Part shown: positions 1 to 64,000 of the stretch, piece after piece | Position numbering within the stretch: the stretch's first letter is position 1 | Layout: every line of letters starts with the position of its first letter | Source of the DNA: Chloroflexota bacterium | GTDB taxonomy: Bacteria > Chloroflexota > Dehalococcoidia > Lucifugimonadales > UBA3495 | NCBI GenBank assembly: GCA_009840135.1 | Contig: VXOH01000036.1 | Span: 1,720-65,719, forward strand | Length of the DNA: 64,000 bases | Direction of reading: 5' to 3' | Program-made: the position numbers and the translations under genes | Notes under the pieces: model-generated | What the model saw: only the letters and a program-made list of their open reading frames with translations | Database searches by the model: none | Told to the model about the DNA's origin: nothing

Positions 1-1143
1 CCCGTGTTCGACTCCAGGGATTGGCGAACTTACCAGCAGGTCAACCGCAAGTTTGCCGATCTTGTGCTGGATGAAGTGGGAGACAGGCCGGCCGTAGTGC
101 TTACCCAGGATTATCACCTGGCCCTGCTTCCCCAGTACCTCAGGGAAGCCGATGCTCCCATAATCACCGGGCAGTTCTGGCACATCCCCTGGCCCCACGC
201 CGAGATCTTCCGCATTTGTCCCTGGCAGTCGGAGCTGGTAGAAGGTCTCCTGGGGAACAATCTCCTGGGGTTCCACATCGGTGACCATTGCAGCAATTTC
301 ATGGATACCGCTTCCAGGACCCTCCCGGTGCGCGTGGACCAGGAATATAACCGCATAGATTACCGGGACGATACTACCCTGGTCCGGCCCTTTCCCATAA
401 GCATAGACTTTGACGATATTTGCCAGTTCTCGGAAAGCCCGGAAGTAACGGAGGAAATGGTAAGAATCCAGGATGAATGGGGTCTGGGCGGACAGATTAT
501 AGGCCTGGGAATTGACCGGGTGGACTACACAAAAGGCATTCCTCACCGCTTCCGCGCCATTGGCAGGTTCTTCGAGAAATACCCGCAATACCTGGGCAAG
601 GTTGTATTCGTTCAGGCCGGAGTCTTGAGCAGGAGCGACATTGAGGCGTACCAGCAACTGGGCGGTCAAATAGACCATCTGGTGGACGAGATTAACGGCC
701 GTTTTGGCCGGGCTGGTTGGCAGCCAATCGTGTACAAGCCCGACGACCTGCCGGCGGTTACTTTGATGGCCCTGCGCCGGCTGTCCCGCTTCTGCATTGT
801 CAGTTCACTGCACGACGGGATGAACCTGGTTGCCAAGGAATTCGTGGCCAGCCGTTTCGATGACGACGGCGTGCTTATTCTCAGCCCCTTTGCCGGAGCT
901 GCTCTTGAGCTGACCCAGTCCCTCATCGTCAACCCCTATGCTACCGAGGAAATGGCCGAAGCCATCCGCGACGCCGTGACCATGCCCCAGACTGAACGTC
1001 GTTACCGGATGCAGCAGATGAGGGGCACAGTCAGGGAGAACAACATTTACAAGTGGGCCGCTCGCCTGCTGGTCGAGCTGATGCAATGTGCCCGCGGCTC
1101 CAAGGTTGGCCGCTCCCTCTATGCGTCCGCTGGAATGCGGTAG
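1..1143 (+). CDS. otsA: Trehalose-6-phosphate synthase (GT20), C-terminal ~380 aa; 5' end lies outside the window
   Basis: Frame 1 is open from the window edge to TAG 1141-1143. Translation shows OtsA blocks (QDYHLALLP, FWHIPWP..EIF, LLGFHIGDH, GIDRVDYTKGI, MNLVAKEF). Confidence 0.9.
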   Translation, partial: PVFDSRDWRTYQQVNRKFADLVLDEVGDRPAVVLTQDYHLALLPQYLREADAPIITGQFWHIPWPHAEIFRICPWQSELVEGLLGNNLLGFHIGDHCSNFMDTASRTLPVRVDQEYNRIDYRDDTTLVRPFPISIDFDDICQFSESPEVTEEMVRIQDEWGLGGQIIGLGIDRVDYTKGIPHRFRAIGRFFEKYPQYLGKVVFVQAGVLSRSDIEAYQQLGGQIDHLVDEINGRFGRAGWQPIVYKPDDLPAVTLMALRRLSRFCIVSSLHDGMNLVAKEFVASRFDDDGVLILSPFAGAALELTQSLIVNPYATEEMAEAIRDAVTMPQTERRYRMQQMRGTVRENNIYKWAARLLVELMQCARGSKVGRSLYASAGMR

Positions 1144-1187
1144 CTGACCGTTAATCCACTCTTTAATGGTCGCCCGCATCTGATATC

Positions 1188-1970
1188 ATGCCCCACTTGC
1201 TGAATGTCTGGCCCAGCGTTCACCGCCGCATAGCCGGGGCAACACACCTGCTGCTTCTGTCTGACTACGACGGTACGCTGGCTCCCATCGCAGCCAGGCC
1301 CGATCTGGCTGTCCTTCCTCACCGCACACGGCTGGCGCTTCACACAATTAACCAGGCGTCCGGTGTTTCCGTGGGAGTAGTGAGTGGGAGAAGTCTTGCA
1401 GATGTTTCGAGCATGGTTGGTCTGCCAGGCTTGATCTACGCGGGAAACCATGGCCTGGAGATTCAGGGCAACGGTCTGGATTTTATTCACCCTGGGGCCG
1501 AAGCCTTGAAGCCTCAGCTGGACAATATTCTGCGCGAATTGGGTGAGAGGGTCGCCGGGATTGAGGGCGCGCTGGTCGAGGGGAAGGGGTTGACGTTGAG
1601 TGTTCACTTTCGACTGACTGCCGAGGACCAGAAACCACGAGTCCACGCCGAGTTTGAAGAAGCAACAAGGGCCTGGCTGCAAGCCGGTGAAGTCCGGGTT
1701 ACCGCAGGGAAAGAAGTCCTGGAAGTTAGGCCAAATATTCCCTGGGACAAGGGCAAGGCCATAGCCAGAATCGCGTCGGAATGTCCGCATGAGGCCCTGG
1801 TAATGTATTTAGGGGATGACCTCACGGACGAAGATGGATTCGCGGTTGTCAACGATCTTAACGGATTGTCAGTTTTTGTGGGTCCGGCCCGGCAGCCTAC
1901 GAGGGCGCTCTACCGGGTGGACTCTCCCTCAGAAGTGGCGACGACTCTGGATCTGATTGCGGCCATCTGA
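1188..1970 (+). CDS. otsB: Trehalose-6-phosphate phosphatase (HAD superfamily)
   Basis: 260 aa, 45 nt downstream of otsA. HAD nucleophile motif LLLSDYDGTLAP, GKEVLEVRP and C-terminal YLGDDLTDEDGF. Ends with TGA. Confidence 0.85.
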   Translation: MPHLLNVWPSVHRRIAGATHLLLLSDYDGTLAPIAARPDLAVLPHRTRLALHTINQASGVSVGVVSGRSLADVSSMVGLPGLIYAGNHGLEIQGNGLDFIHPGAEALKPQLDNILRELGERVAGIEGALVEGKGLTLSVHFRLTAEDQKPRVHAEFEEATRAWLQAGEVRVTAGKEVLEVRPNIPWDKGKAIARIASECPHEALVMYLGDDLTDEDGFAVVNDLNGLSVFVGPARQPTRALYRVDSPSEVATTLDLIAAI

Positions 1971-2055
1971 ACTAAGGACTGTTCCGATGAGCCCCGGTTG
2001 GCGAGCACGGTCAAGCTTGCTGCCCCTCAACTTCTTTCTTTGGCGATGGGCCACC

Positions 2056-2505
2056 CTAACCCTCCGACTCCACCTTTATCAGCTTGTCCAGCCGACGTTG
2101 AAAACGGGGCTCGGGTATGAAGTTTGCCGCCAGGAAAGCGCTGACTATTTCCTTGGATAGGTCCAACCCTATTATGCGCGCCCCCAGGCATATTACGTTC
2201 ATATCGTCGTGTTCGACTCCCTGGTGGCCGCTGTAGGTGTCGTGGCAGATTCCGGCCCGGACGCCGGCCAGTTTGTTGGCCGTAATGCTTGCCCCTATGC
2301 CGCTGCCGCAGCAAATGATCCCCCTTTCGGCCTGCCCTGATTGCACTGAACGGCCCACCGCGGCGGCAAAATCCGGGTAATCATCATCCGGGTCCAGTTG
2401 GTGGGCTCCGAGATCAATTACCTGGTGCCCGGCAGACTCCAGCCAGGGCCTCAATAGCTCCTTCAAGGGTAATCCGGCGTGGTCGGCGCCAATGGCTATC
2501 TGCAT
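2056..2505 (-). CDS. rpiB: Ribose-5-phosphate isomerase B (RpiB/LacAB family)
   Basis: 149 aa with IAIGADHAG, IICCGSGIGASITANK and GICHD, typical of RpiB. Confidence 0.9.
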   Translation of the reverse strand: MQIAIGADHAGLPLKELLRPWLESAGHQVIDLGAHQLDPDDDYPDFAAAVGRSVQSGQAERGIICCGSGIGASITANKLAGVRAGICHDTYSGHQGVEHDDMNVICLGARIIGLDLSKEIVSAFLAANFIPEPRFQRRLDKLIKVESEG

Positions 2506-2622
2506 TTTCGTTTCTCCAGAATTGGGGAATCAAGGGCTGGTAAATATTTACTGAAAACAGGACCAGGTTCAAACCGTGGCTATATCAGCCAGCAAGTTGG
2601 GTCAACCTGATTTGTTACGTAT

Positions 2623-2651
2623 TTCACAAGATTGGGGGGCTATGCTAGAAT
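2623..2651 (+). promoter_or_regulatory. Candidate sigma70-type promoter for the HAD gene
   Basis: TTCACA (2623-2628), 17-nt spacer, TAGAAT (2646-2651) preceded by TGc (extended -10). The same ATGCTAGAAT string recurs at the minus-strand promoter at 27749-27758. Confidence 0.45.
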
Positions 2652-2754
2652 GCGCTATCAGATGCTGCTCCCGCCAAATAATTCTTGCCCTATTGCATTA
2701 AAGATGTCAATATTGGGCCAACTCAAGGGCTCTTCCGGGAGAGAAGCGGGCTAG

Positions 2755-3531
2755 ATGATCAAGGCAATCTTCTTTGACTTTTATAATACCCTGGTAAGGT
2801 TCTGGCCTCCCCTTGCCCAGATTCAGCAAGCTTCGTGCCAGGAGTTTGGCTTTCACCTGGACCAGGAGTCGTTGAGTTACGGATACTCGGTCGCCGACAT
2901 TTATTTTAATCGCCAGAATGAAATCAAGCCTCTGGCCCTTCGCAGCGAGGAGGAGCGGCTGGATTTCTTTTCCCGTTACGAACAAATTCTTCTTGAGAAC
3001 GCCGGTCTGCCGGTATCGCTGGATTTGGCCCGCCAGGTCTGGCAAGTGGCCATAAGCGTGCCCAAAGACTTCGTCACCTTTGACGACACGCTGGAGTCGC
3101 TGGAACGCCTCAAGGGCAAGGGATACTCATTGGGAGTGATTTCCAACCTGAGGCGCGATATGAACCAGCTTTGTGACAATCTGGGAATGGCTCCCTACCT
3201 GGATTTCTGCCTTACGTCGGCAGAAATAGGTGTGGAAAAGCCTGATCCGGCGATCTTTGTGGCCGCTTTGAAACGGGCGGGGGTCAAGCCATCAGAAGCC
3301 CTGCATGTGGGTGATCAGCCCAGGTCGGATATGGTGGGAGCCCGGGGCGCTGGACTTCACGCCATCTTGCTGGACCGGGGCGGGTGGCACACTGAAATCG
3401 AGAATTGCGTCCAGATCTCCCGTCTGGACGAACTGGACGAACTGCTGGCCCATGCGCCCGAATCCCTGCTGTTGCACAAGAGTGAGCCGGGTGTCAGCGG
3501 CTATTACCCCGACGAGCAGGCTGCCGGCTAG
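2755..3531 (+). CDS. HAD-superfamily hydrolase, subfamily IA (haloacid-dehalogenase-type DxYxT nucleophile motif)
   Basis: 258 aa. N-terminal IFFDFYNTL (Tyr instead of the second Asp, as in L-2-haloacid dehalogenase-type members), VISN and HVGDQPRSD motif IV. Confidence 0.75.
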   Translation: MIKAIFFDFYNTLVRFWPPLAQIQQASCQEFGFHLDQESLSYGYSVADIYFNRQNEIKPLALRSEEERLDFFSRYEQILLENAGLPVSLDLARQVWQVAISVPKDFVTFDDTLESLERLKGKGYSLGVISNLRRDMNQLCDNLGMAPYLDFCLTSAEIGVEKPDPAIFVAALKRAGVKPSEALHVGDQPRSDMVGARGAGLHAILLDRGGWHTEIENCVQISRLDELDELLAHAPESLLLHKSEPGVSGYYPDEQAAG

Positions 3532-3633
3532 TCTCTTTATTACGCGCGGCGCCCTGAATCTTTTCCCTGCCTGTCCATCCCTTAAACGCCGGTGGGCAGT
3601 TGACTCCCGAAGTCCCAGGATTGGAGGCTCATT

Positions 3634-4269
3634 ATGGTGGAGAATGCTCAACCGCAGGCCAATGGGGCAGACCCGGTTCGGGTGATTGTCTGGTACGACT
3701 ATATTTGACCCTGGTGCTACGTCGGCCTGGAGAGGGTTGACAAGTTGGGCCAGGATTACAACATTGCGGTGGAGGGTCGGGCGTATCTGCTGCGCCCCGA
3801 TACCCCGAAGGATGGGCTGCTGCGTCAGCCCCGTTCCGGTGAGACGGAGGATGAGCTCAGCGAGCCCATCCGGTCCCAGATTCGGGAAGCAAACCTGATA
3901 ATGAAGCCGCCCCAGGTGACACCCAACACCGTCTATGCCCTGGAGGCTACTGAGTACGCCCAGCAGCATGGCAAGTTCATGGAGTTCCACCATGCAGCAT
4001 ATAAGGCGTACTGGGAAGACCGGAAAGACCTGGGAAAGATCGAGGTACTGGCGGAGATAGCGAAGTCTGTTTCCCTGGATGCCGATGAAATGGTTCAATG
4101 CCTTGAAACTCGCGAACTTACGAACCTGGTAATGGGGCAATACCAGGAAGCACTACAGCAGGGAATCCGCGGCATCCCCACCTTTGTAGTTGGGAATCTG
4201 CTCTTTACCGGCGCTCACCCTTATGAAATTTTCAAGTCGGCCATGAACCAGTACCTGGAATCCGGTTAA
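3634..4269 (+). CDS. FrnE/DsbA-like thiol:disulfide oxidoreductase with predicted selenocysteine (UPWC redox motif; TGA at 3706-3708)
   Basis: The ORF track calls only 3745-4269 (TTG start), which lacks the N-terminal strand and active site. The same frame extends upstream to ATG 3634, preceded by GGAGG 3623-3627. It reads MVENAQPQANGADPVRVIVWYDYI[TGA]PWCYVGLERVDKLGQDYN..., matching the DsbA/FrnE W.DY.CP.CY.G motif with TGA at the first Cys. The C-terminus has GIRGIPTFVV and the restored length is 211 aa. Confidence 0.72.
3724..3751 (+). promoter_or_regulatory. Candidate bacterial SECIS-like hairpin for the TGA at 3706
   Basis: GGCCUGG (3724-3730) can pair with UUGGGCC (3745-3751): 4 G-C plus 3 G-U pairs. 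The 14-nt loop contains GGGUUG. The stem starts 16 nt after the UGA. Paired by eye only, not thermodynamically folded. Confidence 0.35.
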
Positions 4270-4295
4270 AATTGTTGGTAGGTGGCAAGCTAGAT

Positions 4296-4323
4296 GGGGC
4301 GACCAAAGAGGTCGCCCCTTTTT
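4296..4323 (+). terminator. Rho-independent terminator after the FrnE-like gene
   Basis: GGGGCGACC (4296-4304), loop AAAGA, GGTCGCCCC (4310-4318), followed by TTTTT (4319-4323). Confidence 0.8.
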
Positions 4324-4369
4324 CTGTGCAATGAAAAGCGAGGTAGCGAAGCGTTGCCGCCATTTCCGG

Positions 4370-4399
4370 TTGAACCCTTATTGGGCCGTGTGTTAATAT
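4370..4399 (+). promoter_or_regulatory. Candidate promoter for the nuoEFG-like cluster
   Basis: TTGAAC (4370-4375), 18-nt spacer, TAATAT (4394-4399) preceded by TGt. Confidence 0.4.
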
Positions 4400-4489
4400 C
4401 CAAATGCAATTTGTTACAGAATTCACGAACTTTTCCTCCGCCGGAATCCTCTCTGACTTGAGGTGGATGGGGCCAAGGAGCCCAAGGTG

Positions 4490-4993
4490 ATGGATGGGCT
4501 GAAAGAAAGAATCAGAAGGGCCGTCCACAATCAACCTCAACCCACAGTTACCATCCTCTCGTCCCTGTTGTCAGTTGAGGACGAGCTTGGCTACATTCCC
4601 AGAGAAGCCGTCGAAGAGGTTGCCGGTTATAACCGGGTAACGGTAAACGACGTATGGGCAGTAGTCTCCTTCTATCCCAATTTCAGGACCGTGCCCCCCT
4701 GTGAGCATCGTATCGAAGTTTGCTGGGGACCCTCCTGCCACCTGGTCGGAGCAATGCCGGTAATCGAATCAGTGCTTGAGGCTGCGGGACTGGCAGAAGA
4801 GGGAGACACGCCCGACGGGAAGTTGACGGTTCGCTATAACACGTGCCTGGGCGCCTGTGCCCTGGCGCCCGTAATGTCCATTGATCATCACCTGGTGGGG
4901 CGTGCGGACCCGAAAAAGGGCAGGGAACTGGTCGGCCGGGCTCTGGATAACAACAGCGGCGACCCACACGAAGGGGCGGGTTTCCGCGGTTAG
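4490..4993 (+). CDS. nuoE: NuoE-like [2Fe-2S] thioredoxin-fold subunit (24-kDa type)
   Basis: Motifs ILSSLL.VEDELGYIP, FYPNF, CWGPSCHLVG and CLGACALAPV (the 4 Cys of the 2Fe-2S site). The maximal ORF starts at GTG 4463. AAGGAG (4475-4480) favours GTG 4487 or ATG 4490 as the start. Confidence 0.85.
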   Translation: MDGLKERIRRAVHNQPQPTVTILSSLLSVEDELGYIPREAVEEVAGYNRVTVNDVWAVVSFYPNFRTVPPCEHRIEVCWGPSCHLVGAMPVIESVLEAAGLAEEGDTPDGKLTVRYNTCLGACALAPVMSIDHHLVGRADPKKGRELVGRALDNNSGDPHEGAGFRG

Positions 4994-5031
4994 GCGGCTG
5001 CCTCAGTGGCCGACACTCGCATGCAGCGACG

Positions 5032-6756
5032 ATGACAGTGACCTTTAACGATATCAAGGAAAAAGCCGACGCCAGATGGAACGAATTGAACTCTGTCCGT
5101 CCGTGGATACGGATAGGTACGGCTCTTTGCGGCCAGGCGGCGGGCGCCGAGGAAGTTGCCGATGCCTTCGACTCAGAACTTGAGGCGCGGGGCTTTGACG
5201 CCACGGTAAGCCGTGTCGGATGCCTGGGCCTCTGCTATGCCGAGCCCCTGGTGGACATTCTCGTACCCGGCCGGGGACGGGTAGTTTACGGCAACGTAGA
5301 TGTTGACATGGTCTCGGACCTGGTTGAGGATCACCTAAAGACAGGCCAGCCTGTTACGGACAATGTTATGGGCTGTCGCGCCCTGGGCTATGTCGGAGAG
5401 GAAATTGATGGGGAACTGGAGTCCCTGGACCAGCACCCCATGCGGGCCAGGGAGCAAAGAATCGCCCTGCGGAACGCCGGTCACATTGACCCCCTGGACA
5501 TTTATCAATATGTCGCCAACGGCGGCTATCATGCGCTGAATCGCGCTCTTACCGAGATCACCGCGGCAGATGTGCTGGAAGAGGTGAATGTTTCGGGATT
5601 GCGAGGGCGAGGCGGCGCCGCTTTTCCTGCCGGTACCAAGTGGCGGTTTCTGGCGGGCTCCAACGCTCCCGACAAGTACATTCTATGCAACTGCGAGGAA
5701 GGTGATCCTGGCGCCTTCAACGACAAGGGGATTCTGGAAAGCGACCCGCATACAGTGGTCGAGGGAATCATCCTGGCGGGGTACGCCACCGGGGCAAACC
5801 ACGGCTACATTTTTATCAGGCATGGTCACGACGGACCCATAGACCGTACCAAGGCAGCCATTGCCCAGGCTTATGAACTGGGATTGCTGGGGGAAAACAT
5901 CCTGGGGTCGGATTTTACCTTTGACCTGGAAGTGGCACTGACGGGAGATTCCTACGTTTCCGGCGAAGAGACCGCCCTTATGGAGGCAATAGAAGGCAGC
6001 CGCGCCATGCCCAGATACCGGCCTCCTTTTCCGGCCCAGGTTGGTGTTTTCGGAAAGCCCACCAACATCAACAACGTCAAAACCATGGCTTACGTACCCG
6101 AGATTGTTGCCAGGGGTGGCGAGTGGTTCGCCGGCATTGGCCACGACAAGAGCACCGGAACCGCCATTCTCTGCCTATCGGGCAACCTGAAATATACGGG
6201 CATGGTGGAAATTCCCATGGGCGTGAATCTTAACGAGGTCCTGTATGAAGTGGCCGGAGGAGTGCCGGGGGGAAAGCAATTGAGCTTCCTTCAGACCGGT
6301 GGCCCGTTGGGCGGCGTGCTGAGCGCCGACGCCACTGACCTGGTGCTGGACTTTGACATTTTTCGCACCGCCGGGGCAATACTGGGTTCCGGAGGCGTTA
6401 TTGCGGCTGATGAAGACACCTGTGTAGTTGACCTGACCAGGGTGTTGATCGCTTTCTGCCAGTATGAGTCATGTGGCAAGTGTTTTCCCTGCCGTATGGG
6501 CATGAGCCACATGCTGGAGGTCCTGGAACGAATCTGCCGGCTGGAAGGCACTTCGGATGACCTGGCGCTGATGAGCAGTATCGGGGAGAATATGCAGGCG
6601 GGATCGCTTTGCGGTCACGGTCAGCTGGGGTTCAATCCGGTAGCTTCTGCCCTTCGTTATTTCCCGGACCAGTTCCAGACGCACATTGTAGAGAAACGGT
6701 GCCCCACCGGGCGTTGCCAAGCGCCCCGCTTTGCTCCCAGTCTCAGTCGCAGATAG
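5032..6756 (+). CDS. nuoF: NuoF-like NADH-binding FMN/[4Fe-4S] subunit with an N-terminal thioredoxin-like 2Fe-2S extension (HoxF/FdsB/HydB-type architecture)
   Basis: 574 aa. GLRGRGGAAFPAGTKW (NADH/FMN site), CNCEEGDPGAF, ESCGKCFPCRMG and SLCGHGQ. The extra N-terminal domain carries CGQAAGA...VGCLGLC. Confidence 0.88.
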   Translation: MTVTFNDIKEKADARWNELNSVRPWIRIGTALCGQAAGAEEVADAFDSELEARGFDATVSRVGCLGLCYAEPLVDILVPGRGRVVYGNVDVDMVSDLVEDHLKTGQPVTDNVMGCRALGYVGEEIDGELESLDQHPMRAREQRIALRNAGHIDPLDIYQYVANGGYHALNRALTEITAADVLEEVNVSGLRGRGGAAFPAGTKWRFLAGSNAPDKYILCNCEEGDPGAFNDKGILESDPHTVVEGIILAGYATGANHGYIFIRHGHDGPIDRTKAAIAQAYELGLLGENILGSDFTFDLEVALTGDSYVSGEETALMEAIEGSRAMPRYRPPFPAQVGVFGKPTNINNVKTMAYVPEIVARGGEWFAGIGHDKSTGTAILCLSGNLKYTGMVEIPMGVNLNEVLYEVAGGVPGGKQLSFLQTGGPLGGVLSADATDLVLDFDIFRTAGAILGSGGVIAADEDTCVVDLTRVLIAFCQYESCGKCFPCRMGMSHMLEVLERICRLEGTSDDLALMSSIGENMQAGSLCGHGQLGFNPVASALRYFPDQFQTHIVEKRCPTGRCQAPRFAPSLSRR

Positions 6757-6799
6757 CTTACCGGCCCTTCAGGCTCAGCCTGAATTGTGAGAAGTATAG

Positions 6800-9637
6800 A
6801 TGCCCGATAACATTACCATTTCCATTGACGGGGTGGAGATAAAGACCCAACCGGGGAAAATGGTGCTGGAAGCGGCTATCGAAGCGGGAATATACATCCC
6901 TTATCTGTGCTACCACCCGGGCATGGACCCCTTTGCCGCCTGCAGGATGTGCGTAGTCTCCGTGGAAGGAGGCAGGGGGTTTCCTGCGGCTTGTACCCTT
7001 CCCGCAGCCGACGGAATGCGCATCCGAAGCGACTCCGAGGACGTGGATGAACTGCGCAGGTCGGTGATGCAGATGCTCATTGCCGAGCATCCTAATGGCT
7101 GTCTTACATGTCACCGTGTGGACATCTGTGGCCCCAGCGATGTTTGCCTAAGGCACGTTTCTGTGAACGACCGTTGTGTCACTTGCCCCAAGAACGAGCG
7201 CTGTGAGTTCAAGGACACGGTTCGCTACCTGGGAATGGAGCTGGAATCCCCTCTGAATTACAAATACAAGCAGGTGCCGCTGGAGGTCTCAGATCCCTTT
7301 TACGACAGGGATTACAACCTGTGCATTGCCTGCGGGCGTTGCGTGCGGGCGTGCGAAGAAATACGTGGCGACGACGCCATTTGTTTCACCGAACGTTCCG
7401 GCAAGGCCCTGATTGGGACGTCGTTTGGCTCTTCCCTGCTGGAGTCGGGCTGCGAATTTTGCGGCGCCTGCATTGATGTGTGCCCGGTGGGCGCGCTGGT
7501 GGAGCGGGACCACAAATGGGAGAAGCCCCGCAGCGTGGAGCAGACCATCTGTCCCCATTGCCCGGTGGGTTGCCAACTTAACCTGGAGCTAGGAGATTCC
7601 GGAGAACTTGTCCGGGTGGTCCCCGAAATTAACGCTCCCTCAAACAGGGGACAGGCTTGCTTTAAGGGGAAATTCGGTCTTGAGTTTCTTAACAGCGGGG
7701 AACGACTGGACAAGCCGCTGATTCGAAAGAACGGGGAGTTGGTGGAATCAAACTGGGATGATGCGCTGGACCTGGTGGCCTCGCGACTGCAGGAATACAA
7801 GGGCGAAGCATTTGCCCTGTTAACGGCCCCTGATTCCACCAACGAAGAGATGTACCTGGCCCAGAAGTTCGCCAGGGTTGCCATGGGCACCAACAGCGTG
7901 GACGTCACTTCGAACCTTTATCCCGAGCTTACCCAGGGGTTGCTTCGAGCTCTGGGCCACGGCGGGGCGACAAATCCCATTTGGGACCTGGAGAAGGCCG
8001 GCAGCGTTCTGGTTTTCAACTCGAACCTGACCGAGGACAACAATGTCCTAGCGCTGCCCATCAAGCGTGCGGCCAAGAACGGGGCCTCCCTCATAATCAT
8101 TGACTCGCGGGAGGTTGAACTCACTCGCCATGCCGATATGTGGCTCCGACCGAGGCCCGGAACCGAGTTGTTGCTTCTCGGCGGTATCCTGCGGGAGGTG
8201 CTCGACCAGGGATTGGTGAAGGAACAATGGGTGGAAGAAAACTGTGAAGATCCCGCTACCCTCTTCTATTACCTGCACAATCTGGACCTGGACGAGGTAG
8301 CCGCGACAACCCAGGTGAGCAGGAACTCCATGGCTCTGGCTGCCGGACAATTCGGTGGCGCGGAATCGAGCGCGGTGTGCTACGGCCTTAACAATGTACC
8401 GTCAGAATTGCAGCGGGATTGCGTAAGCGCCTTGTTGGACCTGGTCCTTTTAACCGGCAACGTGGGCAGGGCCGGGGCTGGCCTTTACCCGGTAAGGCAG
8501 GGAGCCAACGAGCAGGGCTCCTGGGACGTTGGCTGCATTCCCGGCCGGCTGCCCGGTGGCGCTTCTCCGAGAGATGAACGGCGCCGTTCCGAACTTGAAG
8601 AGTTGCTCAATTGTTCCCTTCCCCAGAATCGCGGCTTTGGTGTAACCAATTTTGCCGAGGCCGCCAGGGACGGCATTTTGAAGGCCTTGTTCCTGGTAGG
8701 CGACAGTCCTAACCTTACCAATGGCAACCTGGGCGACGCGGTGACCGCGCTGCAGGAGTTGGACTTCCTGGTGGTCATGGATGCGTTTCTGTCGCCGGCT
8801 GCCCGGGTCGCCGATGTGGTGCTGCCTCGCCGGACCTTCGTGGAAAAGGATGGCACTTTCACGAACCTTGAACGGAGGATTCAACGGCTGAAGCCCGTCC
8901 GGGAATGTGAAGACCAGGGACCGGAAACCGAAAGTGCGGTGTTTGGGCGGCTGGCCCAAAAAATGGGCGCCATGGGGTTTGACTTTCCGTCGGCTGGCGC
9001 AGTTATGGATGAGATTGCTCGGGTGGCGCCATCCTACGCCGGCGTTTCCTATGATCGCCTGGAATCGGAATCCAGGGTCGTGCTGAGGACCGGGTTGGAA
9101 AGCCCCAAGCCTACCCAGATGCTGTACGCCGGACGGGAATACCGCGGTTTACAGTGGCCCGTCTCCGAAGATACAGGGTCTGATACGCCCGTGCTGTACC
9201 AGGAGAGCTTTCCCCTGGGCAAGGCCAATTTAATCGCACCTGAGTTCAGAGTTCCGGAAGACCTGACTGATCCGGACTACCCCCTGTGGTTGGTTCCAGG
9301 CAGGGTGCTCTTGCAGCGGGACCGGGAAACCCGCGTCGAGTTGGAGCAAAGTTCCCGGCGGAACCGTATAGTTCGGGAAGAATTGGTAGAGCTCAGCGGT
9401 ATTGATGCCTCCGCCCAGTCCATACTGGATGGTGACTCGGTTCGTCTGGAGACACCAAGGGGTAGCCTGGCCGGTGTGGCTCGAGTCAGCGATGAGTTGC
9501 CATCGGGAATGGTGGCAATAACTGGCCTGTTCGGACAATTGGCGGTGGATCTTCAGGAATCTGATCATCCCGACCCCATGTCCCAGGCTCCAGGGTTGCA
9601 CGTGACCCCGGCCAGGCTGTTTAAAGTCGCAGAATAG
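6800..9637 (+). CDS. nuoG: NuoG-like Fe-S subunit with a degenerate molybdopterin-oxidoreductase domain (no Cys/Sec Mo ligand)
   Basis: 945 aa. N-terminal 2Fe-2S (YLCYHPGMDPFAACRMCVV), CIACGRCVRACEE, CEFCGACIDVCPVGAL and ICPHCPVGCQLNL. Where formate dehydrogenases carry C-A-R-x-C/U-H, this protein has VTSNLYPE, so it is not a catalytic FDH. No internal TGA. Confidence 0.8.
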   Translation: MPDNITISIDGVEIKTQPGKMVLEAAIEAGIYIPYLCYHPGMDPFAACRMCVVSVEGGRGFPAACTLPAADGMRIRSDSEDVDELRRSVMQMLIAEHPNGCLTCHRVDICGPSDVCLRHVSVNDRCVTCPKNERCEFKDTVRYLGMELESPLNYKYKQVPLEVSDPFYDRDYNLCIACGRCVRACEEIRGDDAICFTERSGKALIGTSFGSSLLESGCEFCGACIDVCPVGALVERDHKWEKPRSVEQTICPHCPVGCQLNLELGDSGELVRVVPEINAPSNRGQACFKGKFGLEFLNSGERLDKPLIRKNGELVESNWDDALDLVASRLQEYKGEAFALLTAPDSTNEEMYLAQKFARVAMGTNSVDVTSNLYPELTQGLLRALGHGGATNPIWDLEKAGSVLVFNSNLTEDNNVLALPIKRAAKNGASLIIIDSREVELTRHADMWLRPRPGTELLLLGGILREVLDQGLVKEQWVEENCEDPATLFYYLHNLDLDEVAATTQVSRNSMALAAGQFGGAESSAVCYGLNNVPSELQRDCVSALLDLVLLTGNVGRAGAGLYPVRQGANEQGSWDVGCIPGRLPGGASPRDERRRSELEELLNCSLPQNRGFGVTNFAEAARDGILKALFLVGDSPNLTNGNLGDAVTALQELDFLVVMDAFLSPAARVADVVLPRRTFVEKDGTFTNLERRIQRLKPVRECEDQGPETESAVFGRLAQKMGAMGFDFPSAGAVMDEIARVAPSYAGVSYDRLESESRVVLRTGLESPKPTQMLYAGREYRGLQWPVSEDTGSDTPVLYQESFPLGKANLIAPEFRVPEDLTDPDYPLWLVPGRVLLQRDRETRVELEQSSRRNRIVREELVELSGIDASAQSILDGDSVRLETPRGSLAGVARVSDELPSGMVAITGLFGQLAVDLQESDHPDPMSQAPGLHVTPARLFKVAE

Positions 9638-9752
9638 CAACAAGGAAATTCAAACCGGCAGTTGCTACAATTAAAGGGTCAGTGAGCGCCGGCTGGAACA
9701 ACACCTGCAGAATGCAGTTGAAGAATTAACTCCCAACACTCAGAGGTGAAGG

Positions 9753-10532
9753 ATGACCATTGGGGAAAACACCGTTGTGGCCGGTGAGGGCGACGATTCT
9801 CGCCCTGCTTACCGTACCGACAGCTTGCCGCAAGCCAACCTGGTCTATCGCAGGGATATAACTGAAGACTTGATGGTTATCAAGCTTGAGCCCCTGGACG
9901 GGCCCTTTTCCTTTAAGCCCGGCCAGTATTGCACCCTGGGAAAGGAAGGCGTAGAACGGGCTTACTCCATAGTCTCGGCTCCCCATGAACCGCAACTGGA
10001 GATTTTTGTCGAGCTGGTGCCCGACGGTGAACTGACGCCTAAGATGTGGCGGCTTCAACCCGGGGAGAACATGTCCCTCAGGCCCCGCCCCAAGGGGATA
10101 TTTACCCTCAACGAGAAGGTTCACCACCACCTGATGGTGGCCACGGTTACCGGTGTTGGACCCTATTTGAGCATCATACGCGAGTACCTGCACCAGGGTG
10201 GCGAGGGCCATCACTTCTATGTGCTTTTGGGGGCCAGCTACCAGGACGAGCTTACCTACGACACTGAGTTGGTCAGGCTGGCCGAGGAACACCCGGAATG
10301 CGTAAAGTTTGTGGCAACTGTCAGCCGGCCCCAGGAAGAGCGTAACGTGGACTGGGAGGGTGAAAAGGGAAGGGTCAACAATATCGTCCTGAAATACCTG
10401 GAAGAGTTCAACCTGCCGAAGGACGACACCATGGTTTATACCTGCGGCCACCCGGGCATGATTGAGGACGTAAGGGAGCAGGTGACACCGCTGGGCTGGC
10501 AGTTCAAGGAAGAGCGATTCTGGAAAGAGTAG
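9753..10532 (+). CDS. fpr: Ferredoxin/flavodoxin-NADP(+) reductase (FNR family)
   Basis: 259 aa. RAYSIVS (FAD RxYS motif), MVATVTGVGPYLS (NADP GxGxxP) and YTCGHPGM. RBS GAGGTGAAGG lies upstream of the ATG. Confidence 0.8.
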   Translation: MTIGENTVVAGEGDDSRPAYRTDSLPQANLVYRRDITEDLMVIKLEPLDGPFSFKPGQYCTLGKEGVERAYSIVSAPHEPQLEIFVELVPDGELTPKMWRLQPGENMSLRPRPKGIFTLNEKVHHHLMVATVTGVGPYLSIIREYLHQGGEGHHFYVLLGASYQDELTYDTELVRLAEEHPECVKFVATVSRPQEERNVDWEGEKGRVNNIVLKYLEEFNLPKDDTMVYTCGHPGMIEDVREQVTPLGWQFKEERFWKE

Positions 10533-10737
10533 ATACCAGGTTTGGGACGCGTTCCCTGTAGGTACGAACGCTTCCGGATTGCCAGGTCTCCACAGGCCTT
10601 TCTTCACGGCACAAATCCGAGCATTCAGGCGGTACTCGCAGTCCCGCCTTTAATTTTTACTAAATTGGACCTCTGCTTCGGTGGTTCGCTGGAGTCTGCC
10701 CAGCGCAATGGCCCTCATCCTTGGTGGGAACGGCCTT

Positions 10738-10766
10738 TTGTTGAAAGCCCCTCTCTGGGGTAAAAT
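10738..10766 (+). promoter_or_regulatory. Candidate promoter upstream of mutS
   Basis: TTGTTG (10738-10743), 17-nt spacer, TAAAAT (10761-10766). Confidence 0.3.
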
Positions 10767-10790
10767 GCTGCAATAGAACAACATTCAACC

Positions 10791-13469
10791 GTGGCGGTTT
10801 TGGGCCGTTCACGGCACAGCAGTATTTCATTGACTCCCGTTCGCCGCCAATATCTCAAGATTAAAAATGCCCATCCGGACGCGGTGGTGTTGTTCCGGCT
10901 GGGCGACTTTTACGAGACCTTTGACGATGACGCGAAACTGGCATCCCGGGAACTGGAGATTACCCTCACTTCTCGCACCATGGGAAAGAACCTGAAGGTA
11001 CCGATGGCCGGCGTTCCCGCTCATTCTCTGGAACCCTACTTGGCCAGGCTCATCAAGAAGGGGCATAAAGTCGCCATTTGCGAGCAGTTGACCGATCCTG
11101 CCAAATCAAAGGGGTTGGTTGAGCGGGATGTGGTTCGGGTGGTTACACCCGGAACCGTTCTGGAGTCTTCGTTGCTGGAACAGGATGCCAACAATTACCT
11201 GGCATCGGTGGTAGAAGACGGAGAGCAGGTCGGCCTGGCTTACGTGGACATCAGCACCGGCGAATTCTCCGCTACCCAGTTGGGTGTAAGCCGAGTTAAG
11301 GCGGAGTTGCTGCGGATTTCTCCGGCCGAAGTACTTATCCCCGCTTCCGATGAACTTCCCGGCTGGATGGCGAATGAGGCCGTCACGGAGGGCGTTAATA
11401 ACGACGGGTTGGAGGGAGGCCTATCCTTCCGAATCTCCCATACCAACTTGGCCGCCTTTGACTTCGACCTGGCTGCCAGCGCCCTGCTGGACTACTACGA
11501 CATTCGTACCCTTGAGTCCTTTGGTTGCGATGAACTTCCCCTGGCCACCCGGGCCGCCGGAGCTATTGTAGACTACCTTTCCCAGAACTATCGCGGAGCC
11601 GCCCCCCGCCTGTCCGCCCTGGCAGTCTATTCCTCCGAATCCTTCATGGAGCTGGATGCCCAGACCCGCCGCAACCTGGAACTCTTTCAGGCGGGGCGGT
11701 GGGATAATCGCCAGCTGTCCCTGTTTTCCTCCCTGGATATGTCGCGGACGCCAATGGGCGGCCGGTTGCTGCGACGTTGGCTTGGGCAGCCACTGCTGGA
11801 AATAGAGCCTTTGCGGCAACGGCTGGACGCGGTCGAGTATTTCTTCACCGGGTCCCTTTGCCGTTCCAGGGTCAGGGACCTTCTTGCCGGCATGGCTGAT
11901 ATGGAGCGGATCCTGGGACATATCCGCACCGAAACCGTGGCGCCAAGGGAGTTGCTGGCGCTGAAATCAGCCGTTGAAGCAGCCGGCAATCTGCAAGCCG
12001 AGTTGGAATCCGATGTTTCTACCGGGGTGGAATGGCTGCATAGTCAACTGTCCCCGGTGGCGGAGGTTTCCAGCCTGATTGAACAGGCCATCAACCCTGA
12101 ACTCTCGGGCGTCCTGGGCGAGGGCAACGTAATCCGGACGGGATTTTCGCCCCAACTGGACGAATTGAAACTGGCCTCCAGCGACGCACGGTCATTTATC
12201 GCCGGCCTGGAGCAAAGGGAAAGGGACCGGACGGGCATCCGAAATCTCAAAGTGGGGTACAACCAGGTTTTCGGCTACTACCTGGAAGTTAGCAAAGCTA
12301 ACCTGGCCCAGGTGCCAGAAGATTACGTTCGGCGCCAGACCCTTACCAACGGTGAGCGGTATATAGTTCCGGAACTGAAGGAGTACGAAGCCCTGGTCCT
12401 GAACGCCAGGGAACGAGTTGAAGAGCTGGAGCGAAGTCTTTACCGGCAGGTCTGCGCCCAGATCGGAAACTATGCCGAATCCATAATCAGATTGGCATCT
12501 GCGGTGGCATGCGTTGATGTCTTTTCCTCCCTGGCGGAGGTGGCGACCCAGCAGGGTTACGTTCGTCCGCAGCTGGATATGGGCGATGCTCTTTACATAA
12601 AGAATGGACGCCATCCGGTGGTGGAACGCCACCTGGGAGCCGGTAGTTTTGTCCCTAATGACCTGGCTCTGTCCAACGAGGACACCCGTCTCGTGGTCCT
12701 GACCGGTCCCAACATGGCCGGCAAATCAACTTACATTCGTCAGGCCGGTATCATAGTGCTGATGGCGCAAATTGGCAGCTATGTTCCGGCGGATGAGGCG
12801 AGAATAGGAGTGGTGGACCGCATATTCACCAGGGTCGGCCTGCAGGACGATTTGGCCACCGGGCAGTCCACCTTCATGGTGGAGATGGTGGAAACGGCGG
12901 CCATACTCAATCAGGCCACACCCCGTTCACTGGTAATTCTTGACGAGGTGGGCAGGGGCACCAGTACCTACGATGGCATGTCAATTGCCCGTTCGGTAAT
13001 TGAGCACCTGCACAATGACCCCAAGCTGGGCTGCAAGTCCCTTTTTGCCACCCACTACCATGAGCTGACCGAGCTGGCGAATACGCTGCCAAGGGTAAGG
13101 AACTTCAGCGTTGCAGTGAAGGAGGAGGAAGGCAGGGTGGTCTTCCTGCACCGTATTACGCCCGGAGGAGCAGACCGAAGCTATGGCGTGCATGTCGCCC
13201 AGCTGGCGGGACTGCCCCGCGCGGTGGTCAACCGGGCCCGCGAGGTGCTGGAAGAAATGGAATCAAGCGGCCGCAAAGACAAGGGCCGTTCCAGGTCCAG
13301 AAGAAGGGAACCCGTTGTGCAAATGTCATTCTTCGGTACGGACCAACCCCTGACCGACGCCGTGCTTTCCTTGGATGTTGCCAACCTTACTCCCCTGGAA
13401 GCTATCAACAAGCTGTACGAACTACAGGAAAGAGCCAGAAACGACTCAGGACAAGCGCCGGAGCATTGA
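10791..13469 (+). CDS. mutS: DNA mismatch repair protein MutS
   Basis: 892 aa. TPVRRQYLKIK..HPDAVVLFRLGDFYETF, Walker A GPNMAGKST, STFMVEM and DEVGRGTSTYDG. Confidence 0.95.
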   Translation: MAVLGRSRHSSISLTPVRRQYLKIKNAHPDAVVLFRLGDFYETFDDDAKLASRELEITLTSRTMGKNLKVPMAGVPAHSLEPYLARLIKKGHKVAICEQLTDPAKSKGLVERDVVRVVTPGTVLESSLLEQDANNYLASVVEDGEQVGLAYVDISTGEFSATQLGVSRVKAELLRISPAEVLIPASDELPGWMANEAVTEGVNNDGLEGGLSFRISHTNLAAFDFDLAASALLDYYDIRTLESFGCDELPLATRAAGAIVDYLSQNYRGAAPRLSALAVYSSESFMELDAQTRRNLELFQAGRWDNRQLSLFSSLDMSRTPMGGRLLRRWLGQPLLEIEPLRQRLDAVEYFFTGSLCRSRVRDLLAGMADMERILGHIRTETVAPRELLALKSAVEAAGNLQAELESDVSTGVEWLHSQLSPVAEVSSLIEQAINPELSGVLGEGNVIRTGFSPQLDELKLASSDARSFIAGLEQRERDRTGIRNLKVGYNQVFGYYLEVSKANLAQVPEDYVRRQTLTNGERYIVPELKEYEALVLNARERVEELERSLYRQVCAQIGNYAESIIRLASAVACVDVFSSLAEVATQQGYVRPQLDMGDALYIKNGRHPVVERHLGAGSFVPNDLALSNEDTRLVVLTGPNMAGKSTYIRQAGIIVLMAQIGSYVPADEARIGVVDRIFTRVGLQDDLATGQSTFMVEMVETAAILNQATPRSLVILDEVGRGTSTYDGMSIARSVIEHLHNDPKLGCKSLFATHYHELTELANTLPRVRNFSVAVKEEEGRVVFLHRITPGGADRSYGVHVAQLAGLPRAVVNRAREVLEEMESSGRKDKGRSRSRRREPVVQMSFFGTDQPLTDAVLSLDVANLTPLEAINKLYELQERARNDSGQAPEH

Positions 13470-13661
13470 TCAGGCAGCCGCGAGGATGTTTGTTTTACGG
13501 GACAACCGGAATCATTGCCTTGCATTTCAAAAAGAGCCCGGCTTCAGTAATCCGGTGCAGGCGGATTCCGCGATTTCGAATCTCTGGAATCGGCCCGCCG
13601 GATTCTCGATAGTTCACCCCGGATTGCAGGGGCAGGGACAACCCAATGATTTGGAGGACTT

Positions 13662-14018
13662 ATGAGCTCAGCCGTGTTTTACTGGTGGCCGCGTTGATCA
13701 TCCTGTCGGAAAGCGAGAGAGTTGCTCTTGCAGAAAGGACTGGAACTGGAGGAACGGGACTACTTTAAAGACCCCCTTAACGAAACGGAACTCATGGATC
13801 TGGCTTCGATGGCGTCTCTTTCTGACCTGTTCGCGTGGCGCAGTCCCAGTTTCAAAAAATTGGGCCTGCCCAGCCAGGACATTTCCGAGCAGCAGATGGT
13901 CAAGTTGATCCTGGATGAGCCCAGGTTGCTGCGCCGGCCGATCACCAGGCTGGCAGACAGACTGATCATCGGGTCGAGCCCAAAGCAGATGGAGCAGGAA
14001 CTGGCCAACCTGCCGTAA
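13662..14018 (+). CDS. ArsC/Spx/YffB-family small redox protein with predicted selenocysteine (USSC motif; TGA at 13695-13697)
   Basis: The ORF track calls only 13722-14018 (TTG). The same frame extends to ATG 13662, preceded by GGAGGA 13653-13658. It reads MSSAVFYWWPR[TGA]SSCRKARELLLQKGLELEERDYFKDPL..., matching the family motif (I)YG.K.C..CRKA..WL...G.....D. with TGA at the first Cys. Restored length is 118 aa. Confidence 0.72.
13713..13731 (+). promoter_or_regulatory. Candidate SECIS-like hairpin for the TGA at 13695
   Basis: GCGAGAG (13713-13719) pairs with CUCUUGC (13725-13731): 7 bp including one G-U. The loop is AGUUG. The stem starts 16 nt after the UGA. Confidence 0.45.
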
Positions 14019-14416
14019 ACTTGGTCAGGCGAAGTGAATTCGGTCGGCAATTCGATGCTCGTACAGCATCCGTAACCTGCCGGCTTGGAGGCCGGCAAGG
14101 CCCCCCCGCTCGTATAGGGTGGGTCGCGGCGCCAAAAGTTAAATGTGCCGTGCCGTGGGCGGAATGCCGTGTTTTTCGTAGGCAAGGGAAACCCAGGTTC
14201 GTTGGCATTGGGATTTTCCCTTACCTGCTTGAATGACAGGTATTGGGGCACTGGCGCCCGCAGCTACCGGGCTCGTTTGTATTTCACCGGAGCCTGTCGT
14301 AGACTGTTGCCTGTTGCCTGATGTGCCACCAAATATTTGATTTAATTGTTGTTTTTTTATCAACTCCTGTGATAATCTCTGTCATACCTTAAACTGCGGG
14401 GGACAAACGTCGGACC

Positions 14417-14854
14417 ATGAAGATTTTCTTCGATGTTGACTACACCATTCTTGGCTTGGATGACACCCTTCGCCCCGGAACCAAGGAGACTTTTCAGAAG
14501 TTGTTGGATGACGATCACGAGATCTTTATCTGGTCCGGCATGGGAGAGCGCTGGGAAGTTATAGAGAAACACAAGCTGAACCCATACATCAGCGGGGTAT
14601 ATGAAAAGCCCACGCACCATTTTCACGAACGGCTGGAGGAGCTGAAGATTCCCTTTGAGCCTGAGTTTGTGATTGACGATTATCCCGAAGTTGTTGCGGC
14701 TTTCGGCGGCGCCTGGGTCCCTCCCTATTTCTTTGCCCGCAATGTGGACCAGCAGATGGACCGGGTGTACCAGATCGTTTGCGATTTTGCCAAGGATGGC
14801 ACGTCCGAAGACAAGCAATATCGCGCCAAGGGAACTGTGCTGCCACTCTTCTAG
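14417..14854 (+). CDS. Small cap-less HAD-like hydrolase
   Basis: 145 aa. IFFDVDYTILG (DxDxT nucleophile motif), IFIWSG and VIDDYPE. Confidence 0.6.
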   Translation: MKIFFDVDYTILGLDDTLRPGTKETFQKLLDDDHEIFIWSGMGERWEVIEKHKLNPYISGVYEKPTHHFHERLEELKIPFEPEFVIDDYPEVVAAFGGAWVPPYFFARNVDQQMDRVYQIVCDFAKDGTSEDKQYRAKGTVLPLF

Positions 14855-14942
14855 ACTTATTCAATGACTCGGCTCTTGTGAAGCGGTCCCGTCAATAGGC
14901 GCCTCCCTTCGCAGACCCAAGATGCCCTGAGGACGGGCCACC

Positions 14943-16709
14943 ATGTCTGTACGGATTCTCCCCCCGGAATTGGCCTCGCAGATCGCCGCTGGCGAAGTAG
15001 TGGAACGACCGGTTTCCGTGGTCAAGGAACTGTTGGAAAACTCTCTGGATGCCAACGCATCCCGCATTTCGGTGGAAATTAAGGGTGGCGGCGTCGAGAG
15101 CATACGCATCGTTGATAACGGTTACGGAATACCTTCCAACGAGGTGGTATTGGCTTTTCAGCGCCATGCCACCAGCAAGGTCGAGTCCCGAAATTCCCTT
15201 GATGCCATTGCAACCCTGGGTTTCCGGGGTGAAGCCCTCCCCAGCATAGCCGCGGTTTCCCGAATGTCCATGGTCACGCGTTTCCGTGACTGTGAGTCAG
15301 GGTTTGGGGCCGATTTCCTTTGGGGTGGCCTGGTGAAAGAGGGGGCCCAGGGCTGTCCCCCAGGAACAGTAGTCCAGGTTTCCGACCTTTTCGGAAACTT
15401 GCCCGCCCGCCGCCGGTTTCTCAAGTCCGCCACCGCCGAGACAGGACGAATTCACGACCTTCTGGCCAGATACGCCCTGGCTTACCCGGAAGTAGCGTTT
15501 CAGCTTCGCGTAGGGGACCGCCAGTCCCTTTCGACTCCCGGGAACGGCATTTCTGCAGACGCGGTGCTGGCGGTTTACGGGTCGGAAGTTAGTTCTAACT
15601 TGCTGGAAATTACCGGCGAAGGGCCGGAGTCGGCCTACTCTGTAGATGGCTTCATCGGAAACCCCGGGTTGAATCGGGCCAACCGCACCTATATGACATT
15701 TTTCGTCAACCGCCGTTGGATTCAGAGCCGGATGCTGACCTTCGCCCTGGAAGAGGCCTATCACGGACTGCTGCCCGAAAGACGCTATCCCCTGGCCATC
15801 GTCAATATTTCCGTGCCATTTGAAGATGTGGACGTGAACTCCCATCCTGCCAAGCGGGAGGTCAGATTTCACCAGGATGGCAGAGTTTATTCGGCGCTGC
15901 AAAGGGCGGTGAGAGAGTCCCTGGTGGCATCATCGCCGGTGCGTGCGATGCGGGCTCCCGGCGCACGTTCCTATCAGGAACCTCCGCAATCAGACACTTC
16001 GCCGCGATTCTTCACCAGTCCTTTTGACTCCAGGTCACTTGTGTCGGGGGCGGCTCCGGCCTTCGGCAGTGAAAGCAGGGAAGGAGCTCCGATCCAGGGA
16101 AGCGGGCCTGCAGATGCGGCCTTGACTCCCCGGCAAGCCTTGCCTTCGCTGAGAGTCGTAGGACAGGTGAGGTTGACTTATATAGTGGCAGAAAGCCCGG
16201 ATGGGATGTACCTGGTGGACCAGCACGCAGCTCATGAGAGGGTCCTATTTGACCGAATAATCCGGAAGGGTGTCAACAGCGGCAGCCAATCGCAATCACT
16301 CCTGGCTCCCGTGTCCGTTGATTTGTCGCCCAGCCAGATAGCCACTCTGACGAGCAACCGGGATTTCCTGGTGGAATACGGCTTCAAACTGGAGGAGTTT
16401 GGCGGCAACAGTTATCTTGTTCGGGCAGTCCCTTCCTTCTTAACGAGAGGCAACCCCGCCAAATCGCTGGTAGATATTCTTGACATGGTTGCCTTCGAGG
16501 GCGCCATAGACGATCAGGAACAGGCCGTGGCGGCCTCCCTGGCCTGCCACGCTGCCATCCGGGCCGGCCAGTCTATGACTGAGACTGAGATGAGAGCCTT
16601 GCTGGAGCAGCTGGAGGTCACCGACAGCCCCCACACCTGTCCTCACGGGCGGCCAACAGTCATCCACTTCAGCTCCTATCACATGGAACGAGAGTTCGGC
16701 AGGCGGTAA
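14943..16709 (+). CDS. mutL: DNA mismatch repair protein MutL
   Basis: 588 aa. IAAGEVVERPVSVVKELLENSLDA, DNGYGI, LGFRGEAL and C-terminal CPHGRPT. Confidence 0.95.
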   Translation: MSVRILPPELASQIAAGEVVERPVSVVKELLENSLDANASRISVEIKGGGVESIRIVDNGYGIPSNEVVLAFQRHATSKVESRNSLDAIATLGFRGEALPSIAAVSRMSMVTRFRDCESGFGADFLWGGLVKEGAQGCPPGTVVQVSDLFGNLPARRRFLKSATAETGRIHDLLARYALAYPEVAFQLRVGDRQSLSTPGNGISADAVLAVYGSEVSSNLLEITGEGPESAYSVDGFIGNPGLNRANRTYMTFFVNRRWIQSRMLTFALEEAYHGLLPERRYPLAIVNISVPFEDVDVNSHPAKREVRFHQDGRVYSALQRAVRESLVASSPVRAMRAPGARSYQEPPQSDTSPRFFTSPFDSRSLVSGAAPAFGSESREGAPIQGSGPADAALTPRQALPSLRVVGQVRLTYIVAESPDGMYLVDQHAAHERVLFDRIIRKGVNSGSQSQSLLAPVSVDLSPSQIATLTSNRDFLVEYGFKLEEFGGNSYLVRAVPSFLTRGNPAKSLVDILDMVAFEGAIDDQEQAVAASLACHAAIRAGQSMTETEMRALLEQLEVTDSPHTCPHGRPTVIHFSSYHMEREFGRR

Positions 16710-16830
16710 GTTGGGGCTTCCCCATCCGCGCCTCTGCCTGTACTTTCCTTTTCTCTTAGCTTCACTCTACCGGCGCGTCAAGCGCGGTTCCCTGGCGCCA
16801 TTGCGGATTGTGCTGCCCATGTTGACCAGC

Positions 16831-16879
16831 AGGAATAAGAAAGAGGTTCCTGTCCTACAGGAACCTCTTTCTTATTCCT
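16831..16879. terminator. 23-bp perfect palindrome (bidirectional terminator candidate) between convergent mutL and the small TAT-signal ORF
   Basis: AGGAATAAGAAAGAGGTTCCTGT (16831-16853), 3-nt loop CCT, ACAGGAACCTCTTTCTTATTCCT (16857-16879). Every one of the 23 positions pairs. No flanking T-tract. Confidence 0.5.
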
Positions 16880-16922
16880 CATCAATCAGCCCAGGTTAAC
16901 TCTTGCCCAGGTTCAGCCGCTT

Positions 16923-17138
16923 CTATGCCCCTCTTCGCGGGTCCGTACGAGGATCGCTGGCTGGGTGGAAAATGGATCCGGAACCCGGGAATTCTTCGGA
17001 TGTAGTACTGGGCTTTCCGCCGAAACGGAAAAGGCCAGCTGAAACTCCCGCCATGGCGGCTACTCCGATTCCCAGCTTTGCCAGGAAATTGCGGCGGCTT
17101 TCGCCCTTCTTAACTTCCAGTTCTTCGCCCTTAACCAC
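16923..17138 (-). CDS. 71-aa protein consisting essentially of a twin-arginine (Tat) signal peptide plus a short Pro/Ser-rich tail
   Basis: GTG start with GGTGGGAG 8 nt upstream. SRRNFLAKLGIGVAAMAGVSAG fits the S-R-R-x-F-L-K Tat consensus plus h-region. Ends with TAG. Confidence 0.5.
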   Translation of the reverse strand: MVKGEELEVKKGESRRNFLAKLGIGVAAMAGVSAGLFRFGGKPSTTSEEFPGSGSIFHPASDPRTDPRRGA

Positions 17139-17434
17139 TGGTTACTCCCACCTCATCAGAATACATTGGCCACAGGCCGGCAAGCCCACGGTCTATTGAC
17201 TGATCACTGAGGACACATTATAGCAGTACCGGCCCAGCAATGCATACAAACCGTTTTAGTCAGCCCACCATCGCAACTTGAACGAATAGCTAAATGAATG
17301 GAGTCGAAGCCTTGAGGCTCCAACTCGAAAATTCACCACAACTCCTACTACTGGCTACTGGCCTTTGGGCGGGGTCTCCACGTTTTTGCGGGCCATGACA
17401 CTCACCCAACAGCGCAGTGCCAAATGTGACTCCG

Positions 17435-18781
17435 TTAGGTTGATCCTTGTAATCCGTCCTTCGACGCAAGGTCCTCTAGCAGCATTCCGGCAACCTGGCG
17501 CCCCATCCTCACCGAGTAATTGGTGCCCCGGTCTTCAGGATAGATCTGAGTCGTATTGGCGAGGTAGAGATTCTTGATTGGCGTTCGGTGATCGGGTATT
17601 TGCCGGCCATAGTTCGTTCCGATTATGGGCTGAGCGCCGTCAACCTTATGGTGGAAATACCCCCTGATCCAGGAACGGTCAAAGGCGGGATTCAGCTTTT
17701 GAAGATGGGGTATAAATTGGTCCACCAATTCCTCGGGGCTCTTCGAATATAGTTCACTGTCGCGGGAAGTATAGTTGGTCAAATAAACAATATGGTTTCC
17801 ACCATACAGTGCCGGGTCAATCATGTTGGTATGCTCGATGACGCCGACAAAGGGCAGGCTGCGGTCCGCGACGTTCAACCAGTACTTGGACGTCAAGGGC
17901 CGGTCCAGCGCCAGAATCAACAAGACAGCAGAAAGATATTCCACTCCTTCAAGTTTCGAGCTGTAAATTTCGGGCAGTGGGGGAACCAGCCGGGTAAAAA
18001 TGTAAGAAGGTGTGGTGGCCACCACAGCGTCATAGCTCCGGACCTCCGGGGCGCCTCCAGGTAGCTGGACCTCCAGCCCGGTAGCTCTCTGGTCTTCAAC
18101 AGCTACACGACTTACCCTCGCCGATATATGGACCGCCCCGCCCTGCACGCATATCTGCTCTTCCAAGCGGTCAAAGACCTCGCCGAAACTGCCCATGGGA
18201 TAGCCCAGGCGCTCCTTTTGCAGCGCCTTGCCGCGGGAAGCAACTCTAAGATAAATCTTTCCCCAAAGCCATGTCATGCTGATCTGGTCGTAGTAATCGC
18301 CAAACTTGCCCCGCAGCATGGGCTCCCATATTGCCTCGTAAATGTCCTTTCCCAGGTTTCCGGTCAACCAGTCCTGGGCAGTCACGCCTTCAAATTTCTG
18401 CCAATTGCGGGTCTTCTGGAGAACGAAGGTAATCAGGCCCAGCCGCAATCTCTGAACCAGGCTGAGGGGCTTAAACCGGAGCAAATCCAGGGGGGTAGCG
18501 AAGTCCCAGATTTTGCCGCTGTGATAGACCCCCACCTTGGATTCCAGCCAGGCCAGACTGTCTCCCAGACCCAATTCGTGAATCAGGTCCGTCATGTCGG
18601 TGTCGCTGACAAACAGGTGGTGGTAGCCGCGTTCGAGCCGGCCTCCTCCGACATCGAAGGTCGAGGCCTGGCCGCCCAGAAAAGGCGCGACTTCAAAGAC
18701 TTCGGCAAAGTGCCCGCCTTTCGTGAGCTCGTAGGCTGCTGCCAAACCGGCCGCGCCGCCCCCGATAATCCCGACCTTCAT
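17435..18781 (-). CDS. NAD(P)/FAD-dependent oxidoreductase (amine-oxidase / phytoene-desaturase-like fold)
   Basis: 448 aa. N-terminal dinucleotide motif KVGIIGGGAAGLAAAYEL..EVFE....GG. Its ATG overlaps the upstream stop (TGATGA at 18778-18783). No signal peptide seen. Confidence 0.8.
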   Translation of the reverse strand: MKVGIIGGGAAGLAAAYELTKGGHFAEVFEVAPFLGGQASTFDVGGGRLERGYHHLFVSDTDMTDLIHELGLGDSLAWLESKVGVYHSGKIWDFATPLDLLRFKPLSLVQRLRLGLITFVLQKTRNWQKFEGVTAQDWLTGNLGKDIYEAIWEPMLRGKFGDYYDQISMTWLWGKIYLRVASRGKALQKERLGYPMGSFGEVFDRLEEQICVQGGAVHISARVSRVAVEDQRATGLEVQLPGGAPEVRSYDAVVATTPSYIFTRLVPPLPEIYSSKLEGVEYLSAVLLILALDRPLTSKYWLNVADRSLPFVGVIEHTNMIDPALYGGNHIVYLTNYTSRDSELYSKSPEELVDQFIPHLQKLNPAFDRSWIRGYFHHKVDGAQPIIGTNYGRQIPDHRTPIKNLYLANTTQIYPEDRGTNYSVRMGRQVAGMLLEDLASKDGLQGST

Positions 18782-19863
18782 CAGGTTCCTTCCCCTCCGG
18801 CTGTTGTTACCCGTTGGGAATCATCGGCCGCTTCCCGATTTACCGCCAACTGCTTCAGGGACAGGTTTTCCTTCCACATCAGTACGAAGCCGGCCACATT
18901 TACCGGGAGCCACAACGCCACCAGGTGTACTACCAGGGCGTAGCTGGCCGCCACCGCCCAATCGACACCCATTACGGCCAGCGTTTGTTGCGCTATCAGC
19001 TCAAAGGGACCGATTCCCCCTATGGAAACGGGAAAGGCGGTGGAAAGGTTGGAAGTTGCGGTTACCAGAACAATGGCCAGTGCAAATGCCCAGAGAGAAG
19101 TGAAGTAATCATTGATTCCGAAGGAGTAGGCAACCGTCATATAGACTAAAATCTCTCCAGCCCACACGGGCAGGGACAGGAGCATCATCATGCCGTGTTG
19201 CCTGGGAGAGCTGAGGATGCTCAGCCCCTCCACGAAATTCAAAGCCAGGTCTTTGAGGCGTGGGCCAAATCTGTTGGGAAGCCTCCTGGATATGCGGTCA
19301 ATTACAATCGCCGTGCCAGGATTGACCGCTATGAAGGTTATGACTGACAGGGCCGCCAGCAGTCCCAAGCCGGCTACCCCCGCCAGTATGAAGGCCGCGT
19401 TCTGGTAAACCAGACCCAGTTCGCCAAAAACACCAGCCAGCAACAGAAGCAGCGCGGCCAGTACACTAAGCAGGAAAAGGGTCAAACCGTCGTAGATGCG
19501 TTCAACGCCTATCGTGGCCAGGGCTGTGCTGCCGCTGAACTGTTCCCGTTGAGCCATATAATATGCCCGAACGAACTCACCCGCGCGGGCTGGCAGCACG
19601 TTGTTGGCTGCATATCCGATGACGACCACAGGGTACAGCCGCATCACTGAGATCTTGCGTAGCGGCGAGAGAATGTATCGCCACCTGAAGGCTCGAAAAT
19701 ATATGCCGATGAAATATATGACCACGGCCGGCACAATATACAGGTAATTGGCGCCTGCCAGGGCCGTTGCCATATCTTCCAGGTCAATAGTCCAGATCAG
19801 GAACAGCAGGAAAATCCCGCTCACCCCGACCCCCAGCCAAAGCCTCCAGTTTGTGATTCCCAA
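18781..19863 (-). CDS. Flippase-like / UPF0104 (lysyl-PG synthase TM-domain family) membrane protein
   Basis: 360 aa, polytopic. FRAFRWRYIL and NNVLPARAGEFVRAYY...GVERIYDG, typical of the family. Confidence 0.75.
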   Translation of the reverse strand: MGITNWRLWLGVGVSGIFLLFLIWTIDLEDMATALAGANYLYIVPAVVIYFIGIYFRAFRWRYILSPLRKISVMRLYPVVVIGYAANNVLPARAGEFVRAYYMAQREQFSGSTALATIGVERIYDGLTLFLLSVLAALLLLLAGVFGELGLVYQNAAFILAGVAGLGLLAALSVITFIAVNPGTAIVIDRISRRLPNRFGPRLKDLALNFVEGLSILSSPRQHGMMMLLSLPVWAGEILVYMTVAYSFGINDYFTSLWAFALAIVLVTATSNLSTAFPVSIGGIGPFELIAQQTLAVMGVDWAVAASYALVVHLVALWLPVNVAGFVLMWKENLSLKQLAVNREAADDSQRVTTAGGEGT

Positions 19864-19901
19864 GTAGTCCGTCCTGTCGGGAGCTGTACGCTCCCGGGGT
19901 C

Positions 19902-22721
19902 CTAGTTCACGGGGCTTGTTGGTCCCGCGTCGTTGCGTTGGTAGGTATAGTATTCCGAGTTGAACCAGTCTGCATCCAGCCGTCGCAGAACCACGTAACT
20001 GAGCACATCATGCCAGTTTTTCGCCGTTGTAGCAGCTTCGCGGAAGTATGCGAGGTCCTGGGTGATTTCTTCCGCCGGGTTTTCTTCCTGGCGATGTTCG
20101 CCCGGTCTTCGGTAGTTTTCAGGGAACCACAGAAGATTGCGTCGCGGTCCCGATTGAGTGTAACCCATCATGGAGCCTGGGTCGGACGGGTTGTTGTGGG
20201 CTGCCACCAGAATCACTGGATCCCCAACGTCGCCTGTCAGGGCGCTGCATCCTCCTGCCCCCCCTTCGTCCTTAAAGCACCCAAAGGTGAGGCTTCCTTC
20301 CCTTTCCTGGTGGCGCGTGTACCACTGGAAAGGATACCAGATGTCGTAGTCAACCCTGGGCGGCAGCGACGACTCCGAATCTATCCGGCGGTCGAAGTAG
20401 TTTTCGTCCAGTTCTTGATGGCTGTACAGCAAGTCCTTGCTTCCCTGGGCATAGACGAGGATCTCCCGGCGGGAGTCATCAAAGGTGTATGATGCCTGGA
20501 ATGCAGTCCAGGCGGTAAAAGCCAGCAACAGCGAAGCAATTCCCAGGCCAATCAGGGGAGGGCTGTCGGATATGCCCGTCTTTCTCGCCAGCCATGCCGT
20601 TGCCAGGGCCGACACGATGGCGACTACTGCAGCAGCAAGACCAATGTACATTTTCCAATGGCCGTCTCCGGTCAGGAGCAGGGCTGCTGTCACACCGAAA
20701 ATTATGGTCACCTGCGGCCCAATCAGCAGAGCCGTTGTCACCGGCCAGGTTGGGCGTACCAACAACCGGCGCCAGGGGATTCTGTCAAACCACTCCCCCA
20801 GCAACTTGCCGGCCAGGAATATGAAGGGCACGGTGATGTTGACCAGCAGCCAGGGCATCTTTTCGCTGGCTACCGTATAGGCAAGCAGATTTACCAGGGC
20901 CCAGAAGGCCAGAGCCATACCCAGTCGGTCCCTTCGCTTTATGAATACGACGGCACCCAAAATGCCGAATATGGTGGGCAGGAATTCGTACACCGACATG
21001 CCCACAAAATAGTAATACCAGGGTTGGTTGCCGCGGGCGACCTCCTGCTGGGCTATCCAGTAACCCATACCCTGCCAGGCGCCGCTGAAAATTCCCGCCG
21101 GATTGGTGAAAAAGGTGGTAAACAGGGTTGCCCAAACGGTGTAAAAGATGCCGGCACAGGCCAACCAGACTCCTCCTCGCCAAAGTATGCCAACCAGCAG
21201 AGAAACGGTTGCAGCAGCCAGGATAACGGCCGACGCCACCAGGTAATTCAGCGGCAAAGCGTTTCCGTTACTCTCCACATGGATGCCCTCGGGCAACAGT
21301 CCGGCAAGAAGGGAATCCACCTGGATTGTCGGCAAGAACAGAACGGAGAATACCAGCGATCCCAGCAAAGGCAGGAAAATGAGCGGCAAGCTATGCCTCC
21401 AGGGGAAACGGGCATAGATGAACCATCCCAGGGCTACCGCGACCAGGCATAATGCGCCAAGATAGTCCAGCCAGTTTCCTTGTGGCGCCACCATAGCGAG
21501 GAAAATGGCCGCGGCGGCGGCGACCGGCGGCACAACCCCCAATATGCGTCGTCCCTCTACTGCGCCCAACCACCGTCCGTACCAGACGTAAGCCGCCAGC
21601 ATCATCAGGGCCATGCCACCCACTACCCACGCGGGGAACGCATACAGTGGCAGTTCAATGAAAGGTTCACCCCATAGGGGGGCTCCAACAATGCCCTGGC
21701 TCACTCCGTCCCTTCCTACCAGGTCCAGCCCGATGGACTCACCCAGATTTGTAACCGCAGCATCGTCCAGCGCCAGTCCGGCCACCTTGACGCCCAATTC
21801 CCGAATTAGTTCAACGCCGGCGGACCACTGGGGCAGGGTGAGGGTAACCAGCAACAGGAGGAAACCTGCGGCCGGCGTCACCCAGATCGCTCTCAGCAGG
21901 CCCCAGGCCCTCTTTGGAGGGCTTTCAACCTTGTAACCATGGTCAACGTCCGGTTCAGACGGTAATCCCTGCGTGGGCGAGCCGCCGTTGCCCTCGATCC
22001 CCGCGCCTCCGCTGTCAGCAGCGTCAGGTTCCCTGGCAGCTTTTTCCCTGGAGAAAGGAATGGCCAGGAGAAGGGCCAAAGCCCCGAAAATGGCGGCAAT
22101 TATGTAGGCCGTCTCCTTGCTGGCAAATGCGATGGCCAGGAGTGAGGAAGAGATGTAAAGGAATCTGTTCCTGGGGTTATGGCAATAGTGCCACAAGAGC
22201 ATAAAAAGGGAGACGGTCAGGACCGCCATGATGATGTCGTTGCGGCCAAATCGGCTGAAATATAACAACGACGGTGACACAGCCAGCATCAGACCTGTAA
22301 TGAATGCGCCGGCTCGGCCCAATTGGCTGCGCAAAAAGCAAGGAAGGATAACCAGAACGGTACCGAAAATCACATAGGCGAGGCGCGCAACAAAGTCGGA
22401 GTCACCCAGCAGGCGAAGGAAGGCCGCTACCAGTTCAATCTGAAACGGCCCATGCATCCAGGGGGAATGAACGAACCCTTCGAAATTGGACAGCCGCCAG
22501 GAATAGTAGAGATGAATTGCCTCGTCGTAGTGCATGGTGCGCCCGCTGAGATCCCAGAGGCGCATAACCAGGGCGGCAAGGCCGAGGCCCAGGAACGCCG
22601 CCACGTATCTTCCCTGGCTGGCGCCAACAAGGAAGAGGACTGCCCTCCCCGCCCAGGATTGGCGGAGGGGGACGCCGGATGAGTTCGTGCCTTGTTGGGT
22701 GCTATTGTCGTGGGCCGCCAT
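19902..22721 (-). CDS. GT-C-fold membrane glycosyltransferase-like protein (TIGR03663 / PMT_2-like)
   Basis: 939 aa, highly polytopic. N-terminal RLWDLSGRTMHYDEAIH (acidic DE motif in the first loop). Sits 14 nt downstream of the YYY-domain gene. Confidence 0.7.
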   Translation of the reverse strand: MAAHDNSTQQGTNSSGVPLRQSWAGRAVLFLVGASQGRYVAAFLGLGLAALVMRLWDLSGRTMHYDEAIHLYYSWRLSNFEGFVHSPWMHGPFQIELVAAFLRLLGDSDFVARLAYVIFGTVLVILPCFLRSQLGRAGAFITGLMLAVSPSLLYFSRFGRNDIIMAVLTVSLFMLLWHYCHNPRNRFLYISSSLLAIAFASKETAYIIAAIFGALALLLAIPFSREKAAREPDAADSGGAGIEGNGGSPTQGLPSEPDVDHGYKVESPPKRAWGLLRAIWVTPAAGFLLLLVTLTLPQWSAGVELIRELGVKVAGLALDDAAVTNLGESIGLDLVGRDGVSQGIVGAPLWGEPFIELPLYAFPAWVVGGMALMMLAAYVWYGRWLGAVEGRRILGVVPPVAAAAAIFLAMVAPQGNWLDYLGALCLVAVALGWFIYARFPWRHSLPLIFLPLLGSLVFSVLFLPTIQVDSLLAGLLPEGIHVESNGNALPLNYLVASAVILAAATVSLLVGILWRGGVWLACAGIFYTVWATLFTTFFTNPAGIFSGAWQGMGYWIAQQEVARGNQPWYYYFVGMSVYEFLPTIFGILGAVVFIKRRDRLGMALAFWALVNLLAYTVASEKMPWLLVNITVPFIFLAGKLLGEWFDRIPWRRLLVRPTWPVTTALLIGPQVTIIFGVTAALLLTGDGHWKMYIGLAAAVVAIVSALATAWLARKTGISDSPPLIGLGIASLLLAFTAWTAFQASYTFDDSRREILVYAQGSKDLLYSHQELDENYFDRRIDSESSLPPRVDYDIWYPFQWYTRHQEREGSLTFGCFKDEGGAGGCSALTGDVGDPVILVAAHNNPSDPGSMMGYTQSGPRRNLLWFPENYRRPGEHRQEENPAEEITQDLAYFREAATTAKNWHDVLSYVVLRRLDADWFNSEYYTYQRNDAGPTSPVN

Positions 22722-22735
22722 GGCGCTTCATTCTA

Positions 22736-25204
22736 TCATTTGAAGGGTGAGTAGGAGATCTTTTCATAGATGACTACGCTGTCGCGCTTGAACGCGGTTT
22801 CGAAAACGCCGTCCAGCGCCGCGGGTTGGCTGACCCCGTACTTGGCCCTCTCTCGGTGGCCCATGTAAACGTAGCGAACATCATAGAAGGAGAGTAGTCG
22901 GTAAACGACCAGGGGGTCGTCGCTCTGATAAATTCGGGCTATGTCCTCCTCCCTGCCCTGAAAGGTCTCGGCTGTTCCCCTCCACTGGTGTTCATGTCCC
23001 TTCCAGCCCAATATGGTTGGCCTTCCCGTGGCCGCCGAAACCCGGCTGAATTCTGAGTAATCTTCACCAACGGCCTCGACAATTCTGCCGGGCGCGGCTT
23101 CGTCCCGGAGCCAGGTAATGGCAGCATACTCGCCCGGATGGCTGTTCTTGATGAATTGCAACCCGTCCAGGGTATTTGAACTGAAATCGTGGTGTTCACC
23201 CAGGACTCCCGTTCGGTCAAGGGTTGCTCCCACGGGATAGTAGAGCGCACCAATCAGCAGCAAACAAGCTGCTCCGCCCAGGGCCAATTGGGCCCCCCGA
23301 CCGAGGACTTGCAGCTGCTTGAAGCGCGAGACGCAGTAGTAGATTCCGAATGCCCCGACAATGCCGAGCAGGAGCCAAGCCTGGTAATAGACCTTGAATA
23401 CCGTATTCATCCGGTTTCCAAAGAAGTCAGCCAGGTGGAACAATTCGGCCCCACTCAGCAGGTAGGCTGCGGCGGCCAATAACAAGAGTGGAAAAATCGT
23501 CCCGCTGCTTTTCCCTCTTAGAGCCAGGCTCAATGCCGCATATCCGGACAAGGCAGCCACCGCCAGTCCGGGCACCACGGTAACTGTCCTGATAACCAGC
23601 AACCCCGTCAGTGAATCAGTCTCCCGAGTCAGCGCCCCCCAGGTAGCTGCCAAAACCAGCCAAAGGAGCCAGGGAAGAACAGCCACCATTACCGCCATCA
23701 CGATGAGCGATGCTTCTTGCTTTGCTGGCCTGGGCCAGTCCTGGAGTCGACGCCATAGAAATAGAAGTCCCAGGAAGGCAGGGCCCCCCATTACCAGCAC
23801 AAAGTGAATCGGTCTTGTGCCAGGCCCGAGGTAGGGAAGGATACCCGATACCTGGGAGCTGAGGGTAACGTAGAAAGGCAGGTACAACAGAACCGAAAGC
23901 ACCAGCAACGGGACCACAAGGCTCGCCGAGGCAGCGACTGAACCCATCAACTTGCGCGTCCCGAAGTCGTCCCCGCTTTCGTTTGCATCGCCGGTTGACT
24001 CACGCGACAGTAGCGCTTTCGCCAGGATAACTGCGCCCACTATTCCGCCATAGACCGGAAAGTCCCAGGAATTTACAAAGGCCAAAGCTCCCAGGGCCAG
24101 GGCCAATAATCCGAAGTGCCAGGAGTTTCTTAGTATCCAGACGCGGCCTATTGGTTCCGGCAGAAAAAGGACATTCAAGGCCAGCGCCAGGACCAACAGC
24201 AGGAAGGGCAGGTTTAATACGTGGGAATGCAGGTCTCCCAGCAGGAAACTGAAAAACGGGAACTCGGTTATGGTGTAGTCCAGGCTGACTCCGCCCCGCA
24301 GGGTGTCTATTACCCGGGTCGCTCGCCACCACCACCAGTTGCTGTCCGGGAAAAAGCCGCCGCCGGTGGTCCCTTCCAAGCCCTTGATACCCGCCCATTG
24401 CCAGAATTCAAGAGGAGCCCAACCCCGTACCTGGACCAGTTCCAGCACTCCTTCCAGGTTTCCGGCCACCGCTATTAGGGTTGGAGCGAAGAGACCGAAG
24501 AGTATTCCAGAGCGAAAACCTCCTCCGGACAGTCGTATCAGGTTATAGGTCAGGCCAAATGAACCCGCGACCACCAGGGCGGGAATGGTAGCCATGGCCA
24601 GATTGTAGCCCGCGTTGGAAGTTATGCCAGCCAGCTTCATGGGCAACGCCATCATGAAGTGACCGAAGTAGTAGTAGCTAATGGAATAGCCGGAGAGCCA
24701 GGGGTCTTCGGGAGGAAACGATGGGCTTTGCAGTATGCTGGTCAGAAAGGCAAAGTCCATAGGTTTTTCTGTGTGGTTTATCGCCGGAACTTCGGAGATT
24801 ACAAAGACCCAGGCCGTAAAGGTTGCCAGGAACAAACCTTCCACGATGAGTATGTACCGCCATTGCTCCCTCAGATACTCCTCAATTTCCGGCCAGCGCC
24901 GGTAATACAACCAGGCGAATACGACCCCACCGACCAGCAGGATTGCGGCGATGGTAGCTGGAGAATTGGGCAATACGCCGGTCAGCCCAAGTACCCACAA
25001 GGTGTAGCCGGCGAGCAACAATGCCAGAACTTTGGCCAGGGAATAGCCCCGGTCGGGCAGAGCTTTGAACAGGAAGATGGCCATAGGGGTGGCCAGCAGT
25101 CCCATTAGTTGGATGGTGAGGAACCAGGCCAGGTGATCAGACACGGGCGCCAACCCCGTAAGGGAGTTTCGTCCAAATATGCTGGGAAGAAACCCCGTGG
25201 GCAA
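22736..25204 (-). CDS. YYY-domain (DUF2298 / chlor_Arch_YYY-type) polytopic membrane protein
   Basis: 822 aa with the signature GYSISYYYFGH. The C-terminal soluble part is homologous to the C-terminus of the 1553-aa protein at 59061-63722. Confidence 0.75.
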   Translation of the reverse strand: MPTGFLPSIFGRNSLTGLAPVSDHLAWFLTIQLMGLLATPMAIFLFKALPDRGYSLAKVLALLLAGYTLWVLGLTGVLPNSPATIAAILLVGGVVFAWLYYRRWPEIEEYLREQWRYILIVEGLFLATFTAWVFVISEVPAINHTEKPMDFAFLTSILQSPSFPPEDPWLSGYSISYYYFGHFMMALPMKLAGITSNAGYNLAMATIPALVVAGSFGLTYNLIRLSGGGFRSGILFGLFAPTLIAVAGNLEGVLELVQVRGWAPLEFWQWAGIKGLEGTTGGGFFPDSNWWWWRATRVIDTLRGGVSLDYTITEFPFFSFLLGDLHSHVLNLPFLLLVLALALNVLFLPEPIGRVWILRNSWHFGLLALALGALAFVNSWDFPVYGGIVGAVILAKALLSRESTGDANESGDDFGTRKLMGSVAASASLVVPLLVLSVLLYLPFYVTLSSQVSGILPYLGPGTRPIHFVLVMGGPAFLGLLFLWRRLQDWPRPAKQEASLIVMAVMVAVLPWLLWLVLAATWGALTRETDSLTGLLVIRTVTVVPGLAVAALSGYAALSLALRGKSSGTIFPLLLLAAAAYLLSGAELFHLADFFGNRMNTVFKVYYQAWLLLGIVGAFGIYYCVSRFKQLQVLGRGAQLALGGAACLLLIGALYYPVGATLDRTGVLGEHHDFSSNTLDGLQFIKNSHPGEYAAITWLRDEAAPGRIVEAVGEDYSEFSRVSAATGRPTILGWKGHEHQWRGTAETFQGREEDIARIYQSDDPLVVYRLLSFYDVRYVYMGHRERAKYGVSQPAALDGVFETAFKRDSVVIYEKISYSPFK

Positions 25205-25265
25205 TCAGGAGGTAGTGGGATAAAGTCATAGCCCGCACCGGCGGATGAATGGTTGCCCTGCCTGG

Positions 25266-26222
25266 TCAGGGTACCGGGGCAAGTAGAGAATCCACGAATT
25301 GGGTGGCGTCAAAGGGAGCGATGTCCTCCAGGGACTCACCGGTGCCAATGAAGAGAATCGGCACATTCAGTTCATGCTTGATAGCCAGCGCGATTCCTCC
25401 CCGCGCTGTGCCGTCCAGCTTAGCCAGGAATATTCCGGTACATCCAACCGCCTGGGTGAATGCCTGGGCCTGGGCCAGACCATTCAGACCGGTTGTTGCG
25501 TCCAGGGTCAGGATGACCTGCTGCGGCGCCGAGGAATCAAGCCGGTTCAATACGCGGTGGACTTTTTTCAACTCCTCCATCAAATTGGTACGGGTGTGCA
25601 GCCTGCCGGCAGTGTCAACAATCAATACGTCGGCGCCGCGGGCCCGGCTGGCCTGGTAAGCATCATAGGCGACGGCCCCTGGGTCGGCACCGGGCTGGTG
25701 GCTGATTACTTCTACGCCCACCCGGTCTCCGAGGATTTCCAACTGCTCTTCTGCAGCGGCCCGGAAGGTGTCTGCGGCCCCCAGCACCACCTTTTTTCCT
25801 TCGCGGGTGAAATGGTGGGCCAGCTTGGCTATGCTGGTGGTCTTTCCCACCCCATTCACTCCGACGACAAGAATCACGTAGGGCGAAGACACTGAGGAAA
25901 AATCCTGCCACGCGTCCGAGCCGTCATCAGCCTGAAGGTCTTGAACCAGGGATGCCTTGAGCCGGTCAAATGCAGTGTCGGCGTCGGAAATGCCCTCGTC
26001 TTGAACGTGCGTTTTCAGATCCTCGATTATTCGCAGGGAGGCTTCTACACCTACATCGGCGGAAATCAGGATTTCTTCGAGCTCTTCCCAAACCGCTTCA
26101 TCCAGGTCAGAGGACCTGAGAACATCGAGGATGCGGCCGAACCACCGTTCCCTGCTTCGCTTGACGCCTTGTTCGGTCCTGGCCTGGTTGTCTTCCCTGT
26201 TTCGCTGGAAGAATGAGAGCAT
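25266..26222 (-). CDS. ftsY: Signal recognition particle receptor FtsY
   Basis: 318 aa. [31 protein letters not shown] and [11 protein letters not shown]. The N-terminus MLSFFQR...FGRILDVL resembles short FtsY starts. Confidence 0.9.
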
Positions 26223-27067
26223 GGCTTTTCCCGAGTGCTGGTTGCAGAGTTGGTACTGTCTGAATCAGGATTTTCCAGGAATGCTTCGGCGGTATCCGCA
26301 AGGTGCCCGCCGGATTGCGCCGGCGCAATTGGCTCCCCCGCTGCCATGGACTGAGGGAAATCGGCGACCTCGCATTGGTCCAGTGCTACCTCGGCGGCGG
26401 CTCGTTCAGCATCGGTTTTCTTGCTGCCCTTGCCCAGTCCCAGAACCCGTTCATCTACCAGTACTTCCACCGTGAAAACAGGTTGGTGGTCGGGTCCCTC
26501 GGTGGAAACCAGCCTGTAATGAGGTGTGGAGAGCCCCATCCCCTGTACCATTTCCTGTAACCGGGACTTGGGATTCTCGATTCGACCCCGGCGCCGTCCG
26601 ATATCTTCTATCTCCGGTCCGAGAGCCCTGAGCGCGAATCCCCGTGCGGCCTCGTATCCCTGGTCCAGGTAGATAGCGGCTACCACCGACTCAAAGGCTT
26701 CTTCGAGTATGGATTCCTTGTCCTGGCCGCCTGACTCCAATTCTCCCTTTCCCAGGGAAAGGTGCTTTCCCATGGACAAGCGGCGTGCCGCTCGGGCCAG
26801 GGATGGACGGCAAACGACAAAAGAGCGACCCTTGGTTAGTTCGCCCTCGGTAATCCCGGGGAGTTTGTGATAAAGCTCGGTGGAAACTATGAGCTCAAGA
26901 ACCGCGTCCCCCAGAAACTCCATGCGCTCATAGGAATCCAGGGGTGACCCGCCGTGCTCATTGAGGTAGGAACGATGGACCAGGGCCTGCTTTAGCAAAC
27001 CCTGGTCCTTAAAGGTCAGGCCGAGATTGGATTCCAGGTCTTCTATTGCCAAATCGCTACCGGGCAA
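26066..27067 (-). CDS. rnc: Ribonuclease III with a ~95-aa low-complexity C-terminal tail
   Basis: 333 aa, TTG start. HRSY, ERMEFLGDAVLE catalytic signature and a dsRBD (PKSRLQE...GSKKTDAERAAAEVAL). The tail overlaps the 5' 157 nt of ftsY in another frame. Confidence 0.85.
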   Translation of the reverse strand: MPGSDLAIEDLESNLGLTFKDQGLLKQALVHRSYLNEHGGSPLDSYERMEFLGDAVLELIVSTELYHKLPGITEGELTKGRSFVVCRPSLARAARRLSMGKHLSLGKGELESGGQDKESILEEAFESVVAAIYLDQGYEAARGFALRALGPEIEDIGRRRGRIENPKSRLQEMVQGMGLSTPHYRLVSTEGPDHQPVFTVEVLVDERVLGLGKGSKKTDAERAAAEVALDQCEVADFPQSMAAGEPIAPAQSGGHLADTAEAFLENPDSDSTNSATSTREKPCSHSSSETGKTTRPGPNKASSEAGNGGSAASSMFSGPLTWMKRFGKSSKKS

Positions 27068-27088
27068 TTTCGGTCCCTGGAGCCAACC

Positions 27089-27721
27089 CTAGATCAGGCC
27101 GTGGGGCCAGGGCGGAGATGGACGCTTTACTTCTCCAACGTGCTGGGCATCGGTGATCACCCGAGTCAGGGACTCGTAGATCTCGCCGGACTGCTCCGCC
27201 GGTGGAATGTGCATCTTCACGAAAGCGACACCGCCATTCGGAGCCACGTAAGTAGGCACACCAAAAGCGCCGTACTCTTCAACGGCCTCCGTGTGGCTTT
27301 CACCAATTTCCCTGAGCAGGTCAGGGTCGGCGAGGTCCTCGCGGAACCGGGCCATGTCTATGCCCGAATTCTTGACCGCTTCCTCCATGACTTCCATCTC
27401 GGTGAGGCTCCGGCGTTCTTCATGCCTGAGCTTCAACAAAGCAAGGAAGAAAGACTCGAAAGCGTCCTTGCCCTGCCGCTTGGCCGCCAAGCCGGCACGA
27501 TGGGCCAGCAGGGTATTGTCGGAGCCGTCAAGAGCGCCGGGCTGTTCCCAATACTTGAACTCGTCCCCTTTGTCGCTGTTTACCTGCTCCAGGGAGAAGG
27601 GCTTCCAGTCAATATTTACCTCTTGTCCAGTGGTTTCCCGTACCTGCGCCAGCCACATGGCAGCGTTGTACACGAAGGGTCAACGGAAGTCGTAAAACGT
27701 CTTGAAATCCGCTTCGGCCAT
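27089..27721 (-). CDS. DsbA-family (single-Cys CPxA/V-type) protein with predicted selenocysteine (UPFV; TGA at 27682-27680)
   Basis: The ORF track calls 27089-27673 (GTG). The same frame extends to ATG 27721-27719, with AGGAGG (complement of 27729-27734) 7 nt upstream. It reads MAEADFKTFYDFR[TGA]PFVYNAAMWLAQVRE...IDWKPFSLEQVN, matching F.D..CP..Y....W plus the F/MSL..LN block of this DsbA subfamily, with TGA at the Cys. Restored length is 210 aa. Confidence 0.68.
27647..27662 (-). promoter_or_regulatory. Candidate SECIS-like hairpin for the TGA at 27682-27680
   Basis: On the minus strand, UGCCA (27662-27658) pairs with UGGCG (27651-27647): 5 bp including one G-U. The loop is UGUGGC. The stem starts 18 nt after the UGA. 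It is short and needs folding. Confidence 0.3.
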
Positions 27722-27748
27722 AACGACACCTCCTGTCTGATTGGCACG

Positions 27749-27777
27749 ATTCTAGCATATTGACACGGCGTAGCCAA
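27749..27777 (-). promoter_or_regulatory. Candidate promoter for the Sec-DsbA-like gene
   Basis: Minus strand: TTGGCT (complement of 27772-27777), 17-nt spacer, TAGAAT (complement of 27749-27754) preceded by TGc. Same ATGCTAGAAT string as at 2642-2651. Confidence 0.45.
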
Positions 27778-27829
27778 CCTCATGGGCCTTTCCCCGAAGC
27801 TGTCATCAGTCCGCCGCCGAAACTCCCTG

Positions 27830-27838
27830 TGGTATAAT
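27830..27838 (+). promoter_or_regulatory. Extended -10 element (TGgTATAAT) only 10 nt upstream of the cca ATG
   Basis: TG at 27830-27831 and TATAAT at 27833-27838, with the ATG at 27849. This implies a leaderless or near-leaderless transcript, or else a downstream start (GTG 27861). Confidence 0.45.
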
Positions 27839-27848
27839 TTCTCCCACC

Positions 27849-29168
27849 ATGAACCCTCCCGTGGATTCCCCCCAGTCACTCCTTGACTCCGCTCCGCCTA
27901 TAGAGGAATACCTGGGTGGCGCGTTTCAGCCGTTGGTACGAACCCTCACCGGTCTGGCCGAATCTCACAATGTCACCGTTTGCCTGGTTGGCGGACCGGT
28001 GCGTGATTGGCTCCTGGGCCTGCCGGCCAAAGACCTGGATTTCGTTGTAGAGGGAAATGCGCCTGAACTGGCCCGGGAATTGGCTTACCAAACCCGTGGT
28101 GAAGCGGTGGTACATGGGCGATTTGGAACGGCTACCGTATCCAGTGGAAATCTTCGGGTGGACCTGGCAACCGCCCGGAGAGAGAGCTACACGGCGCCAG
28201 GGGCATTGCCTCGGGTTGAGCCATCAACCATTTCAGACGACCTGGCGCGCCGGGACTTTTCCATTAACGCTATGGCCGTGCCGCTGTTCGGAGCTGACAA
28301 GACCCTGCTGGATCCGCAGGGCGGTCTGGAAGACCTGGCCAGAAAATCAATAAGGATACTGCACTCCCAGAGTTTTGAGGACGATCCTACCCGGTTGTTT
28401 CGGGCGGTTCGATACGAGCAACGCCTGGGGTTTGTCCTGGAAAAGACTACCGAATCCCGCCTGGTGGATGCGGTGAAAGGCGGTTGCCTGACCTCAGTGA
28501 GCGGCGACCGGATACGCCATGAACTGCAGAAGATGTTCGAGGAGCTACAACCATCCAATGCTCTGTGCCGGGCCATTGATTTGGGTGTATTGAGCTTCTT
28601 GAATCCAACTGAGTCCTTCAGAAACTCGCTTTATAGCTGGGAAACAAAGGGGCCCATAGTTGACCCGGAGGGAGAGGCCGGGGTCCTCAGTTGGCTGGCC
28701 GCCCTATGCTATCCAATTTCGGAGGCCGATGGAGACCTTCTGGCCCGCCGCCTTAATATGCCTTCTGCCTGGAAAAGTGTGCTGAGCGAGTCCGTTGCCA
28801 TCAAGAAAACTGTTGGGAGGCTGGACAACCCAGACCTGCTTCCCTCCGAGTTGGCCGAATTACTTGAGCATAGGTCCCTGGATGCGCTGTTTGTTGCCGC
28901 CGCAATAGTGGAAAGGCCCATTGCGGTAAGCAACATACTGCGTTATTTGAGAGAATTGAGGCATATCAGTCCATCTCTCACGGGGCACGATCTCATACAG
29001 TTGGGGATTCCGGGCGGCGTAGCCGTAGGTCAAGCTCTTGCCAGGCTGCGCAGGGCGCGGTTGGACCGGCAGGTGAATACCGAAGAAGAAGAGCGGCTTT
29101 GGGTCAAGAACCTGATAGCAATGGAATCGCTTGATTCAAAGAAGGAAAGGACCGGCTTCCGGCGTTAA
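27849..29168 (+). CDS. cca: CCA-adding tRNA nucleotidyltransferase / poly(A) polymerase family
   Basis: 439 aa. LVGGPVRDWLLG...KDLDFVV head-domain motif and RRDFSINAMA. Confidence 0.85.
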   Translation: MNPPVDSPQSLLDSAPPIEEYLGGAFQPLVRTLTGLAESHNVTVCLVGGPVRDWLLGLPAKDLDFVVEGNAPELARELAYQTRGEAVVHGRFGTATVSSGNLRVDLATARRESYTAPGALPRVEPSTISDDLARRDFSINAMAVPLFGADKTLLDPQGGLEDLARKSIRILHSQSFEDDPTRLFRAVRYEQRLGFVLEKTTESRLVDAVKGGCLTSVSGDRIRHELQKMFEELQPSNALCRAIDLGVLSFLNPTESFRNSLYSWETKGPIVDPEGEAGVLSWLAALCYPISEADGDLLARRLNMPSAWKSVLSESVAIKKTVGRLDNPDLLPSELAELLEHRSLDALFVAAAIVERPIAVSNILRYLRELRHISPSLTGHDLIQLGIPGGVAVGQALARLRRARLDRQVNTEEEERLWVKNLIAMESLDSKKERTGFRR

Positions 29169-29218
29169 CCGGCAGCAATACGGAGCCGGCATTTCGCCGG
29201 CGGGGGACAAGCAGCACT

Positions 29219-29431
29219 ATGCTCGATGACATGGACCTGGAGTCCTGCGTGATATGTGACGGGCCCTTGGACGGAGTACACCAGACCTCATGTCAAATGT
29301 GCGGCGGCAAATTTCACCAGCCCTGGACCAAAGACAGCGACATTCCCCAGTGCGGACGAATATCCAGCCACGAAGAGGCGCTGGCCATAGTATATGTCTG
29401 CAATGATTGCTTCGAAGGGCGTCGCCCGTGA
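29219..29431 (+). CDS. Small Cys-rich (zinc-ribbon-like) protein of unknown function
   Basis: 70 aa with CVIC...CQMC...C...CNDC (three CxxC pairs plus one extra Cys). Confidence 0.4.
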   Translation: MLDDMDLESCVICDGPLDGVHQTSCQMCGGKFHQPWTKDSDIPQCGRISSHEEALAIVYVCNDCFEGRRP

Positions 29432-29523
29432 CCGTTCAGGTCTTTCGCCGGTTTCAAGAAGTATCCATTGGCGCGAAGATAGGCCACCAACAAATTAGCT
29501 GATTTGGGTGGAGTAATAGACCT

Positions 29524-30561
29524 ATGAAAGCTGTCTATATCGAGGCTCACGGCGAAGCCGAAGCCCTGGTTTATGGGGAGCGCCCCGAACCGGAAGCGGG
29601 AAGTGACGACGTAAAGGTGAGGGTTCGCGCCAGCGCCCTGAATCGCCTCGACCTGTACACCAGGGCCGGCGGCAGGGGGCTGCGGCGCGAGTTTCCGCCG
29701 CCCCTGATCCTGGGGGGAGACTGCGCCGGCGATGTGGTGGAAGCTGGCTCCAACGTGCAAACTCTGAAAGCGGGCGACCGGGTGGTCGTGAATCCGCGAA
29801 TCAGCTGCAACCAGTGCGACGCGTGCAAGTCTGGCAGAGACGATCTTTGTCCCCGTGCCAGGTTCATGGGTAGCGCCAGCGACGGCAGCTATGCCGAGTA
29901 TGTGGTTGCCCCGGCCGTTAACGCCCACAAGATTGCCGACTCGGTCAGTTATGAAGAGGCCGCCGCGGTACCTACCACCTTCCTCCCGGTATGGAACATG
30001 ATGGTCCGCCGGGCCCGGCTGGAGCCGTGGGAAACGGTTCTGGTCCTTTCGGCCTCCGCCGGCGTGGGGACAGCGGCAATCCAGGTGGCGAAGAACGTGG
30101 TCGGCGCCAGGGTGATCGCGACCACCAGCACGGAGGAGAAGGCTGCCAAGGCAAGAGAACTGGGCGCGGACGAAGTGATCAACTACAAGGAAGAGGACAT
30201 TGCAGAGAGAGTCAAGGCGCTGACCGGAGGGACCGGCGTGGATGTGCTTGTGGACCACGTGGGCGCCGAGTTTTTTGCCAGCGCCTTTAATTCCCTGCGT
30301 CATGGAGGGCGTTACACCATCTGCGGGGCGACGACCGGACTCAGGGCCGAACTGCACCTGGGGTTGCTTTTTACTCGCCAGATAGAGATATACGGCACCT
30401 TCATGGGAAGCAAGGAAGACATGCGGCAGATTGTGGAAATGTTGAATCGCGGCGTTATTCGTCCGGCGATACACCAGGTCTTCCCCTTGTCCGAAGCGGC
30501 AAGCGCGCACCGAACAATGGAGGAGACCAATTTCTTCGGCAAACTGTTGCTGCGGCCCTGA
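29524..30561 (+). CDS. Zinc-type alcohol dehydrogenase / quinone oxidoreductase (MDR superfamily)
   Basis: 345 aa. Structural-zinc pattern CNQCDACKSGRDDLC and Rossmann motif SASAGVGTAAIQ. Confidence 0.85.
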   Translation: MKAVYIEAHGEAEALVYGERPEPEAGSDDVKVRVRASALNRLDLYTRAGGRGLRREFPPPLILGGDCAGDVVEAGSNVQTLKAGDRVVVNPRISCNQCDACKSGRDDLCPRARFMGSASDGSYAEYVVAPAVNAHKIADSVSYEEAAAVPTTFLPVWNMMVRRARLEPWETVLVLSASAGVGTAAIQVAKNVVGARVIATTSTEEKAAKARELGADEVINYKEEDIAERVKALTGGTGVDVLVDHVGAEFFASAFNSLRHGGRYTICGATTGLRAELHLGLLFTRQIEIYGTFMGSKEDMRQIVEMLNRGVIRPAIHQVFPLSEAASAHRTMEETNFFGKLLLRP

Positions 30562-30599
30562 GGAGCAGTGACGCCGTCCCAAACCGGTAGCTGCAGGTG

Positions 30600-31505
30600 T
30601 TACCCGCCTTCCGCTTCAGTCTGACCGGTTGAGTCGCCTTTGCTCGTCCTCTTCTGCAAACGTCTTCCGTGGAACAGGTACTGCTGGGCATAGCCTGCGT
30701 AGCGCCCAAAATAGGACTGGGCCCAACCCAACAATTCCCGGTCCGGGGGTGGCTTCTGCCCCGGAAAATACCATTCTCCCAGGGCTCTGCGGACCCAAAC
30801 GTCAATTGGGAAAGCCTCCAGTTTCTCCAGGGAGAAAACGGCTATGCAGTCGGCAATTTTGCTGCCGATCCCATAGCACTCCATCAGCCTTTCTTTGGCG
30901 GGCATATAGGGCATCCTGACCAGCGCGTTCAGGTCCAGGGAGCCCTCCACTACTTCCCGCGTTGCCCGGTCCACGTAGGGAGCCCGGAAGCCCAGCCCCA
31001 GGCGGCGCAGTTCCGTTTCCCCCGCTTCCACCAGCAGGGATGGCGACGGAAAGGAGTACCTGACCTGCCCATCCAGCTCTATGGGACTGCCCAGGGACCC
31101 GGCGATATTCTCAAGGACCTGGTGAATTCGCTGGATGTTGGAATTCGCTGAACAAATGTAGGCCACCAGGCACTCCCAGGGTTCTTGCCGCAGTACCCGC
31201 AGACCGGGATATTGCCGAACCATGGCGGCAACCCGCCAGTCGTGGCTGATTTCCTCCTGAATCAGGGTGAGGTCGTCATCCAGTCGGAGGTAGTGCTGCA
31301 AAACCGGAACTACCGATGCCTCGGGCCAGGGAGCGGCGTGGAACTCTGCGCGGTGGGGATCTATCTGCCTGATCCTGATAAAGTTGCCCTTCACTACTCC
31401 CGAGAACCAGGGCTCTTCCTCGGAGCCCTCCATTCTCCAGCGGTGGGCCTGACCTCCAACGAGACTGGCTTCCAGGTCCAGCTCCCCCTTAACGACCAGT
31501 TCCAC
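30600..31505 (-). CDS. ogg: 8-oxoguanine DNA glycosylase / AP lyase (HhH-GPD, OGG/AlkA-like)
   Basis: 301 aa. HhH-GPD region LMECYGIGSKIADCIAVFSL....FPIDVWVRR. Overlaps the upstream dinG stop by 17 nt. Confidence 0.75.
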   Translation of the reverse strand: MELVVKGELDLEASLVGGQAHRWRMEGSEEEPWFSGVVKGNFIRIRQIDPHRAEFHAAPWPEASVVPVLQHYLRLDDDLTLIQEEISHDWRVAAMVRQYPGLRVLRQEPWECLVAYICSANSNIQRIHQVLENIAGSLGSPIELDGQVRYSFPSPSLLVEAGETELRRLGLGFRAPYVDRATREVVEGSLDLNALVRMPYMPAKERLMECYGIGSKIADCIAVFSLEKLEAFPIDVWVRRALGEWYFPGQKPPPDRELLGWAQSYFGRYAGYAQQYLFHGRRLQKRTSKGDSTGQTEAEGG

Positions 31506-34428
31506 GGTCCGCCTCTTCTATCCATTGGGCAGCCAGGCTTCCCAGGTTGGAAAGGTTGCTGGGTTTCAAAGTGCAAGGTGGAATGGATTGCAGGAAGGCC
31601 TGTCCGTAGTTCCTGCCGGTGATTCGCTTGTCCAGCACAACTATGGCGCCACTGTCTCCCTTGTTTCTGATCAGTCGGCCCATGCCCTGGCGGAAGCGCA
31701 ACACCGCCTGGGGGATGGAATACTCATTGAAGGCGTTGTTGTATTGGTCTGACCGGGCCTTTATCACGGGGTCGGTAGGAACGTGAAAAGGCAATCGGGT
31801 TATGACCAGGGCTCTCATCACGCCGCTGGGAAAATCCACTCCTTCCCAAAAGCTGCTGGTTCCCAGCAGAATCGAGCGGGGGTTGTCTATGAAACGCCGA
31901 CTGATCTGGGGTGGAGAGCCATCCACACCCTGGGCCAGCACGTTTATTCCCTGGGTTTCCAACCGGTTGCGCAGGCGGGTATTAACGTTGCGAAGCGCCG
32001 AGTAGGAAGTAAAAAGGGCCATGGTTCGCCCGGACAAGTGGCTGCCCAGATCAATCAGGGCCCGGGCAATGGCGTCAATGTATCCTTCGGTTTGCGGCTG
32101 GGGCATATCTTCCGGAATCATTAACAGCGCTGCCTTGCGGTAGTCAAAGGGGGAACCCACCAGCAGTTCGTCGCAATCCTCGGGCAGCGCCAGCCTTCGG
32201 CGAGCGTAGTCAAAATTTGCCTGGGAACTCATGGTGGCGCTGGTCAGGACGACACTGTCCTTGGTCTCAAAGAGGTTTTCCCTGAGCGTCGGACCCACTT
32301 CCAGCGGAGCCGAGTTCAGGCTCAGCTCATCCCTGACCTGGTCCTGGTGCAGCCAGTGAATCCGGTTGGCATCGTCCCGGCCCACTATGGACGTCAGATT
32401 GTCCCGGATGCCTTCAACGTTCCCCTGAAGGTTATTGGATTCGGATACCAGGGATGACAGATCCGACCTTGTTATACCGGACGCCTCTTCTCCGGCAGGC
32501 TCCAGCGAATCGGTTTCCTGCAAAAAGGCATGCAGCCGTCCCAGAGATTGCCCCAGGTTGCTCAAACCCACATCCACGTTTTCCCAGGCCGTTTCCAGGT
32601 CCGACCAACTGCGGTGGCTACGGGCCCTTGAGGTTATCAGCAGGTCTTCTCCGTCCCTTCCCTGGGCGGTGAAGAACCGCTGGGCAGCCGACCACATATC
32701 GCTCCAGTTCTGCCTGAGCCGGGGGCTGAGTTGCTCAATTTCCCCTGCCATGCGTTCGCCGTTTTGCCTGATCAATGGGGGAGTCTCGAGGGATGCCAGC
32801 GCCAACCGAGTTTCCCGCACCAGCCGGCTGACGAGATCCGTTTCTTCCGTCAACTGATCCGGAGACAGCTGAAAGCCGAATTGCCTAGTGGCTTCGTCCT
32901 CCAGGTTGTGGGCCTCGTCAATGATCAGGTACTGGTAGTCGGGAATGATTCCCCCGCCATAGGCCAGGTCGGACAACAACAGGGCGTGGTTAACCACTAC
33001 TATGTGGGCCTGGTCGGCCTTCTCCCGCGCGCTTCTGAGGAAACAAGCCCCGCTCCCCCCTCTGAGGGCGGGACAACCCCCCTTTTCTCCGGCGGACATC
33101 TTGCTCCAGGCCAGAGAGTCTCTGCCCGACAGGTTTATCTCGGTCCGGTCGCCAGCTTCAGTGTCCTGGAGCCATACTGCCGTTTTGCTCAACAGGCGGC
33201 TCTCATCCGCCGAGAGATTCTCGGTATGGGCCAGGTAATTCCAGCGTCGCAGGCAAAGATAATTGGTGCGTCCCTTAAGCAAGGTGGCCTTGATAAGGCC
33301 CTCCTCAACCAGTCCCGATCCCTCCAGGACCTTGATCAAAGCCGGAATGTCCTTCCTGATCAACTGCTCCTGAAGGTTGATGGTGTTGGTCGATATGATC
33401 ACGCGCAGGCCACGGGCAGCGGCAAACAGAGCGGACGGAAGCAGGTACGCCATGGATTTGCCCACCCCGGTACCGCCTTCTACCACCAGCTTGCGGCCCT
33501 CAAATATGGCCTGGCTCACCTTCCTGAGCATATCAACCTGTTCCTGCCGGAACTCAAACCCCTCGAATGCCTTGGAAAAGGCGCCGTCGGGCTCCATGAG
33601 GCTGGCGATGTTTTCGATGGACCAGTGGTTCAGTTCATCGTCGTAGCGCCGTCTTTCAGCCCGACCCAGGCGAGCGGCCATGCTGCCGAGATTGAGGCCC
33701 GAAAGGTTAAACATCGAGCTGCCCGGTTCGGTTTCTGACTCGCTCTCGATGCCGGACAACAGGTTGGCTACATTCCAGTTTCCCCGTGTCGCCAACGTAT
33801 TAACATAATCCAGCAGGTCCGGGTCCAGTTCGCCGGCCTGCCGGAGCAGTGTTACGAAAAGCTGCTGGGTAGCTATAGCGTCATCAATGGCCTGGTGAGC
33901 GCGGTCGTGGTCCAGGCCAAACTTGCGGGCCAGTGCCCCCAGGGAGTATTCGGCAGTCCTGGGCAGGAGGAAAGAGGCCAATTCCCAGGTATCATAGTGG
34001 GGGTTATCCAGGTAAAGGCCGTGGGTTTCCAGGAAGCGCAGGTCAAAGTTCACGTTGTGCCCAACGACCGGATGGTCCTGAAGGAAGTGCTCAAGTTTCT
34101 GGCTGATGGAGGAGAAGAAAGGGGCGCGGGCGACCTGGTCGGGCCTGATGCCCGTCAATCTCTGGACGAATTCCGGTATGGGCCGGCCCGGATTAACGAA
34201 CGTATCGAAACGGTCCAAGATTTGGTCGCCCCGAAACTTGACAGCGCCCACCTGAATTATCTTTTCGAGGTCAGGCTTCAGGCCCGTCGTTTCCAGGTCC
34301 AAGGCAACAAAGGTCTGTTCCAGGGCAGGAACGGTCACGGAGGGATGGCCCAAGGACATTTCGGAAGTCCTTTCTGTGAGAGAGATAACGAAACGCCGGC
34401 CCAGAACCGGGTCATACCGCGCCAGCAA
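31489..34428 (-). CDS. dinG: DnaQ-like 3'-5' exonuclease fused to a DinG/Rad3-family helicase
   Basis: 979 aa. N-terminal FVALDLETTGL (Exo I) and HNVNFD. Helicase motifs EGGTGVGKS and IIDEAHNLED, with a C-terminal GRLIR. Confidence 0.85.
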   Translation of the reverse strand: MLARYDPVLGRRFVISLTERTSEMSLGHPSVTVPALEQTFVALDLETTGLKPDLEKIIQVGAVKFRGDQILDRFDTFVNPGRPIPEFVQRLTGIRPDQVARAPFFSSISQKLEHFLQDHPVVGHNVNFDLRFLETHGLYLDNPHYDTWELASFLLPRTAEYSLGALARKFGLDHDRAHQAIDDAIATQQLFVTLLRQAGELDPDLLDYVNTLATRGNWNVANLLSGIESESETEPGSSMFNLSGLNLGSMAARLGRAERRRYDDELNHWSIENIASLMEPDGAFSKAFEGFEFRQEQVDMLRKVSQAIFEGRKLVVEGGTGVGKSMAYLLPSALFAAARGLRVIISTNTINLQEQLIRKDIPALIKVLEGSGLVEEGLIKATLLKGRTNYLCLRRWNYLAHTENLSADESRLLSKTAVWLQDTEAGDRTEINLSGRDSLAWSKMSAGEKGGCPALRGGSGACFLRSAREKADQAHIVVVNHALLLSDLAYGGGIIPDYQYLIIDEAHNLEDEATRQFGFQLSPDQLTEETDLVSRLVRETRLALASLETPPLIRQNGERMAGEIEQLSPRLRQNWSDMWSAAQRFFTAQGRDGEDLLITSRARSHRSWSDLETAWENVDVGLSNLGQSLGRLHAFLQETDSLEPAGEEASGITRSDLSSLVSESNNLQGNVEGIRDNLTSIVGRDDANRIHWLHQDQVRDELSLNSAPLEVGPTLRENLFETKDSVVLTSATMSSQANFDYARRRLALPEDCDELLVGSPFDYRKAALLMIPEDMPQPQTEGYIDAIARALIDLGSHLSGRTMALFTSYSALRNVNTRLRNRLETQGINVLAQGVDGSPPQISRRFIDNPRSILLGTSSFWEGVDFPSGVMRALVITRLPFHVPTDPVIKARSDQYNNAFNEYSIPQAVLRFRQGMGRLIRNKGDSGAIVVLDKRITGRNYGQAFLQSIPPCTLKPSNLSNLGSLAAQWIEEADRGTGR

Positions 34429-34472
34429 GGGGTGTGCATCGGCAGGAAGAGCTATTTACCGGACCACGGAAA

Positions 34473-35171
34473 TCAACCGCTATAGGGCCGCAATTGCCCG
34501 GAGCGGAGCCCAACCGCGGGGAAGAACTTTCCCGAGCGCAATGCCGTCAAGAACTCCGCTTCGCTCTGAATCTCATCGGCAAAGGCCGTCACAAAACGGC
34601 CCAGACCATGGGTACTGTGGGCGTCGCTGCCCCCGGTAACCGGCATTTTCAGCAGGTTGGCCACCTCCATGGCGAAGCCGTTCTCCTCGTCTGAGGTACC
34701 TCCGTTGACCACTTCGATGGCGTTGGCGAGTTTGAAGACCGGATGGTCAAGGGCTTCCGCAGGTACTGTGGGAAGCGGTTCGTCGGGCATGGAACGGTAC
34801 AGGTAGGGACGCCCGGGCATTGGCCTCCCAAGCACGCCCCGGAAAGGATGAGCGCTGACCACAAAACCGCCTTCAGCCCGGGCTGCCCGGCAAAGCACCT
34901 CCGCCTTGTTGAAACCCGACTGGTAGGTGTCCATGCCAAAGGCCAGTATGTGGCCCATGTCAGTATCCGCCTCCATTGCTCTTACCAGCACTACATTGTG
35001 AAGGCTGGCGAATCTCTCGAATTCGTGCCTATCCCAGGGACCGCTGTGTTCGGTAATGCAAAGCCCCCGGAGACCCAGCCTTTCCGCTTCCAGGATAAGG
35101 TCTTCGGGAGTAAGGCTGCTGTCGGCGCTTCCCTTGGTTGTATGGATATGAAGATCAAAAATGCGAGCCAT
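34473..35171 (-). CDS. PHP-domain metal-dependent phosphoesterase
   Basis: 232 aa. IFDLHIHTTKGS, ITEH and GGSDAHS. Confidence 0.75.
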   Translation of the reverse strand: MARIFDLHIHTTKGSADSSLTPEDLILEAERLGLRGLCITEHSGPWDRHEFERFASLHNVVLVRAMEADTDMGHILAFGMDTYQSGFNKAEVLCRAARAEGGFVVSAHPFRGVLGRPMPGRPYLYRSMPDEPLPTVPAEALDHPVFKLANAIEVVNGGTSDEENGFAMEVANLLKMPVTGGSDAHSTHGLGRFVTAFADEIQSEAEFLTALRSGKFFPAVGLRSGQLRPYSG

Positions 35172-35487
35172 ATAGCCCGATTGTATCCATGTCGGGGTTG
35201 CCAGTCAATGAGAGTTTGTCAGTAAAGAGTGTTGGGGTCGAGAGAAGAGGGGAATGTTATGCTGAAAGTTCCTGCCAGAGTTCCCGTCGACATGATACCT
35301 TCGACATCATAGTGTAAGGGGAAGCATTTAATAATCTAGGCTGCCAGCCGGCAAAGTTAACGTTTGGCCTGTATTCAGGAGTCCTGGATTCCGTGCTCCC
35401 TTGAGAAGAGGAGTGGATTGACTCCCATTTCGGGCGCCATGGGCCGCTGGTTTATACTTCAATTGGGCAAATGGCCGGGCCAAGGTA

Positions 35488-35516
35488 TTGATTGCAGCGG
35501 GAAATAAATATAAAAT
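35488..35516 (+). promoter_or_regulatory. Candidate promoter for speH-speE
   Basis: TTGATT (35488-35493), 17-nt spacer, TAAAAT (35511-35516). A second consensus TATAAT lies at 35532-35537. Confidence 0.4.
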
Positions 35517-35579
35517 CTGTATTCCGTTGACTATAATTCAGGGGGTATTTCCCCCGATAATGAAGAGGAGGGCAGGTGA

Positions 35580-35948
35580 TTGAATGTACTAGGTCTGCAC
35601 CTTTTGTTGGAACTCAAGGAGTGTAACCCTCAGCTCCTTGATAACTTGGACTATGTCCGTAATGCGCTGTTTGGAGCCGCCGAGGGCGTGGGGGCGCATG
35701 TAATCGGCGAATCTTTCCATCAGTTCACTCCTCAAGGGGTCACCGGCATTTTATCCATCGCCGAATCCCACATTTCCATCCACACCTGGCCGGAGTATAG
35801 TTACGCCGCCGCCGACATATTTACGTGTGGTTCCTCTTTTCAGCCAAGGGATGCTGCCTCGGTCTTGATAGACCAGTTTGAATCCAAGAGTCCTGAGATT
35901 ACTGAAGTCCGGCGAGGCCTGCTTTCCGTGCCGGCCGGCGTACAGTAA
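35580..35948 (+). CDS. speH: S-adenosylmethionine decarboxylase proenzyme (small bacterial SpeH type)
   Basis: 122 aa, TTG start 7 nt after GAGGAGGG. Self-cleavage/pyruvoyl region LSIAESHISIHTWPE and DIFTCG. Confidence 0.85.
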   Translation: MNVLGLHLLLELKECNPQLLDNLDYVRNALFGAAEGVGAHVIGESFHQFTPQGVTGILSIAESHISIHTWPEYSYAAADIFTCGSSFQPRDAASVLIDQFESKSPEITEVRRGLLSVPAGVQ

Positions 35949-35968
35949 CCACGGTCCCCCCGCTCCTC

Positions 35969-36883
35969 ATGGAAGAAATTACCGGTAAGTGGCTGCTGGA
36001 AACGGTTTACCCGGACTTGGCCGTAATGCTGAGAATTCAGCAGGTCTTGTATTCCGGCAAAACGGAATATCAACAGGTTGAGGTTGTTGAGTCCAACCTG
36101 TACGGACGCAGCCTGGTGCTCGATGGCAAGACCCAGTCAACCGAACGGGACGAGCACATTTACCATCAGGCCCTTGTCCACCCCTCTATGATTTCTCACC
36201 CCAACCCGGTCAGCGTCTTCATTGGCGGCGGCGGGGAAGGCGGAACACTCCGGGAAGTGCTTTCTCACCCCTCGGTGCAGCGGGCGGTTATGCTGGACTT
36301 GGACGAGCAGGTCGTTGAACTCTGCCGTCAACATTTGCCCAACCATCACCGGGGAAGTTTTGACGACCCCCGAGTCCAGCTCCTGCACCAGGATGCCCGG
36401 GAGTATCTGAACTCGCCTGGAGAGGGATTTGACGTAATGGTAATGGACCTGGTGGATCCCCTGGAGGGTGGACCCGCATACCTGCTTTACACACGGGAGT
36501 ATTACGAGATTGCCAGGTCCCGGCTGAAGGAAGGGGGGATTCTGGTGACCCAGTCGGGTCCGGCAGGATTGCTTAGCCACGAGGAGTGCTTCACCACCAT
36601 CAACCGCACCCTTTCGGCCACCTTTGCCCACTGCGTCTGCTATCAGGTCCACGTTCCAGCATTCCAGACCTTGTGGGGATTTAATATCGCTTCAGATTCA
36701 CCGATTCCCTCGCTCGGCGCCGAATCTGTGGATGAATTGCTGGCCCAGCGGCTGGGACGCGAGCTGGAATTCTACGACGGCGAAACCCACCTGAGTATGT
36801 TCAATCTGCCCAAATTCCTGCGCAACGGCATAGCCGCCGAGACTCGCGTCAATTTGGACGAGTCTCCGGTCTTCATGGTCTAG
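35969..36883 (+). CDS. speE: Spermidine synthase
   Basis: 304 aa. YQQVEVVES..YGRSLVLDG..Q, IGGGGEGGTLRE and VMVMDLVDP. Confidence 0.9.
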   Translation: MEEITGKWLLETVYPDLAVMLRIQQVLYSGKTEYQQVEVVESNLYGRSLVLDGKTQSTERDEHIYHQALVHPSMISHPNPVSVFIGGGGEGGTLREVLSHPSVQRAVMLDLDEQVVELCRQHLPNHHRGSFDDPRVQLLHQDAREYLNSPGEGFDVMVMDLVDPLEGGPAYLLYTREYYEIARSRLKEGGILVTQSGPAGLLSHEECFTTINRTLSATFAHCVCYQVHVPAFQTLWGFNIASDSPIPSLGAESVDELLAQRLGRELEFYDGETHLSMFNLPKFLRNGIAAETRVNLDESPVFMV

Positions 36884-37404
36884 GTCAACCTATCCCCTGC
36901 TTTCTCACTGTTGCCTGCCGCCTCAGCCAGTTCAGGAAAGCTCTCTAAACTCAATACTTCACCGGTTTCTTCCAGATGGTTAACCAGGGAGCGGATGGCG
37001 TCCGGGACTGGGCGTGTAGTACCGGTGTCTGCGTGGAATCCTACGTAAACCGCCTCCATGGTAGTCAACAACCGGTCCTCTTTCTCAGGGTAAATTTCCA
37101 CTTTCAGGGTCATGCTGGTGTTGCCTATTCTGGATACCCGCGCAAAAAGTTCCAGCACCTCATCAACCCTGGCGGGAGACTTGAACTCGAGGTCCGCCTT
37201 AACCACTGCGCTGTCGAAGTAATCATTCTGCGCGATTTTATAGATGGAAAAGCCCAGATTGCGGAAATACTCCGCCTGGGCAATTTCCAGATATCCCATG
37301 TAAGCCCCGTTGAACACGATGCCCTGGGCGTCGCACTCCATCCAGCGTACCCGTACCGTAGTGGAAAAATTGAACTCGTTCTTTGGCATTGTCCCCCTAA
37401 CCAT
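36880..37404 (-). CDS. Acyl-CoA thioesterase (4HBT/YbgC hotdog fold)
   Basis: 174 aa. VRVRWMECDAQGIVFNGAYMGYLE. Convergent 4-nt overlap with speE. Confidence 0.75.
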   Translation of the reverse strand: MVRGTMPKNEFNFSTTVRVRWMECDAQGIVFNGAYMGYLEIAQAEYFRNLGFSIYKIAQNDYFDSAVVKADLEFKSPARVDEVLELFARVSRIGNTSMTLKVEIYPEKEDRLLTTMEAVYVGFHADTGTTRPVPDAIRSLVNHLEETGEVLSLESFPELAEAAGNSEKAGDRLT

Positions 37405-37427
37405 GTACCTGGATGGGTCTGGGCAAC

Positions 37428-38213
37428 CTAAGCGGTAGGGTTTGAACCTGATTCAATACCGCCATCGTCAACCGAGTATCCCAGGCCTGCCAGGAACTTC
37501 TCGTCGTCAGCCGACAGCTCCGCCCTTGCCAGCAAGTCGGGCCGGCTCCGGAGGGTGCGACGCAGGGATTCCTCCCTCCGCCAGCGCTCAATATTCGCAT
37601 GATGGCCGGACAGGAGTATTTCGGGGACCCCGATTCCCCGAAAATCGGCGGGGCGGGTGTAAAGGGGATGTTGCAACAGTCCTGAGGTAATGGAGTCTTC
37701 CTGAACATTCTCCGCTGATCCCACCACCCCCGGCGTAAACCGGGAAACTGCATCAACCAGCACCATTGCCGCCAATTCCCCGCCGGTCAGAACGTAATCG
37801 CCTATGCTCACGTCGTGGGTCGCGAGATGGGTCCGCACCCGCTCGTCAACGCCGGCATAGTGCCCGCACAATATAACCAGACCCGGGGCGGCGGCCAATT
37901 CCAGCACCAGCTCCTGGTCCAGTTTCCTGCCTTGGGGCGACAACAACACTATGGGGAACTCGGTACTTCGCCCCTTCCCATACGGTAAGAGCGTGTCCGC
38001 AACGGCATCAAAGATGGGCTCGGGCTTCAATACCATGCCATGCCCGCCGCCGAACTGATAGTCGTCTGCGGTGCCGTGAGCGTCCGTAGTGTAAGAGCGA
38101 ATGTCGGTGATCTGGACGGAAAGCAGACCGCGCTGGATGGCCCGCCCCAGCATGCTGTGCCGCACGGGTCCTTCAAAGGCTTCGGGAAACAGGGTAAGTA
38201 TGTGAAACCTCAT
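37428..38213 (-). CDS. trmD: tRNA (guanine37-N1)-methyltransferase
   Basis: MRFHILTLFPEAF, DDYQFGGGHGMVLKPEP, CGHYAGVDERV and LTGGE. The maximal ORF starts 3 codons upstream (TTG 38222). ATG 38213 gives the canonical N-terminus. Confidence 0.9.
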   Translation of the reverse strand: MRFHILTLFPEAFEGPVRHSMLGRAIQRGLLSVQITDIRSYTTDAHGTADDYQFGGGHGMVLKPEPIFDAVADTLLPYGKGRSTEFPIVLLSPQGRKLDQELVLELAAAPGLVILCGHYAGVDERVRTHLATHDVSIGDYVLTGGELAAMVLVDAVSRFTPGVVGSAENVQEDSITSGLLQHPLYTRPADFRGIGVPEILLSGHHANIERWRREESLRRTLRSRPDLLARAELSADDEKFLAGLGYSVDDGGIESGSNPTA

Positions 38214-38292
38214 AGCTGCCAAACAACTGCGGGCCGGCCCTACCAGGGACCGACCCGCCTAATGCTCTCAGGGTGTAAAGGGGGGTAACTTC

Positions 38293-39543
38293 CTATGCGA
38301 CCGACTGAGGTTCCCTTACGGGCAAATTGTCCACCGCCAATTCTCCACCCTTCATGACCATTTTCATGCTTTCCGGGCGGCGCAGCGCTTCAATGTCCTT
38401 AAGGGGGTCACCGTCAATCACCAGCAGGTCGGCGAACTTTCCCTTGGTTATGGTACCTATGTCCTTGTCAAGTCCAACGCATTCGGCGGCCCATCCCGTG
38501 CAGGCCTGGATGGCCTGCATATTGGACATCCCCTTCTCCACCAGGATCTGCACCTCACGGGCATTATCGCCGTGGACATAGCCGCCGGCATCAGTCCCGG
38601 CCACCACCTTAACTCCGGCGGCCAGCGCCTGGTGCATGGTGTCCCGGTGAATGTCCATCAGGGCCCGGGAGCGGGCCTGCATGTGGGGAGCGCTGAGGGT
38701 TGCGTGGAATTCATAAATCTCAAAGGTAGGCACCAGGAAGGTACCTTTATCGGCCATCATCTTGAGCAGGTCCGGGTCTTCGGCCAGATAGCAGCCGTGC
38801 TCCACGGAATTTGCCCCTGCCTCCACGCACATGCGCAGGCCCGGGCCTCCCACGGCGTGGCACATGGTGCGCCGGCCAAGGGCTCGGGATTCCTCAACCA
38901 ATGCCCGTACTTCCGTGGGCCCGAATGCAATGTCCAGCGGGCCATGCCCGGGCCGGGAACTGGCCCCCCCGGTGGTGGCGAATTTGATGACGTCGGCTCC
39001 CACACGGCACATTTCCCGCACTTTGGCGCGAACCGGGTCGTCCCCGTCGGCTACCCCGGAGGGAATCATGGGATCGTCGTGGGGAAAACACTGTCCGGAG
39101 GGGGTAACCTTGTCCGCCAATCCTCCCGTGGGGGAGATTATGGCCACGGATACCACCAGCCTGGGGCCTGGGTACATACCCATCTCAACGGCCTGCTTGA
39201 ATCCGGCATCCAGCCCCCCTCCGTCTCTGACGCAGGTGTAGCCGGCCTGCAGAGTCTGTTCCAGGACCTTGGCGGTCCGCAAATGCTGGAGGGAGAGCGG
39301 TGCGTCAAAGCCCATGCGGCTCGCCAGCCCATAGTCCTTGGAAGCCAGGTGGTCGTGACAGTCAATCATTCCCGGCATTACCGTCATGCCGGAAACGTCA
39401 ACCACCTCGGTGCGAGGCGGCAGCTCCACGGCGAGGCGGTGACCCGTCTCAACTATTCGCTCCCCGTCTATCAACACAGTGGCATCGTTAAGGACCGGCC
39501 CACCCGTGCCGTCAATCAAGTTCGCTCCAACAAGGGCCTTCAT
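38293..39543 (-). CDS. Amidohydrolase-family metallohydrolase (Xaa-Pro dipeptidase / imidazolonepropionase-like)
   Basis: MKALVGANLIDGTG, PGMIDCHDHL, CHAVG and GTDAG. GGGGGAGG lies 7 nt upstream of ATG 39543; the longer ORF back to 39705 has no SD. Confidence 0.8.
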   Translation of the reverse strand: MKALVGANLIDGTGGPVLNDATVLIDGERIVETGHRLAVELPPRTEVVDVSGMTVMPGMIDCHDHLASKDYGLASRMGFDAPLSLQHLRTAKVLEQTLQAGYTCVRDGGGLDAGFKQAVEMGMYPGPRLVVSVAIISPTGGLADKVTPSGQCFPHDDPMIPSGVADGDDPVRAKVREMCRVGADVIKFATTGGASSRPGHGPLDIAFGPTEVRALVEESRALGRRTMCHAVGGPGLRMCVEAGANSVEHGCYLAEDPDLLKMMADKGTFLVPTFEIYEFHATLSAPHMQARSRALMDIHRDTMHQALAAGVKVVAGTDAGGYVHGDNAREVQILVEKGMSNMQAIQACTGWAAECVGLDKDIGTITKGKFADLLVIDGDPLKDIEALRRPESMKMVMKGGELAVDNLPVREPQSVA

Positions 39544-39620
39544 TGTGGTACCTCCCCCGCAGGTTAAATCTAGGGCCATCCGAGGGTTAAATTCCAGCAG
39601 ATTGAGAGCAACCGGCGCCA

Positions 39621-39647
39621 GTGTGTTCAAGCTAGTGTGTTCAACAC
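39621..39647. promoter_or_regulatory. Tandem direct repeat GTGTGTTCAA x2 (the second copy is part of the palindrome GTGTTCAACAC): candidate operator
   Basis: Copies at 39621-39630 and 39635-39644 (14-nt periodicity). The palindrome at 39637-39647 lies ~80-100 nt upstream of the amidohydrolase start on the minus strand. Confidence 0.3.
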
Positions 39648-39958
39648 GGTGTTTCCAAGGTTGAGAGCGCCGTCTGGTTTCTGTTGGCCGGCATGTCCGC
39701 TTCAAGTTGCTGTTAGGCTAATTAACCCCTATTCCCTTGTCAAGGCTACCCGGTGCTCGGACGTTTTTCTCCGTGGGGCACGAAGTTCTATTGGGCGGTC
39801 GGTCGCTACATAAGACGCCGGGAGCAGGAATCTGGCCGGAAAATGCAGGCGTTCAAATAGGTTGTCCGGGTATCAGTTCTTGTAAGCTGTTATTATCGGC
39901 TCCGTATTCGGCGGCTCAGTTCAGGACCGCCAGATAAGAACAGGGTGTTGGGGGGTGT

Positions 39959-41011
39959 ATGAAGGGAATGTTCCAGCATTTCGATGGCGTCAGCCTTCGC
40001 TATTTGGTGGTGGCCGCCTCAATTTTCGCTCTGATCTCCGGTTGTTCGTTCCTGCCCGGGAGCGACAGTGGAATAGTGTATGTTTCCGACACGGATGGAG
40101 ACCAGGAAATCTATATTCTCGACCCGGAAACCGGTGAGTCATCACGCCTGACCAACAACGGCAGCGCCGACGAAGACCCCAGGTGGTCCCACGACGGGCA
40201 GCAAATTGCCTACGTTTCCAGGGAGACAGGCGACAAGGAGATTAACGTAATTGACAAGGAAGGGAACCAGTTCAGCCGCCTGACCAATAACCCGGGCCTG
40301 GACGCCTCGCCCCGTTGGTCGCCGACAGAGCAAAAACTGGCTTTCGTTTCTGAGGTCGAGGAAGACGGCAAAGACCGCACCGAAATTTATTCCGTTGCCA
40401 TCGAAGACCGGGAGGTCAGCCAAGTAACCTTCGAAGGCTCCGTCGAGGAACTGGGAGACTGGTCACCGGACGGCGAGTGGGTAGTTTTCTATAACCAGGC
40501 GCCGGAAGAAGACCAGGGCCTTTGGCTGAGAAATCCGGAGGGCGTAAACCTGGTGCGGCTTACCGAGGGCGACGATATGAACCCCTGCTGGGCGCCCGAC
40601 GGCAATTCCATTGCCTTCGTTCGCCAGCAGGAAGATGCCCAGGCGATTTACCTGGCGCGCAGAATCAAGGGCGGGTCCTGGGAAGACGGTGTGGACGAAA
40701 CCCGGCTGACTCACGGCGGTTTTGATAACTTCTCCCCGGCGTGGCATCCCAACAGTAAAACCATTGCCTTCGTTTCAAACCGGGACGGCAATTCCGAGAT
40801 CTACACCATGCAGGCGGATGGGGCGAATCAACAACGCCTTACCAGCAACAAGGCCGGAGATTCATCCCCGGTATGGTCGCCCAGTGGCAAACAACTGGCC
40901 TTTGTTACGGACCTTTACGGTTCCGCAGACATTCTGGTAATGAACTCCGACGGCAGCCAGCAGCGCCGGCTGACCAAGAACGGGGGGGACGACATAACCC
41001 CTGACTGGTAA
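39959..41011 (+). CDS. TolB-like beta-propeller (PD40 repeat) lipoprotein
   Basis: 350 aa. Lipobox ALISGC after a hydrophobic N-terminus. Repeated D..P.WSPDG..IAFVS PD40 units. Confidence 0.75.
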   Translation: MKGMFQHFDGVSLRYLVVAASIFALISGCSFLPGSDSGIVYVSDTDGDQEIYILDPETGESSRLTNNGSADEDPRWSHDGQQIAYVSRETGDKEINVIDKEGNQFSRLTNNPGLDASPRWSPTEQKLAFVSEVEEDGKDRTEIYSVAIEDREVSQVTFEGSVEELGDWSPDGEWVVFYNQAPEEDQGLWLRNPEGVNLVRLTEGDDMNPCWAPDGNSIAFVRQQEDAQAIYLARRIKGGSWEDGVDETRLTHGGFDNFSPAWHPNSKTIAFVSNRDGNSEIYTMQADGANQQRLTSNKAGDSSPVWSPSGKQLAFVTDLYGSADILVMNSDGSQQRRLTKNGGDDITPDW

Positions 41012-41157
41012 ACGCCACTTGTTCAGAACGGGAGTATTGACCGAAGTAGGGAGGAGCTGGCCGATTACGGATTTAGGCAAAAGCGCGCGATCTTCATAGA
41101 CCTGGAACTAACGAACTCTTCCTAACCTGAGGACGGTTCTGCATAACAACTCCGGTA

Positions 41158-41188
41158 GGGGCAGCCACAAGGGCTGCCCCGTTTCGTT
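41158..41188 (+). terminator. Rho-independent-type terminator downstream of the TolB-like gene
   Basis: GGGGCAGCC (41158-41166), loop ACAAG, GGCTGCCCC (41172-41180), then GTTTCGTT. Confidence 0.55.
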
Positions 41189-41326
41189 AGGGATATCCTC
41201 TGGGGAATTAGCGCGACGACGGCAGAGGTTTTTCGACAAGCAGTTTCAGCGGTGCTAGACTGCTGATGAGGGGTTTCCCCGCGCCTTCCCCGCGCCTTAA
41301 ATCCCATCAGGCACAGGCCAAACGAT

Positions 41327-41923
41327 ATGGATCCTGCCCAAATAGCGCCGATAATGGGACGCCTTTGGTCTCCCCTGGCTGCCGTCACCAGCCATCATGA
41401 CGGTAAGTTCAACGCCCAGATTGCAGTAGCTATCTCGGCAGCCTCCATAGTGCCTGACCGCCCCCGGGTAGTGGTGCAGATTTACAAAGGGAACTATAGC
41501 CACGGCCTCATCTGGGCAAACGGTTCCTTTGCCCTGAATTTCTTGACTGCCCACCAGCTGAACTTCATCAAGGAGTTTGGGCTGGCCTCCGGCGCCGACC
41601 GGAACAAGCTTGAAGGGTTCGCGTGGCAAATGGGGGAACTGGGCAACCCGATATTCAAGGAATGTGCCGGTCACCTGGAATGCCAGGTTATCAACGCCAT
41701 GGATGGCGGGGACATGACCTGCTTTCTGGCAAATGTAGTTGATGGGGCCGCTTTTGCTGACAAAATGCCCCTGACCTGGCGGGAGGCGCGTCGTCTGATT
41801 CCCAAAGAGTGGAACGATGCTTGGGAAAGCCGCATAGGCGCCGAAATAGAGGTTTCTAGAAAGAAGATGGATCAGGTGGACGCCGCCGCCTGGCACAATC
41901 CCGGCAATCGGGCAGGAAACTGA
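41327..41923 (+). CDS. Flavin reductase-like (FMN-binding split-barrel) protein
   Basis: 198 aa. PLAAVTSHHDGKFNAQIAV..SAASIVP and NFL. Ends with TGA. Confidence 0.7.
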   Translation: MDPAQIAPIMGRLWSPLAAVTSHHDGKFNAQIAVAISAASIVPDRPRVVVQIYKGNYSHGLIWANGSFALNFLTAHQLNFIKEFGLASGADRNKLEGFAWQMGELGNPIFKECAGHLECQVINAMDGGDMTCFLANVVDGAAFADKMPLTWREARRLIPKEWNDAWESRIGAEIEVSRKKMDQVDAAAWHNPGNRAGN

Positions 41924-41932
41924 AGTGAGCAG

Positions 41933-43081
41933 ATGGATTCGAACATAGAACGCGTAATCACCCAGATGCACGATACGCCCCACAAGTCCGTGCTGGTTGT
42001 AGCGGGAGCCGGCAGCAGCGCTATGTCCTGGTTGTTGGGTGTCTCCGGAGCGTCCCGCACGATTCTCGAGACCCTGGTACCCTACGGTCGCCTGTCTATG
42101 ATTGACCTGGTTGGAGAGGAACCGTCTCAGTATGTGTCCGAACAGAATGCCAGGGCTATGGCCTACGCGGCCTATTGCAGAGGGATGGATTTGCGGGAGG
42201 ACGACTCCCCGGTGGTTGGCGTGGCATGTACGGCCACTATCGCTACCGACCGGCCCAAGCGGGGCGACCACCGCGCCTGCATCGCCACCTGGGACGAGAG
42301 GCGAACATTTGGCTGCAACCTGGTCATTGACAAGGGAAAGCGCGACAGAACCGGCGAGGAGGAGCTGGTCAGCCGCCTGCTGATACAGGCCATGGCCAGG
42401 TCTTTTGGCGTGGAATCCGAATTTGAGATCGGTTTTACGGCGGCTGAGAGTCCGGAAGTAACCTCTGCCAACCACGACAGCCCGGTCCAAAGACTCCTAC
42501 GGGGGGAGGTTGATCTGGTTAAAGCCGGGCTGGAAGGTAAATTGTCTGCGGTTGAGTCGGGAAAACACGAGCCAGCGGCGGTGCTTCCCGGCTCTTTCAA
42601 TCCCCTGCATGAAGGCCATATGCGCCTGGCAGCCGTGGCCCGGGCAATGACCGGCATGGACCTGGTTTACGAACTGGCTGTATTAAACGTTGACAAGCCT
42701 CCTTTAGAAGAGGAAGAAGTCCTGCGGCGTATCGCCGGCATTGGGGGAGGCGCTCCCGTAGCTCTGACCAGGACGCCAACTTTCCGCCTCAAGGCGCGGA
42801 TATTCCCTGGAAGCGTGTTCGTAATAGGTTGGGACACGATGGTTCGCCTGATTGATCCAAAATATTACGGCGGGTCGGAGGCGGACATGCTGACGGCGCT
42901 GGCGGAAATCTGGGCGCAGGGCTGCCGATTCCTGGTGGCGGGGAGGGAGAACCAGGGTTCGTTCAGGACGCTGGACGAGGTGGCTGTCCCGCAAGGATTT
43001 CAACCCCTGTTCCAGGCTATACCCGAGGACAAATTTCGGGCCGATATCTCTTCGACTGAGTTGAGGAATAGGGGCAGGTAG
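41933..43081 (+). CDS. Two-domain protein: CinA/PncC-like N-terminal domain fused to an HxGH nucleotidyltransferase (NMN/NaMN adenylyltransferase-like) domain
   Basis: 382 aa. The N-terminal half resembles the CinA C-terminal domain (VAGAGSSAMSWLLGVSGASRT...VSEQNARAMA...GVACTATIATD). The C-terminal half carries GSFNPLHEGH. Confidence 0.55.
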   Translation: MDSNIERVITQMHDTPHKSVLVVAGAGSSAMSWLLGVSGASRTILETLVPYGRLSMIDLVGEEPSQYVSEQNARAMAYAAYCRGMDLREDDSPVVGVACTATIATDRPKRGDHRACIATWDERRTFGCNLVIDKGKRDRTGEEELVSRLLIQAMARSFGVESEFEIGFTAAESPEVTSANHDSPVQRLLRGEVDLVKAGLEGKLSAVESGKHEPAAVLPGSFNPLHEGHMRLAAVARAMTGMDLVYELAVLNVDKPPLEEEEVLRRIAGIGGGAPVALTRTPTFRLKARIFPGSVFVIGWDTMVRLIDPKYYGGSEADMLTALAEIWAQGCRFLVAGRENQGSFRTLDEVAVPQGFQPLFQAIPEDKFRADISSTELRNRGR

Positions 43082-43190
43082 TCAAGTCTGGTGCGCCAGT
43101 GTGGTGGCTCGTGCAAGTGTTGGAGCCTGGCCCCGGGTTTTTCCCGACGCGGGCGTGGGGTCGAGTCTTGAGCTTCGATAAATTCCTAAA

Positions 43191-43219
43191 TTGACACCCT
43201 AGATACCCGGTGCTATCAT
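43191..43219 (+). promoter_or_regulatory. Candidate promoter of the nuo operon
   Basis: TTGACA (43191-43196), 17-nt spacer, TATCAT (43214-43219) preceded by TGc. Confidence 0.55.
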
Positions 43220-43258
43220 TTTTCCGCTGTTCCCAAAGGGGCCATCCAACTTTAGCTG

Positions 43259-43660
43259 GTGGTTTTAGTGCCTTTCGACCCCAACATTTATGCTGCCAAC
43301 TGGACAATGGTGACCCTATCCGCCATTGTTGCCGTCGTTGCCATCGGGGGAATGTTCCTGGCAAGCCGCATCCTCTCCTCGCGGCGCCCCTCAGCAACCA
43401 AGCTAACCACCTACGAGTGTGGAATTGAACCGGCCCGCTATTCCTGGTCCAACATCAACCTTCGCTTCTACATCTTTGCCATCCTCTTCCTTATATTTGA
43501 CGTGGAAGCGGTATTCCTCTTTCCCTGGGCGGTAATTTTCCTGGAGCAGCGGGACCTGGGCAATTCCATTCCCTTCTACGCCATGGTGCTTTTCCTCGGC
43601 GTCCTCTTCTTTGCGATCATTTACGGCTGGAAGAAAGGGGTCCTTGAATGGCAGAAATAA
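43259..43660 (+). CDS. nuoA: NADH-quinone oxidoreductase subunit A
   Basis: 133 aa, 3 TM. YECGIEP and [14 protein letters not shown]. Confidence 0.9.
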
Positions 43661-44178
43661 TTTTGGGTCCCGGCAACACTCCTGCTCCCAGCCTCCTGAC
43701 CCAGGCGACGGCGGGCAAGGTGCCTGGCGTTGTGACCACGACGTCGGAGCAGCTGTTCGGAATGGCCCGCAAGTCATCCCTGTGGATGTTGAGCTTCGGG
43801 CTGGCCTGTTGCGCCATCGAAATGATTTCCACTTACATGGCCCATCACGATTTCGACCGTTTCGGCGTTGTGACCTGGCCTTCTCCGCGCCAGTCGGACG
43901 TGATGATTGTGGCCGGTACGGTGGTAAAGAAGATGGCTGAACCCATCCGGCTGCTCTACGAACAGATGCCCGACCCCAAGTGGGTCATCGCCATGGGCAG
44001 CTGCGCCACCAACGGTGGACCCTATTACCGGTCTTATTCAGTGGTCATGGGGGTTGACCACATTATTCCGGTGGACGTGTATGTGCCCGGTTGCCCTCCG
44101 CGTCCGGAGGCTTTGCTGTTCGGGATCCTGAAATTGCAGGAAAAAATCATGCAGGACGCGAAGAACAGTGGCCGCTAA
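43648..44178 (+). CDS. nuoB: NADH-quinone oxidoreductase subunit B
   Basis: 176 aa. [18 protein letters not shown] and GCPPRPE. Overlaps nuoA by 13 nt. Confidence 0.95.
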
Positions 44179-44698
44179 TCGCCACTCCGGTCATCACGGC
44201 GAGACCGAAGCTGAACAGCCCGATTATTCCGTGCTGTCCGAGGGCAGTTTGGAAACGCTGGAGACAGCGGAGAAACTGTTCAGTGAATTTAATCCCCATC
44301 GGGGCCTCCTCAAAGACCTTCCCCAGTTGACCCTGGAAGCTTCGGCAATTGACCAGGCCTGCCAGATCGCCAAGAATGATCCCTCCCTTTCCTTGAAGAT
44401 GCTGTTGTGCATGTCCTGCGTGGATTACGAAGAGCGGCTTCAGATGGTCTATTTCCTGCACTCCCTGGAGAAAGAGAGGACGCTGGTGATTAAGGCGGAC
44501 CTCCCCCTCGAGGAACCGGTTATTCCATCCGTTTCCCACGTATGGGCCGCGGCAGAGTGGTACGAGAGGGAGGCCAGGGACCTGTTTGGCGTAGCTTTCC
44601 AGGGTAATCCTGATGATGCTCCCCTGCTTTTGTATGAGGGATTTGGCGACCATCCTGGCCGCAAGAGCTATCCCTTCTATGAATACCGGGAGTTTTAG
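44168..44698 (+). CDS. nuoC: NADH-quinone oxidoreductase subunit C
   Basis: 176 aa. [19 protein letters not shown]...LL. Confidence 0.9.
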
Positions 44699-44700
44699 GC

Positions 44701-44946
44701 ATGGAAACCACCGTCTTGACCGCAAGGGTGGCTTGGCAGGACGGTCGGTATGTGGCAGTGATTGAGGGCCTGGACCTGGAGGCCGCCGGCGAGACTGTCG
44801 AGGACGCCCAAAACGAGTTAATCCAGTTGATGAGAAACTGGATTGAAATTCAGGATGGCAGGAGTCTGCTGGAAGAGACCCTGGCAATGGCGGGATTCCC
44901 GGGCGTGCAAGAGGACACGGAACTGCAACTGGAGTTCGTTGACTGA
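44701..44946 (+). CDS. HicB-fold (UPF0150-like) small protein, paralog 1, embedded in the nuo operon
   Basis: 81 aa. The ATG is 2 nt after the nuoC TAG. DGRYVAVIEGLDLEAAGETVEDAQNELIQLMRNWIE matches the HicB-like N-terminal pattern (G.Y.A..P.L....G.T.EEA......A....). Confidence 0.65.
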   Translation: METTVLTARVAWQDGRYVAVIEGLDLEAAGETVEDAQNELIQLMRNWIEIQDGRSLLEETLAMAGFPGVQEDTELQLEFVD

Positions 44947-45012
44947 GGCGGGTTTATATCGAGGCTGTTGCCTGATTTTGAAAACGGGCAGTTTACTTGA
45001 AGCAGGACGTAC

Positions 45013-45282
45013 TTGGACAAAATCGTTTACCAGGTTGAGGAATCGCGAGAGGGCAGGTATTTTCTGGCTTATTGCCCCGAGCTGGTGATAACCGGATTCG
45101 GCGATACAGCGGACGAAGCGAAGACTTCCTTACGGAAGGAGATTTCCACTTACCTGGAGGATTGCGAATCCATGGGCATACTGGACGAGGTCCTGATTGA
45201 TGCCGGCTTTTACGACAACGACGAAGTCTGGATGAGCAGTCTTGTAACCCCACCGAGAGAGCCAAAGATAGAGTTTCTGTAG
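45013..45282 (+). CDS. HicB-fold (UPF0150-like) small protein, paralog 2
   Basis: 89 aa, TTG start 5 nt after AGGA. EGRYFLAYCPELVITGFGDTADEAKTSLRKEISTYLED. Shares GRY, G.T..(D/E)A, LL/ILDE.L..AGF and a terminal .EF. with paralog 1. Confidence 0.7.
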   Translation: MDKIVYQVEESREGRYFLAYCPELVITGFGDTADEAKTSLRKEISTYLEDCESMGILDEVLIDAGFYDNDEVWMSSLVTPPREPKIEFL

Positions 45283-45360
45283 GTTCGGGATTTTCCTGAT
45301 CCCTTGTTCAGTTCATTAACGGCAGGGTGCCAGAGGTACGAAACCGGGTGAACATCTGAA

Positions 45361-46503
45361 ATGGTTGAAAGCCAAACCAATTTGACAGCCGCGGCGCCGC
45401 CCAATGCGGAGCCGGTGGAAATGCTCCTCAACATGGGGCCCCAGCATCCTTCAACCCACGGGGTGTTCCGGATGGTCCTATGGGTTGATGGCGAAAAAAT
45501 TGTGGACGTTGAGCCCCATATTGGTTACCTGCACCGGGGTTCGGAGAAACTTTGTGAAGGAGAGCAATACCACCAGGTCATTACTCTCTTTGACCGACTC
45601 GACTATGTAGCCAACTTCAACAATGAGCTGGTCTATTGCCAGGCCGTCGAAAAGCTGATGGGTCTGGATGTGCCCGAACGGGCCGAATACATTCGCGTCA
45701 TCCTGTGCGAACTCAACCGAATTGCCAGCCACCTCCTGTATGTCGGCACCATCGGCCTGGATGCCGGCGCCATGACCCCCACCATGTTCGCTTTTCGGGG
45801 ACGTGAGCGCATACAGGCCCTCTTTGAAGCAGTTTCGGGCGCCCGCATGATGCACAACTATTTTCGAATCGGGGGCGTCAAGGAAGACCTGCCCGGAAAC
45901 TTCGAACAAATGATGGGCGAGCTGCTGCCGTTGTTGCGGGAGGATGTGGAAGAGAGTGACCGCATCCTTACCTTTAACGAGATTTTTCTCTCCCGCCTCA
46001 AGGATGTTGGGACAATCTCCGCCGAAGACGCGGTGGATTTCGGGTTTACCGGTCCGTGCTTGCGGGGCTGCGGCATCGAGTACGATGTACGCCGGGCCCA
46101 GCCTTACTCCATTTATGACCGGTTTGACTTTGATATTCCGGTGGGCCTGGACGGGGATTGCTGGGACCGCCATTGGGTTCGCGTCCAGGAGATGTACGAG
46201 TCACTGAAGATTGTTGACCAGGCCCTGGAACAGATGCCTGCCGGAGAGGTAGTGTCGTCCCTGGGGCGTCGCCTGATTCGGCCTCCCGCCGGAGAAGTTT
46301 ACGTGCGGGCGGAGAACCCCAGGGGTGAGATTGGGGTACATCTGATCAGTAACGGCACAGACCGACCCTACCGACTCAAGATCCGTCCTCCTTCCTTTTG
46401 CAATCTCTCTGCCATCAAGCACCTGTTAAGAAATTCATGGATCGCAGACTCAGTGGTGATTCTGGGCTCCCTTGATATAGTCCTTGGGGAGGTGGACCGC
46501 TGA
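45361..46503 (+). CDS. nuoD: NADH-quinone oxidoreductase subunit D
   Basis: 380 aa. NMGPQHPSTHGV.R, IGYLHRG.EKL and DIVLGEVDR. Confidence 0.95.
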   Translation: MVESQTNLTAAAPPNAEPVEMLLNMGPQHPSTHGVFRMVLWVDGEKIVDVEPHIGYLHRGSEKLCEGEQYHQVITLFDRLDYVANFNNELVYCQAVEKLMGLDVPERAEYIRVILCELNRIASHLLYVGTIGLDAGAMTPTMFAFRGRERIQALFEAVSGARMMHNYFRIGGVKEDLPGNFEQMMGELLPLLREDVEESDRILTFNEIFLSRLKDVGTISAEDAVDFGFTGPCLRGCGIEYDVRRAQPYSIYDRFDFDIPVGLDGDCWDRHWVRVQEMYESLKIVDQALEQMPAGEVVSSLGRRLIRPPAGEVYVRAENPRGEIGVHLISNGTDRPYRLKIRPPSFCNLSAIKHLLRNSWIADSVVILGSLDIVLGEVDR

Positions 46504-47702
46504 TGGTCGTTTCCCTTCCCCTGATGAGTGTTACTGTTCTGCAGGTTCTGTGGATGGTGGTGGCGTTACTTTTGATGTTCACCGGGCTGTCGGTGGTGGT
46601 CCTGTCGCTGGTTTGGCTGGAGCGCAAAGCGCTGGGCAGGCTGCAGTTGAGGCTGGGCCCCACCCGCACCGGTCCCATGGGTCTGATGCAACCCATAGCG
46701 GATGCGGTAAAGCTCATCCTCAAAGAGGACATCATCCCCAACTCCTCGGACCGAGCCATTTTTTGGGCCGCTCCGGTTATAGTCGTTCTTTCTGCATTCA
46801 TGATCTGGGTGACAATCCCGGCTTCCGAGGGTCTCGTTCTGCGAAACCTGGAGTTGGGGCTTCTTTACATCACGGCCTTTGCCGTCATGGGAATTCTTGG
46901 CCTGGTGCTGGCCGGTTGGGGCTCGGCCAACAAGTATGGTGTTTTGGGTGGCCTCAGGTCGGCAGCCCAGTTAATCAGCTATGAAATACCCGTAATCATG
47001 GTTGTCGTTGCGGCGGGAATGCTGGCCGGGTCGCTGGATTTGCGGGTTATCGTTGCCAGCCAGGACCAGATACCCTATGCGTTGATTCTTCCCCTGGGGA
47101 TGGTGGTATTTTTCATCGCCGGGCTGGCCGAAGTGGGCCGGACCCCCTTTGACATTTACCATGCCGAGTCGGAAGTTGTGGGTGGGCCTTTCGTGGAGTA
47201 CAGCGGGGCTCACTGGTCGGTTTTCTTTCTTGCGGAGTACATTAACACCTTTGCCATCGCTGCCCTGGTAGCTCTCTTGTTCCTGGGCGGCTGGTCTTGG
47301 CCCTGGGACACGGTGGCCCTGGCCTGGCTGCCTTCCTTGCCGGCGTGGCCCTGGTTGGGACCGCTGTTGAGCGTTGTCTGGTTCCTGTTCAAGGTCTATG
47401 CGGTGATTCTGGTGGTATTCTGGATTCGCGGCACTTTCCCCAGGTTGCGCATTGATCAGTTGATGGCGTTCGCCTGGAAGGCCATGGTTCCCCTGTCTTT
47501 CTACTCAATAGTGATTACGGCGGTTTACCTGTATTACGATTGGCCAGGCTGGACCCTCACCCTGATGTCTCTGGCTGGTCTCGGGATTGTGGGTTACATT
47601 GTTTATCGAAGGATGACGGCTCCGGCGCGCCGGGTGGCCGAAGTCAAGGCCCGGCAGGCGGCTCAGTTGGCTGAGCGGCGCGCCTCTAGCCAGGCCGGTT
47701 AG
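46503..47702 (+). CDS. nuoH: NADH-quinone oxidoreductase subunit H
   Basis: 399 aa. TGATG overlap with nuoD. ERKALGRLQLRLGP...GP.GL.QP.AD..KL and PFD..EAESE. Confidence 0.95.
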   Translation: MVVSLPLMSVTVLQVLWMVVALLLMFTGLSVVVLSLVWLERKALGRLQLRLGPTRTGPMGLMQPIADAVKLILKEDIIPNSSDRAIFWAAPVIVVLSAFMIWVTIPASEGLVLRNLELGLLYITAFAVMGILGLVLAGWGSANKYGVLGGLRSAAQLISYEIPVIMVVVAAGMLAGSLDLRVIVASQDQIPYALILPLGMVVFFIAGLAEVGRTPFDIYHAESEVVGGPFVEYSGAHWSVFFLAEYINTFAIAALVALLFLGGWSWPWDTVALAWLPSLPAWPWLGPLLSVVWFLFKVYAVILVVFWIRGTFPRLRIDQLMAFAWKAMVPLSFYSIVITAVYLYYDWPGWTLTLMSLAGLGIVGYIVYRRMTAPARRVAEVKARQAAQLAERRASSQAG

Positions 47703-47725
47703 CCGGTACCGGGGGAAAATGAGCG

Positions 47726-48298
47726 ATGCTGAACAGCGTTAAGGGGATGATGTTAACCCTGGCTTCCACGTTTACGGGACTGCGGAAGCCCGTTACCCGG
47801 CAGTATCCGACCGTGCCCACGCCGGTACAGCCCAGGTTTATGGGTTTTCCGGCCCTGACCTGGGACGATGGCGTGGGTGAGCCCTACTGCACCGGTTGCA
47901 TGGTATGCATCCGCAATTGCCCCACCCAATGCATGTCCGCCAGCATGATGGACAACCCTCTTAACGAGGAGGGCAAGAGTTCACGCCGCAAGATAGTGGA
48001 CTACTTCGAAATTAACCTTAATAGGTGTATACTCTGCGGGATTTGCGTGGAGGTGTGCAATTTCGACGCCATCGTGATGAGCCACGAGCATGAAATGAGC
48101 ACTTATCAGCGCAACGGCGACCGGGTGGACTTGCCGGCCCTATTGGACATCGGTAAGAAGTACCAGGTCAACACGGCATGGATTCCGCCCACGGTTTTGG
48201 CCAAGGCCAAGAAGGAGGCGGAAGACGCAGCCAAAGCCGCCGCCGCGGCCGAAGCATCCTCGGGTGAAACGGCGGCAGCCGGCCAGGAAGCTACCTGA
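47726..48298 (+). CDS. nuoI: NADH-quinone oxidoreductase subunit I (2x[4Fe-4S]) with an Ala/Glu-rich C-terminal tail
   Basis: 190 aa. CTGCMVCIRNCP and CILCGICVEVCNFDAI. Ends with TGA. Confidence 0.9.
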   Translation: MLNSVKGMMLTLASTFTGLRKPVTRQYPTVPTPVQPRFMGFPALTWDDGVGEPYCTGCMVCIRNCPTQCMSASMMDNPLNEEGKSSRRKIVDYFEINLNRCILCGICVEVCNFDAIVMSHEHEMSTYQRNGDRVDLPALLDIGKKYQVNTAWIPPTVLAKAKKEAEDAAKAAAAAEASSGETAAAGQEAT

Positions 48299-48670
48299 GG
48301 GCTGGAATCCAGCCGGAATTCTCATCAAGTTGGAACGAAACGAACCCAGGGGATTCCACCATTCCCAAGAGAGAAGACGAACGTAATTTAAGACTTTCCG
48401 GCAAACATCCGGCATATTGCACCTGCCAGAATTGCACTGACACTTTTCTGAAGAAGCGAAAGATCAAACCAGGCCGAAGGAGTTCATCCACATCCGCCGG
48501 CACCCCTGAAAGGGTGAAGGTCCATCCGTCCAATTGCCAGTGCGCTACCTGCAAGCTATTGGCATCGGTAGGAGATCTTCCTCCCTTGCCCAGGGGGAAG
48601 CCCGGATGGTTATTCGGGAAGGGGTCCAAATAGGTCATTAACATTGGTTTGACGGTTGATTCGGAAGTCC

Positions 48671-48742
48671 GTTCGTGGTGAGCTTGTCGAACCATGAATC
48701 GTCCGCCTCAGGCGGATTCGACAAGCTCAGGGTGAGCGGAAC
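48671..48742. repeat. Nested palindromic REP/MITE-like element inside the nuoI-nuoJ spacer
   Basis: A perfect 12-bp inverted repeat, GAGCTTGTCGAA (48680-48691) / TTCGACAAGCTC (48717-48728), encloses the inner hairpin TCCGCC-TCA-GGCGGA (48702-48716). It is flanked by GGTGAGC direct repeats (48677-48683 and 48731-48737). Confidence 0.6.
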
Positions 48743-48910
48743 ATAACCCTACACTTTAACGTTGCTGGACTACCGGGCTAAATCGGAGAAGGGCGTTATA
48801 AGCGCATCTATGCAAAGCTATTATTGTTGGTCAGGTTTTTCATGCCGTGCCTTGGCGGTCCGCCTGGCACATAAGGCGCTTTCGGAAACCCCTGAAGAGG
48901 TTTACCGATA

Positions 48911-49399
48911 GTGTCCTGGTTCCTGTTCATAGTCCTTTCCATTCTCACCCTGGGTGGTGGACTGGGAGTGGTGGTTACCCGGAACGTGGTACATGCCGCT
49001 CTCTTTCTCCTGGTTTCCCTCGTTGCAGTAGCTGGTCTGTACTTGATACTTTTCGCCGAGTTTCTGGCGCTGGTCCAGGTGCTGATCTATGGCGGCGCCA
49101 TCATCATAGTGCTACTGTTCGCCATAATGCTGACCCGCAGCGCCGAATATCCCCGGATTTCTGACAACAGGCAATGGCCCCTGGCAGCGGTGGCGGCGGC
49201 AGCGGTGGGTGTCGTTTTGGGCGCGGCCTTCCTGGATAACAGCTTGCCCCAGACCGAGCCCAACAGCCCCACCTTTGGCGACCTGGCCAATTCCCTGTTC
49301 ACGACCTGGGCCATTCCATTTGAAGTAGCCTCTCTGGTTCTGCTGGTAGCGCTCATCGGGGCCATAATCATCGCCCGCACCGGGGAGGACAACCGCTGA
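48911..49399 (+). CDS. nuoJ: NADH-quinone oxidoreductase subunit J
   Basis: 162 aa, GTG start. VVTRNVVHAALFLL and VQVLIYGGAI. Confidence 0.9.
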   Translation: MSWFLFIVLSILTLGGGLGVVVTRNVVHAALFLLVSLVAVAGLYLILFAEFLALVQVLIYGGAIIIVLLFAIMLTRSAEYPRISDNRQWPLAAVAAAAVGVVLGAAFLDNSLPQTEPNSPTFGDLANSLFTTWAIPFEVASLVLLVALIGAIIIARTGEDNR

Positions 49400-49401
49400 T
49401 C

Positions 49402-49722
49402 ATGGTTCCCTTGGAAGCATTCCAGGTGCTGAGCGCCGTGCTCTTCGCGATTGGCTTGTACGGAGTCATGGCCCGTCGCAGCGCTGTTCTTATCGTTATG
49501 TCCATCGAGTTGATGTTGAACGCCGTCAATATTAATTTGATTGCCGCGGCTTCCCACCTGGATGGCATGGGGAATTGGGCGAACTTCGATGGCCAGATAA
49601 TTGCGATTTTCATCATTACCGTGGCGGCGGCGGAGGTGGGGCTGGCCATGGCAATAATTCTGCGCATGTACCGCAATCGCGCCACCGTCAACGTGGACGA
49701 AATCAACCTGATGAAATGGTGA
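49402..49722 (+). CDS. nuoK: NADH-quinone oxidoreductase subunit K
   Basis: 106 aa. MSIELMLNAVN and AAAEVGLAMAI. Confidence 0.92.
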   Translation: MVPLEAFQVLSAVLFAIGLYGVMARRSAVLIVMSIELMLNAVNINLIAAASHLDGMGNWANFDGQIIAIFIITVAAAEVGLAMAIILRMYRNRATVNVDEINLMKW

Positions 49723-49797
49723 GGATCGAGGGCGTGATAGCACTTATCATCCTTATATTTTTGACGATGACCACCGGAACAGGAGGCCGTCCTTAGC

Positions 49798-51741
49798 ATG
49801 GAGTGGGCCTGGCTTATTCCGGTACTCAGCTTTGCGGCTGTTCCTGTCATCATTGTTCTGGGAAGATTCCTTACAGGAAAGGTGTCACACCGGTCGGCTG
49901 CCGCCCTGGCGATTGCCGCCATCCTGGGCGGATTTATTGTCTTCTGGTTCGTATTTGCGGGCTTCCTTGCGGCCGATACCGACACCCCGGGGTGCGAAAC
50001 CGGTGTAGGCACCGAGGCGCTGACCTGCAATTACAAGCTGACCTGGTTTGAAGCCGGTATTCCGGACGCTCTAACTGACAGTTTCGACCGTATCCACCTG
50101 GAATGGGGAATCCTCGTTGACCCCCTGACCATCGCCATGCTTGGCCTGGCAACTTTTGTGGCCTTGATGGTGCAGATCTACTCCCTTGGATACATGCATG
50201 GAGACCCGCGGCTGGACTGGTACTACGCCTTTCACGCTCTTTTCATTGCCTCCATGCTTACCCTGGTACTGGCCGATAACTTCCTGCTCCTTTACATTGC
50301 CTGGGAACTGGTGGGCCTATGCTCTTACCTGCTCATCGGATTCTGGCACGAACGTCCCGAACCCCGGGAAGCGGCCAAGAAGGCCTTTATTGTGACTCGA
50401 ATCGGGGATGTGGGCCTGCTCGTCGGCATTCTGCTTTTGTGGAGCCACGTGGGCAGCTTCAGTATGCTGGAAACCTTTGCAGCAATTGAAGCTGGGGAGT
50501 TGAGCGAAGGGGTGGTGACAATCTCAGCCTTGCTCCTGTTCCTGGGGGCCATGGGAAAGTCGGCCCAGTTCCCCTTTCACGTTTGGCTGCCCGACGCCAT
50601 GGAAGGGCCAACCCCGGTAAGCGCCCTGATTCACGCCGCCACCATGGTGGCCGCCGGCGTTTACCTGGTGGCGCGGGCCTTCCCGATTTTCAGCGAATCG
50701 CAGACTGCACTGTACATAGTTGCCAGTATCGGCCTTATTACTGCGCTGGGCGCCGCCACTATTGCCCTGGTAGCGACGGACCTTAAACGGATACTGGCCT
50801 ATTCCACCATCAGCCACCTGGGCCTCATGATGCTGTCCCTGGGGGCCCTGGGCTATACCGCCGCTATTTTCCACCTGTTAGCCCATGGATTCGCCAAGGC
50901 GCTCCTGTTCCTTGGAGCGGGCAGCGTGATGCACAGCACCGAAGAGTTGGACGTTCGGAAAATGGGCGGCCTGCGCAAGGTTATGCCCATCACTGCCATC
51001 CTGTTTTCCATTGGAGCTTTGTCCCTGGGCGGTATTCCCATTCTGGCGGGGTTCTGGAGCAAGGACGAGATTCTCATTGCGGTCAACAAGGAACTGCCGC
51101 TGATTTTCATTGTCTTGACTTTGTTGACGGCCCTGCTCAGCGCCCTGTACATGGCCAGGGCTATGTTTGTGGTGTTTTACGGAAAGTTTGCCGAGCAATT
51201 CGAGCACGTTCACGATGCCCCGAAGACCATGTCCATCACCATGGGACTGCTGGCCATTTTTGCCATAGTGTTCGGCCTGGTGGCCCTGGATCTGCCCGGC
51301 CCCTTCAAGGGCATCGGCTATTTCATTTTCTATCACGAGGGCCACGGTCTCGAGTTTGTTATCTGGCTCGCGGCCTTGTCCATTGTGCTGGCTATCGCTG
51401 CATTCATTTACGGCTACATGGCCTACGCCCGTAAGAGCGTGAACCTGGAGGGAGCGCGCCAGAGGTTTGCCTTGCCTCTCAAGGTAGCCGAGGGCAAGTA
51501 CTACATTGATGAGCTTTACCAGTGGAGTATTGACCGGGTGGTGCTGTCCTTCTCCCGGTTTATTGCCTGGATTGACCGGGCGCTGGTAAACGACGTGGGA
51601 ATTAATGGTCCGGCGGACGTTACCCGACTCCTTGGGCACGGCCTTCGCCGGCACGTTACGGGGTATGTGTACAGCTATGCGCTGGCCATGGCCCTTGGTC
51701 TAATTGGATTGGCAATCTTGTGGTGGATAGTCTCCACCTGA
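49798..51741 (+). CDS. nuoL: NADH-quinone oxidoreductase subunit L
   Basis: 647 aa. WELVGLCSYLLIGFW, GKSAQFPFHVWLPDAMEGPTPVSALIHAATMV. Confidence 0.95.
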   Translation: MEWAWLIPVLSFAAVPVIIVLGRFLTGKVSHRSAAALAIAAILGGFIVFWFVFAGFLAADTDTPGCETGVGTEALTCNYKLTWFEAGIPDALTDSFDRIHLEWGILVDPLTIAMLGLATFVALMVQIYSLGYMHGDPRLDWYYAFHALFIASMLTLVLADNFLLLYIAWELVGLCSYLLIGFWHERPEPREAAKKAFIVTRIGDVGLLVGILLLWSHVGSFSMLETFAAIEAGELSEGVVTISALLLFLGAMGKSAQFPFHVWLPDAMEGPTPVSALIHAATMVAAGVYLVARAFPIFSESQTALYIVASIGLITALGAATIALVATDLKRILAYSTISHLGLMMLSLGALGYTAAIFHLLAHGFAKALLFLGAGSVMHSTEELDVRKMGGLRKVMPITAILFSIGALSLGGIPILAGFWSKDEILIAVNKELPLIFIVLTLLTALLSALYMARAMFVVFYGKFAEQFEHVHDAPKTMSITMGLLAIFAIVFGLVALDLPGPFKGIGYFIFYHEGHGLEFVIWLAALSIVLAIAAFIYGYMAYARKSVNLEGARQRFALPLKVAEGKYYIDELYQWSIDRVVLSFSRFIAWIDRALVNDVGINGPADVTRLLGHGLRRHVTGYVYSYALAMALGLIGLAILWWIVST

Positions 51742-51761
51742 ACGGAATCTTAGTTTAGTTA

Positions 51762-53357
51762 ATGAGTAATCTGGACCAAGTCGCATTGTTGCTGATAATC
51801 CTGGTGCCACTGGCTGGCGCCGGGTTGTCCATGCTGCTCCCCAGGAACAGGCCGGAAGACGCCTGGTACTTTGCCATATTCGTCTCCGCCATAACCCTGG
51901 TCCTCTCGGTGCTGCTTTTCGTCCGGTACGATTTCGAAGCTGGCGGCTACCAGTTCGTCCGGGTCTATGAGTGGCTGGACGCCCCCTTGAACATAGACCT
52001 CTACCTGGCGATGGACGGAATCGCCGCCCCGCTGGTCTTGCTCAACGGCATCGTTCTTTTCGGCGCCGTCCTGATTTCACAGACCATAAAGCACCGGTCC
52101 AGGGACTTCTTTGTCCTCTTGCTGGCGCTGGGTTCCGGCGTGTTCGGCGTCTTCGTGGTACAGGACCTCTTTTTCCTCTTCTTTTTCTACGAACTGGCGG
52201 TGCTGCCCATGTACCTGCTTATCGGAGTCTGGGGAAGCAGCACCTACTTCGATAGCGACCGGCAGAGACTGTGGGGGCTGCCCATCCGGTTTGACCTGGG
52301 CTCCTACAACCGCCTCAAAGAATACGGGGCCATGAAATTGATGCTGGTGCTGGTGGCCGGCAGCGTGCTGATCTGGGTCGGCATTCTTGCCATGTACGTT
52401 GCCTCCGGGCAGGTGGCCGAAGCCACCTTCTCCCTGGTGGATCTGGGGGCTCTTTCCAGCGCAGGGGAATTCAGTCCCGCTTTCCAGACATGGGTATTCC
52501 CCCTGTTTATGATCGGATTCGGCGTGTTGGCCGGTCTCTGGCCCTTCCATACCTGGTCGCCGGACGGCCACGTGGCGGCGCCCACCGGCGTAAGTATGCT
52601 TCACGCCGGCGTGCTGATGAAACTGGGCGCTTTCGGCATCATCCGGGTGGGTATGGTACTTTTGCCGGAGGGGGCGCAGGACCCGCTGTTCTACGCCGGT
52701 GATTTCGGCGTCAGCTGGATGGCGATCCTGATTATTATGGGAACCGTCAACGTGGTTTACGGCGCCATTTCAGCCATGTCCCAGCGGGACCTGAAGTACA
52801 TAATCGGCTATTCCAGCGTCAGCCACATGGGCTACGTGATTATGGGAATCGCTACCCTGCACCCGGTGGGCTTGACCGGAGCGGTCCTTCAGATGTTCTC
52901 CCACGGCATAATGACCGCCCTCATGTTCGCCATGGTGGGCGCCATTTACGAACGCACTCACATCCGTGACATAACGGTTTTGAACGGCCTTATGAAGCGA
53001 ATGGGCTTTGCCAGTTTCTTCTTCGCCATTGCCGGCCTGGCCTCCCTGGGTTTGCCGGGTCTCAGCGGCTTCGTGGCCGAGTTTATGGTGTTTACCGGGG
53101 CTTTCAAGACTTACCTGCCGCTGGCCGTGCTGGCGGTGGTTGGGGCAGCCCTGACGGCAATATACATTTTGCGACTGCTGGCCCGCACCTTCTTCGGAGA
53201 AGCGGACCCGCGCTGGGAACACTTGACCGATGCCAGCCCCGTAGAGAAGACGGTAGGTGGCGCCTTCGTGCTTATCCTGCTCTTCGTGGGCGTCTGGCCG
53301 GCGCCCTTTACCCGCGTGATTAACGTGGGCGTCGAATCGGTGCTGCAACTATTCTAG
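51762..53357 (+). CDS. nuoM: NADH-quinone oxidoreductase subunit M
   Basis: 531 aa. FFFYELAVLPMYLLIG.WG, WPFHTWSPDGHVAAPT and YSSVSHMG. Confidence 0.95.
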   Translation: MSNLDQVALLLIILVPLAGAGLSMLLPRNRPEDAWYFAIFVSAITLVLSVLLFVRYDFEAGGYQFVRVYEWLDAPLNIDLYLAMDGIAAPLVLLNGIVLFGAVLISQTIKHRSRDFFVLLLALGSGVFGVFVVQDLFFLFFFYELAVLPMYLLIGVWGSSTYFDSDRQRLWGLPIRFDLGSYNRLKEYGAMKLMLVLVAGSVLIWVGILAMYVASGQVAEATFSLVDLGALSSAGEFSPAFQTWVFPLFMIGFGVLAGLWPFHTWSPDGHVAAPTGVSMLHAGVLMKLGAFGIIRVGMVLLPEGAQDPLFYAGDFGVSWMAILIIMGTVNVVYGAISAMSQRDLKYIIGYSSVSHMGYVIMGIATLHPVGLTGAVLQMFSHGIMTALMFAMVGAIYERTHIRDITVLNGLMKRMGFASFFFAIAGLASLGLPGLSGFVAEFMVFTGAFKTYLPLAVLAVVGAALTAIYILRLLARTFFGEADPRWEHLTDASPVEKTVGGAFVLILLFVGVWPAPFTRVINVGVESVLQLF

Positions 53358-53374
53358 GTTAACGACTGAACACA

Positions 53375-54994
53375 GTGACTTCTGCCAACCTGACAGCAAA
53401 CCTACACCTGCTTACGCCGGAATTTGCCCTGGCGGCATTTGCCCTGGCGATTTTTGCCATTGACCTGTTCCTCCCCAACCAGCGCAAGGAACTATTGGGT
53501 TGGCTCTCGGCGCTGGGGCTGGTCGTCCTGGCTGTCGTGTCGGTGTTGATGCTGGCCGGCGAGAAGGAATCTCTCTACGACGGCCTGCTGGCGGTTGACC
53601 GTTTCTCCCTGTTCTTCAAGGTCTTTTTCATGGGAATAGGGGTATTCATAATCCTCAGTTCCATAGATTTCGTCCGGCAACACCTGGACCACCCCGGGGA
53701 ATTCTATGGACTCCTGCTGTTTTCCGTACTGGGCATGAACTTGATGGCCATGTCCAGGGAACTTCTGACCGCATACATTTCCCTGGAGTTGTTGAGTTTC
53801 AGCCTGTACGTAATGGTTGCCTATGCATTGGGCAATGCCAAGTCCAATGAGGGTAGCCTGAAATACATCATAATCGGCGCGCTTTCCTCGGCTATCTTGC
53901 TGTATGGGCTCAGCATGATTTACAGCACCCTGGGCGTCACAAAATTTGACGCCATCAGGATTGCATTGAGCGATCTGAATGGCGCGAGCCCGGCGCTGTG
54001 GGCCGGATTGGCGTTGCTAATTGCCGGATTGGGTTTCAAGCTGGCGGCTGTGCCCTTCCACATGTGGGCGCCGGATGCCTACGAGGGCGCGCCACTTCCC
54101 GTAACCGCCTATCTGGCCATTGCTTCCAAGGCGGCGGCTTTCGCGCTGGTGCTGCGGCTGGTGGCCGAGGCCTTCGTGCCGGTTACCGACCGATGGGACC
54201 AGTGGCAGGTGATAATTGTGATTCTGGCGGCCGTCTCCATGGTTGTGGGCAACCTGGTGGCCCTGGCCCAGAGCAACCTCAAGCGGCTGATGGCTTATTC
54301 CAGCATTGGACACGTCGGTTACATTCTGGCGGGAATCGCCGTGCTTGCGCCGGACTCCCTGCTTGGGGCAAACGGGGTAATCTTTTACCTGGTGGGGTAC
54401 TCCGTAACCAGCATGGTGGTGTTTGCCGCGCTGATAGCCTTCTTCAACGCCACGGGACAGGAGGAAATACCTGACCTGGCCGGCTTGGCCGACCGGCAGC
54501 CTTTCCTGGCTATGGCCGTTGCCGTGGGGCTGTTTTCGCTGAGCGGCCTTCCCATATTTGTAGGGTTTACCATCAAGTTTTACCTGTTCACCGCAGTGGC
54601 CAACGAAGGGTATCTGTGGCTGGCCGGGCTGGCCATCCTGACGAGCCTGATTTCCCTCTATTACTACCTGCAGGTAATCCGGCAAATGTACATCCAGCCT
54701 GCCCCGGCAGCAGCGTCCGAAGGTGCGGAAGATTCATCGGAAGGAGCCGCTGATTCTCCGTCCGACCACAGTCAGCCGAATGCGGATTCCACGCCGGAAT
54801 TTGACGATGAGCATACCCATACTCCCGCGCACCACGAGCCCGCGACCGATTTTGTGGCCCTGACCCGCCCCTCCGTTGCCCTTATTGCCGTGGTGTTTGT
54901 TGGGCTGGTGGCGACGGTGGCCCTGGGAGTTTATCCCGCTCCCCTCCTGGAACTGGTTGAGGGAGCGAGCGCGGCAATCCTGCCCGGAGGTTAG
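53375..54994 (+). CDS. nuoN: NADH-quinone oxidoreductase subunit N with a ~60-aa acidic/His-rich insertion before the last TM helix
   Basis: 539 aa. GFKLAAVPFHMWAPDAYEGAP and AYSSIGHVGY. Insertion AAASEGAEDSSEGAADSPSDHSQPNADSTPEFDDEHTHTPAHHE at about 54700-54850. Confidence 0.9.
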   Translation: MTSANLTANLHLLTPEFALAAFALAIFAIDLFLPNQRKELLGWLSALGLVVLAVVSVLMLAGEKESLYDGLLAVDRFSLFFKVFFMGIGVFIILSSIDFVRQHLDHPGEFYGLLLFSVLGMNLMAMSRELLTAYISLELLSFSLYVMVAYALGNAKSNEGSLKYIIIGALSSAILLYGLSMIYSTLGVTKFDAIRIALSDLNGASPALWAGLALLIAGLGFKLAAVPFHMWAPDAYEGAPLPVTAYLAIASKAAAFALVLRLVAEAFVPVTDRWDQWQVIIVILAAVSMVVGNLVALAQSNLKRLMAYSSIGHVGYILAGIAVLAPDSLLGANGVIFYLVGYSVTSMVVFAALIAFFNATGQEEIPDLAGLADRQPFLAMAVAVGLFSLSGLPIFVGFTIKFYLFTAVANEGYLWLAGLAILTSLISLYYYLQVIRQMYIQPAPAAASEGAEDSSEGAADSPSDHSQPNADSTPEFDDEHTHTPAHHEPATDFVALTRPSVALIAVVFVGLVATVALGVYPAPLLELVEGASAAILPGG

Positions 54995-55004
54995 CTACTA
55001 GCCC

Positions 55005-55490
55005 ATGGACCCGGAAACACGACATCAGAAACTGCGGGCCTACGAGCAGGCCTTCGAGCAACTTGTAGCGGGACTGAAGGAATTTCCCAGGGAAATGTGG
55101 GAGTTCCGGGATGAACACGGATGCTGGAGCATTCATGAGCACCTGGTCCATATTTCCGACAGCGAGGCCAACAGCTACATACGGTGCCGGCGGCTGATCG
55201 CCGAACCCGGCCAGGATTTGATGGCCTATGACGAGAACCGTTGGGGCCGGGAGCTGGATTACCACTCCATAGGAACTGAGGGATCCCTGGAGTTGTTCCG
55301 GGTTTTACGGCAACAGACGGTTGAATTGCTGAGCAACCTGCCCGAGGAAGCGTGGTCCAATACTTGCTACCACCCTGAAAACGGCGATATGACCCTGGAC
55401 GACTGGCTGGACGTATACGCCAGGCACGTCGAAGAGCACCTGGAGTATATGAGCGAAAACCACAGGGCATGGTTGGCCGCCAACCCTTAG
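55005..55490 (+). CDS. DinB-family (four-helix-bundle metalloenzyme-like) protein
   Basis: 161 aa. WSIHEHLVHISDSE...Y.R and DWLDVYARHVEEH. Confidence 0.7.
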   Translation: MDPETRHQKLRAYEQAFEQLVAGLKEFPREMWEFRDEHGCWSIHEHLVHISDSEANSYIRCRRLIAEPGQDLMAYDENRWGRELDYHSIGTEGSLELFRVLRQQTVELLSNLPEEAWSNTCYHPENGDMTLDDWLDVYARHVEEHLEYMSENHRAWLAANP

Positions 55491-55529
55491 TCTTGTTCCC
55501 TGCGAGGGACGTAAAGAGTAAGAGAAATT

Positions 55530-56009
55530 ATGATAATTTCCGTAATCGGCAGCAGTACCGCCAAGCCCGAACACGCCGCTCTTGCCGAGGAGGTTGGCCG
55601 AGAATTGGCGCGCAGGGGCATTACCCTGGCCTGCGGCGGCATGACCGGGGTTATGGAGGCAGCCTGCCGTGGCTCCAAGGCCGAGGGAGGCACCACCATA
55701 GGCATTCTTCCGGGGCGCCGGGGGTCTCCCTTCAATTCCTACGTTGATATCCCCATATTTACCACCCTGGGCTATGCCCGGAACATTATCGTGGTACATT
55801 CGGGGGAAGCCTGTATAGCCATTGGTGGGGCATTTGGAACCCTCTCGGAGATCGCATACGCCCTTGATGCCAAGATTCCGGTGGTAGGGTTGAGCAGCTG
55901 GCCATTGACCATTAAAGGCGACGGAGACCCGATAGTGGATGGAGTGATACCCGCTTCAAGTCCGGTGGATGCCGTGGAAAAGGCCGTCGCTGCCGCGAAG
56001 GGTGTCTAA
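55530..56009 (+). CDS. TIGR00725-family (LOG/DprA-like Rossmann) protein
   Basis: 159 aa. ISVIGSS, LACGGMTGVMEAACRG and GGAFGTLSEIAYAL. Confidence 0.7.
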   Translation: MIISVIGSSTAKPEHAALAEEVGRELARRGITLACGGMTGVMEAACRGSKAEGGTTIGILPGRRGSPFNSYVDIPIFTTLGYARNIIVVHSGEACIAIGGAFGTLSEIAYALDAKIPVVGLSSWPLTIKGDGDPIVDGVIPASSPVDAVEKAVAAAKGV

Positions 56010-56266
56010 AACCTGTTTCAAGAATCCGGCTGTGAAGAATTCTCTTGCGGAAGGGGCATGAATCTTTCCGGATTCACCCGCACCCTTGCCTTCCCCCATC
56101 CAGGGGGATGAAAATTGAAAAGACTTCCAATTCAATATCCCTGCCGTTAAGCACCCTGCCGGGCCATGATTCCATAAGAGTTGCGGCCCCATGACGGTGG
56201 TGAGCCTGATTCAAGGCAGGAAAGTACCCTTTTGTTCCCACCCGATACTCAAAGAGAGAAATATCT

Positions 56267-57589
56267 ATGTCCTCGCATGAAACCAACGCCGCCATAACCA
56301 GCGTCATAGCCCGTGAGGTGCTGGACTCCCGGGGAAACCCCACGGTGGAAGCCGAAGTGCGCCTCTCGACAGGGGTAAAGGCTCATGCGGCGGTACCTTC
56401 AGGGGCGAGCACGGGCAGTTACGAAGCCCTTGAACTGCGTGACGGTGACAAATCCAGATTCGGCGGCGCCGGAGTACGCCAGGCCGTCGCCAATGTGAAC
56501 GAAATCATTGGGCCGGATTTGGTAGGGAGATCGCCTGTTGATCAGTCCTCTATTGACCAGGCCATGCTCGACCTGGATGGCACCCCCACCAAGAGCAGGG
56601 TTGGGGCAAACGCAATACTGGCCGTCTCCATGGCCGTGGCCAAGGCAGGGGCCCTGGCTTCTCCCGACACCGAAGGCGAGCTGTGGAGATTCCTAGCGGG
56701 TGGAAGCAAGGTCAGTCTTCCGGCGCCCATGTTCAACATCCTTAATGGCGGCCGCCACGCATCAAACTCGGCTGACATCCAGGAGTTCATGGTCTCGCCG
56801 GCCGGGGTTCCGACTTTTTCGGAAGCTGTCCGAGCCGGTGCGGAAATATATCAGTCTCTTAAGAGCATCCTGCGGGAAGGGGGGCACAATCTGAACGTGG
56901 GCGATGAGGGTGGCTTTGCTCCCTCCCTGGCCTCCAACATGGATGCCATAGAAGTTGTGCTGCGCGCCGTTGAGGCCGCCGGTTATGCACCGGGCCGGGA
57001 TGTTTTTCTTACGCTGGACGTGGCGGCCTCAGAGTTATACGACAGGCACAGCGGCAATTACGTCCTTGAGCGGGACGGGACTTCGTTGGATTCGGGACAG
57101 ATGGTTGACCTTTACGCCGAGTGGAAACAGGCCTACCCCATAGTCAGCATAGAGGATGGGCTGGACGAAGACGACTGGGAAGGCTGGGCGGAGCTGACGC
57201 GCCGCCTTGGTTCTACGGTCCAGCTGGTCGGTGATGACCTGTTCGTAACAAACATTTCCCGCATTCAACGGGGCATGGACCACGTTGCCGGAAACTCGGT
57301 ATTGCTAAAACCCAACCAGATTGGTACGCTTACTGAAACCCTCCAGGCTTTGCAGATGACACGGGAGGCCAACTGGGGCGCAGTCATGAGCCACCGTTCC
57401 GGCGAGACTGAGGACACGACCATTGCCGATCTGGCAGTGGCTTGGGACGTGGGCCAAATAAAGACGGGCGCTCCGGCCAGGTCTGAACGCGTAGCCAAGT
57501 ACAACCGTTTGCTTCGTATAGAAGCGGAACTTGGAGCGGAGGCCGTTTATGCCGGAAACAGAGCCTACGCCGGTTACGGAGCCCTCTAA
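56267..57589 (+). CDS. eno: Enolase
   Basis: 440 aa. [41 protein letters not shown] and [10 protein letters not shown]. Confidence 0.97.
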
Positions 57590-57785
57590 TTCCTACGTCG
57601 CCTGGCGAATATCTCGATATCTGGCTATCCAGGGAATCAAAGGCCTGGTGCGCGTCTCCTGGTGGCTGATAGTTCAGATGTGGCGGGTGATAGTCGGCTT
57701 GGGACGCGTGATGTCCTCACCCACTCCCCACTACGTTAACCGCGCCAGAATGAGCATGTACGGCTGGTTTCTGTGGCGGCGCTAA
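57549..57785 (+). CDS. Possible small single-TM protein overlapping the enolase 3' end (uncertain)
   Basis: 78 aa from ATG 57549, with a Trp/Arg-rich hydrophobic stretch [19 protein letters not shown]. No SD and no recognisable family. The position after eno is where some bacteria carry a small septation gene, but there is no coiled coil here. Confidence 0.25.
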
Positions 57786-57908
57786 GATAATTGGCATTTT
57801 AAAGATCGGCGTTATTGGATGGGCAGCCTGGCTTGATTAGAGGGGCTGTTTTGATTTTTTCCTAGCCATGGCAAGAGAACCGGTAATTGAAGGTTGGAGT
57901 GACAAACA

Positions 57909-58922
57909 ATGACAACGCGCGTTGGAATAAACGGATTCGGAAGAATAGGCCGGCTCGTAACCCGGGCCACCATGGAGCGTTACCCCGACAAGATCGAAGT
58001 AGCTGCGGTGAACGACCTCACAGACGACAAGACCAACGCCCACCTGTTCAAGTACGATACCAGCTATGGGGTTTACGACGGTCAGGTCGAAGCCAGCAAC
58101 GGCGACCTTGTGATTGACGGCCGGAACATCAAAGTGTTCTCCGAGCGTGATCCGTCCAACATTCCCTGGTCAGAGATGGGTGTTGACCTGGTGGTGGAGT
58201 CAACCGGAATCTTTACGGACGGGCAGCAGGCAGCCGGTCATCTGCAAGGAGGCGCCAGCAAGGTCATAATTTCCGCCCCGGCCAGCAACGTGGATCTGAC
58301 CATGGTGCTGGGGGTAAACGACGACCAGTACGACAAGGAAAAGCACAACATAGTCTCCAACGCTTCCTGCACTACCAACTGTTTCGCGCCCATGGTCAAG
58401 GTGCTTCACGAGGCCTTTGGCATTGAGCACGGCTTGATGTCCACCATTCACTCTTATACCAACGACCAGGCCATCCTCGACCAGCGTCACTCCGACCTGC
58501 GGCGGGCAAGAGCCGCGGCCATGAACATAATTCCCACCAGCACCGGCGCGGCTCGAGCGGTGGGACTGGTGCTGCCTGAACTCAACGGCAAGTTGCACGG
58601 CATTGCATTCCGCGTTCCGACGGCTACCGGTTCAGTGACCGACTTCGTGGTGGACCTGGGCCGAGGGGTAACTGTTGACGAGGTAAACGAGGCGTTCAAG
58701 GCTGCCGCCCAGGGTTCACTCAGGGGTATTCTGGAGTACACTGAGGATCCCATCGTCAGCAGCGACGTGCGTGGCAATCCCCACAGTTGCATATTTGATG
58801 CCCTTTCGACCATTGTCATGCAGGACAATATGGTCAAGATAATGGGCTGGTACGACAACGAGTGGGGTTATTCCTGCCGAACCGCCGACCTCTGCTCGTT
58901 CATGAGCGACCAGGGAATCTAG
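57909..58922 (+). CDS. gap: Glyceraldehyde-3-phosphate dehydrogenase, type I
   Basis: 337 aa. [19 protein letters not shown] and WYDNEWGYS. Confidence 0.97.
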
Positions 58923-58961
58923 CCCTGGCGCTGTCCCCCTTCACAATTTGAACTGCCAGAT

Positions 58962-58999
58962 GGGGAGGAACGTTATACTTATGGATTTCGTTCCTCCCC
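58962..58999 (+). terminator. Stem-loop terminator candidate after gap
   Basis: GGGGAGGAACG (58962-58972) pairs with CGTTCCTCCCC (58989-58999), with a 16-nt loop. No clean T-tract. Confidence 0.45.
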
Positions 59000-59060
59000 A
59001 GTCGATTCTTTGGCAGTACAGATCAGATTTCAAATCCGCTATTAGTTCCCGTGCCGCGTT

Positions 59061-62000
59061 ATGCCGAACGACCGGAGGAAGGCGTTGCGCCTGCTGACCT
59101 TCCTTACCTCCAGGCGAATTGCGAAAGAACATCTGCTTCTGGTCCTAATTGTCGTTGTTGCCCTCGCCCTGAGGCTCAACGGCCTTAACTGGGATTCCGG
59201 ATACGGGTTCCATCCGGACGAACGCTCCCTGTACATGCGCGCCGGATGCATGTATGACCTGCTGACGGAGAGTCCTGGCTACGAAAACTGCCTGGGTGAA
59301 CATCCTCAGATAGAGCCTGGTATCCCTGGAATACGCACTTTCCTGGACTTTGACCGCAGCCCTCTGAACCCCCACTGGTTCCCTCTTGGCAGCGCATTGA
59401 TTTACATCTTGGTGCTGACCCGTTCCGTCATCGAGGCATGCACCGACATCGGCGCCCTGGACATGCGGTACGTGGGAAGGACGCTTTCGGCTCTGGCAGA
59501 CGTCGGGACGGTTGTTCTCGTATATGTCCTGGGCCGGCGAGTTTACCGGGACCGTTACGGACCCTGGGTCGGTGTAATGGCTGCCGCGCTGACGGCATTT
59601 GCGGTCATCCACGTGCAGCACAGCCACTTCTATCGCCCGGAAACCTTTACAGCCTTGCTGGTGCTGGCTGTTTTCTGGGCTATACTGCGGCTGCTGGAGA
59701 AACGCAGGCTGGGGGATTCTGTGCTTCTGGGGCTGCTGGTCGGTCTGGCCTTTGCGCCCAAGGTAAGCATTTTGTCCCTGGCCCTCCCCCTGGCCCTGAC
59801 CTACTACCTTCGCCTGGTCGACTCGGGAAGTGGAAAGCTCACGGGATTGCCCAGGGGTGCACTGGAGCAGACCTTTCTCCACTGTCTCGCTGCTTTGGCG
59901 GTGGCCCTGGCGGTATTTTTTCTATCCTCGCCCTATGCCCTGCTTAACATCTCCAACTTTCTTGGCGAACAGGCGGCCCAGGCGGAGATGGCCGGTACCG
60001 CCGGCCTGTGGCCCTTCACGATTCAGTACGTCGGTACGCCGGCTTTCCTCTATCAGTTCAAGCAGACCGCCGTCTGGGGGCTGGGTCCGCCGCTGGGTAT
60101 CGTCGCCTGGGCCGCAATACCCTTTACGGTGTTTTTGCTATGGCGGGGCAGCTCTGCGTGGCGAGGCGACCTCCTGATTCTGGCCTGGCTTATACCGAGC
60201 ATCATTTTCCTGGAGACCTTTGAGGTACGGTTTCAGCGGTATTATTTCGCGCTTATTCCCTTCATGATCTTGCTTGGAAGCCGGATGCTGCTTTGGGCCC
60301 CCTTTCTTCTGAGGGCATGGGACATTGGCGGAACCAAGGTTGAACAGATCCGGACCGACCGGAAGGGCCCGCCCGGCGCCGAAAGAGTTCGCCAATTCTG
60401 GTTGCATTTCGTTGGGCACCCTGCGACGCGGTTATCCGGTCTATGGGCAGCATGGAGCCTGGTGTTTCTCGTCCTGGCAGCCACCGTACTCCTTTCCCTG
60501 GCGTTTCAAAGGATATATTCCTCCCCTCATTCTGCGGTAGCCGCTTCCAGTTGGTTGAATCAAACGGTACCTCCTGGCACCAGGATTATCAGTGATAACC
60601 ACTGGGACGAGTTCATCCCTGAGCTGCATGGCTACCGGGTGTGGCAGTTCCCCGCCTACGAACCTGACAGTGTAGGCAAGATGGCTGAGTTGGGCCAGCG
60701 GCTTTCGGATTCGGATTACCTGGTCTTCTATAGTCACAGGCCCTATGTCAGTGTGGCCAGCGACCCTGAGCGTTTTCCATTGAGCGGCGAATACTATCGC
60801 CGGCTGTTCGCCGGGGACCTGGGGTATGTGCTGGAACGAGAGTTTGCTTCCAGTCCGGGCTTGCTGGGAATAGAGATAAGGGATGACCCCTTTGCGCGAA
60901 CCACCTTCAGACGGCCTGTACCCGAATCCTTCGCTGACTCGAATGGCGTTGTCCTGGATTGGGGCTATGCCGACGACAACGTGGTGGGCTATGACCACCC
61001 GACTGTGCTGATTTTCCGCAACCACGAGAACCTCCCTCCACAAAAAATTATCGGCCTGTTGCTGCATGAAACGGGTGAAGGGCCCGCCGGCCTCAAGTTC
61101 TCCGACGAGGAGAGGGCCATTCAGCAGGCCGGCGGCACCTGGACCGAGATGTTTGACCGGGAAGGACTTGCCAATCAGGTCCCTGTGTTGGCGTGGTTAC
61201 TGGTGGTTGAGCTGATTTACCTGGCCGCGCTTCCCTTCTGCCTGTTCTTGTTCAGGCCCCTGGCGGACCGTGGTCTGGCGTTGGCGCGTGTTGTGGGTTT
61301 GTCAGGGGCCGCTTATGTGACGTGGTTGGTGGTCAGCCTGGGCTGGATGGAATTCTCCGGGTTATCGCTTTGGCTGGGTGCGCTTGTCATGGGCGCTATT
61401 TCCGGCCTGGCGCTGGCGACCCACTTTAAGCAGATGGTGGACTTCTTCAAGCAGAAGTGGCGGCTGTTCCTCACTGTAGAGGCTATCTTCCTGGTGGCCT
61501 TCCTGGCATTTGTTGCCATCAGGGCCATGAACCCTGACCTGTGGCATCCCTATCGGGGTGGGGAGAAGCCCATGGAGTTGGCCTATTTCAATGCCGTTCT
61601 GCGCTCCACGCTGATGCCTCCCTATGATCCCTGGTTCGCGGGTGGCTATCTGAACTACTACTATTGGGGTTACTTTATCCTGGCAGTCCCGGTGCGGCTG
61701 TCGGGAGTCATTCCCACCACGGCATTCAACCTGGCGGTCCCTCTACTTTTTGCCATGACGGTAACCGGGGCTTTCTCGGTCGTGTATAACCTGGCGGCAG
61801 GAGTTCGAAATTCTCAGAGGCATGTGAGGATGGGTGAACCGGCTGCGGTTGGGCGGCCGCCGGAAACAGAAAAGGAAACCCTTCCCGATCCGGGGGCCAG
61901 AAAGGGCAATACCGGATTCGAAGTCGCTATCAAGAGTCCCATAGCGGCGGGGTTGACCGGCGCCCTTTTCGTGGCGGTGATTGGGAACCTGGATGGGGCT

Positions 62001-63722
62001 ATTCAGCTGGCCCAGCGATTTTGGGATAGGTTAGGCGGCGGCGCAGTCTCACTGTTGCCCCTGGACTTCTGGCGTAGCAGCAGGATGCTGCCCACCCTGG
62101 AAAATGTCGAAGCGGGGTTCCTCACTTTCTGGCTGTGGGGGAAAACCGACGGCCCACCAGACGTATCCTGGCACATTACCGAATTTCCTTTTTTCAGCTT
62201 TCTCTTTGCAGACCTGCATGCCCACATGATGGCTATACCCATAACAGTCCTGGTGATTGCGCTGGGGTTGAACCTGTTGCTGGGTCTCAGAAGGCAAGGA
62301 TTCTTATGGGACATTGCCTCGTTGCTTACGGCAGGGATCGCGGTAGGCTCACTCTGGGCCATAAACAGCTGGGATTATCCGTCCTTGCTGCTGCTTCTGT
62401 TTGCTCTGGTCTCCCTGGCCGCCGGTCTTGCGTGGCAGCGAAATAAGGACAGATTGGCTGCTGCCCTGGCCCTTTCAATTGGACTGGCGGTGGTCAGCAT
62501 TCTGTCGTTCCTGCCCTTCCACCTGGCAGTGGAAACCTTTGATACCGGTTTGGAGGTATCCAAGTGGAAGACCCCGCTGGTCAATTTTCTGGGCATTCAT
62601 GGCTTGTTCCTGGTTATTGTTGGGGCGTTCCTCCTGTGGCAGGCACGCCGGCCTCTCGCCGTAGTGGCCGGAAGAAACCCGGGGCTCGGTTACTCTGTTA
62701 AACCCTTTCAGACTGAATATCTGCTCCAGGGCTACCAAGGTTGGCTGCGGTGCATTGCCTTAGCTGGAATGGTCTTGTTTGCCTTTTTTGCGCTGGCCGG
62801 CTACTGGACGGTGGCAGTGCTGTTGGTTTTCCTGGTACTTTCCGGCCTGGTTGTGTGGGACGGGCTGATGTCCGGAGAACGGGGGAAGAAATATAACCTG
62901 TTCGCCCTGGTGCTGACCATGTTGGGCCTGGGGCTGGCAATTGGCGTGGACCTTGTAAGGGTGGAGGGCGACATAGGCCGCATGAACACCCTTTTCAAAT
63001 ATTATCTGGAGGTTTGGATTCTGTTGGCCCTGGCTGCCGCGTTCTTCCTTTGGCGCATGGGGTACGACAATTGGCTCGGAACAACCCGTTTCCGCTGGCT
63101 GAATATTACGTGGCTGGCGGTCGTGGCCATGTTGGTCGGGTGCAGCCTGGTGTACACCATCCTGGGGACGCATGCCCGTGTGGGTGACCGGTTCCAGGCC
63201 CTCCGCCCAACTCTTGATGGCGTTGCCTACATGGAGCATGCCGTACATTGGGAAAAGGAGCAGGTTATCGAGCTGAAATGGGATGCTGAAGCGATAAGGT
63301 GGCTGCAGGACAACGTTAAGGGATCCCCGGTAATTCTGGAGGCGCATACCGAGCAGTACCGGTGGGGAGGCCGCATGGCTAACTACACGGGCCTGCCGAC
63401 GGTCCTCGGCTGGCCTTGGCACCAGATTCAGCAGCGCGGCCCTTATTCTGGGGAAGTTCGTGACCGCGCCGAGGATATTCGGACTATGTACGATACGGAA
63501 GATGTGGCGCTGTTGGTTGAGCTGATGGCCAAGTACGAAGTGAAGTATGTAGCGGTGGGAGAGCTTGAAAGAATACTCTATTCACCTGAGAAGTTGGGCA
63601 AGTTTGATATAATGGCCCAGAACGGGACCCTGGGGAAGGCCTTTGACAATGGCCGCACGGCAATTTACAAGCTACGTGGGCCTTCGAGTTTGAATCGGCG
63701 AGGAATCGAGGAGGGCGGGTAA
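59061..63722 (+). CDS. Fusion protein: N-terminal GT-C (ArnT/PMT_2-like) glycosyltransferase-like domain plus C-terminal YYY (DUF2298) domain
   Basis: 1553 aa, highly polytopic. N-terminal LRLNGLNWDSGYGFHPDERS. From about residue 700 it is collinear with the 822-aa YYY protein (GGEKPMELAYFNAV, GGYLNYYYWGY, ITEFPFFSFLFADLHAHM, C-terminal TLDGVAYM...LGWPWHQ). Confidence 0.8.
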   Translation: MPNDRRKALRLLTFLTSRRIAKEHLLLVLIVVVALALRLNGLNWDSGYGFHPDERSLYMRAGCMYDLLTESPGYENCLGEHPQIEPGIPGIRTFLDFDRSPLNPHWFPLGSALIYILVLTRSVIEACTDIGALDMRYVGRTLSALADVGTVVLVYVLGRRVYRDRYGPWVGVMAAALTAFAVIHVQHSHFYRPETFTALLVLAVFWAILRLLEKRRLGDSVLLGLLVGLAFAPKVSILSLALPLALTYYLRLVDSGSGKLTGLPRGALEQTFLHCLAALAVALAVFFLSSPYALLNISNFLGEQAAQAEMAGTAGLWPFTIQYVGTPAFLYQFKQTAVWGLGPPLGIVAWAAIPFTVFLLWRGSSAWRGDLLILAWLIPSIIFLETFEVRFQRYYFALIPFMILLGSRMLLWAPFLLRAWDIGGTKVEQIRTDRKGPPGAERVRQFWLHFVGHPATRLSGLWAAWSLVFLVLAATVLLSLAFQRIYSSPHSAVAASSWLNQTVPPGTRIISDNHWDEFIPELHGYRVWQFPAYEPDSVGKMAELGQRLSDSDYLVFYSHRPYVSVASDPERFPLSGEYYRRLFAGDLGYVLEREFASSPGLLGIEIRDDPFARTTFRRPVPESFADSNGVVLDWGYADDNVVGYDHPTVLIFRNHENLPPQKIIGLLLHETGEGPAGLKFSDEERAIQQAGGTWTEMFDREGLANQVPVLAWLLVVELIYLAALPFCLFLFRPLADRGLALARVVGLSGAAYVTWLVVSLGWMEFSGLSLWLGALVMGAISGLALATHFKQMVDFFKQKWRLFLTVEAIFLVAFLAFVAIRAMNPDLWHPYRGGEKPMELAYFNAVLRSTLMPPYDPWFAGGYLNYYYWGYFILAVPVRLSGVIPTTAFNLAVPLLFAMTVTGAFSVVYNLAAGVRNSQRHVRMGEPAAVGRPPETEKETLPDPGARKGNTGFEVAIKSPIAAGLTGALFVAVIGNLDGAIQLAQRFWDRLGGGAVSLLPLDFWRSSRMLPTLENVEAGFLTFWLWGKTDGPPDVSWHITEFPFFSFLFADLHAHMMAIPITVLVIALGLNLLLGLRRQGFLWDIASLLTAGIAVGSLWAINSWDYPSLLLLLFALVSLAAGLAWQRNKDRLAAALALSIGLAVVSILSFLPFHLAVETFDTGLEVSKWKTPLVNFLGIHGLFLVIVGAFLLWQARRPLAVVAGRNPGLGYSVKPFQTEYLLQGYQGWLRCIALAGMVLFAFFALAGYWTVAVLLVFLVLSGLVVWDGLMSGERGKKYNLFALVLTMLGLGLAIGVDLVRVEGDIGRMNTLFKYYLEVWILLALAAAFFLWRMGYDNWLGTTRFRWLNITWLAVVAMLVGCSLVYTILGTHARVGDRFQALRPTLDGVAYMEHAVHWEKEQVIELKWDAEAIRWLQDNVKGSPVILEAHTEQYRWGGRMANYTGLPTVLGWPWHQIQQRGPYSGEVRDRAEDIRTMYDTEDVALLVELMAKYEVKYVAVGELERILYSPEKLGKFDIMAQNGTLGKAFDNGRTAIYKLRGPSSLNRRGIEEGG

Positions 63723-63728
63723 AGCAGG

Positions 63729-64000
63729 ATGGACGAAAGCACACTGGTAATTGTCTCTTTCATCAAGGACTTGATGATTATACTTTCACTGGCCATCCTG
63801 ATAGTCGTCCTGATAGCCTTGGCCGTGGCCTCCATAAAGCTGATAGGGCCGATAAAGTCCTTGAAGAGGACCGCCCAGAATCTGGAAGATGCCTCGGGCA
63901 CAATCCTGGCCTCCACCAGGGATGTCTCCAGGACACTGAGCTTTTTCGGCTCATTTAATACCGCCCTGGACAGGGTCAGGGCCCGCTTCAAAAGGAATGA
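63729..64000 (+). CDS. Partial ORF (runs off the window): N-terminal TM helix plus helical region, DUF948-like small membrane protein
   Basis: ATG 63729, 6 nt after the upstream stop. MDESTLVIVSFIKDLMIILSLAILIVVLIALAVASIKLIGPIKSLKRTAQNLEDASG... is open to the window end. It is absent from the ORF track because there is no stop codon. Confidence 0.5.
   Translation, partial: MDESTLVIVSFIKDLMIILSLAILIVVLIALAVASIKLIGPIKSLKRTAQNLEDASGTILASTRDVSRTLSFFGSFNTALDRVRARFKRN

What the first reader, a model, noticed from the sequence alone, without database searches (positions are those of the whole stretch)
3634..4269. In-frame TGA at the first Cys of the CxxC motif: a selenocysteine FrnE/DsbA-like oxidoreductase hidden behind a truncated ORF call
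**What the sequence shows.**
- The ORF track starts this gene at TTG 3745, which deletes the beta1 strand and the redox motif that define the family.
- Reading the same frame upstream gives GGAGG (3623-3627), ATG 3634, then MVENAQPQANGADPVRVIVWYDYI-TGA(3706-3708)-PWCYVGLERV...
- That is the DsbA/FrnE signature W.DY.C-P-x-C-Y.G, with TGA exactly at the N-terminal nucleophilic Cys.
- The restored length of 211 aa is canonical for the family.
- TGA is a genuine stop in this genome (otsB, mutS, nuoD, nuoI, nuoJ, nuoK and nuoL all end with it), so a global reassignment is unlikely.
- A 7-bp stem (3724-3730 / 3745-3751) with a GGGUUG-containing loop begins 16 nt after the UGA, the spacing expected for a bacterial SECIS.

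**Why it matters.** Standard gene callers would annotate this as a shortened, inactive-looking protein.
Basis: partly seen in the sequence, partly recalled or inferred. Interest (0 to 1): 0.75.

Follow-up and report, generated by a model that had tools for sequence, protein, structure and literature searches.

The report
Selenocysteine DsbA/FrnE-like oxidoreductase, mis-called short
This is a real gene for a small redox enzyme whose active-site cysteine is replaced by selenocysteine, encoded by a TGA "stop" codon; gene callers truncate it in public data, but this kind of selenoprotein has been known since 2005.

Summary
Window 3634-4269 (+) encodes a 211-aa DsbA/FrnE-type thioredoxin-fold protein. 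Its in-frame TGA (3706-3708) aligns with the first Cys of the CPWC active site.

Evidence for recoding:
- 48 orthologs from Dehalococcoidia/SAR202 genomes (58-91% identity) all carry TGA there, never TAA or TAG, with coding-type conservation on both sides.
- Synonymous variation collapses 12-36 nt after the UGA, over a hairpin that nearly every sequence can form (3721-3741; small loop starting with GG).
- TGA still terminates otsB and mutS in the window, and 8 of the orthologs themselves.
- The window holds a second gene of this type, an ArsC/Spx-family ORF with TGA at 13695-13697. Related contigs hold a third (ArsM-like). Each has its own downstream hairpin.

Gaps: no selA/B/D or tRNA-Sec lies in the ~1 Mb available, so the machinery could not be checked. 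The hairpin has no compensatory covariation and no Rfam match.

Novelty: DsbA-like UxxC selenoproteins (COG2761/PF01323) were described from Sargasso Sea metagenomes in 2005. This is a new member of a known kind. All 120 best database relatives are N-terminally truncated calls.

The parts
3623..3627 (+). Shine-Dalgarno-like GGAGG, 6 nt upstream of the ATG
   Evidence: Read directly from the sequence.
3634..4269 (+). Full coding sequence of the DsbA/FrnE-like selenoprotein: 211 aa, Sec at codon 25, stop TAA 4267-4269
   Evidence: Translation. Pfam DSBA E = 9e-31 over residues 17-204. FrnE structures match at E = 2e-13 over residues 12-206. 48 orthologs share this architecture, 36 of 49 sequences with the start codon exactly 24 codons before the TGA (ATG in all but L008, which has GTG).
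3706..3708 (+). In-frame TGA read as selenocysteine (U25 of the U-P-W-C active site)
   Evidence: TGA in 49 of 49 sequences, never TAA or TAG. It aligns with the first Cys of CPWC in 5cnw and 3gl5. U-P-W-C is invariant.
3721..3741 (+). Candidate SECIS core: stem 3721-3728 / 3734-3741 with apical loop GGAGA 3729-3733, starting 12-13 nt after the UGA
   Evidence: 91% of cells pair, and core pairs hold in 32-33 of 33 sequences. Normalised codon entropy over codons 30-37 is 0.25 against 0.78 for the rest of the gene, the lowest of 146 sliding windows, permutation p < 1e-5. Leu32 is CTG in 49 of 49, which places an invariant G at the first loop position. Val35 is only GTC or GTT, both of which pair with G.
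3710..3754 (+). Extended hairpin in this window only: a lower stem (3710-3715 / 3749-3754) around the core
   Evidence: Minimum-free-energy fold of -24 kcal/mol, z = -1.5 against shuffles. The lower stem is not kept in relatives (alignment).
4296..4328 (+). Intrinsic terminator after the gene (GGGGCGACC-AAAGA-GGTCGCCCC followed by a T-run)
   Evidence: Terminator scan.
13662..14018 (+). Second selenoprotein-type gene in the window: ArsC/Spx-family protein (PF03960), 118 aa, TGA 13695-13697 at the N-terminal redox Cys (FYWWPR-U-SSC-RKA), GGAGG 13653-13657, stop TAA 14016-14018
   Evidence: Comparative TGA screen. Translation. Pfam ArsC E = 1e-16 and a weak NCBIfam hit to 'ArsC family (seleno)protein'. 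TGA is conserved in 11 sequences. Coordinates. The public gene call is truncated to 98 aa.
13713..13731 (+). Hairpin GCGAGAG-AGUUG-CUCUUGC, 15 nt after the second UGA (candidate SECIS of the ArsC-like gene)
   Evidence: Predicted in 9 of 11 orthologs, with A-U to G-U one-sided changes.

Best explanation
Window 3634-4269 is an intact gene for a cytoplasmic DsbA/FrnE-type thiol-disulfide oxidoreductase with a selenocysteine-containing U-P-W-C active site.

Shown:
- The reading frame continues through TGA 3706-3708.
- The TGA and the protein on both sides are conserved in 48 Dehalococcoidia/SAR202 species.
- The TGA sits where solved homologs have the nucleophilic Cys.
- A short hairpin 12-13 nt downstream is under RNA-level (synonymous-site) constraint.

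Inferred:
- During translation, SelB-GTP carrying Sec-tRNA(Sec) binds this hairpin (a bacterial SECIS) and delivers Sec to the UGA in competition with RF2.
- The product uses Sec25 as the attacking nucleophile and Cys28 as the resolving residue, cycling through a selenenylsulfide, next to the invariant cis-Pro loop G-I-P-T-F.
- It acts on cytoplasmic thiol/disulfide substrates, as FrnE does.

The genome uses Sec more widely. An ArsC/Spx-family gene 10 kb downstream has the same TGA-at-Cys plus hairpin layout.
For: - TGA at the same codon in 49 of 49 sequences, never TAA or TAG. VRVxVWYDY[IV] upstream and PWCY[VI]GLERV downstream are conserved, with free wobble variation upstream (for example Val15 uses all four codons).
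- All 120 best database relatives are 147-183 aa and cover only 69-84% of the query. They are truncated calls, which implies the TGA is clade-wide.
- Pfam DSBA E = 9e-31 across the TGA. The TGA aligns with the first Cys of CPWC in FrnE 5cnw and SCO1869 3gl5.
- U-P-W-C and G-I-P-T-F are invariant in 49 of 49.
- Synonymous variation over codons 30-37 is 0.25 against 0.78, the lowest window in the gene, p < 1e-5. It coincides with a stem kept in 91% of cells.
- The loop begins with an invariant GG. [quoted passage not shown]
- TGA is a normal stop for otsB and mutS in the window and for 8 of the orthologs themselves.
- Independent TGA-at-redox-Cys genes of known selenoprotein families occur on the same or related contigs: ArsC-like (in the window and 10 loci) and ArsM-like (4 loci). 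Each has a hairpin 10-15 nt downstream and a U just before the UGA.
- The gene has its own RBS and terminator.
Against: - No selA, selB, selD or tRNA-Sec lies in the window or the 48 loci. The rest of these genomes could not be searched, so the Sec machinery is unverified.
- The hairpin has no compensatory covariation, because it is nearly invariant.
- Its stability in the window is only z = -1.5 against shuffles.
- No Rfam family matches, even at E <= 10.
- There is no protein-level or selenium-labelling evidence.
Confidence: 0.9

Rival explanations
1. The gene is a pseudogene, or the TGA is a sequencing or assembly error, and nothing functional is made from the upstream part.
For: A single in-frame stop in one metagenome scaffold would look like this if seen alone.
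Against: The same TGA occurs in 49 of 49 independent assemblies at 58-91% protein identity. Amino-acid conservation with synonymous change is seen on both sides, and the start codon 24 codons upstream is conserved.
Confidence: 0.01
2. The real product is the short protein started downstream of the TGA (TTG 3745 in the window), as public gene callers annotate it.
For: An SD-like GGAGAGG lies about 8 nt before TTG 3745. All public calls are of this short type.
Against: - The internal start is not conserved. Codon 38 is CTG in 27 sequences, TTG in 13 and other Leu codons in the rest. Called lengths scatter from 147 to 183 aa.
- The short form lacks strand beta-1 and the whole active-site motif that Pfam DSBA and FrnE align to.
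- Residues 14-24 upstream of the TGA are under protein-level constraint.
Confidence: 0.03
3. TGA is reassigned genome-wide to a standard amino acid in this lineage (as in genetic codes 4 or 25), so the residue is Trp or Gly rather than Sec.
For: None specific. It would also produce truncated calls under table 11.
Against: - TGA terminates otsB and mutS at the ends of complete Pfam-matched domains in the same window.
- TGA terminates 8 of the DsbA-like orthologs themselves.
- Strict filtering of the comparative screen left only three gene families with a conserved in-frame TGA in about 1 Mb. In all three the TGA sits where the Cys-substituted sequence matches a redox family with known selenoprotein members.
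Confidence: 0.01
4. The UGA is read through without the canonical SelB/SECIS pathway. Examples would be near-cognate or Cys-tRNA decoding, or a non-canonical recoding factor. The conserved hairpin would then merely slow termination.
For: The Sec machinery could not be examined. The hairpin matches no curated SECIS model.
Against: - The position is exactly the catalytic Cys of a redox motif, which is the hallmark of Sec/Cys pairs.
- The family (DsbA-like UxxC), the ArsC-like family and the ArsM family are all established selenoprotein families.
- Chloroflexi are documented Sec users (PMC1794560).
- The hairpins fit the published bacterial SECIS description.
Confidence: 0.05

Closest known systems
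DsbA-like selenoprotein family ('DsbA-like protein form 1', PF01323/COG2761, UxxC). First described by Zhang, Fomenko and Gladyshev 2005 from the Sargasso Sea. Also found in Anaeromyxobacter dehalogenans, Desulfovibrio desulfuricans and Desulfotomaculum reducens.
   Same: Same Pfam domain, same UxxC motif with Sec at the N-terminal position, and a SECIS-like hairpin immediately after the UGA with a G in a small apical loop. A marine metagenomic origin is plausible.
   Different: This clade is in Dehalococcoidia/SAR202 (Chloroflexota). I could not obtain the published representatives (AACY01178397, NIP15863.1) to test whether they are orthologs. No full-length version of this clade appears among the 120 best database relatives.
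Deinococcus radiodurans FrnE (PDB 5cnw, 5cp1) and Streptomyces SCO1869 (3gl5): cytoplasmic DsbA-family oxidoreductases with a CPWC site
   Same: They are the best solved-structure relatives (E = 2e-13 and 5e-12), aligned over residues 12-206. The x-P-W-C-Y-[IV]-G active-site context is identical and the G-[IV]-P-F/T-F cis-Pro loop is shared. No N-terminal signal peptide is visible.
   Different: The first active-site residue here is Sec rather than Cys. The protein stops at 211 aa, so it lacks the roughly 40-residue C-terminal extension of the 260-aa FrnE chain (the alignment ends at FrnE residue 217). It also has no additional conserved Cys.
Escherichia coli fdhF-type bacterial SECIS (from established knowledge: a hairpin directly 3' of the UGA whose apical loop binds SelB)
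   Same: It is an in-ORF hairpin beginning about a dozen nucleotides after the UGA, with a short upper stem and a small loop carrying conserved G residues.
   Different: The sequence is unrelated and no Rfam model matches. SelB binding is untested. This lineage additionally keeps a U immediately 5' of the UGA in all three gene families.
ArsC-family selenoproteins (NCBIfam NF041106 'ArsC family (seleno)protein'; Sargasso Sea 'arsenate reductase UxxS'). This is the comparison for the second gene at 13662-14018.
   Same: PF03960 domain, with TGA at the N-terminal redox Cys.
   Different: The motif here is U-S-S-C. The NF041106 score of 37 bits is below the 85-bit cut-off. The best NCBIfam match is the Spx/MgsR-ArsC-related subfamily, also below its cut-off.

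Membership tests
DsbA-like selenoprotein family (PF01323/COG2761, UxxC) | DSBA thioredoxin-like domain above Pfam's gathering score | tested here: met
   PF01323 scores 107.5 bits against a cut-off of 25.6, over residues 17-204 of 211.
DsbA-like selenoprotein family (PF01323/COG2761, UxxC) | In-frame TGA aligned with the N-terminal Cys of the CxxC motif of Cys-containing homologs | tested here: met
   The TGA aligns with the first Cys of CPWC in 5cnw/5cp1 and 3gl5. U-P-W-C is invariant in 49 of 49.
DsbA-like selenoprotein family (PF01323/COG2761, UxxC) | TGA conserved in orthologs, with coding conservation on both flanks | tested here: met
   49 of 49 sequences have TGA. Upstream codons vary at wobble positions while the amino acids are kept.
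DsbA-like selenoprotein family (PF01323/COG2761, UxxC) | Bacterial SECIS-like stem-loop immediately downstream of the UGA, with a small apical loop containing G | tested here: met
   Stem 3721-3728 / 3734-3741 with loop GGAGA. It pairs in 91% of cells across 33 sequences and lies under the strongest synonymous constraint in the gene. Caveats: no covariation, z = -1.5, and no Rfam hit.
DsbA-like selenoprotein family (PF01323/COG2761, UxxC) | Sec-decoding machinery (selA, selB, selC/tRNA-Sec, selD) in the same genome | not testable with these tools
   None was found in the 64-kb window or the 48 flanking loci. Indirect support comes from two other TGA-at-Cys selenoprotein-family genes on the same or related contigs.
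DsbA-like selenoprotein family (PF01323/COG2761, UxxC) | Selenium actually incorporated at the UGA position | not testable with these tools
   This needs mass spectrometry or 75Se labelling.
FrnE subgroup of cytoplasmic DsbA-family oxidoreductases (D. radiodurans FrnE) | Closest sequence similarity to FrnE-type structures, with the x-P-W-C active-site context | tested here: met
   5cnw/5cp1 match at E = 2e-13 over residues 12-206.
FrnE subgroup of cytoplasmic DsbA-family oxidoreductases (D. radiodurans FrnE) | C-terminal extension beyond the DsbA domain (the FrnE chain is 260 aa) | tested here: not met
   The alignment ends at FrnE residue 217, and the window protein ends at residue 211. The only Cys residues are at 25, 28 and the non-conserved 156.
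Periplasmic DsbA (E. coli type) | N-terminal signal peptide for export | tested here: not met
   The N-terminus MVENAQPQANGADPVRV is hydrophilic and leads directly into strand beta-1. The same holds in the orthologs. This was judged by eye; no predictor was run.
Curated Rfam RNA families, any (a bacterial SECIS model would have been included) | Match to a curated covariance model | tested here: not met
   There were no matches at gathering score in the window, and none at E <= 10 on 3680-3790 or 13670-13780.

The most novel reading that the evidence does not exclude
The UGA codons of these Dehalococcoidia/SAR202 genes might be recoded by something other than the canonical SelA/SelB/SelC/SelD pathway. 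The machinery could not be inspected, no curated SECIS model matches, and all three gene families share an unusual invariant U just before the UGA. A milder version is much more likely: SAR202 and its relatives carry a clade-wide, so far unannotated selenoproteome (at least DsbA-like, ArsC-like and ArsM-like) with a lineage-specific SECIS flavour.
Probability: 0.05. Interest if true: 0.8.

Novelty: new member of a known kind. Interest (0 to 1): 0.3.

Why it matters
Practically, a whole clade of abundant marine and sponge-associated Chloroflexota has this enzyme annotated as an N-terminally truncated protein with no active site. All 120 best database relatives are truncated, as is the source scaffold's own gene call. 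The ArsC-like neighbour is truncated in the source scaffold's call in the same way. Correcting these calls restores redox enzymes to metabolic reconstructions. It also indicates that these organisms depend on selenium, which the two SAR202 genome papers I checked never mention. Conceptually it adds nothing new, because Sec-for-Cys replacement in DsbA-like proteins was reported in 2005.

Tried and rejected
- **tRNA-Sec and Rfam.** ARAGORN found no tRNA of any kind in the window or the 48 loci. My own ARAGORN run also returned nothing. Rfam found nothing at gathering score or at E <= 10.
- **Sec machinery.** tblastn with E. coli SelA, SelB and SelD (fetched) against the window plus loci gave no hit at E <= 1e-3. 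The machinery is therefore not linked to this gene.
- **Representative-protein search.** For the same reason I did not attempt structure prediction; the alignment to solved FrnE structures served instead.
- **Consensus folding.** RNAalifold gave only a 6-pair stem with no covariation.
- **TGA screens.** The first naive read-through scan of the window and the unfiltered comparative screen were dominated by off-frame artefacts. Only strict filtering was informative.
- **Literature.** Searches for SAR202 together with selenium terms found only reference-list hits on an author's name.
- **Further protein-database searches for SelA/B/D.** I decided against these. With only E. coli queries available, the 120 best hits would all be enterobacterial.

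Full report
**Observation**

The sequence is as described. GGAGG lies at 3623-3627 and ATG at 3634. The frame reads MVENAQPQANGADPVRVIVWYDYI, then TGA (3706-3708), then PWCYVGLERV..., ending at TAA 4267-4269. The mechanical ORF list begins the gene at TTG 3745, giving 174 aa.

With the TGA written as Cys, Pfam DSBA (PF01323) matches residues 17-204 to profile positions 2-190 of 191 at E = 9e-31, so the domain runs through the TGA. The best solved relatives are Deinococcus radiodurans FrnE (5cnw/5cp1, E = 2e-13) and Streptomyces SCO1869 (3gl5). In both alignments the TGA falls on the first Cys of CPWC.

**Comparative evidence**

A search of 5.8 billion proteins returned 435 relatives. Every one of the 120 best is 147-183 aa long and covers only 69-84% of the query, so all are missing the N-terminus.

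A scan of one genome per species found 48 loci in Dehalococcoidia, SAR202 and other Chloroflexota MAGs, at 61-91% identity to the window protein in the tblastn matches. The tblastn alignments begin at residue 1.

- Translating upstream shows a stop at the homologous codon in all of them, flanked by VRVxVWYDY[IV] and PWCY[VI]GLERV.
- The codon is TGA in 49 of 49 sequences, never TAA or TAG.
- In 36 of 49 sequences the start codon lies exactly 24 codons upstream (ATG in all but L008, which has GTG).
- Eight orthologs end their own ORF with TGA.
- Upstream codons vary freely at wobble positions while the amino acids are kept. Val15, for example, uses all four codons. The upstream part is therefore translated.
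- U-P-W-C and the cis-Pro loop G-I-P-T-F are invariant. The only other Cys (C156) is not conserved.

These results exclude a pseudogene or a sequencing error. The internal start is also not conserved: codon 38 is CTG in 27 sequences and TTG in 13.

**RNA element**

The window's minimum-free-energy fold places a hairpin at 3710-3754 (-24 kcal/mol), but it is only z = -1.5 relative to shuffles.

The informative signal is the synonymous-site constraint. Across the 49-sequence codon alignment, normalised codon entropy over codons 30-37 is 0.25, against 0.78 for the rest of the gene. This is the lowest of 146 sliding windows, with permutation p < 1e-5.

- GTC is used in 35 of 35 Val30 codons, GGC in 48 of 49, CTG in 49 of 49 and GAC in 41 of 41.
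- Val35 is only GTC or GTT, both of which pair with G, and never GTA or GTG.

This stretch forms the stem 3721-3728 / 3734-3741 with loop GGAGA. The stem pairs in 91% of cells, with core pairs kept in 32-33 of 33 sequences. The first loop nucleotide is the invariant wobble G of Leu32.

In relatives it pairs in only 75% of cells, with three pairs broken in 30-67% of sequences. It also does not explain the wobble pattern.

Weaknesses remain. There is no compensatory covariation, because the stem is almost invariant, and there is no Rfam match. [quoted passage not shown]

**Is Sec used in this genome?**

No tRNA and no SelA, SelB or SelD homolog lies in the window or the 48 loci. The rest of the genomes could not be searched, so the machinery is unverified.

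Indirect evidence is good.

- TGA is an ordinary stop for otsB and mutS in this window.
- A comparative screen for TGA aligned to TGA or Cys with conserved flanks, run over about 1 Mb, recovered three gene families after strict filtering.
  - One is the DsbA-like gene.
  - The second is an ArsC/Spx-family gene (PF03960) in the window itself: GGAGG 13653-13657, ATG 13662, TGA 13695-13697 in FYWWPR-U-SSC-RKA, and TAA 14016-14018. Its TGA is conserved in 11 sequences.
  - The third is an ArsM-type methyltransferase with DLWTA-U-IGGAL, in four more distant loci.
- ArsC-like and arsenite methyltransferase are both established selenoprotein families.
- Each gene has a hairpin 10-15 nt after its UGA. 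The ArsC-like hairpin is GCGAGAG-AGUUG-CUCUUGC and the ArsM-like one is CUCUCC-UGGA-GGGAGAG.
- All three families keep a U immediately 5' of the UGA: ATT or GTT in 49 of 49, CGT in 11 of 11 and GCT in 4 of 4.
- Chloroflexi are documented Sec users (PMC1794560).

**Mechanism**

Shown:
- an intact 211-aa reading frame through a conserved TGA at the catalytic position;
- a constrained hairpin downstream;
- the gene's own RBS and terminator (4296-4328).

Inferred from established knowledge of bacterial Sec insertion and of DsbA/FrnE chemistry:
- SelB carrying Sec-tRNA(Sec) binds the hairpin and decodes the UGA.
- The protein is cytoplasmic. It has no signal peptide by eye.
- It uses Sec25 as the nucleophile and Cys28 as the resolving residue.

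The gene sits just upstream of a NuoE-like, NuoF-like and molybdopterin-oxidoreductase (FdhA/NuoG-like) cluster. I have no evidence of a functional link.

**Comparison with known systems and novelty**

The 'DsbA-like protein' family (COG2761, UxxC) was reported as a selenoprotein family with 9 sequences from the Sargasso Sea in 2005. It was later found in Anaeromyxobacter, Desulfovibrio and Desulfotomaculum. A 2026 review lists it as 'DsbA-like protein form 1, PF01323, UxxC'.

The window gene meets every sequence-level criterion of that family. The machinery and selenium-incorporation criteria could not be tested.

Relative to FrnE it lacks the C-terminal extension. It is not a periplasmic DsbA.

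It is therefore a new member of a known kind. What is new is modest:
- the clade (at least 48 Dehalococcoidia/SAR202 species);
- its uniform mis-annotation;
- the absence of any mention of selenium in the SAR202 genome papers I checked.

**Source**

The window is from ENA metagenome assembly ERZ23491722, scaffold_346 (67 kb). There the DsbA-like gene is called as 174 aa and the ArsC-like gene as 98 aa.

Noticed in passing
window 13653-14018 (+): A second TGA-interrupted redox gene: an ArsC/Spx-family protein (PF03960) with TGA 13695-13697 at the N-terminal Cys (FYWWPR-U-SSC-RKA) and a conserved hairpin at 13713-13731. The TGA is conserved in 10 related loci, and the public gene call is truncated to 98 aa.
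   Followed up: yes
L017, L018, L022 and L047, minus strand (TGA about 5.5 kb downstream of the DsbA-like gene's TGA; for example L022 TGA at 9631, L047 at 15108): An ArsM-type SAM methyltransferase with an in-frame TGA at DLWTA-U-IGGAL, followed by a hairpin CUCUCC-UGGA-GGGAGAG. The best NCBIfam hits are arsenite methyltransferase selenoprotein models, all below their cut-offs. A Cys-free or paralogous copy lies next to it.
   Followed up: partly
window 3703-3705 and 13692-13694; homologous positions in the loci: The nucleotide immediately 5' of every candidate Sec UGA is U. The preceding codon is ATT or GTT in 49 of 49, CGT in 11 of 11 and GCT in 4 of 4, even though the amino acids have 3-6 synonymous codons. 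This may be a lineage-specific context requirement for recoding.
   Followed up: partly
window 4463-10532 (+): Directly downstream of the DsbA-like gene lies a cluster: a NuoE-like 2Fe-2S protein, a NuoF-like FMN/4Fe-4S protein, a 945-aa molybdopterin oxidoreductase with NuoG-like N-terminal Fe-S domains (NAD-linked formate-dehydrogenase type, an uninterrupted ORF and so not a Sec form), and an FNR-like NAD-binding protein. This gene order recurs in the source scaffold's gene calls.
   Followed up: partly
window 4-1970 (+): Trehalose synthesis pair otsA (GT20, cut off at the window start) and otsB. otsB ends in TGA, which shows that TGA is a normal stop here.
   Followed up: yes
window 1-64000 and loci L001-L048: ARAGORN finds no tRNA gene at all in the 64-kb window or in about 0.9 Mb of syntenic loci. 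This is probably because all loci sample the same neighbourhood.
   Followed up: no

Follow-up and report, generated by a model that had tools for sequence, protein, structure and literature searches.

Three thiol-oxidoreductase genes with an in-frame TGA codon

Three genes for thiol-oxidoreductase-like proteins, each carrying a single TGA at the catalytic position, are located in the window, which is the whole 64,000-nucleotide stretch of DNA that was analysed. C1 (3634-4269, plus strand) is a FrnE/DsbA-like thiol-disulfide oxidoreductase gene of 211 codons with the active site U-P-W-C, C2 (13662-14018, plus strand) is an ArsC/Spx-family gene of 118 codons with the active site U-S-S-C-R-K-A, and C3 (27089-27721, minus strand) is a DsbA/Rv2466c-like gene of 210 codons with the single-selenocysteine (Sec) site U-P-F-V, where U stands for the residue read from TGA. 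The TGA is codon 25 of C1 (3706-3708, plus strand), codon 12 of C2 (13695-13697, plus strand) and codon 14 of C3 (27680-27682, minus strand).

Direct reading of the sequence revealed a Shine-Dalgarno site upstream of each ATG: GGAGG at 3623-3627 (plus strand; 6 nt ahead of the ATG at 3634) for C1, GGAGG at 13653-13657 (plus strand; 4 nt ahead of the ATG at 13662) for C2, and AGGAGG at 27729-27734 (minus strand; 7 nt ahead of the ATG at 27721) for C3. Alternative start codons are present just 3' of the TGA, namely TTG at 3745 for C1 (plus strand; stop at 4269), TTG at 13722 for C2 (plus strand; stop at 14018) and GTG at 27673 for C3 (minus strand; gene end at 27089). The sequence thus agrees with a preliminary description of this DNA, which had listed a strong Shine-Dalgarno site with an upstream ATG, an in-frame TGA at codons 25, 12 and 14, and a TTG or GTG start just downstream as features shared by the three genes.

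Protein families and cysteine counterparts

With U read as cysteine, C1 matched PF01323 (E = 9e-31, 107.5 bits, residues 17-204), and C3 matched the same profile (E = 9e-18, 65.2 bits), both above the Pfam gathering threshold of 25.6 bits. The matches begin at profile positions 2 (C1) and 4 (C3) and span the whole domain, the strand and helix of the active site included. C2 matched PF03960 from profile position 1 (E = 7e-18, 65.2 bits, cut-off 24, residues 7-111), and C3 also matched the Rv2466c-like profile PF22234 (E = 3e-9, 37.9 bits, gathering threshold 27). The preliminary description had allowed that the upstream extensions might fail to align to their families and be chance ORF extensions; they align from profile positions 1-4.

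The TGA site of C1 aligns with the CPWC motif of FrnE of Deinococcus (PDB 5cnw), its structural relative. The U-x-x-C of C2 aligns with the CxxC of Spx and with the region of the ArsC catalytic Cys, and the TGA site of C3 aligns with the lone Cys of PDB 7dk9, so that C3 resembles the single-Cys DsbA-domain proteins of the Rv2466c-like type in having one redox residue at this position. Rv2466c itself has two Cys, in contrast to the one redox residue of C3.

Cysteine forms were found for each family. Those of C1 (P0322 and P0361, 45-48% identity) read YICPWCYVGL at the site and were found only at 48% identity or less. The Cys form of C2 (P0245/L068, 61% identity) has TGC. Cys homologs of C3 include P0131 and others, the full-length ones reading FYDFRCPFVYNA, and L066 is a syntenic C3 ortholog with TGT at the Sec position.

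No NCBIfam model, selenoprotein-aware ones included, reached its cut-off on C1, C2 or C3. C2 scored 68.4 bits against the Spx/MgsR model TIGR01617 (cut-off 75.05) and 32.6 against the ArsC (seleno)protein model NF041106, far under its cut-off of 85; it therefore belongs to a subfamily outside those curated models, for which a role as an arsenate reductase or a Spx-like protein is putative. C1 scored 63.8 against the Rcas_1661 (seleno)lipoprotein model NF041057 (cut-off 190), with only the C-terminal half aligned, and C3 gave no match to the selenoprotein-aware models NF041106 and NF041057.

Conservation of the TGA codon and its upstream region

Homologous loci from Dehalococcoidia of the SAR202 type (independent assemblies, including long-read complete chromosomes; 61-91% protein identity) were compared with the window. 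The TGA was kept in 49/49 C1 sequences (the window and 48 other loci) and in 13/13 C2 sequences (the window and 12 others), and was present in 14 C3 sequences (the window and 13 others), with TGT instead in the ortholog L066. Sec forms hold across the whole C1 clade, and Sec and Cys forms of the C3 family are interleaved at 63-90% identity. The C3 family is abundant and has a fixed syntenic position adjoining rnc and ftsY.

The variation ahead of the TGA is three-periodic in all three genes, as in coding sequence. Over the 24-33 nt that precede the TGA, the entropy at codon positions 1/2/3 was 0.40/0.16/1.03 for C1, 0.11/0.24/0.79 for C2 and 0.34/0.24/1.01 for C3. The upstream ATG with a Shine-Dalgarno-like site was kept in 48/49 (C1), 12/13 (C2) and 12/14 (C3) sequences, and the nucleotide preceding UGA was invariably U in all three families. 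TGA also terminates 9 of the 29 confident ordinary genes in the window, indicating that the genetic code is not reassigned.

Candidate SECIS hairpins downstream of UGA

A conserved SECIS-like hairpin was found 3' of each UGA. The upper hairpin of C1 is located at 3722-3740 (plus strand), with a longer stem at 3710-3754 in the window sequence; that of C2 at 13713-13731 (plus strand) has a 7-bp stem and the loop AGUUG; and that of C3 at 27647-27665 (minus strand) has 6 bp with one mismatch and one bulge, and the loop A/G-UGU. The first paired base lies 16 nt (C1), 18 nt (C2) and 17 nt (C3) from the U of UGA. The earlier placement of the stem 16-18 nt after the UGA holds for this way of counting and fails for any other counting origin.

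The pairing of the C1 hairpin held in 99.6% of cells among 44 distinct sequences, with zero compensatory changes. For C2 it held in 100% of cells among 13 sequences, where a single compensatory change (CG to UA) stands beside 9 changes on one side only, and for C3 in 100% of cells among only 10 distinct, related sequences, in which one pair covaries (CG:UA, 6:4; two synonymous third positions), as was equalled by 1/500 shuffles. Synonymous-site constraint over codons +1 to +14 was detected for C1 (p = 1.5e-4) and C2 (p = 0.008) and was not significant for C3 (p = 0.15). The hairpin z-scores were -3.13 for C1 and -2.06 for C2. The Cys ortholog of C3 has no hairpin (z = 0.10), and one Cys form of C2 retains it. 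By folding energy, the C1 hairpin was the most stable among the 196 windows of its gene, with 0.7% of the background windows reaching its stability; by this measure alone, 17% and 8% of windows from ordinary coding sequence were as stable as the C2 and C3 hairpins, respectively. The support from the hairpins is therefore modest, since only that of C1 is unusually stable and covariation across the three is thin.

The three hairpins share a common geometry and differ in sequence, and their joint alignment needs arbitrary gaps; a covariance model made from all three would recover no more than the families it was made from. Like the bacterial SECIS (E. coli fdhF type; bSECISearch model), they are stem-loops within the ORF directly 3' of the UGA, and their apical loop starts 23-26 nt from the U of UGA and contains G. 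Unlike the fdhF-type element, their upper stems are short (6-8 bp), U always precedes the UGA, and an Rfam scan of the whole window at gathering thresholds gave zero matches. They are candidate elements for which SelB binding is predicted.

Public gene calls and scans for further cases

The calls of these genes in ENA, NCBI and JGI are either truncated or carry Trp at the TGA site, which bears out the earlier statement that the genes are invisible to ordinary ORF calling. The public call is a truncated product of 174 aa for C1 and 98 aa for C2, and the NCBI call of C3 is 194 aa. Among C1 homologs, the truncated calls vary in length between 147 and 183 aa, and the best 120 database relatives of C1, all from SAR202-type Dehalococcoidia, are truncated, i.e., Sec forms. 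In L067, the DNA has a plain TGA, and its translation disagrees with the deposited protein.

When all ORF pairs of the window that are joined by a TGA were scanned for coding potential, C3 and C1 came out on top; C2 fell under the scan threshold and had been found by an earlier redox-motif scan. The sole additional lead, at 41921 (plus strand), proved to be two adjacent same-frame genes, with TGA as the stop and the next ATG four codons on, and a 397-aa minus-strand ORF (41297-42490) was spurious. When all peptides centred on a TGA were clustered over about 1 Mb of loci, the result was too noisy, as off-frame translations of conserved genes cluster too. A filtered scan of about 1 Mb of related loci yielded ArsM-like TGA genes, which were accepted. 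A 'CUC' extension at the C terminus of an ABC transporter (L034, L035 and L021) was rejected as a low-complexity tail overlapped by the next gene, its TGA being an ordinary stop, and several other matches of the filtered scan were upstream-of-start artefacts. From the ArsM-like genes in the related loci and the selenoprotein counts of BSepDB given below, it is plausible that many further genes of this kind exist in this genome.

Selenocysteine machinery and the FDH-like NuoG paralog

Pfam annotation of every sizeable ORF and an ARAGORN search found no selA, selB, selC or selD in the window, as had been described, and no tRNA genes either. Those stretches of the 67-kb contig outside the window that were examined, and roughly 1 Mb of sequence from related loci, likewise yielded no sel gene, and ARAGORN reported zero tRNAs in the window and 52 loci. 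A tblastn search of the related loci with approximate sequences of E. coli SelD and SelA as queries gave no match. A Sec pathway is recorded in other Dehalococcoidia (BSepDB, 2026). The FDH-like NuoG paralog in the window has Tyr-Pro where FdsA of R. capsulatus has the Mo-ligand Cys-His, in line with the earlier remark that it contains neither a Sec nor a Cys ligand.

Interpretation of the in-frame TGA codons

C1, C2 and C3 are very probably genuine bacterial selenoprotein genes from the genome of a sponge- or ocean-associated, SAR202-related member of the Dehalococcoidia (Chloroflexota). A pattern of conservation at and around the TGA as expected for recoding, the Sec/Cys homology of all three proteins and the conserved downstream hairpin support the reading of the TGAs as selenocysteine codons. 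In this model, translation would start at the upstream ATG, and the hairpin about 16-18 nt past the UGA, acting as a bacterial SECIS, would bring SelB with GTP and Sec-tRNA(Sec), so that Sec would be inserted at the UGA and termination avoided. Sec would then stand in for the N-terminal nucleophilic Cys in a thioredoxin-fold active site. C1 would be a cytoplasmic FrnE-type DsbA with a U-x-x-C motif that makes a selenenylsulfide redox couple, C2 an ArsC/Spx-type U-x-x-C protein, and C3 a single-selenol U-x-x-V DsbA/Rv2466c-like protein that presumably partners with a low-molecular-weight thiol. The roles of SelB and tRNA(Sec), the incorporation of selenium, and the redox chemistry and substrates of the three proteins are predicted.

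If the UGA were decoded as something other than Sec, a near-cognate tRNA would place Trp or Cys there by context-dependent read-through or a SelB-independent route. The absence of Sec machinery from the window, the contig part and the loci examined is compatible with such decoding, as are the Trp translations of some public pipelines and the U-ended codon before every UGA, which could be a read-through context. However, the Trp in those translations is an artefact that arises where gene callers apply a code with TGA=Trp, as the plain TGA of L067 illustrates; homologs have Cys at this position, and none has a true Trp codon. In each of three distinct redox families the position is that of the catalytic nucleophile, a classic sign of Sec/Cys replacement, it is followed by a conserved hairpin at SECIS distance, and the families of C1-C3 are published selenoprotein families. 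Decoding as Trp or Cys is accordingly very unlikely.

The selenocysteine reading was also weighed against termination at the TGA. Gene callers choose to start the proteins at the TTG or GTG codons that exist at 3745, 13722 and 27673, in which case the proteins would lack the N-terminal strand and the active site, and the extension would be fortuitous or vestigial. This is still less probable: the upstream codons vary in a three-periodic manner with synonymous change free, the Pfam domains start upstream of the TGA, the upstream ATG and Shine-Dalgarno site are conserved, the downstream start is not (as the range of truncated C1 calls illustrates), and the truncated product would have no catalytic motif. 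Metagenome assemblies can contain errors, and lineages with a reassigned TGA exist, so that pseudogenes, assembly errors or TGA as a sense codon might be considered as well. The identical TGA in dozens of independent assemblies, long-read complete chromosomes among them, the presence of exactly one TGA in each gene, located at the catalytic residue, and the use of TGA as a terminator elsewhere in the window effectively refute these explanations.

Relation to known selenoproteins and significance

DsbA-like selenoproteins have been reported previously (Zhang et al., 2006; Zhang and Gladyshev, 2008), and the GOS ocean survey names the groups "DsbA 1 UxxC", "Arsenate reductase 2 UxxC" and "DsbA 3 UxxV" (Zhang and Gladyshev, 2008). 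C1 resembles DsbA 1 (pfam01323, UxxC with Sec first), a family enriched in marine samples; in addition, its lineage is now assigned to SAR202-type Dehalococcoidia. C2 resembles Arsenate reductase 2 (cd03032, UxxC) and the ArsC-like selenoproteins in combining PF03960 with U-x-x-C, and differs in being a subfamily below the cut-offs of TIGR01617 and NF041106. C3 has the exact U-x-x-V motif (UPFV) of DsbA 3 (pfam01323), together with PF01323 and PF22234; DsbA 3 comprised 5 Sec sequences only, of origin not known, whereas the C3 family here is abundant with fixed synteny. BSepDB (2026) lists two Dehalococcoidia genomes with 46-49 selenoprotein genes. A literature search combining SAR202 with selenoprotein, selenocysteine or selenium found nothing specific.

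The novelty of the three cases had thus been overrated, the exact families and motifs having been published in 2006 and 2008. It is low, as earlier publications cover the families and their motifs as well as the wealth of selenoproteins in Dehalococcoidia, and these three genes leave the knowledge of selenoproteins unchanged. The special value attributed to their contiguous context was likewise too high, since many complete Dehalococcoidia chromosomes carry the same genes in synteny. Complete chromosomes with these orthologs include OY761558.1, OZ244885.1 and OZ247428.1.

The main value concerns annotation. The three families are not covered by the selenoprotein-aware models of NCBI, and hundreds of their database clusters are stored either in an N-terminally truncated form devoid of the active site or with an erroneous Trp, so that family alignments and functional inference are corrupted for an abundant marine lineage. 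It is possible, although we hold this only tentatively, that SAR202-type Dehalococcoidia have fixed Sec across entire clades of housekeeping thiol oxidoreductases with a compact, lineage-typical signal (U at -1, then a hairpin of 6-8 bp that starts 16-18 nt from the UGA) that NCBIfam and Rfam miss. If true, current annotation would systematically understate both the selenoproteome, which would be large and of ecological importance, and the amount of selenium that this abundant ocean lineage requires. The all-Sec clade of C1, the interleaved forms of C3 and the Cys form of C2 that retains its hairpin together provide a data set for Sec/Cys exchange. The SAR202-type Dehalococcoidia live as aerobic heterotrophs in the deep ocean and in sponges.

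Gene structure and family assignment of the putative selenoprotein genes

The preliminary description claimed three UGA-recoded thiol-oxidoreductase genes within 24 kb, each with a strong SD sequence and an ATG upstream of the TGA, and these signals were read in the sequence of all three. C1, a FrnE/DsbA-like gene with a predicted selenocysteine (Sec, U), extends from ATG 3634 to the stop at 4269 (+), with GGAGG 6 nt upstream of the ATG and the TGA (3706-3708) at codon 25 (...VIVWYDYI-U-PWCYVGLERV...). C2, which is ArsC/Spx-like, extends from ATG 13662 to the stop at 14018 (+), with GGAGG 4 nt upstream of the ATG and the TGA (13695-13697) at codon 12 (...FYWWPR-U-SSCRKAREL...). C3, which is DsbA/Rv2466c-like, is a minus-strand gene that begins at ATG 27721 and ends at 27089, with AGGAGG 7 nt upstream of the ATG and the TGA (27682-27680) at codon 14 (...FYDFR-U-PFVYNAAMW...). 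Alternative starts are located just downstream of the TGA (TTG 3745, TTG 13722, and GTG 27673, respectively), and their use by gene finders to rescue a shortened ORF was evident from the public products of 174, 98, and 194 aa. C1-C3 did not reach the cut-off of any NCBIfam curated model, including the selenoprotein-aware ones, and the truncation therefore persists in gene calls. TGA terminates 9 of the 29 confident genes in the window, indicating the standard genetic code.

The upstream extensions aligned to their families. In the Pfam search, with TGA read as Cys, the matches started 5' of the TGA in each case: DSBA from residue 17 for C1 (E = 9e-31), ArsC from residue 7 for C2 (E = 7e-18), and DSBA from residue 8, together with Rv2466c-like, for C3 (E = 9e-18). 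Alignment with solved structures, using X at the TGA site, placed the C1 site on the first Cys of the FrnE CPWC motif, the C2 site on the first Cys of the Spx CxxC motif, and the C3 site on the single Cys of 7dk9, which is Ser in the partner entry 7dka.

Conservation of the TGA and its upstream region

The C1 scan, with one genome per species, gave 48 loci, all from Dehalococcoidia or Chloroflexota, and the aligned TGA was present in 48/48. A C2 homolog was located about 10 kb downstream in 12 of these loci, with TGA in all 12. For C3, TGA was found in 13 further loci and TGT in one syntenic ortholog, L066. Complete chromosomes with the orthologs include OY761558.1, OZ244885.1, OZ247428.1, OZ219949.1, and OZ244136.1. 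The ATG and an SD-like site were kept in 48/49 (C1), 12/13 (C2), and 12/14 (C3) sequences; the downstream starts were not conserved, and truncated calls of C1 homologs span 147-183 aa. The mean entropy 5' of the TGA at codon positions 1/2/3 was 0.40/0.16/1.03 for C1, 0.11/0.24/0.79 for C2, and 0.34/0.24/1.01 for C3, and two of the invariant C1 residues, Val (position -10) and Arg (position -9), were encoded by four and six codons, respectively. By these measures, the stretch upstream of the TGA evolves like coding sequence in all three genes. Together with the retained TGA and the existence of Cys homologs for each gene, this upholds the claim of three UGA-recoded genes.

The base preceding the UGA was always U. 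The preceding codon (3703-3705 in C1, 13692-13694 in C2, and 27685-27683 (-) in C3) was ATT or GTT in 49/49 C1 sequences; it was CGT throughout C2 (13/13) and throughout the distinct C3 coding sequences (13/13), its synonymous position being invariant. Recoding may depend on this constant U as part of its sequence context.

Cys and Trp forms of the three families

The Cys homologs of C1 (P0322 and P0361, reading YICPWCYVGL) showed 45-48% identity, and that of C2 (P0245, reading WWPRCSSCRK) showed 61%. For C3, eleven full-length proteins reading FYDFRCPFVYNA showed 65-68% identity. In the UxxV/CxxV DsbA-like family of C3, Sec and Cys forms were interleaved at 63-90% identity and share one syntenic slot, adjoining rnc and ftsY; C1, by contrast, had Sec forms throughout its best 120 relatives. 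Locus L068 (365-736) carries a Cys (TGC) form of the C2 ArsC-like gene in which the complete hairpin GUAAGGGAGUUGCUCUUAC still follows the Cys codon, an apparent fossil SECIS that suggests a recent Sec-to-Cys change. Trp occupied the Sec position in two public database proteins, P0140 and P0343. P0140 corresponds to L067 (313-945), where the nucleotide sequence shows an ordinary TGA and its translation differs from the deposited protein; the Trp of this entry was therefore rejected as a genuine residue and attributed to a gene caller that had applied a TGA=Trp code to a short contig.

Hairpins downstream of the UGA

RNAalifold analysis of the homologs revealed a conserved stem-loop 3' of each UGA, with the first paired base 16 (C1), 18 (C2), and 17 (C3) nt away, counted from the U of the UGA; on this count alone it agrees with the stem position of 16-18 nt described at the outset. 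The C1 hairpin has a UGGAGC-type apical loop and 99.6% of cells paired, with no compensatory change in an almost invariant sequence. The C2 hairpin (apical loop AGUUG, 100% paired) showed one CG-to-UA change and nine one-sided changes, and the C3 hairpin (apical loop A/G-UGU, 100% paired) showed one CG:UA pair at 6:4. This covarying C3 pair joins two synonymous third positions and was equalled in 1/500 shuffles. Synonymous sites gave support independent of pairing: the normalised synonymous entropy in codons +1 to +14 was 0.44 for C1, against 0.79 in the remainder of the gene (p = 1.5e-4), and 0.44 vs 0.69 for C2 (p = 0.008), but the difference for C3, 0.47 vs 0.61, was not significant (p = 0.15). 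The C3 core GCC-(A/G)TG-TGG-CTG is fixed save for the A/G (Met/Val) position, and the C3 hairpin is absent from the Cys ortholog (z = 0.10 vs -1.66).

Folding thermodynamics by itself was convincing for C1 only (z = -3.13, rank 1/196 windows in the gene, matched by 0.7% of background windows). Among ordinary coding windows, 17% were as stable as the C2 hairpin and 8% as stable as the C3 hairpin, so that the GC-rich stem put forward in the preliminary description, seen in a single sequence, was weak evidence. The argument for recoding, as drawn from these alignments, rests on comparative data.

Sec machinery and relation to known selenoproteins

As reported earlier for the window, selA, selB, selD, and tRNA genes were absent, and neither the remainder of the contig nor the related loci yielded any. 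With the search confined to these sequences, UGA read-through without Sec keeps a small formal probability; against it, the catalytic-Cys position is hit three times, the hairpins lie at SECIS distance, and the families are published as selenoproteins. DsbA-like and ArsC-like selenoproteins were reported in genomes by Zhang et al. (2006), and the GOS analysis (2008) lists "DsbA 1" (pfam01323, UxxC, 63 Sec and 704 Cys sequences), "Arsenate reductase 2" (cd03032, UxxC, 42 Sec and 238 Cys sequences), and "DsbA 3" (pfam01323, UxxV, 5 Sec and 72 Cys sequences), which share domain and motif with C1, C2, and C3, respectively. BSepDB, which takes in only Sec-pathway species, also speaks against read-through without Sec: it records 49 selenoprotein genes in one Dehalococcoidia genome and 46 in another. 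C1-C3 are new members of selenoprotein families that were already known, and the richness of their class in selenoproteins has been catalogued before; correcting their annotation is useful. A literature search did not find SAR202 linked to selenoproteins.

Further TGA-containing genes were detected in related loci. L021 (15630-16376 (-) and 14802-15575 (-)), L026, and L051 each hold a tandem pair of ArsM-like SAM methyltransferase genes in which TGA takes the place of the conserved Cys, and L037 holds a single such gene; they lie less than 10 kb from the C1 ortholog. The sites read …NWFSU(V/I)AGA… and …DLWTAUIGGA…, and a hairpin follows the TGA at 15776 of L021, in the one gene read. Their best NCBIfam matches were ArsM selenoprotein models, below cut-off; ArsM is a known Sec family (GOS survey, 2008). 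As a rough estimate, a genome of 3-4 Mb with some 50 selenoprotein genes would have fewer than three in an average 24 kb, so that C1-C3 would represent a local excess if this genome were of that kind.

Gene neighbourhood

The window corresponds to positions 1720-65719 of a 67,236-bp metagenome scaffold (ENGE20-1_SAMN12347673_METAG-scaffold_346, ENA ERZ23491722). The assemblies nearest to it are from Dehalococcoidia/Chloroflexota; some bear the name SAR202 cluster, and several have isolate names that look to be of sponge origin. The genes around C1-C3 are housekeeping genes (otsA/otsB, nuoEFG-like, mutS, mutL, ftsY, rnc, the nuoA-N operon, eno, and gap), and unrelated ones stand between C1, C2, and C3. 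The gene content of the window revealed no functional link among the three, and the C1-C2 distance is conserved synteny, nothing more.

The nuoE/F/G-like genes (4463-9637) are followed by an FAD/NAD-binding oxidoreductase gene (9753-10532). The 945-aa NuoG/FdsA-like molybdopterin protein (6800-9637 (+)) reads SNLYPEL where Rhodobacter capsulatus FdsA (6tg9) has ARVCHSP with the Mo-ligand Cys-His; it therefore lacks a Cys/Sec ligand, as had been noted, and also the catalytic His, and is probably complex I NuoG, not formate dehydrogenase. The nuoA-B-C-D-H-I-J-K-L-M-N operon (43259-54994), without E, F, and G, is separated from the nuoE/F/G-like genes by about 34 kb. Its nuoI-nuoJ gap (48299-48910; 612 nt) is unusually long inside an operon and contained no convincing ORF or Rfam match. 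The longest ORF in 41297-43079, a 397-aa minus-strand frame without a Pfam match, was rejected as spurious in favour of two adjacent same-frame genes on the plus strand (41327-41923 and 41933-43079), the former of which we take, from reading its sequence, to be flavin-reductase-like.

What the first reader, a model, noticed from the sequence alone, without database searches (positions are those of the whole stretch)
13662..14018. Second recoded gene: ArsC/Spx-family protein with a U-S-S-C active site between mutS and mutL
**What the sequence shows.**
- The ORF track call (13722-14018) begins at LLQKGLELEERDYFKDPL, which is after the active site of ArsC/Spx/YffB-type proteins.
- Upstream in frame lie GGAGGA (13653-13658), ATG 13662, then MSSAVFYWWPR-TGA(13695-13697)-SSCRKARELL.
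- The family hallmark is (Y/F)....C-x-x-C-(R/K)KA...L, so the TGA replaces the first Cys of CxxC.
- A clean 7-bp hairpin, GCGAGAG-AGUUG-CUCUUGC (13713-13731), starts 16 nt after the UGA and carries a GUU in its apical loop. This resembles the bacterial SECIS architecture.
- The restored protein is 118 aa, the normal size for the family.
Basis: partly seen in the sequence, partly recalled or inferred. Interest (0 to 1): 0.75.

Follow-up and report, generated by a model that had tools for sequence, protein, structure and literature searches.

The report
Mis-called ArsC/Spx-like selenoprotein gene
This is a real gene for a small redox protein whose in-frame TGA almost certainly encodes selenocysteine, a well-supported annotation fix for a whole bacterial lineage but an example of a selenoprotein type already described.

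Summary
The observation and the interpretation both hold. Window 13662-14018 (+) is a 118-codon gene of the ArsC/Spx/YffB thioredoxin-fold family, with an in-frame TGA (13695-13697) at the first Cys of the CxxC motif (U-S-S-C). Pfam ArsC aligns across the TGA. All 80 related Dehalococcoidia/SAR202 genomes examined carry TGA at this codon, with protein-level conservation on both sides. The 7-bp hairpin at 13713-13731 is conserved (99.4% of cells paired, 4 of 7 pairs with compensatory changes, loop A-G-U invariant). It meets every published bacterial SECIS criterion. A Cys homologue has TGC there and keeps an intact hairpin. TGA is an ordinary stop for 9 of 32 window genes, so the genetic code is not reassigned. 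A second UxxC selenoprotein gene (DsbA-like, TGA 3706) lies in the same window. The Sec machinery is not on this 67-kb scaffold and could not be tested in this genome. UxxC ArsC-like selenoproteins have been catalogued since 2008, and Dehalococcoidia are known to be selenoprotein-rich, so this is a new member of a known kind. The protein fits neither canonical Spx nor arsenate reductase, and its biochemical function is inferred only. The main practical result is that 77 of 78 database homologues are truncated gene calls.

The parts
13653..13658 (+). Shine-Dalgarno-like GGAGGA, 3 nt upstream of the ATG
   Evidence: Read directly. An SD-like motif precedes the start codon in 59 of 81 orthologues.
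13662..14018 (+). Full coding sequence of the ArsC/Spx-fold selenoprotein: 118 codons including Sec12, ATG start, TAA stop at 14016-14018
   Evidence: Translation. Pfam ArsC PF03960 covers residues 7-111, E = 6.6e-18. PDB Spx matches at E about 1e-12 over residues 5-110. tblastn matches in 80 genomes reach query residues 1-6.
13692..13694 (+). Arg11 codon CGU immediately 5' of the Sec codon; possible context element
   Evidence: CGU in 75 of 81 orthologues, although CGU is only 89 of 823 Arg codons elsewhere in the same genes.
13695..13697 (+). Sec codon UGA (residue 12), aligned with Spx Cys10 and ArsC Cys12
   Evidence: TGA in 80 of 80 related loci plus the window. TGC in the Cys homologue P0005. 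The column is invariant Cys in alignment A3.
13704..13706 (+). Cys15 codon (UGU), the resolving Cys of the U-x-x-C motif
   Evidence: Cys in 81 of 81 with TGT/TGC variation. Aligns with Spx Cys13.
13713..13731 (+). Bacterial SECIS hairpin: 5' arm 13713-13719, apical loop AGUUG 13720-13724, 3' arm 13725-13731. There are 22 nt between the UGA and the loop.
   Evidence: -9.8 kcal/mol, z = -2.95. 99.4% of cells paired against 35-65% in slid controls, and 4 of 7 pairs have compensatory changes. The same hairpin is predicted independently by RNAalifold. Loop A29/G30/U31 are invariant, and the loop Glu codon is GAG in 81 of 81 against 472:456 GAG:GAA elsewhere. Meets all bSECIS criteria given in PMC13188914.
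13722..14018 (+). Truncated ORF (TTG start, 98 aa) that gene callers report in place of the real gene
   Evidence: 77 of 78 database homologues are 90-105-aa calls that cover about 81% of the query.
10791..13469 (+). mutS, conserved upstream neighbour (context; ends in an ordinary TGA stop)
   Evidence: Pfam MutS_I-V. Upstream of the Sec gene in 66 of 80 loci. Stop codon TGA.
14417..14854 (+). 145-aa HAD-like ORF (DxDxT motif), conserved downstream neighbour (context)
   Evidence: Present in 78 of 80 loci at 66-96% identity. Sequence. Weak Hydrolase_3 hit.
14943..16709 (+). mutL, conserved downstream neighbour (context)
   Evidence: Pfam MutL_C, DNA_mis_repair and HATPase_c_3. Present in 76 of 80 loci.

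Best explanation
Window 13662-14018 encodes a 118-residue cytoplasmic protein with the ArsC/Spx/YffB thioredoxin-like fold. Its UGA codon 12 is decoded as selenocysteine. The mechanism is the standard bacterial one. The 7-bp hairpin with loop A-G-U-U-G, 22 nt downstream of the UGA and inside the coding sequence, acts as a SECIS element. It recruits SelB.GTP.Sec-tRNA(Sec) to the ribosome when the UGA reaches the A site. The product carries a U12-S-S-C15 motif at the beta1/alpha1 junction. There, Sec (attacking) and Cys15 (resolving) can cycle between the selenol/thiol state and a selenenylsulfide. The protein therefore most likely works as a redox-active selenol/thiol oxidoreductase or redox sensor. 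Shown here: the gene structure, conservation of the UGA and of coding sequence on both sides, covariation in the hairpin, the Cys/Sec pair, the fold, and the fact that UGA is otherwise a stop codon. Inferred: SelB-dependent Sec insertion (the machinery was not seen in this genome), selenenylsulfide chemistry, and the physiological substrate or partner.
For: The Pfam ArsC alignment spans the TGA. The best solved relatives are Spx, with U aligned to Cys10 of C10xxC13RKA. TGA is present in 80 of 80 Dehalococcoidia/SAR202 loci, with xYWWPR upstream and SSCRK downstream. Third codon positions vary while first and second are fixed on both sides of the TGA, and Ser+1 switches between TCN and AGY codons. 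Hairpin: 99.4% paired, 4 of 7 pairs compensatory. For example, the synonymous Arg change AGR->CGR tracks the Leu->Val change UUG->GUG at the pairing partner in 18-20 sequences with no exception. Loop G is invariant at a synonymous site. All published bSECIS constraints are met: loop 5 nt, stem 7 bp, G at loop position 2 followed by U, spacing 22 nt, -9.8 kcal/mol. Cys homologue P0005 has TGC, the same CGU context, an intact hairpin and the same downstream neighbour. In the wider family, 71 representatives are CxxC, 63 are calls truncated just after the site and 2 are WxxC. TGA terminates 9 of 32 window genes, including mutS. A second UxxC selenoprotein gene (DsbA-like) lies in the same window. 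The AF2 model (pLDDT 90.6) puts the Sec-equivalent Cys at the N-terminus of helix 1. Literature: the UxxC ArsC-like selenoprotein family is known (PMC2398784; PMC9312934; PMC13188914). Dehalococcoidia MAGs with 46-49 selenoproteins are recorded (PMC13326102).
Against: No selA, selB, selD or tRNA-Sec is in the window, on its 67-kb scaffold or in the 60 related loci scanned. The Sec-decoding trait of this particular genome is therefore inferred, not shown. There is no Rfam hit for the hairpin, which is expected because bacterial SECIS elements are short and diverse. The 80 loci are the best 80 of 273 relatives and are phylogenetically related, so 80 of 80 is not an unbiased frequency, and the compensatory changes represent fewer independent events than cells counted. 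No protein-level evidence exists. The function is unassigned: the protein scores below the cutoff of every curated subfamily model.
Confidence: 0.9

Rival explanations
1. The TGA is a genuine stop. The real gene is the annotated 98-aa ORF starting at TTG 13722, and the upstream 11 codons are a conserved leader peptide or uORF.
For: This is what gene callers output for the window and for 77 of 78 homologues. A start codon is available downstream.
Against: The truncated product would lack beta1 and the whole CxxC active site of the fold, whereas the Pfam ArsC and Spx alignments run continuously through the TGA. The stretch between the TGA and the TTG (SSCRKAREL) evolves as coding sequence, with TCN/AGY serine switches and third-position variation. 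Full-length Cys forms exist. The downstream starts are not conserved (M, V or L at varying positions).
Confidence: 0.02
2. The gene is a pseudogene, or the TGA is a sequencing or assembly error of a TGC/TGT Cys codon.
For: TGA is a single substitution away from TGC, and one relative (P0005) has TGC.
Against: TGA is present in 80 of 80 independent assemblies, including complete long-read chromosomes, with purifying selection on both sides and a covarying downstream hairpin.
Confidence: 0.01
3. The UGA is read through as a standard amino acid (Trp, Cys or Gly), either by near-cognate suppression or by a reassigned code, and the hairpin merely stimulates read-through without SelB or selenium.
For: The Sec machinery was not observed in this genome. 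Two database entries translate the site as Trp.
Against: TGA is a normal terminator for 9 of 32 window genes, including the adjacent mutS. The position is the redox-active Cys of a CxxC motif, exactly where Sec/Cys pairs occur. The hairpin satisfies the SelB-type bSECIS model, including the loop G-U. The class is documented as selenoprotein-rich. The WxxC entries are most simply code-4 gene calls.
Confidence: 0.04
4. Functional rival: the protein is a bona fide Spx-type regulator that binds the RNA polymerase alpha-CTD, with a Sec-based redox switch, rather than an oxidoreductase.
For: The best sequence matches are Spx, both in the PDB (E about 1e-12) and in NCBIfam TIGR01617 (68.4 bits). The C/U-x-x-C-R-K-A motif and LLRRP are shared. 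Spx R60 is conserved.
Against: The score is below the TIGR01617 (75.05) and Spx (123) cutoffs. Spx Gly52, needed for alpha-CTD contact (established knowledge of Spx), aligns to Ser or a gap. The roughly 13-residue C-terminal tail that Spx uses for YjbH/ClpXP control is absent. Spx is characterised in Firmicutes, not Chloroflexota.
Confidence: 0.15
5. Functional rival: the protein is a glutaredoxin-coupled arsenate reductase (ArsC) that uses Sec as the nucleophile.
For: It is a member of Pfam ArsC. Sec aligns with the catalytic Cys12 of R773 ArsC, and Arg94 is conserved. UxxS arsenate-reductase selenoproteins are known.
Against: TIGR00014 scores 55.3 against a cutoff of 106. ArsC Arg107 aligns to Ser106, and Arg60 does not align to an Arg. 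The motif is UxxC, not the C/UxxS of ArsC. No ars genes (arsB, acr3, arsR) are nearby; the neighbours are mutS, a HAD-like ORF and mutL.
Confidence: 0.07

Closest known systems
UxxC 'arsenate reductase-like' / 'Arsenate reductase 2 (cd03032)' selenoproteins of the marine and prokaryotic selenoproteome catalogues (PMC2398784; PMC9312934; PMC13188914, NF041106)
   Same: ArsC/Spx-fold protein of about 110-120 aa. Sec replaces the first Cys of an N-terminal CxxC. An in-ORF bacterial SECIS hairpin follows. Cys-containing homologues exist. Identified only by bioinformatics, with function unknown.
   Different: This protein scores only 32.6 bits on the curated NF041106 model (cutoff 85), so it is a different subfamily from the curated exemplar. 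It forms a Dehalococcoidia/SAR202 clade with a fixed mutS-X-HAD-mutL position.
Spx (Bacillus subtilis / Firmicutes redox-sensing RNA polymerase-binding regulator; PDB 1Z3E, 3GFK, 6GHB)
   Same: Best sequence and fold match. Identical placement of C/U-x-x-C-R-K-A at the beta1/alpha1 junction. R60 and LLRRP are conserved.
   Different: Sec instead of Cys10. No Gly52 equivalent. Lacks the C-terminal tail. Below the family cutoffs. Different phylum.
R773 / E. coli ArsC (glutaredoxin-coupled arsenate reductase; PDB 1I9D)
   Same: Same fold (TM about 0.76). The nucleophile position (Cys12) and Arg94 are conserved.
   Different: Arg107 and probably Arg60 are not conserved. Has a second Cys (UxxC rather than CxxS). 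No ars operon context.
E. coli fdhF-type bacterial SECIS / bSECISearch consensus model
   Same: Hairpin inside the ORF just 3' of the UGA. G-U in a small apical loop. Spacing is within 16-37 nt and MFE is at or below -7.5 kcal/mol.
   Different: A minimal 7-bp stem with no bulged U and no conserved lower stem. The sequence is unrelated to fdhF. No Rfam family matches.

Membership tests
Bacterial selenoprotein gene (Sec-UGA plus bSECIS) | In-frame UGA at a position occupied by Cys in homologues | tested here: met
   P0005 has Cys (TGC) and 71 of 150 wider-family representatives are CxxC at the aligned site.
Bacterial selenoprotein gene (Sec-UGA plus bSECIS) | Protein-level conservation on both sides of the UGA across species | tested here: met
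   80 of 80 loci. xYWWPR-U-SSCRK is conserved with third-position variation and a TCN/AGY Ser switch.
Bacterial selenoprotein gene (Sec-UGA plus bSECIS) | bSECIS model: apical loop 3-9 nt, upper stem 4-16 bp, G in the first two loop positions, 16-37 nt from UGA to loop, MFE <= -7.5 kcal/mol (PMC13188914) | tested here: met
   Loop AGUUG (5 nt, G at position 2 followed by U), 7 bp, 22 nt, -9.8 kcal/mol. Covariation supports the stem.
Bacterial selenoprotein gene (Sec-UGA plus bSECIS) | Host genome encodes selA, selB, selC (tRNA-Sec) and selD | not testable with these tools
   None found in the 64-kb window, its 67-kb scaffold or the 60 related 12-kb loci scanned. Indirect support: a second selenoprotein gene in the window and selenoprotein-rich Dehalococcoidia in BSepDB.
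Bacterial selenoprotein gene (Sec-UGA plus bSECIS) | Selenium actually incorporated at the UGA | not testable with these tools
   Needs 75Se labelling or mass spectrometry.
Pfam ArsC family (PF03960; ArsC/Spx/YffB superfamily) | Score above the gathering threshold over the full domain | tested here: met
   65.2 bits against 24, residues 7-111 = profile positions 1-77 of 79. Fold confirmed with TM 0.7-0.8 to Spx, YffB and ArsC.
NCBIfam NF041106 'ArsC family (seleno)protein' | Score at or above the curated cutoff (85 bits) | tested here: not met
   32.6 bits.
Spx/MgsR regulators (TIGR01617; NF002459) | Score at or above the curated cutoff | tested here: not met
   68.4 against 75.05 for TIGR01617, and 64.8 against 123 for NF002459.
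Spx/MgsR regulators (TIGR01617; NF002459) | N-terminal CxxC redox switch | tested here: met
   U12-S-S-C15 aligns with C10-T-S-C13.
Spx/MgsR regulators (TIGR01617; NF002459) | Gly52 at the RNAP alpha-CTD interface and a C-terminal degradation/adaptor tail | tested here: not met
   Gly52 aligns to a gap (HMMER) or to Ser (MAFFT). The protein ends about 13 residues before the Spx C-terminus.
Spx/MgsR regulators (TIGR01617; NF002459) | Binds RNA polymerase and alters transcription | not testable with these tools
   Requires experiment.
Glutaredoxin-coupled arsenate reductase ArsC (TIGR00014) | Score at or above the curated cutoff (106 bits) | tested here: not met
   55.3 bits.
Glutaredoxin-coupled arsenate reductase ArsC (TIGR00014) | Catalytic Cys12 plus the Arg60/Arg94/Arg107 triad | tested here: not met
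   The Cys12 equivalent (Sec) and Arg94 are present. Arg107 aligns to Ser106 and Arg60 is not aligned to an Arg (the ArsC sequence was verified against 1i9d).
Glutaredoxin-coupled arsenate reductase ArsC (TIGR00014) | ars operon context | tested here: not met
   The neighbours are mutS, a HAD-like ORF and mutL in 66-78 of 80 loci.

The most novel reading that the evidence does not exclude
The gene sits at a fixed position, mutS - Sec protein - HAD-like ORF - mutL, across a whole class, and it resembles Spx. It could therefore be a selenium-based redox sensor or regulator that is functionally coupled to DNA mismatch repair. One possibility is that it tunes MutS/MutL expression or activity to oxidative state. 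That would be a new role for a selenoprotein and for the Spx/ArsC fold outside Firmicutes.
Probability: 0.06. Interest if true: 0.65.

Novelty: new member of a known kind. Interest (0 to 1): 0.3.

Why it matters
In practice, this gene is mis-annotated almost everywhere. 77 of 78 database homologues, and the calls on the source scaffold, are N-terminally truncated proteins that lack the active site. The neighbouring DsbA-like selenoprotein is truncated in the same way. Restoring these genes matters for selenoproteome counts and for inferring redox metabolism in SAR202/Dehalococcoidia, an abundant ocean and sponge-symbiont lineage. The 81-sequence alignment also gives an unusually clean example of a minimal bacterial SECIS that covaries inside a highly conserved coding region. 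In it, amino-acid changes are compensated by synonymous changes at the pairing partner, and the CGU codon upstream of the UGA is conserved. Such an alignment is useful for training SECIS and selenoprotein predictors. Conceptually it adds no new kind of system.

Tried and rejected
1. Rfam at gathering threshold on the whole window, and at E <= 10 on 13600-13800: no hit. This is uninformative for short bacterial SECIS elements.

2. tRNA-Sec search in the window and in 60 related loci: none.

3. Pfam annotation of 30 window ORFs for SelA, SelB or SelD: none.

4. Extending beyond the window through the source contig: the scaffold is only 67,236 bp, less than 2 kb more on each side. The look-up of the right-end protein found nothing.

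5. A window-wide scan for other in-frame-TGA genes was mostly noise. The TGA at 20490 (GVIKGV-U-CLEC) was rejected as antisense low-complexity sequence of the 939-aa minus-strand gene. Only the DsbA-like gene at 3706 survived.

6. The 398-nt gap at 14019-14416 was checked for conserved elements or ORFs. Only about 80 nt upstream of orf145 are conserved, and only in 3 close relatives. Terminator-like hits were not above chance, and there were no sigma-70-like promoters.

7. The fold search cannot separate Spx, YffB and ArsC, which all score TM 0.7-0.8. Subfamily assignment therefore rests on sequence features.

8. The extended lower stem in the single-sequence MFE fold is not supported by the alignment, because RNAalifold keeps only the 7-bp hairpin.

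Full report
OBSERVATION. GGAGGA lies at 13653-13658, ATG at 13662, an in-frame TGA at 13695-13697 and the stop TAA at 14016-14018. The perfect 7-bp hairpin GCGAGAG-AGUUG-CUCUUGC lies at 13713-13731. Translation gives MSSAVFYWWPR*SSCRKARELLLQKGLELEERDYFKDPL..., 118 codons. A mechanical ORF list reports only 13722-14018 (TTG start, 98 aa).

FAMILY. With U written as C, Pfam ArsC (PF03960) matches residues 7-111 to profile positions 1-77 of 79 (E = 6.6e-18, 65 bits against a cutoff of 24), so the match runs straight through the TGA. The closest solved structures are Spx regulators (E about 1e-12), followed by putative ArsC and YffB proteins. The TGA aligns with Spx Cys10 in C10-T-S-C13-R-K-A and with the catalytic Cys12 of R773 ArsC (my recalled ArsC sequence was verified as identical to 1i9d). 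An AlphaFold model of the full-length Cys homologue P0005 (pLDDT 90.6) puts this residue at the beta1/alpha1 junction and the second Cys in the first helical turn, which is the classic thioredoxin-fold CxxC geometry. Foldseek returns Spx, YffB and ArsC at TM 0.7-0.8 and does not discriminate between them.

COMPARATIVE EVIDENCE FOR RECODING. A search of 5.8 billion proteins gave 78 homologues. Of these, 77 are calls of 90-105 aa covering about 81% of the query, and one (P0005, 123 aa) is full length and reads ...FYWWPRCSSCRKV.... A scan of one genome per species recovered 273 relatives. The best 80 are all Dehalococcoidia, SAR202 or Chloroflexota MAGs, several of them complete chromosomes, and the tblastn matches start at query residues 1-6. 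All 80 have TGA at the site, flanked by (F/L/M)YWWPR upstream and S-S/T-C-R/K-K downstream, and most have an ATG 11-12 codons upstream.

On both sides of the TGA, codon third positions vary (0.3-0.7) while first and second positions are nearly fixed. The serine after the TGA is encoded by either TCN or AGY. That pattern is the signature of selection on the protein, not on an untranslated leader.

TGA is an ordinary terminator for 9 of 32 confident genes in the window, including mutS just upstream, so a reassigned code is excluded.

THE HAIRPIN. In an ungapped 81-sequence alignment, the proposed helix is paired in 99.4% of cells, against 35-65% when the 3' arm is slid by 1-3 nt. Four of 7 pairs show changes on both sides. 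RNAalifold predicts the same 7-bp helix and nothing else.

The covariation cuts across the reading frame. The synonymous Arg change AGR->CGR (column 25) occurs exactly when codon +11 changes from UUG (Leu) to GUG (Val) (column 37), in 18-20 sequences with no exception. Ala->Val at +6 (C->U) is matched by UUG->UUA at +11. Arg->Lys at +7 (G->A) is matched by CUC->CUU at +10.

Loop positions A, G and U are invariant. The loop G is the third base of a Glu codon that is GAG in 81 of 81 sequences, while Glu elsewhere in these genes is GAG:GAA = 472:456.

The element meets every constraint of the published bacterial SECIS model: loop 3-9 nt, stem 4-16 bp, G in the first two loop positions (usually G[G/U]), 16-37 nt from the UGA, and MFE <= -7.5 kcal/mol (PMC13188914). 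The observed values are 5 nt, 7 bp, A-G-U, 22 nt and -9.8 kcal/mol (z = -2.95, 0 of 200 shuffles). The longer lower stem in the single-sequence fold is not conserved.

The Cys homologue P0005 has TGC, keeps the preceding CGU and an intact hairpin, and is followed by the same 145-aa ORF. This is most simply a recent Sec-to-Cys conversion with a fossil SECIS. The contig is short and comes from a single sample, so a base-call error cannot be excluded.

SEC-DECODING TRAIT. No selA, selB, selD or tRNA-Sec occurs in the window or in the 60 related 12-kb loci scanned. The source scaffold (ENA ERZ23491722 scaffold_346, 67,236 bp) extends less than 2 kb beyond the window, so this defining feature could not be tested for this genome. 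Indirect support comes from three observations:
- The window holds a second UxxC gene, a DsbA-like protein (3634-4269) with TGA at 3706-3708 (YDYI-U-PWC). Pfam DSBA matches across that TGA (E = 9e-31), the gene has its own downstream hairpin, and it is likewise truncated in the deposited gene calls.
- Dehalococcoidia MAGs with 46-49 selenoproteins are listed among the most selenoprotein-rich bacteria (PMC13326102).
- SelA and SelB co-occur in most sponge-symbiont bins (PMC5649159), and Chloroflexi were already scored as Sec-decoding in 2006 (PMC1794560).

WHAT IT IS NOT. The protein is below the cutoff of every curated subfamily model: TIGR01617 Spx/MgsR 68.4 against 75.05, NF002459 Spx 64.8 against 123, TIGR00014 ArsC 55.3 against 106, and NF041106 'ArsC family (seleno)protein' 32.6 against 85. 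Spx Gly52 aligns to a gap or to Ser, and the Spx C-terminal tail is missing. ArsC Arg107 aligns to Ser106, Arg60 is not matched by an Arg, and there is no ars context. It is therefore an unassigned subfamily of the ArsC/Spx superfamily. In the 150 nearest 50%-identity cluster representatives, 71 are CxxC, 63 are calls that begin at a start codon just after the site (putative Sec forms) and 2 read WxxC. Sec/Cys alternation at this position is therefore common.

MECHANISM. The most likely mechanism is SelB/SECIS-directed insertion of Sec at codon 12, giving a U-S-S-C redox centre that cycles between the selenol/thiol state and a selenenylsulfide. This makes the protein an oxidoreductase or a redox sensor. 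The gene model and the RNA element are shown here. The chemistry and the partner are inferred from the fold and from established knowledge of CxxC and UxxC thioredoxin-fold proteins.

CONTEXT. The order mutS, this gene, a 145-aa HAD-like ORF and mutL is kept in 66-78 of the 80 loci, and the HAD-like ORF is more conserved (66-96% identity) than MutS or MutL. Whether this reflects a functional link or just stable gene order in the class is unknown. The intergenic gaps in the window (192, 398 and 88 nt) do not argue for tight co-translation.

NOVELTY. UxxC ArsC-type selenoproteins are catalogued in three places: 'Arsenate reductase 2, cd03032, UxxC' with 42 GOS sequences (PMC2398784), and 'Arsenate reductase-like protein, UxxC' (PMC9312934; PMC13188914, NF041106). 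DsbA-like UxxC selenoproteins are listed in the same tables. This is a new, or at least uncurated, member of a known kind. The finding is correct and well supported, it is valuable as an annotation fix for the lineage, and it is of modest conceptual interest.

Noticed in passing
window 3634-4269 (+), TGA at 3706-3708: A second selenoprotein gene, DsbA-like, with the motif YDYI-U-PWC. Pfam DSBA (E = 9e-31) aligns across the TGA, and a stable hairpin has its loop 21-25 nt after the UGA. The deposited gene call on the source scaffold is truncated to 174 aa.
   Followed up: partly
window 14417-14854 (+): A 145-aa ORF with a HAD-type DxDxT motif (FFDVDYT). It is present between the Sec gene and mutL in 78 of 80 Dehalococcoidia loci at 66-96% identity, which is more conserved than the flanking MutS and MutL. 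It has only a weak Pfam Hydrolase_3 hit, and its function is unknown.
   Followed up: partly
window 13692-13694 and the equivalent codon in L001-L080: The Arg codon immediately 5' of the Sec-UGA is CGU in 75 of 81 genes, although CGU is only about 11% of Arg codons elsewhere in the same genes. This suggests a nucleotide-context requirement for Sec insertion or against termination.
   Followed up: no
L083 365-736 (Logan SRR13378643, 1382-bp contig): The Cys-form orthologue P0005 has TGC in place of TGA, with the CGU context and the SECIS hairpin (GUAAGGG-AGUUG-CUCUUAC) fully intact and the same 145-aa ORF downstream. This looks like a recent Sec-to-Cys conversion with a fossil SECIS, or possibly a base-call error.
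   Followed up: partly
window 10791-16709 and L001-L080: The gene order mutS, Sec gene, HAD-like ORF, mutL is conserved in most of the 80 Dehalococcoidia/SAR202 genomes. It is often preceded by an FdhA/NuoG-like gene (6800-9637) and an NAD-binding oxidoreductase (9753-10532).
   Followed up: partly
window 4463-9637 (+): A NuoE-like, NuoF-like and 945-aa FdhA/NuoG-like molybdopterin oxidoreductase cluster, probably an NAD-linked formate dehydrogenase. It has no in-frame TGA, so the catalytic subunit is apparently a non-Sec form even though the organism uses Sec elsewhere.
   Followed up: no
window 1-64000: The window is roughly positions 1720-65719 of ENA ERZ23491722 ENGE20-1_SAMN12347673_METAG-scaffold_346 (67,236 bp). 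GC content is 57%. There are no tRNA genes and no Rfam hits at gathering threshold anywhere in the 64 kb.
   Followed up: yes
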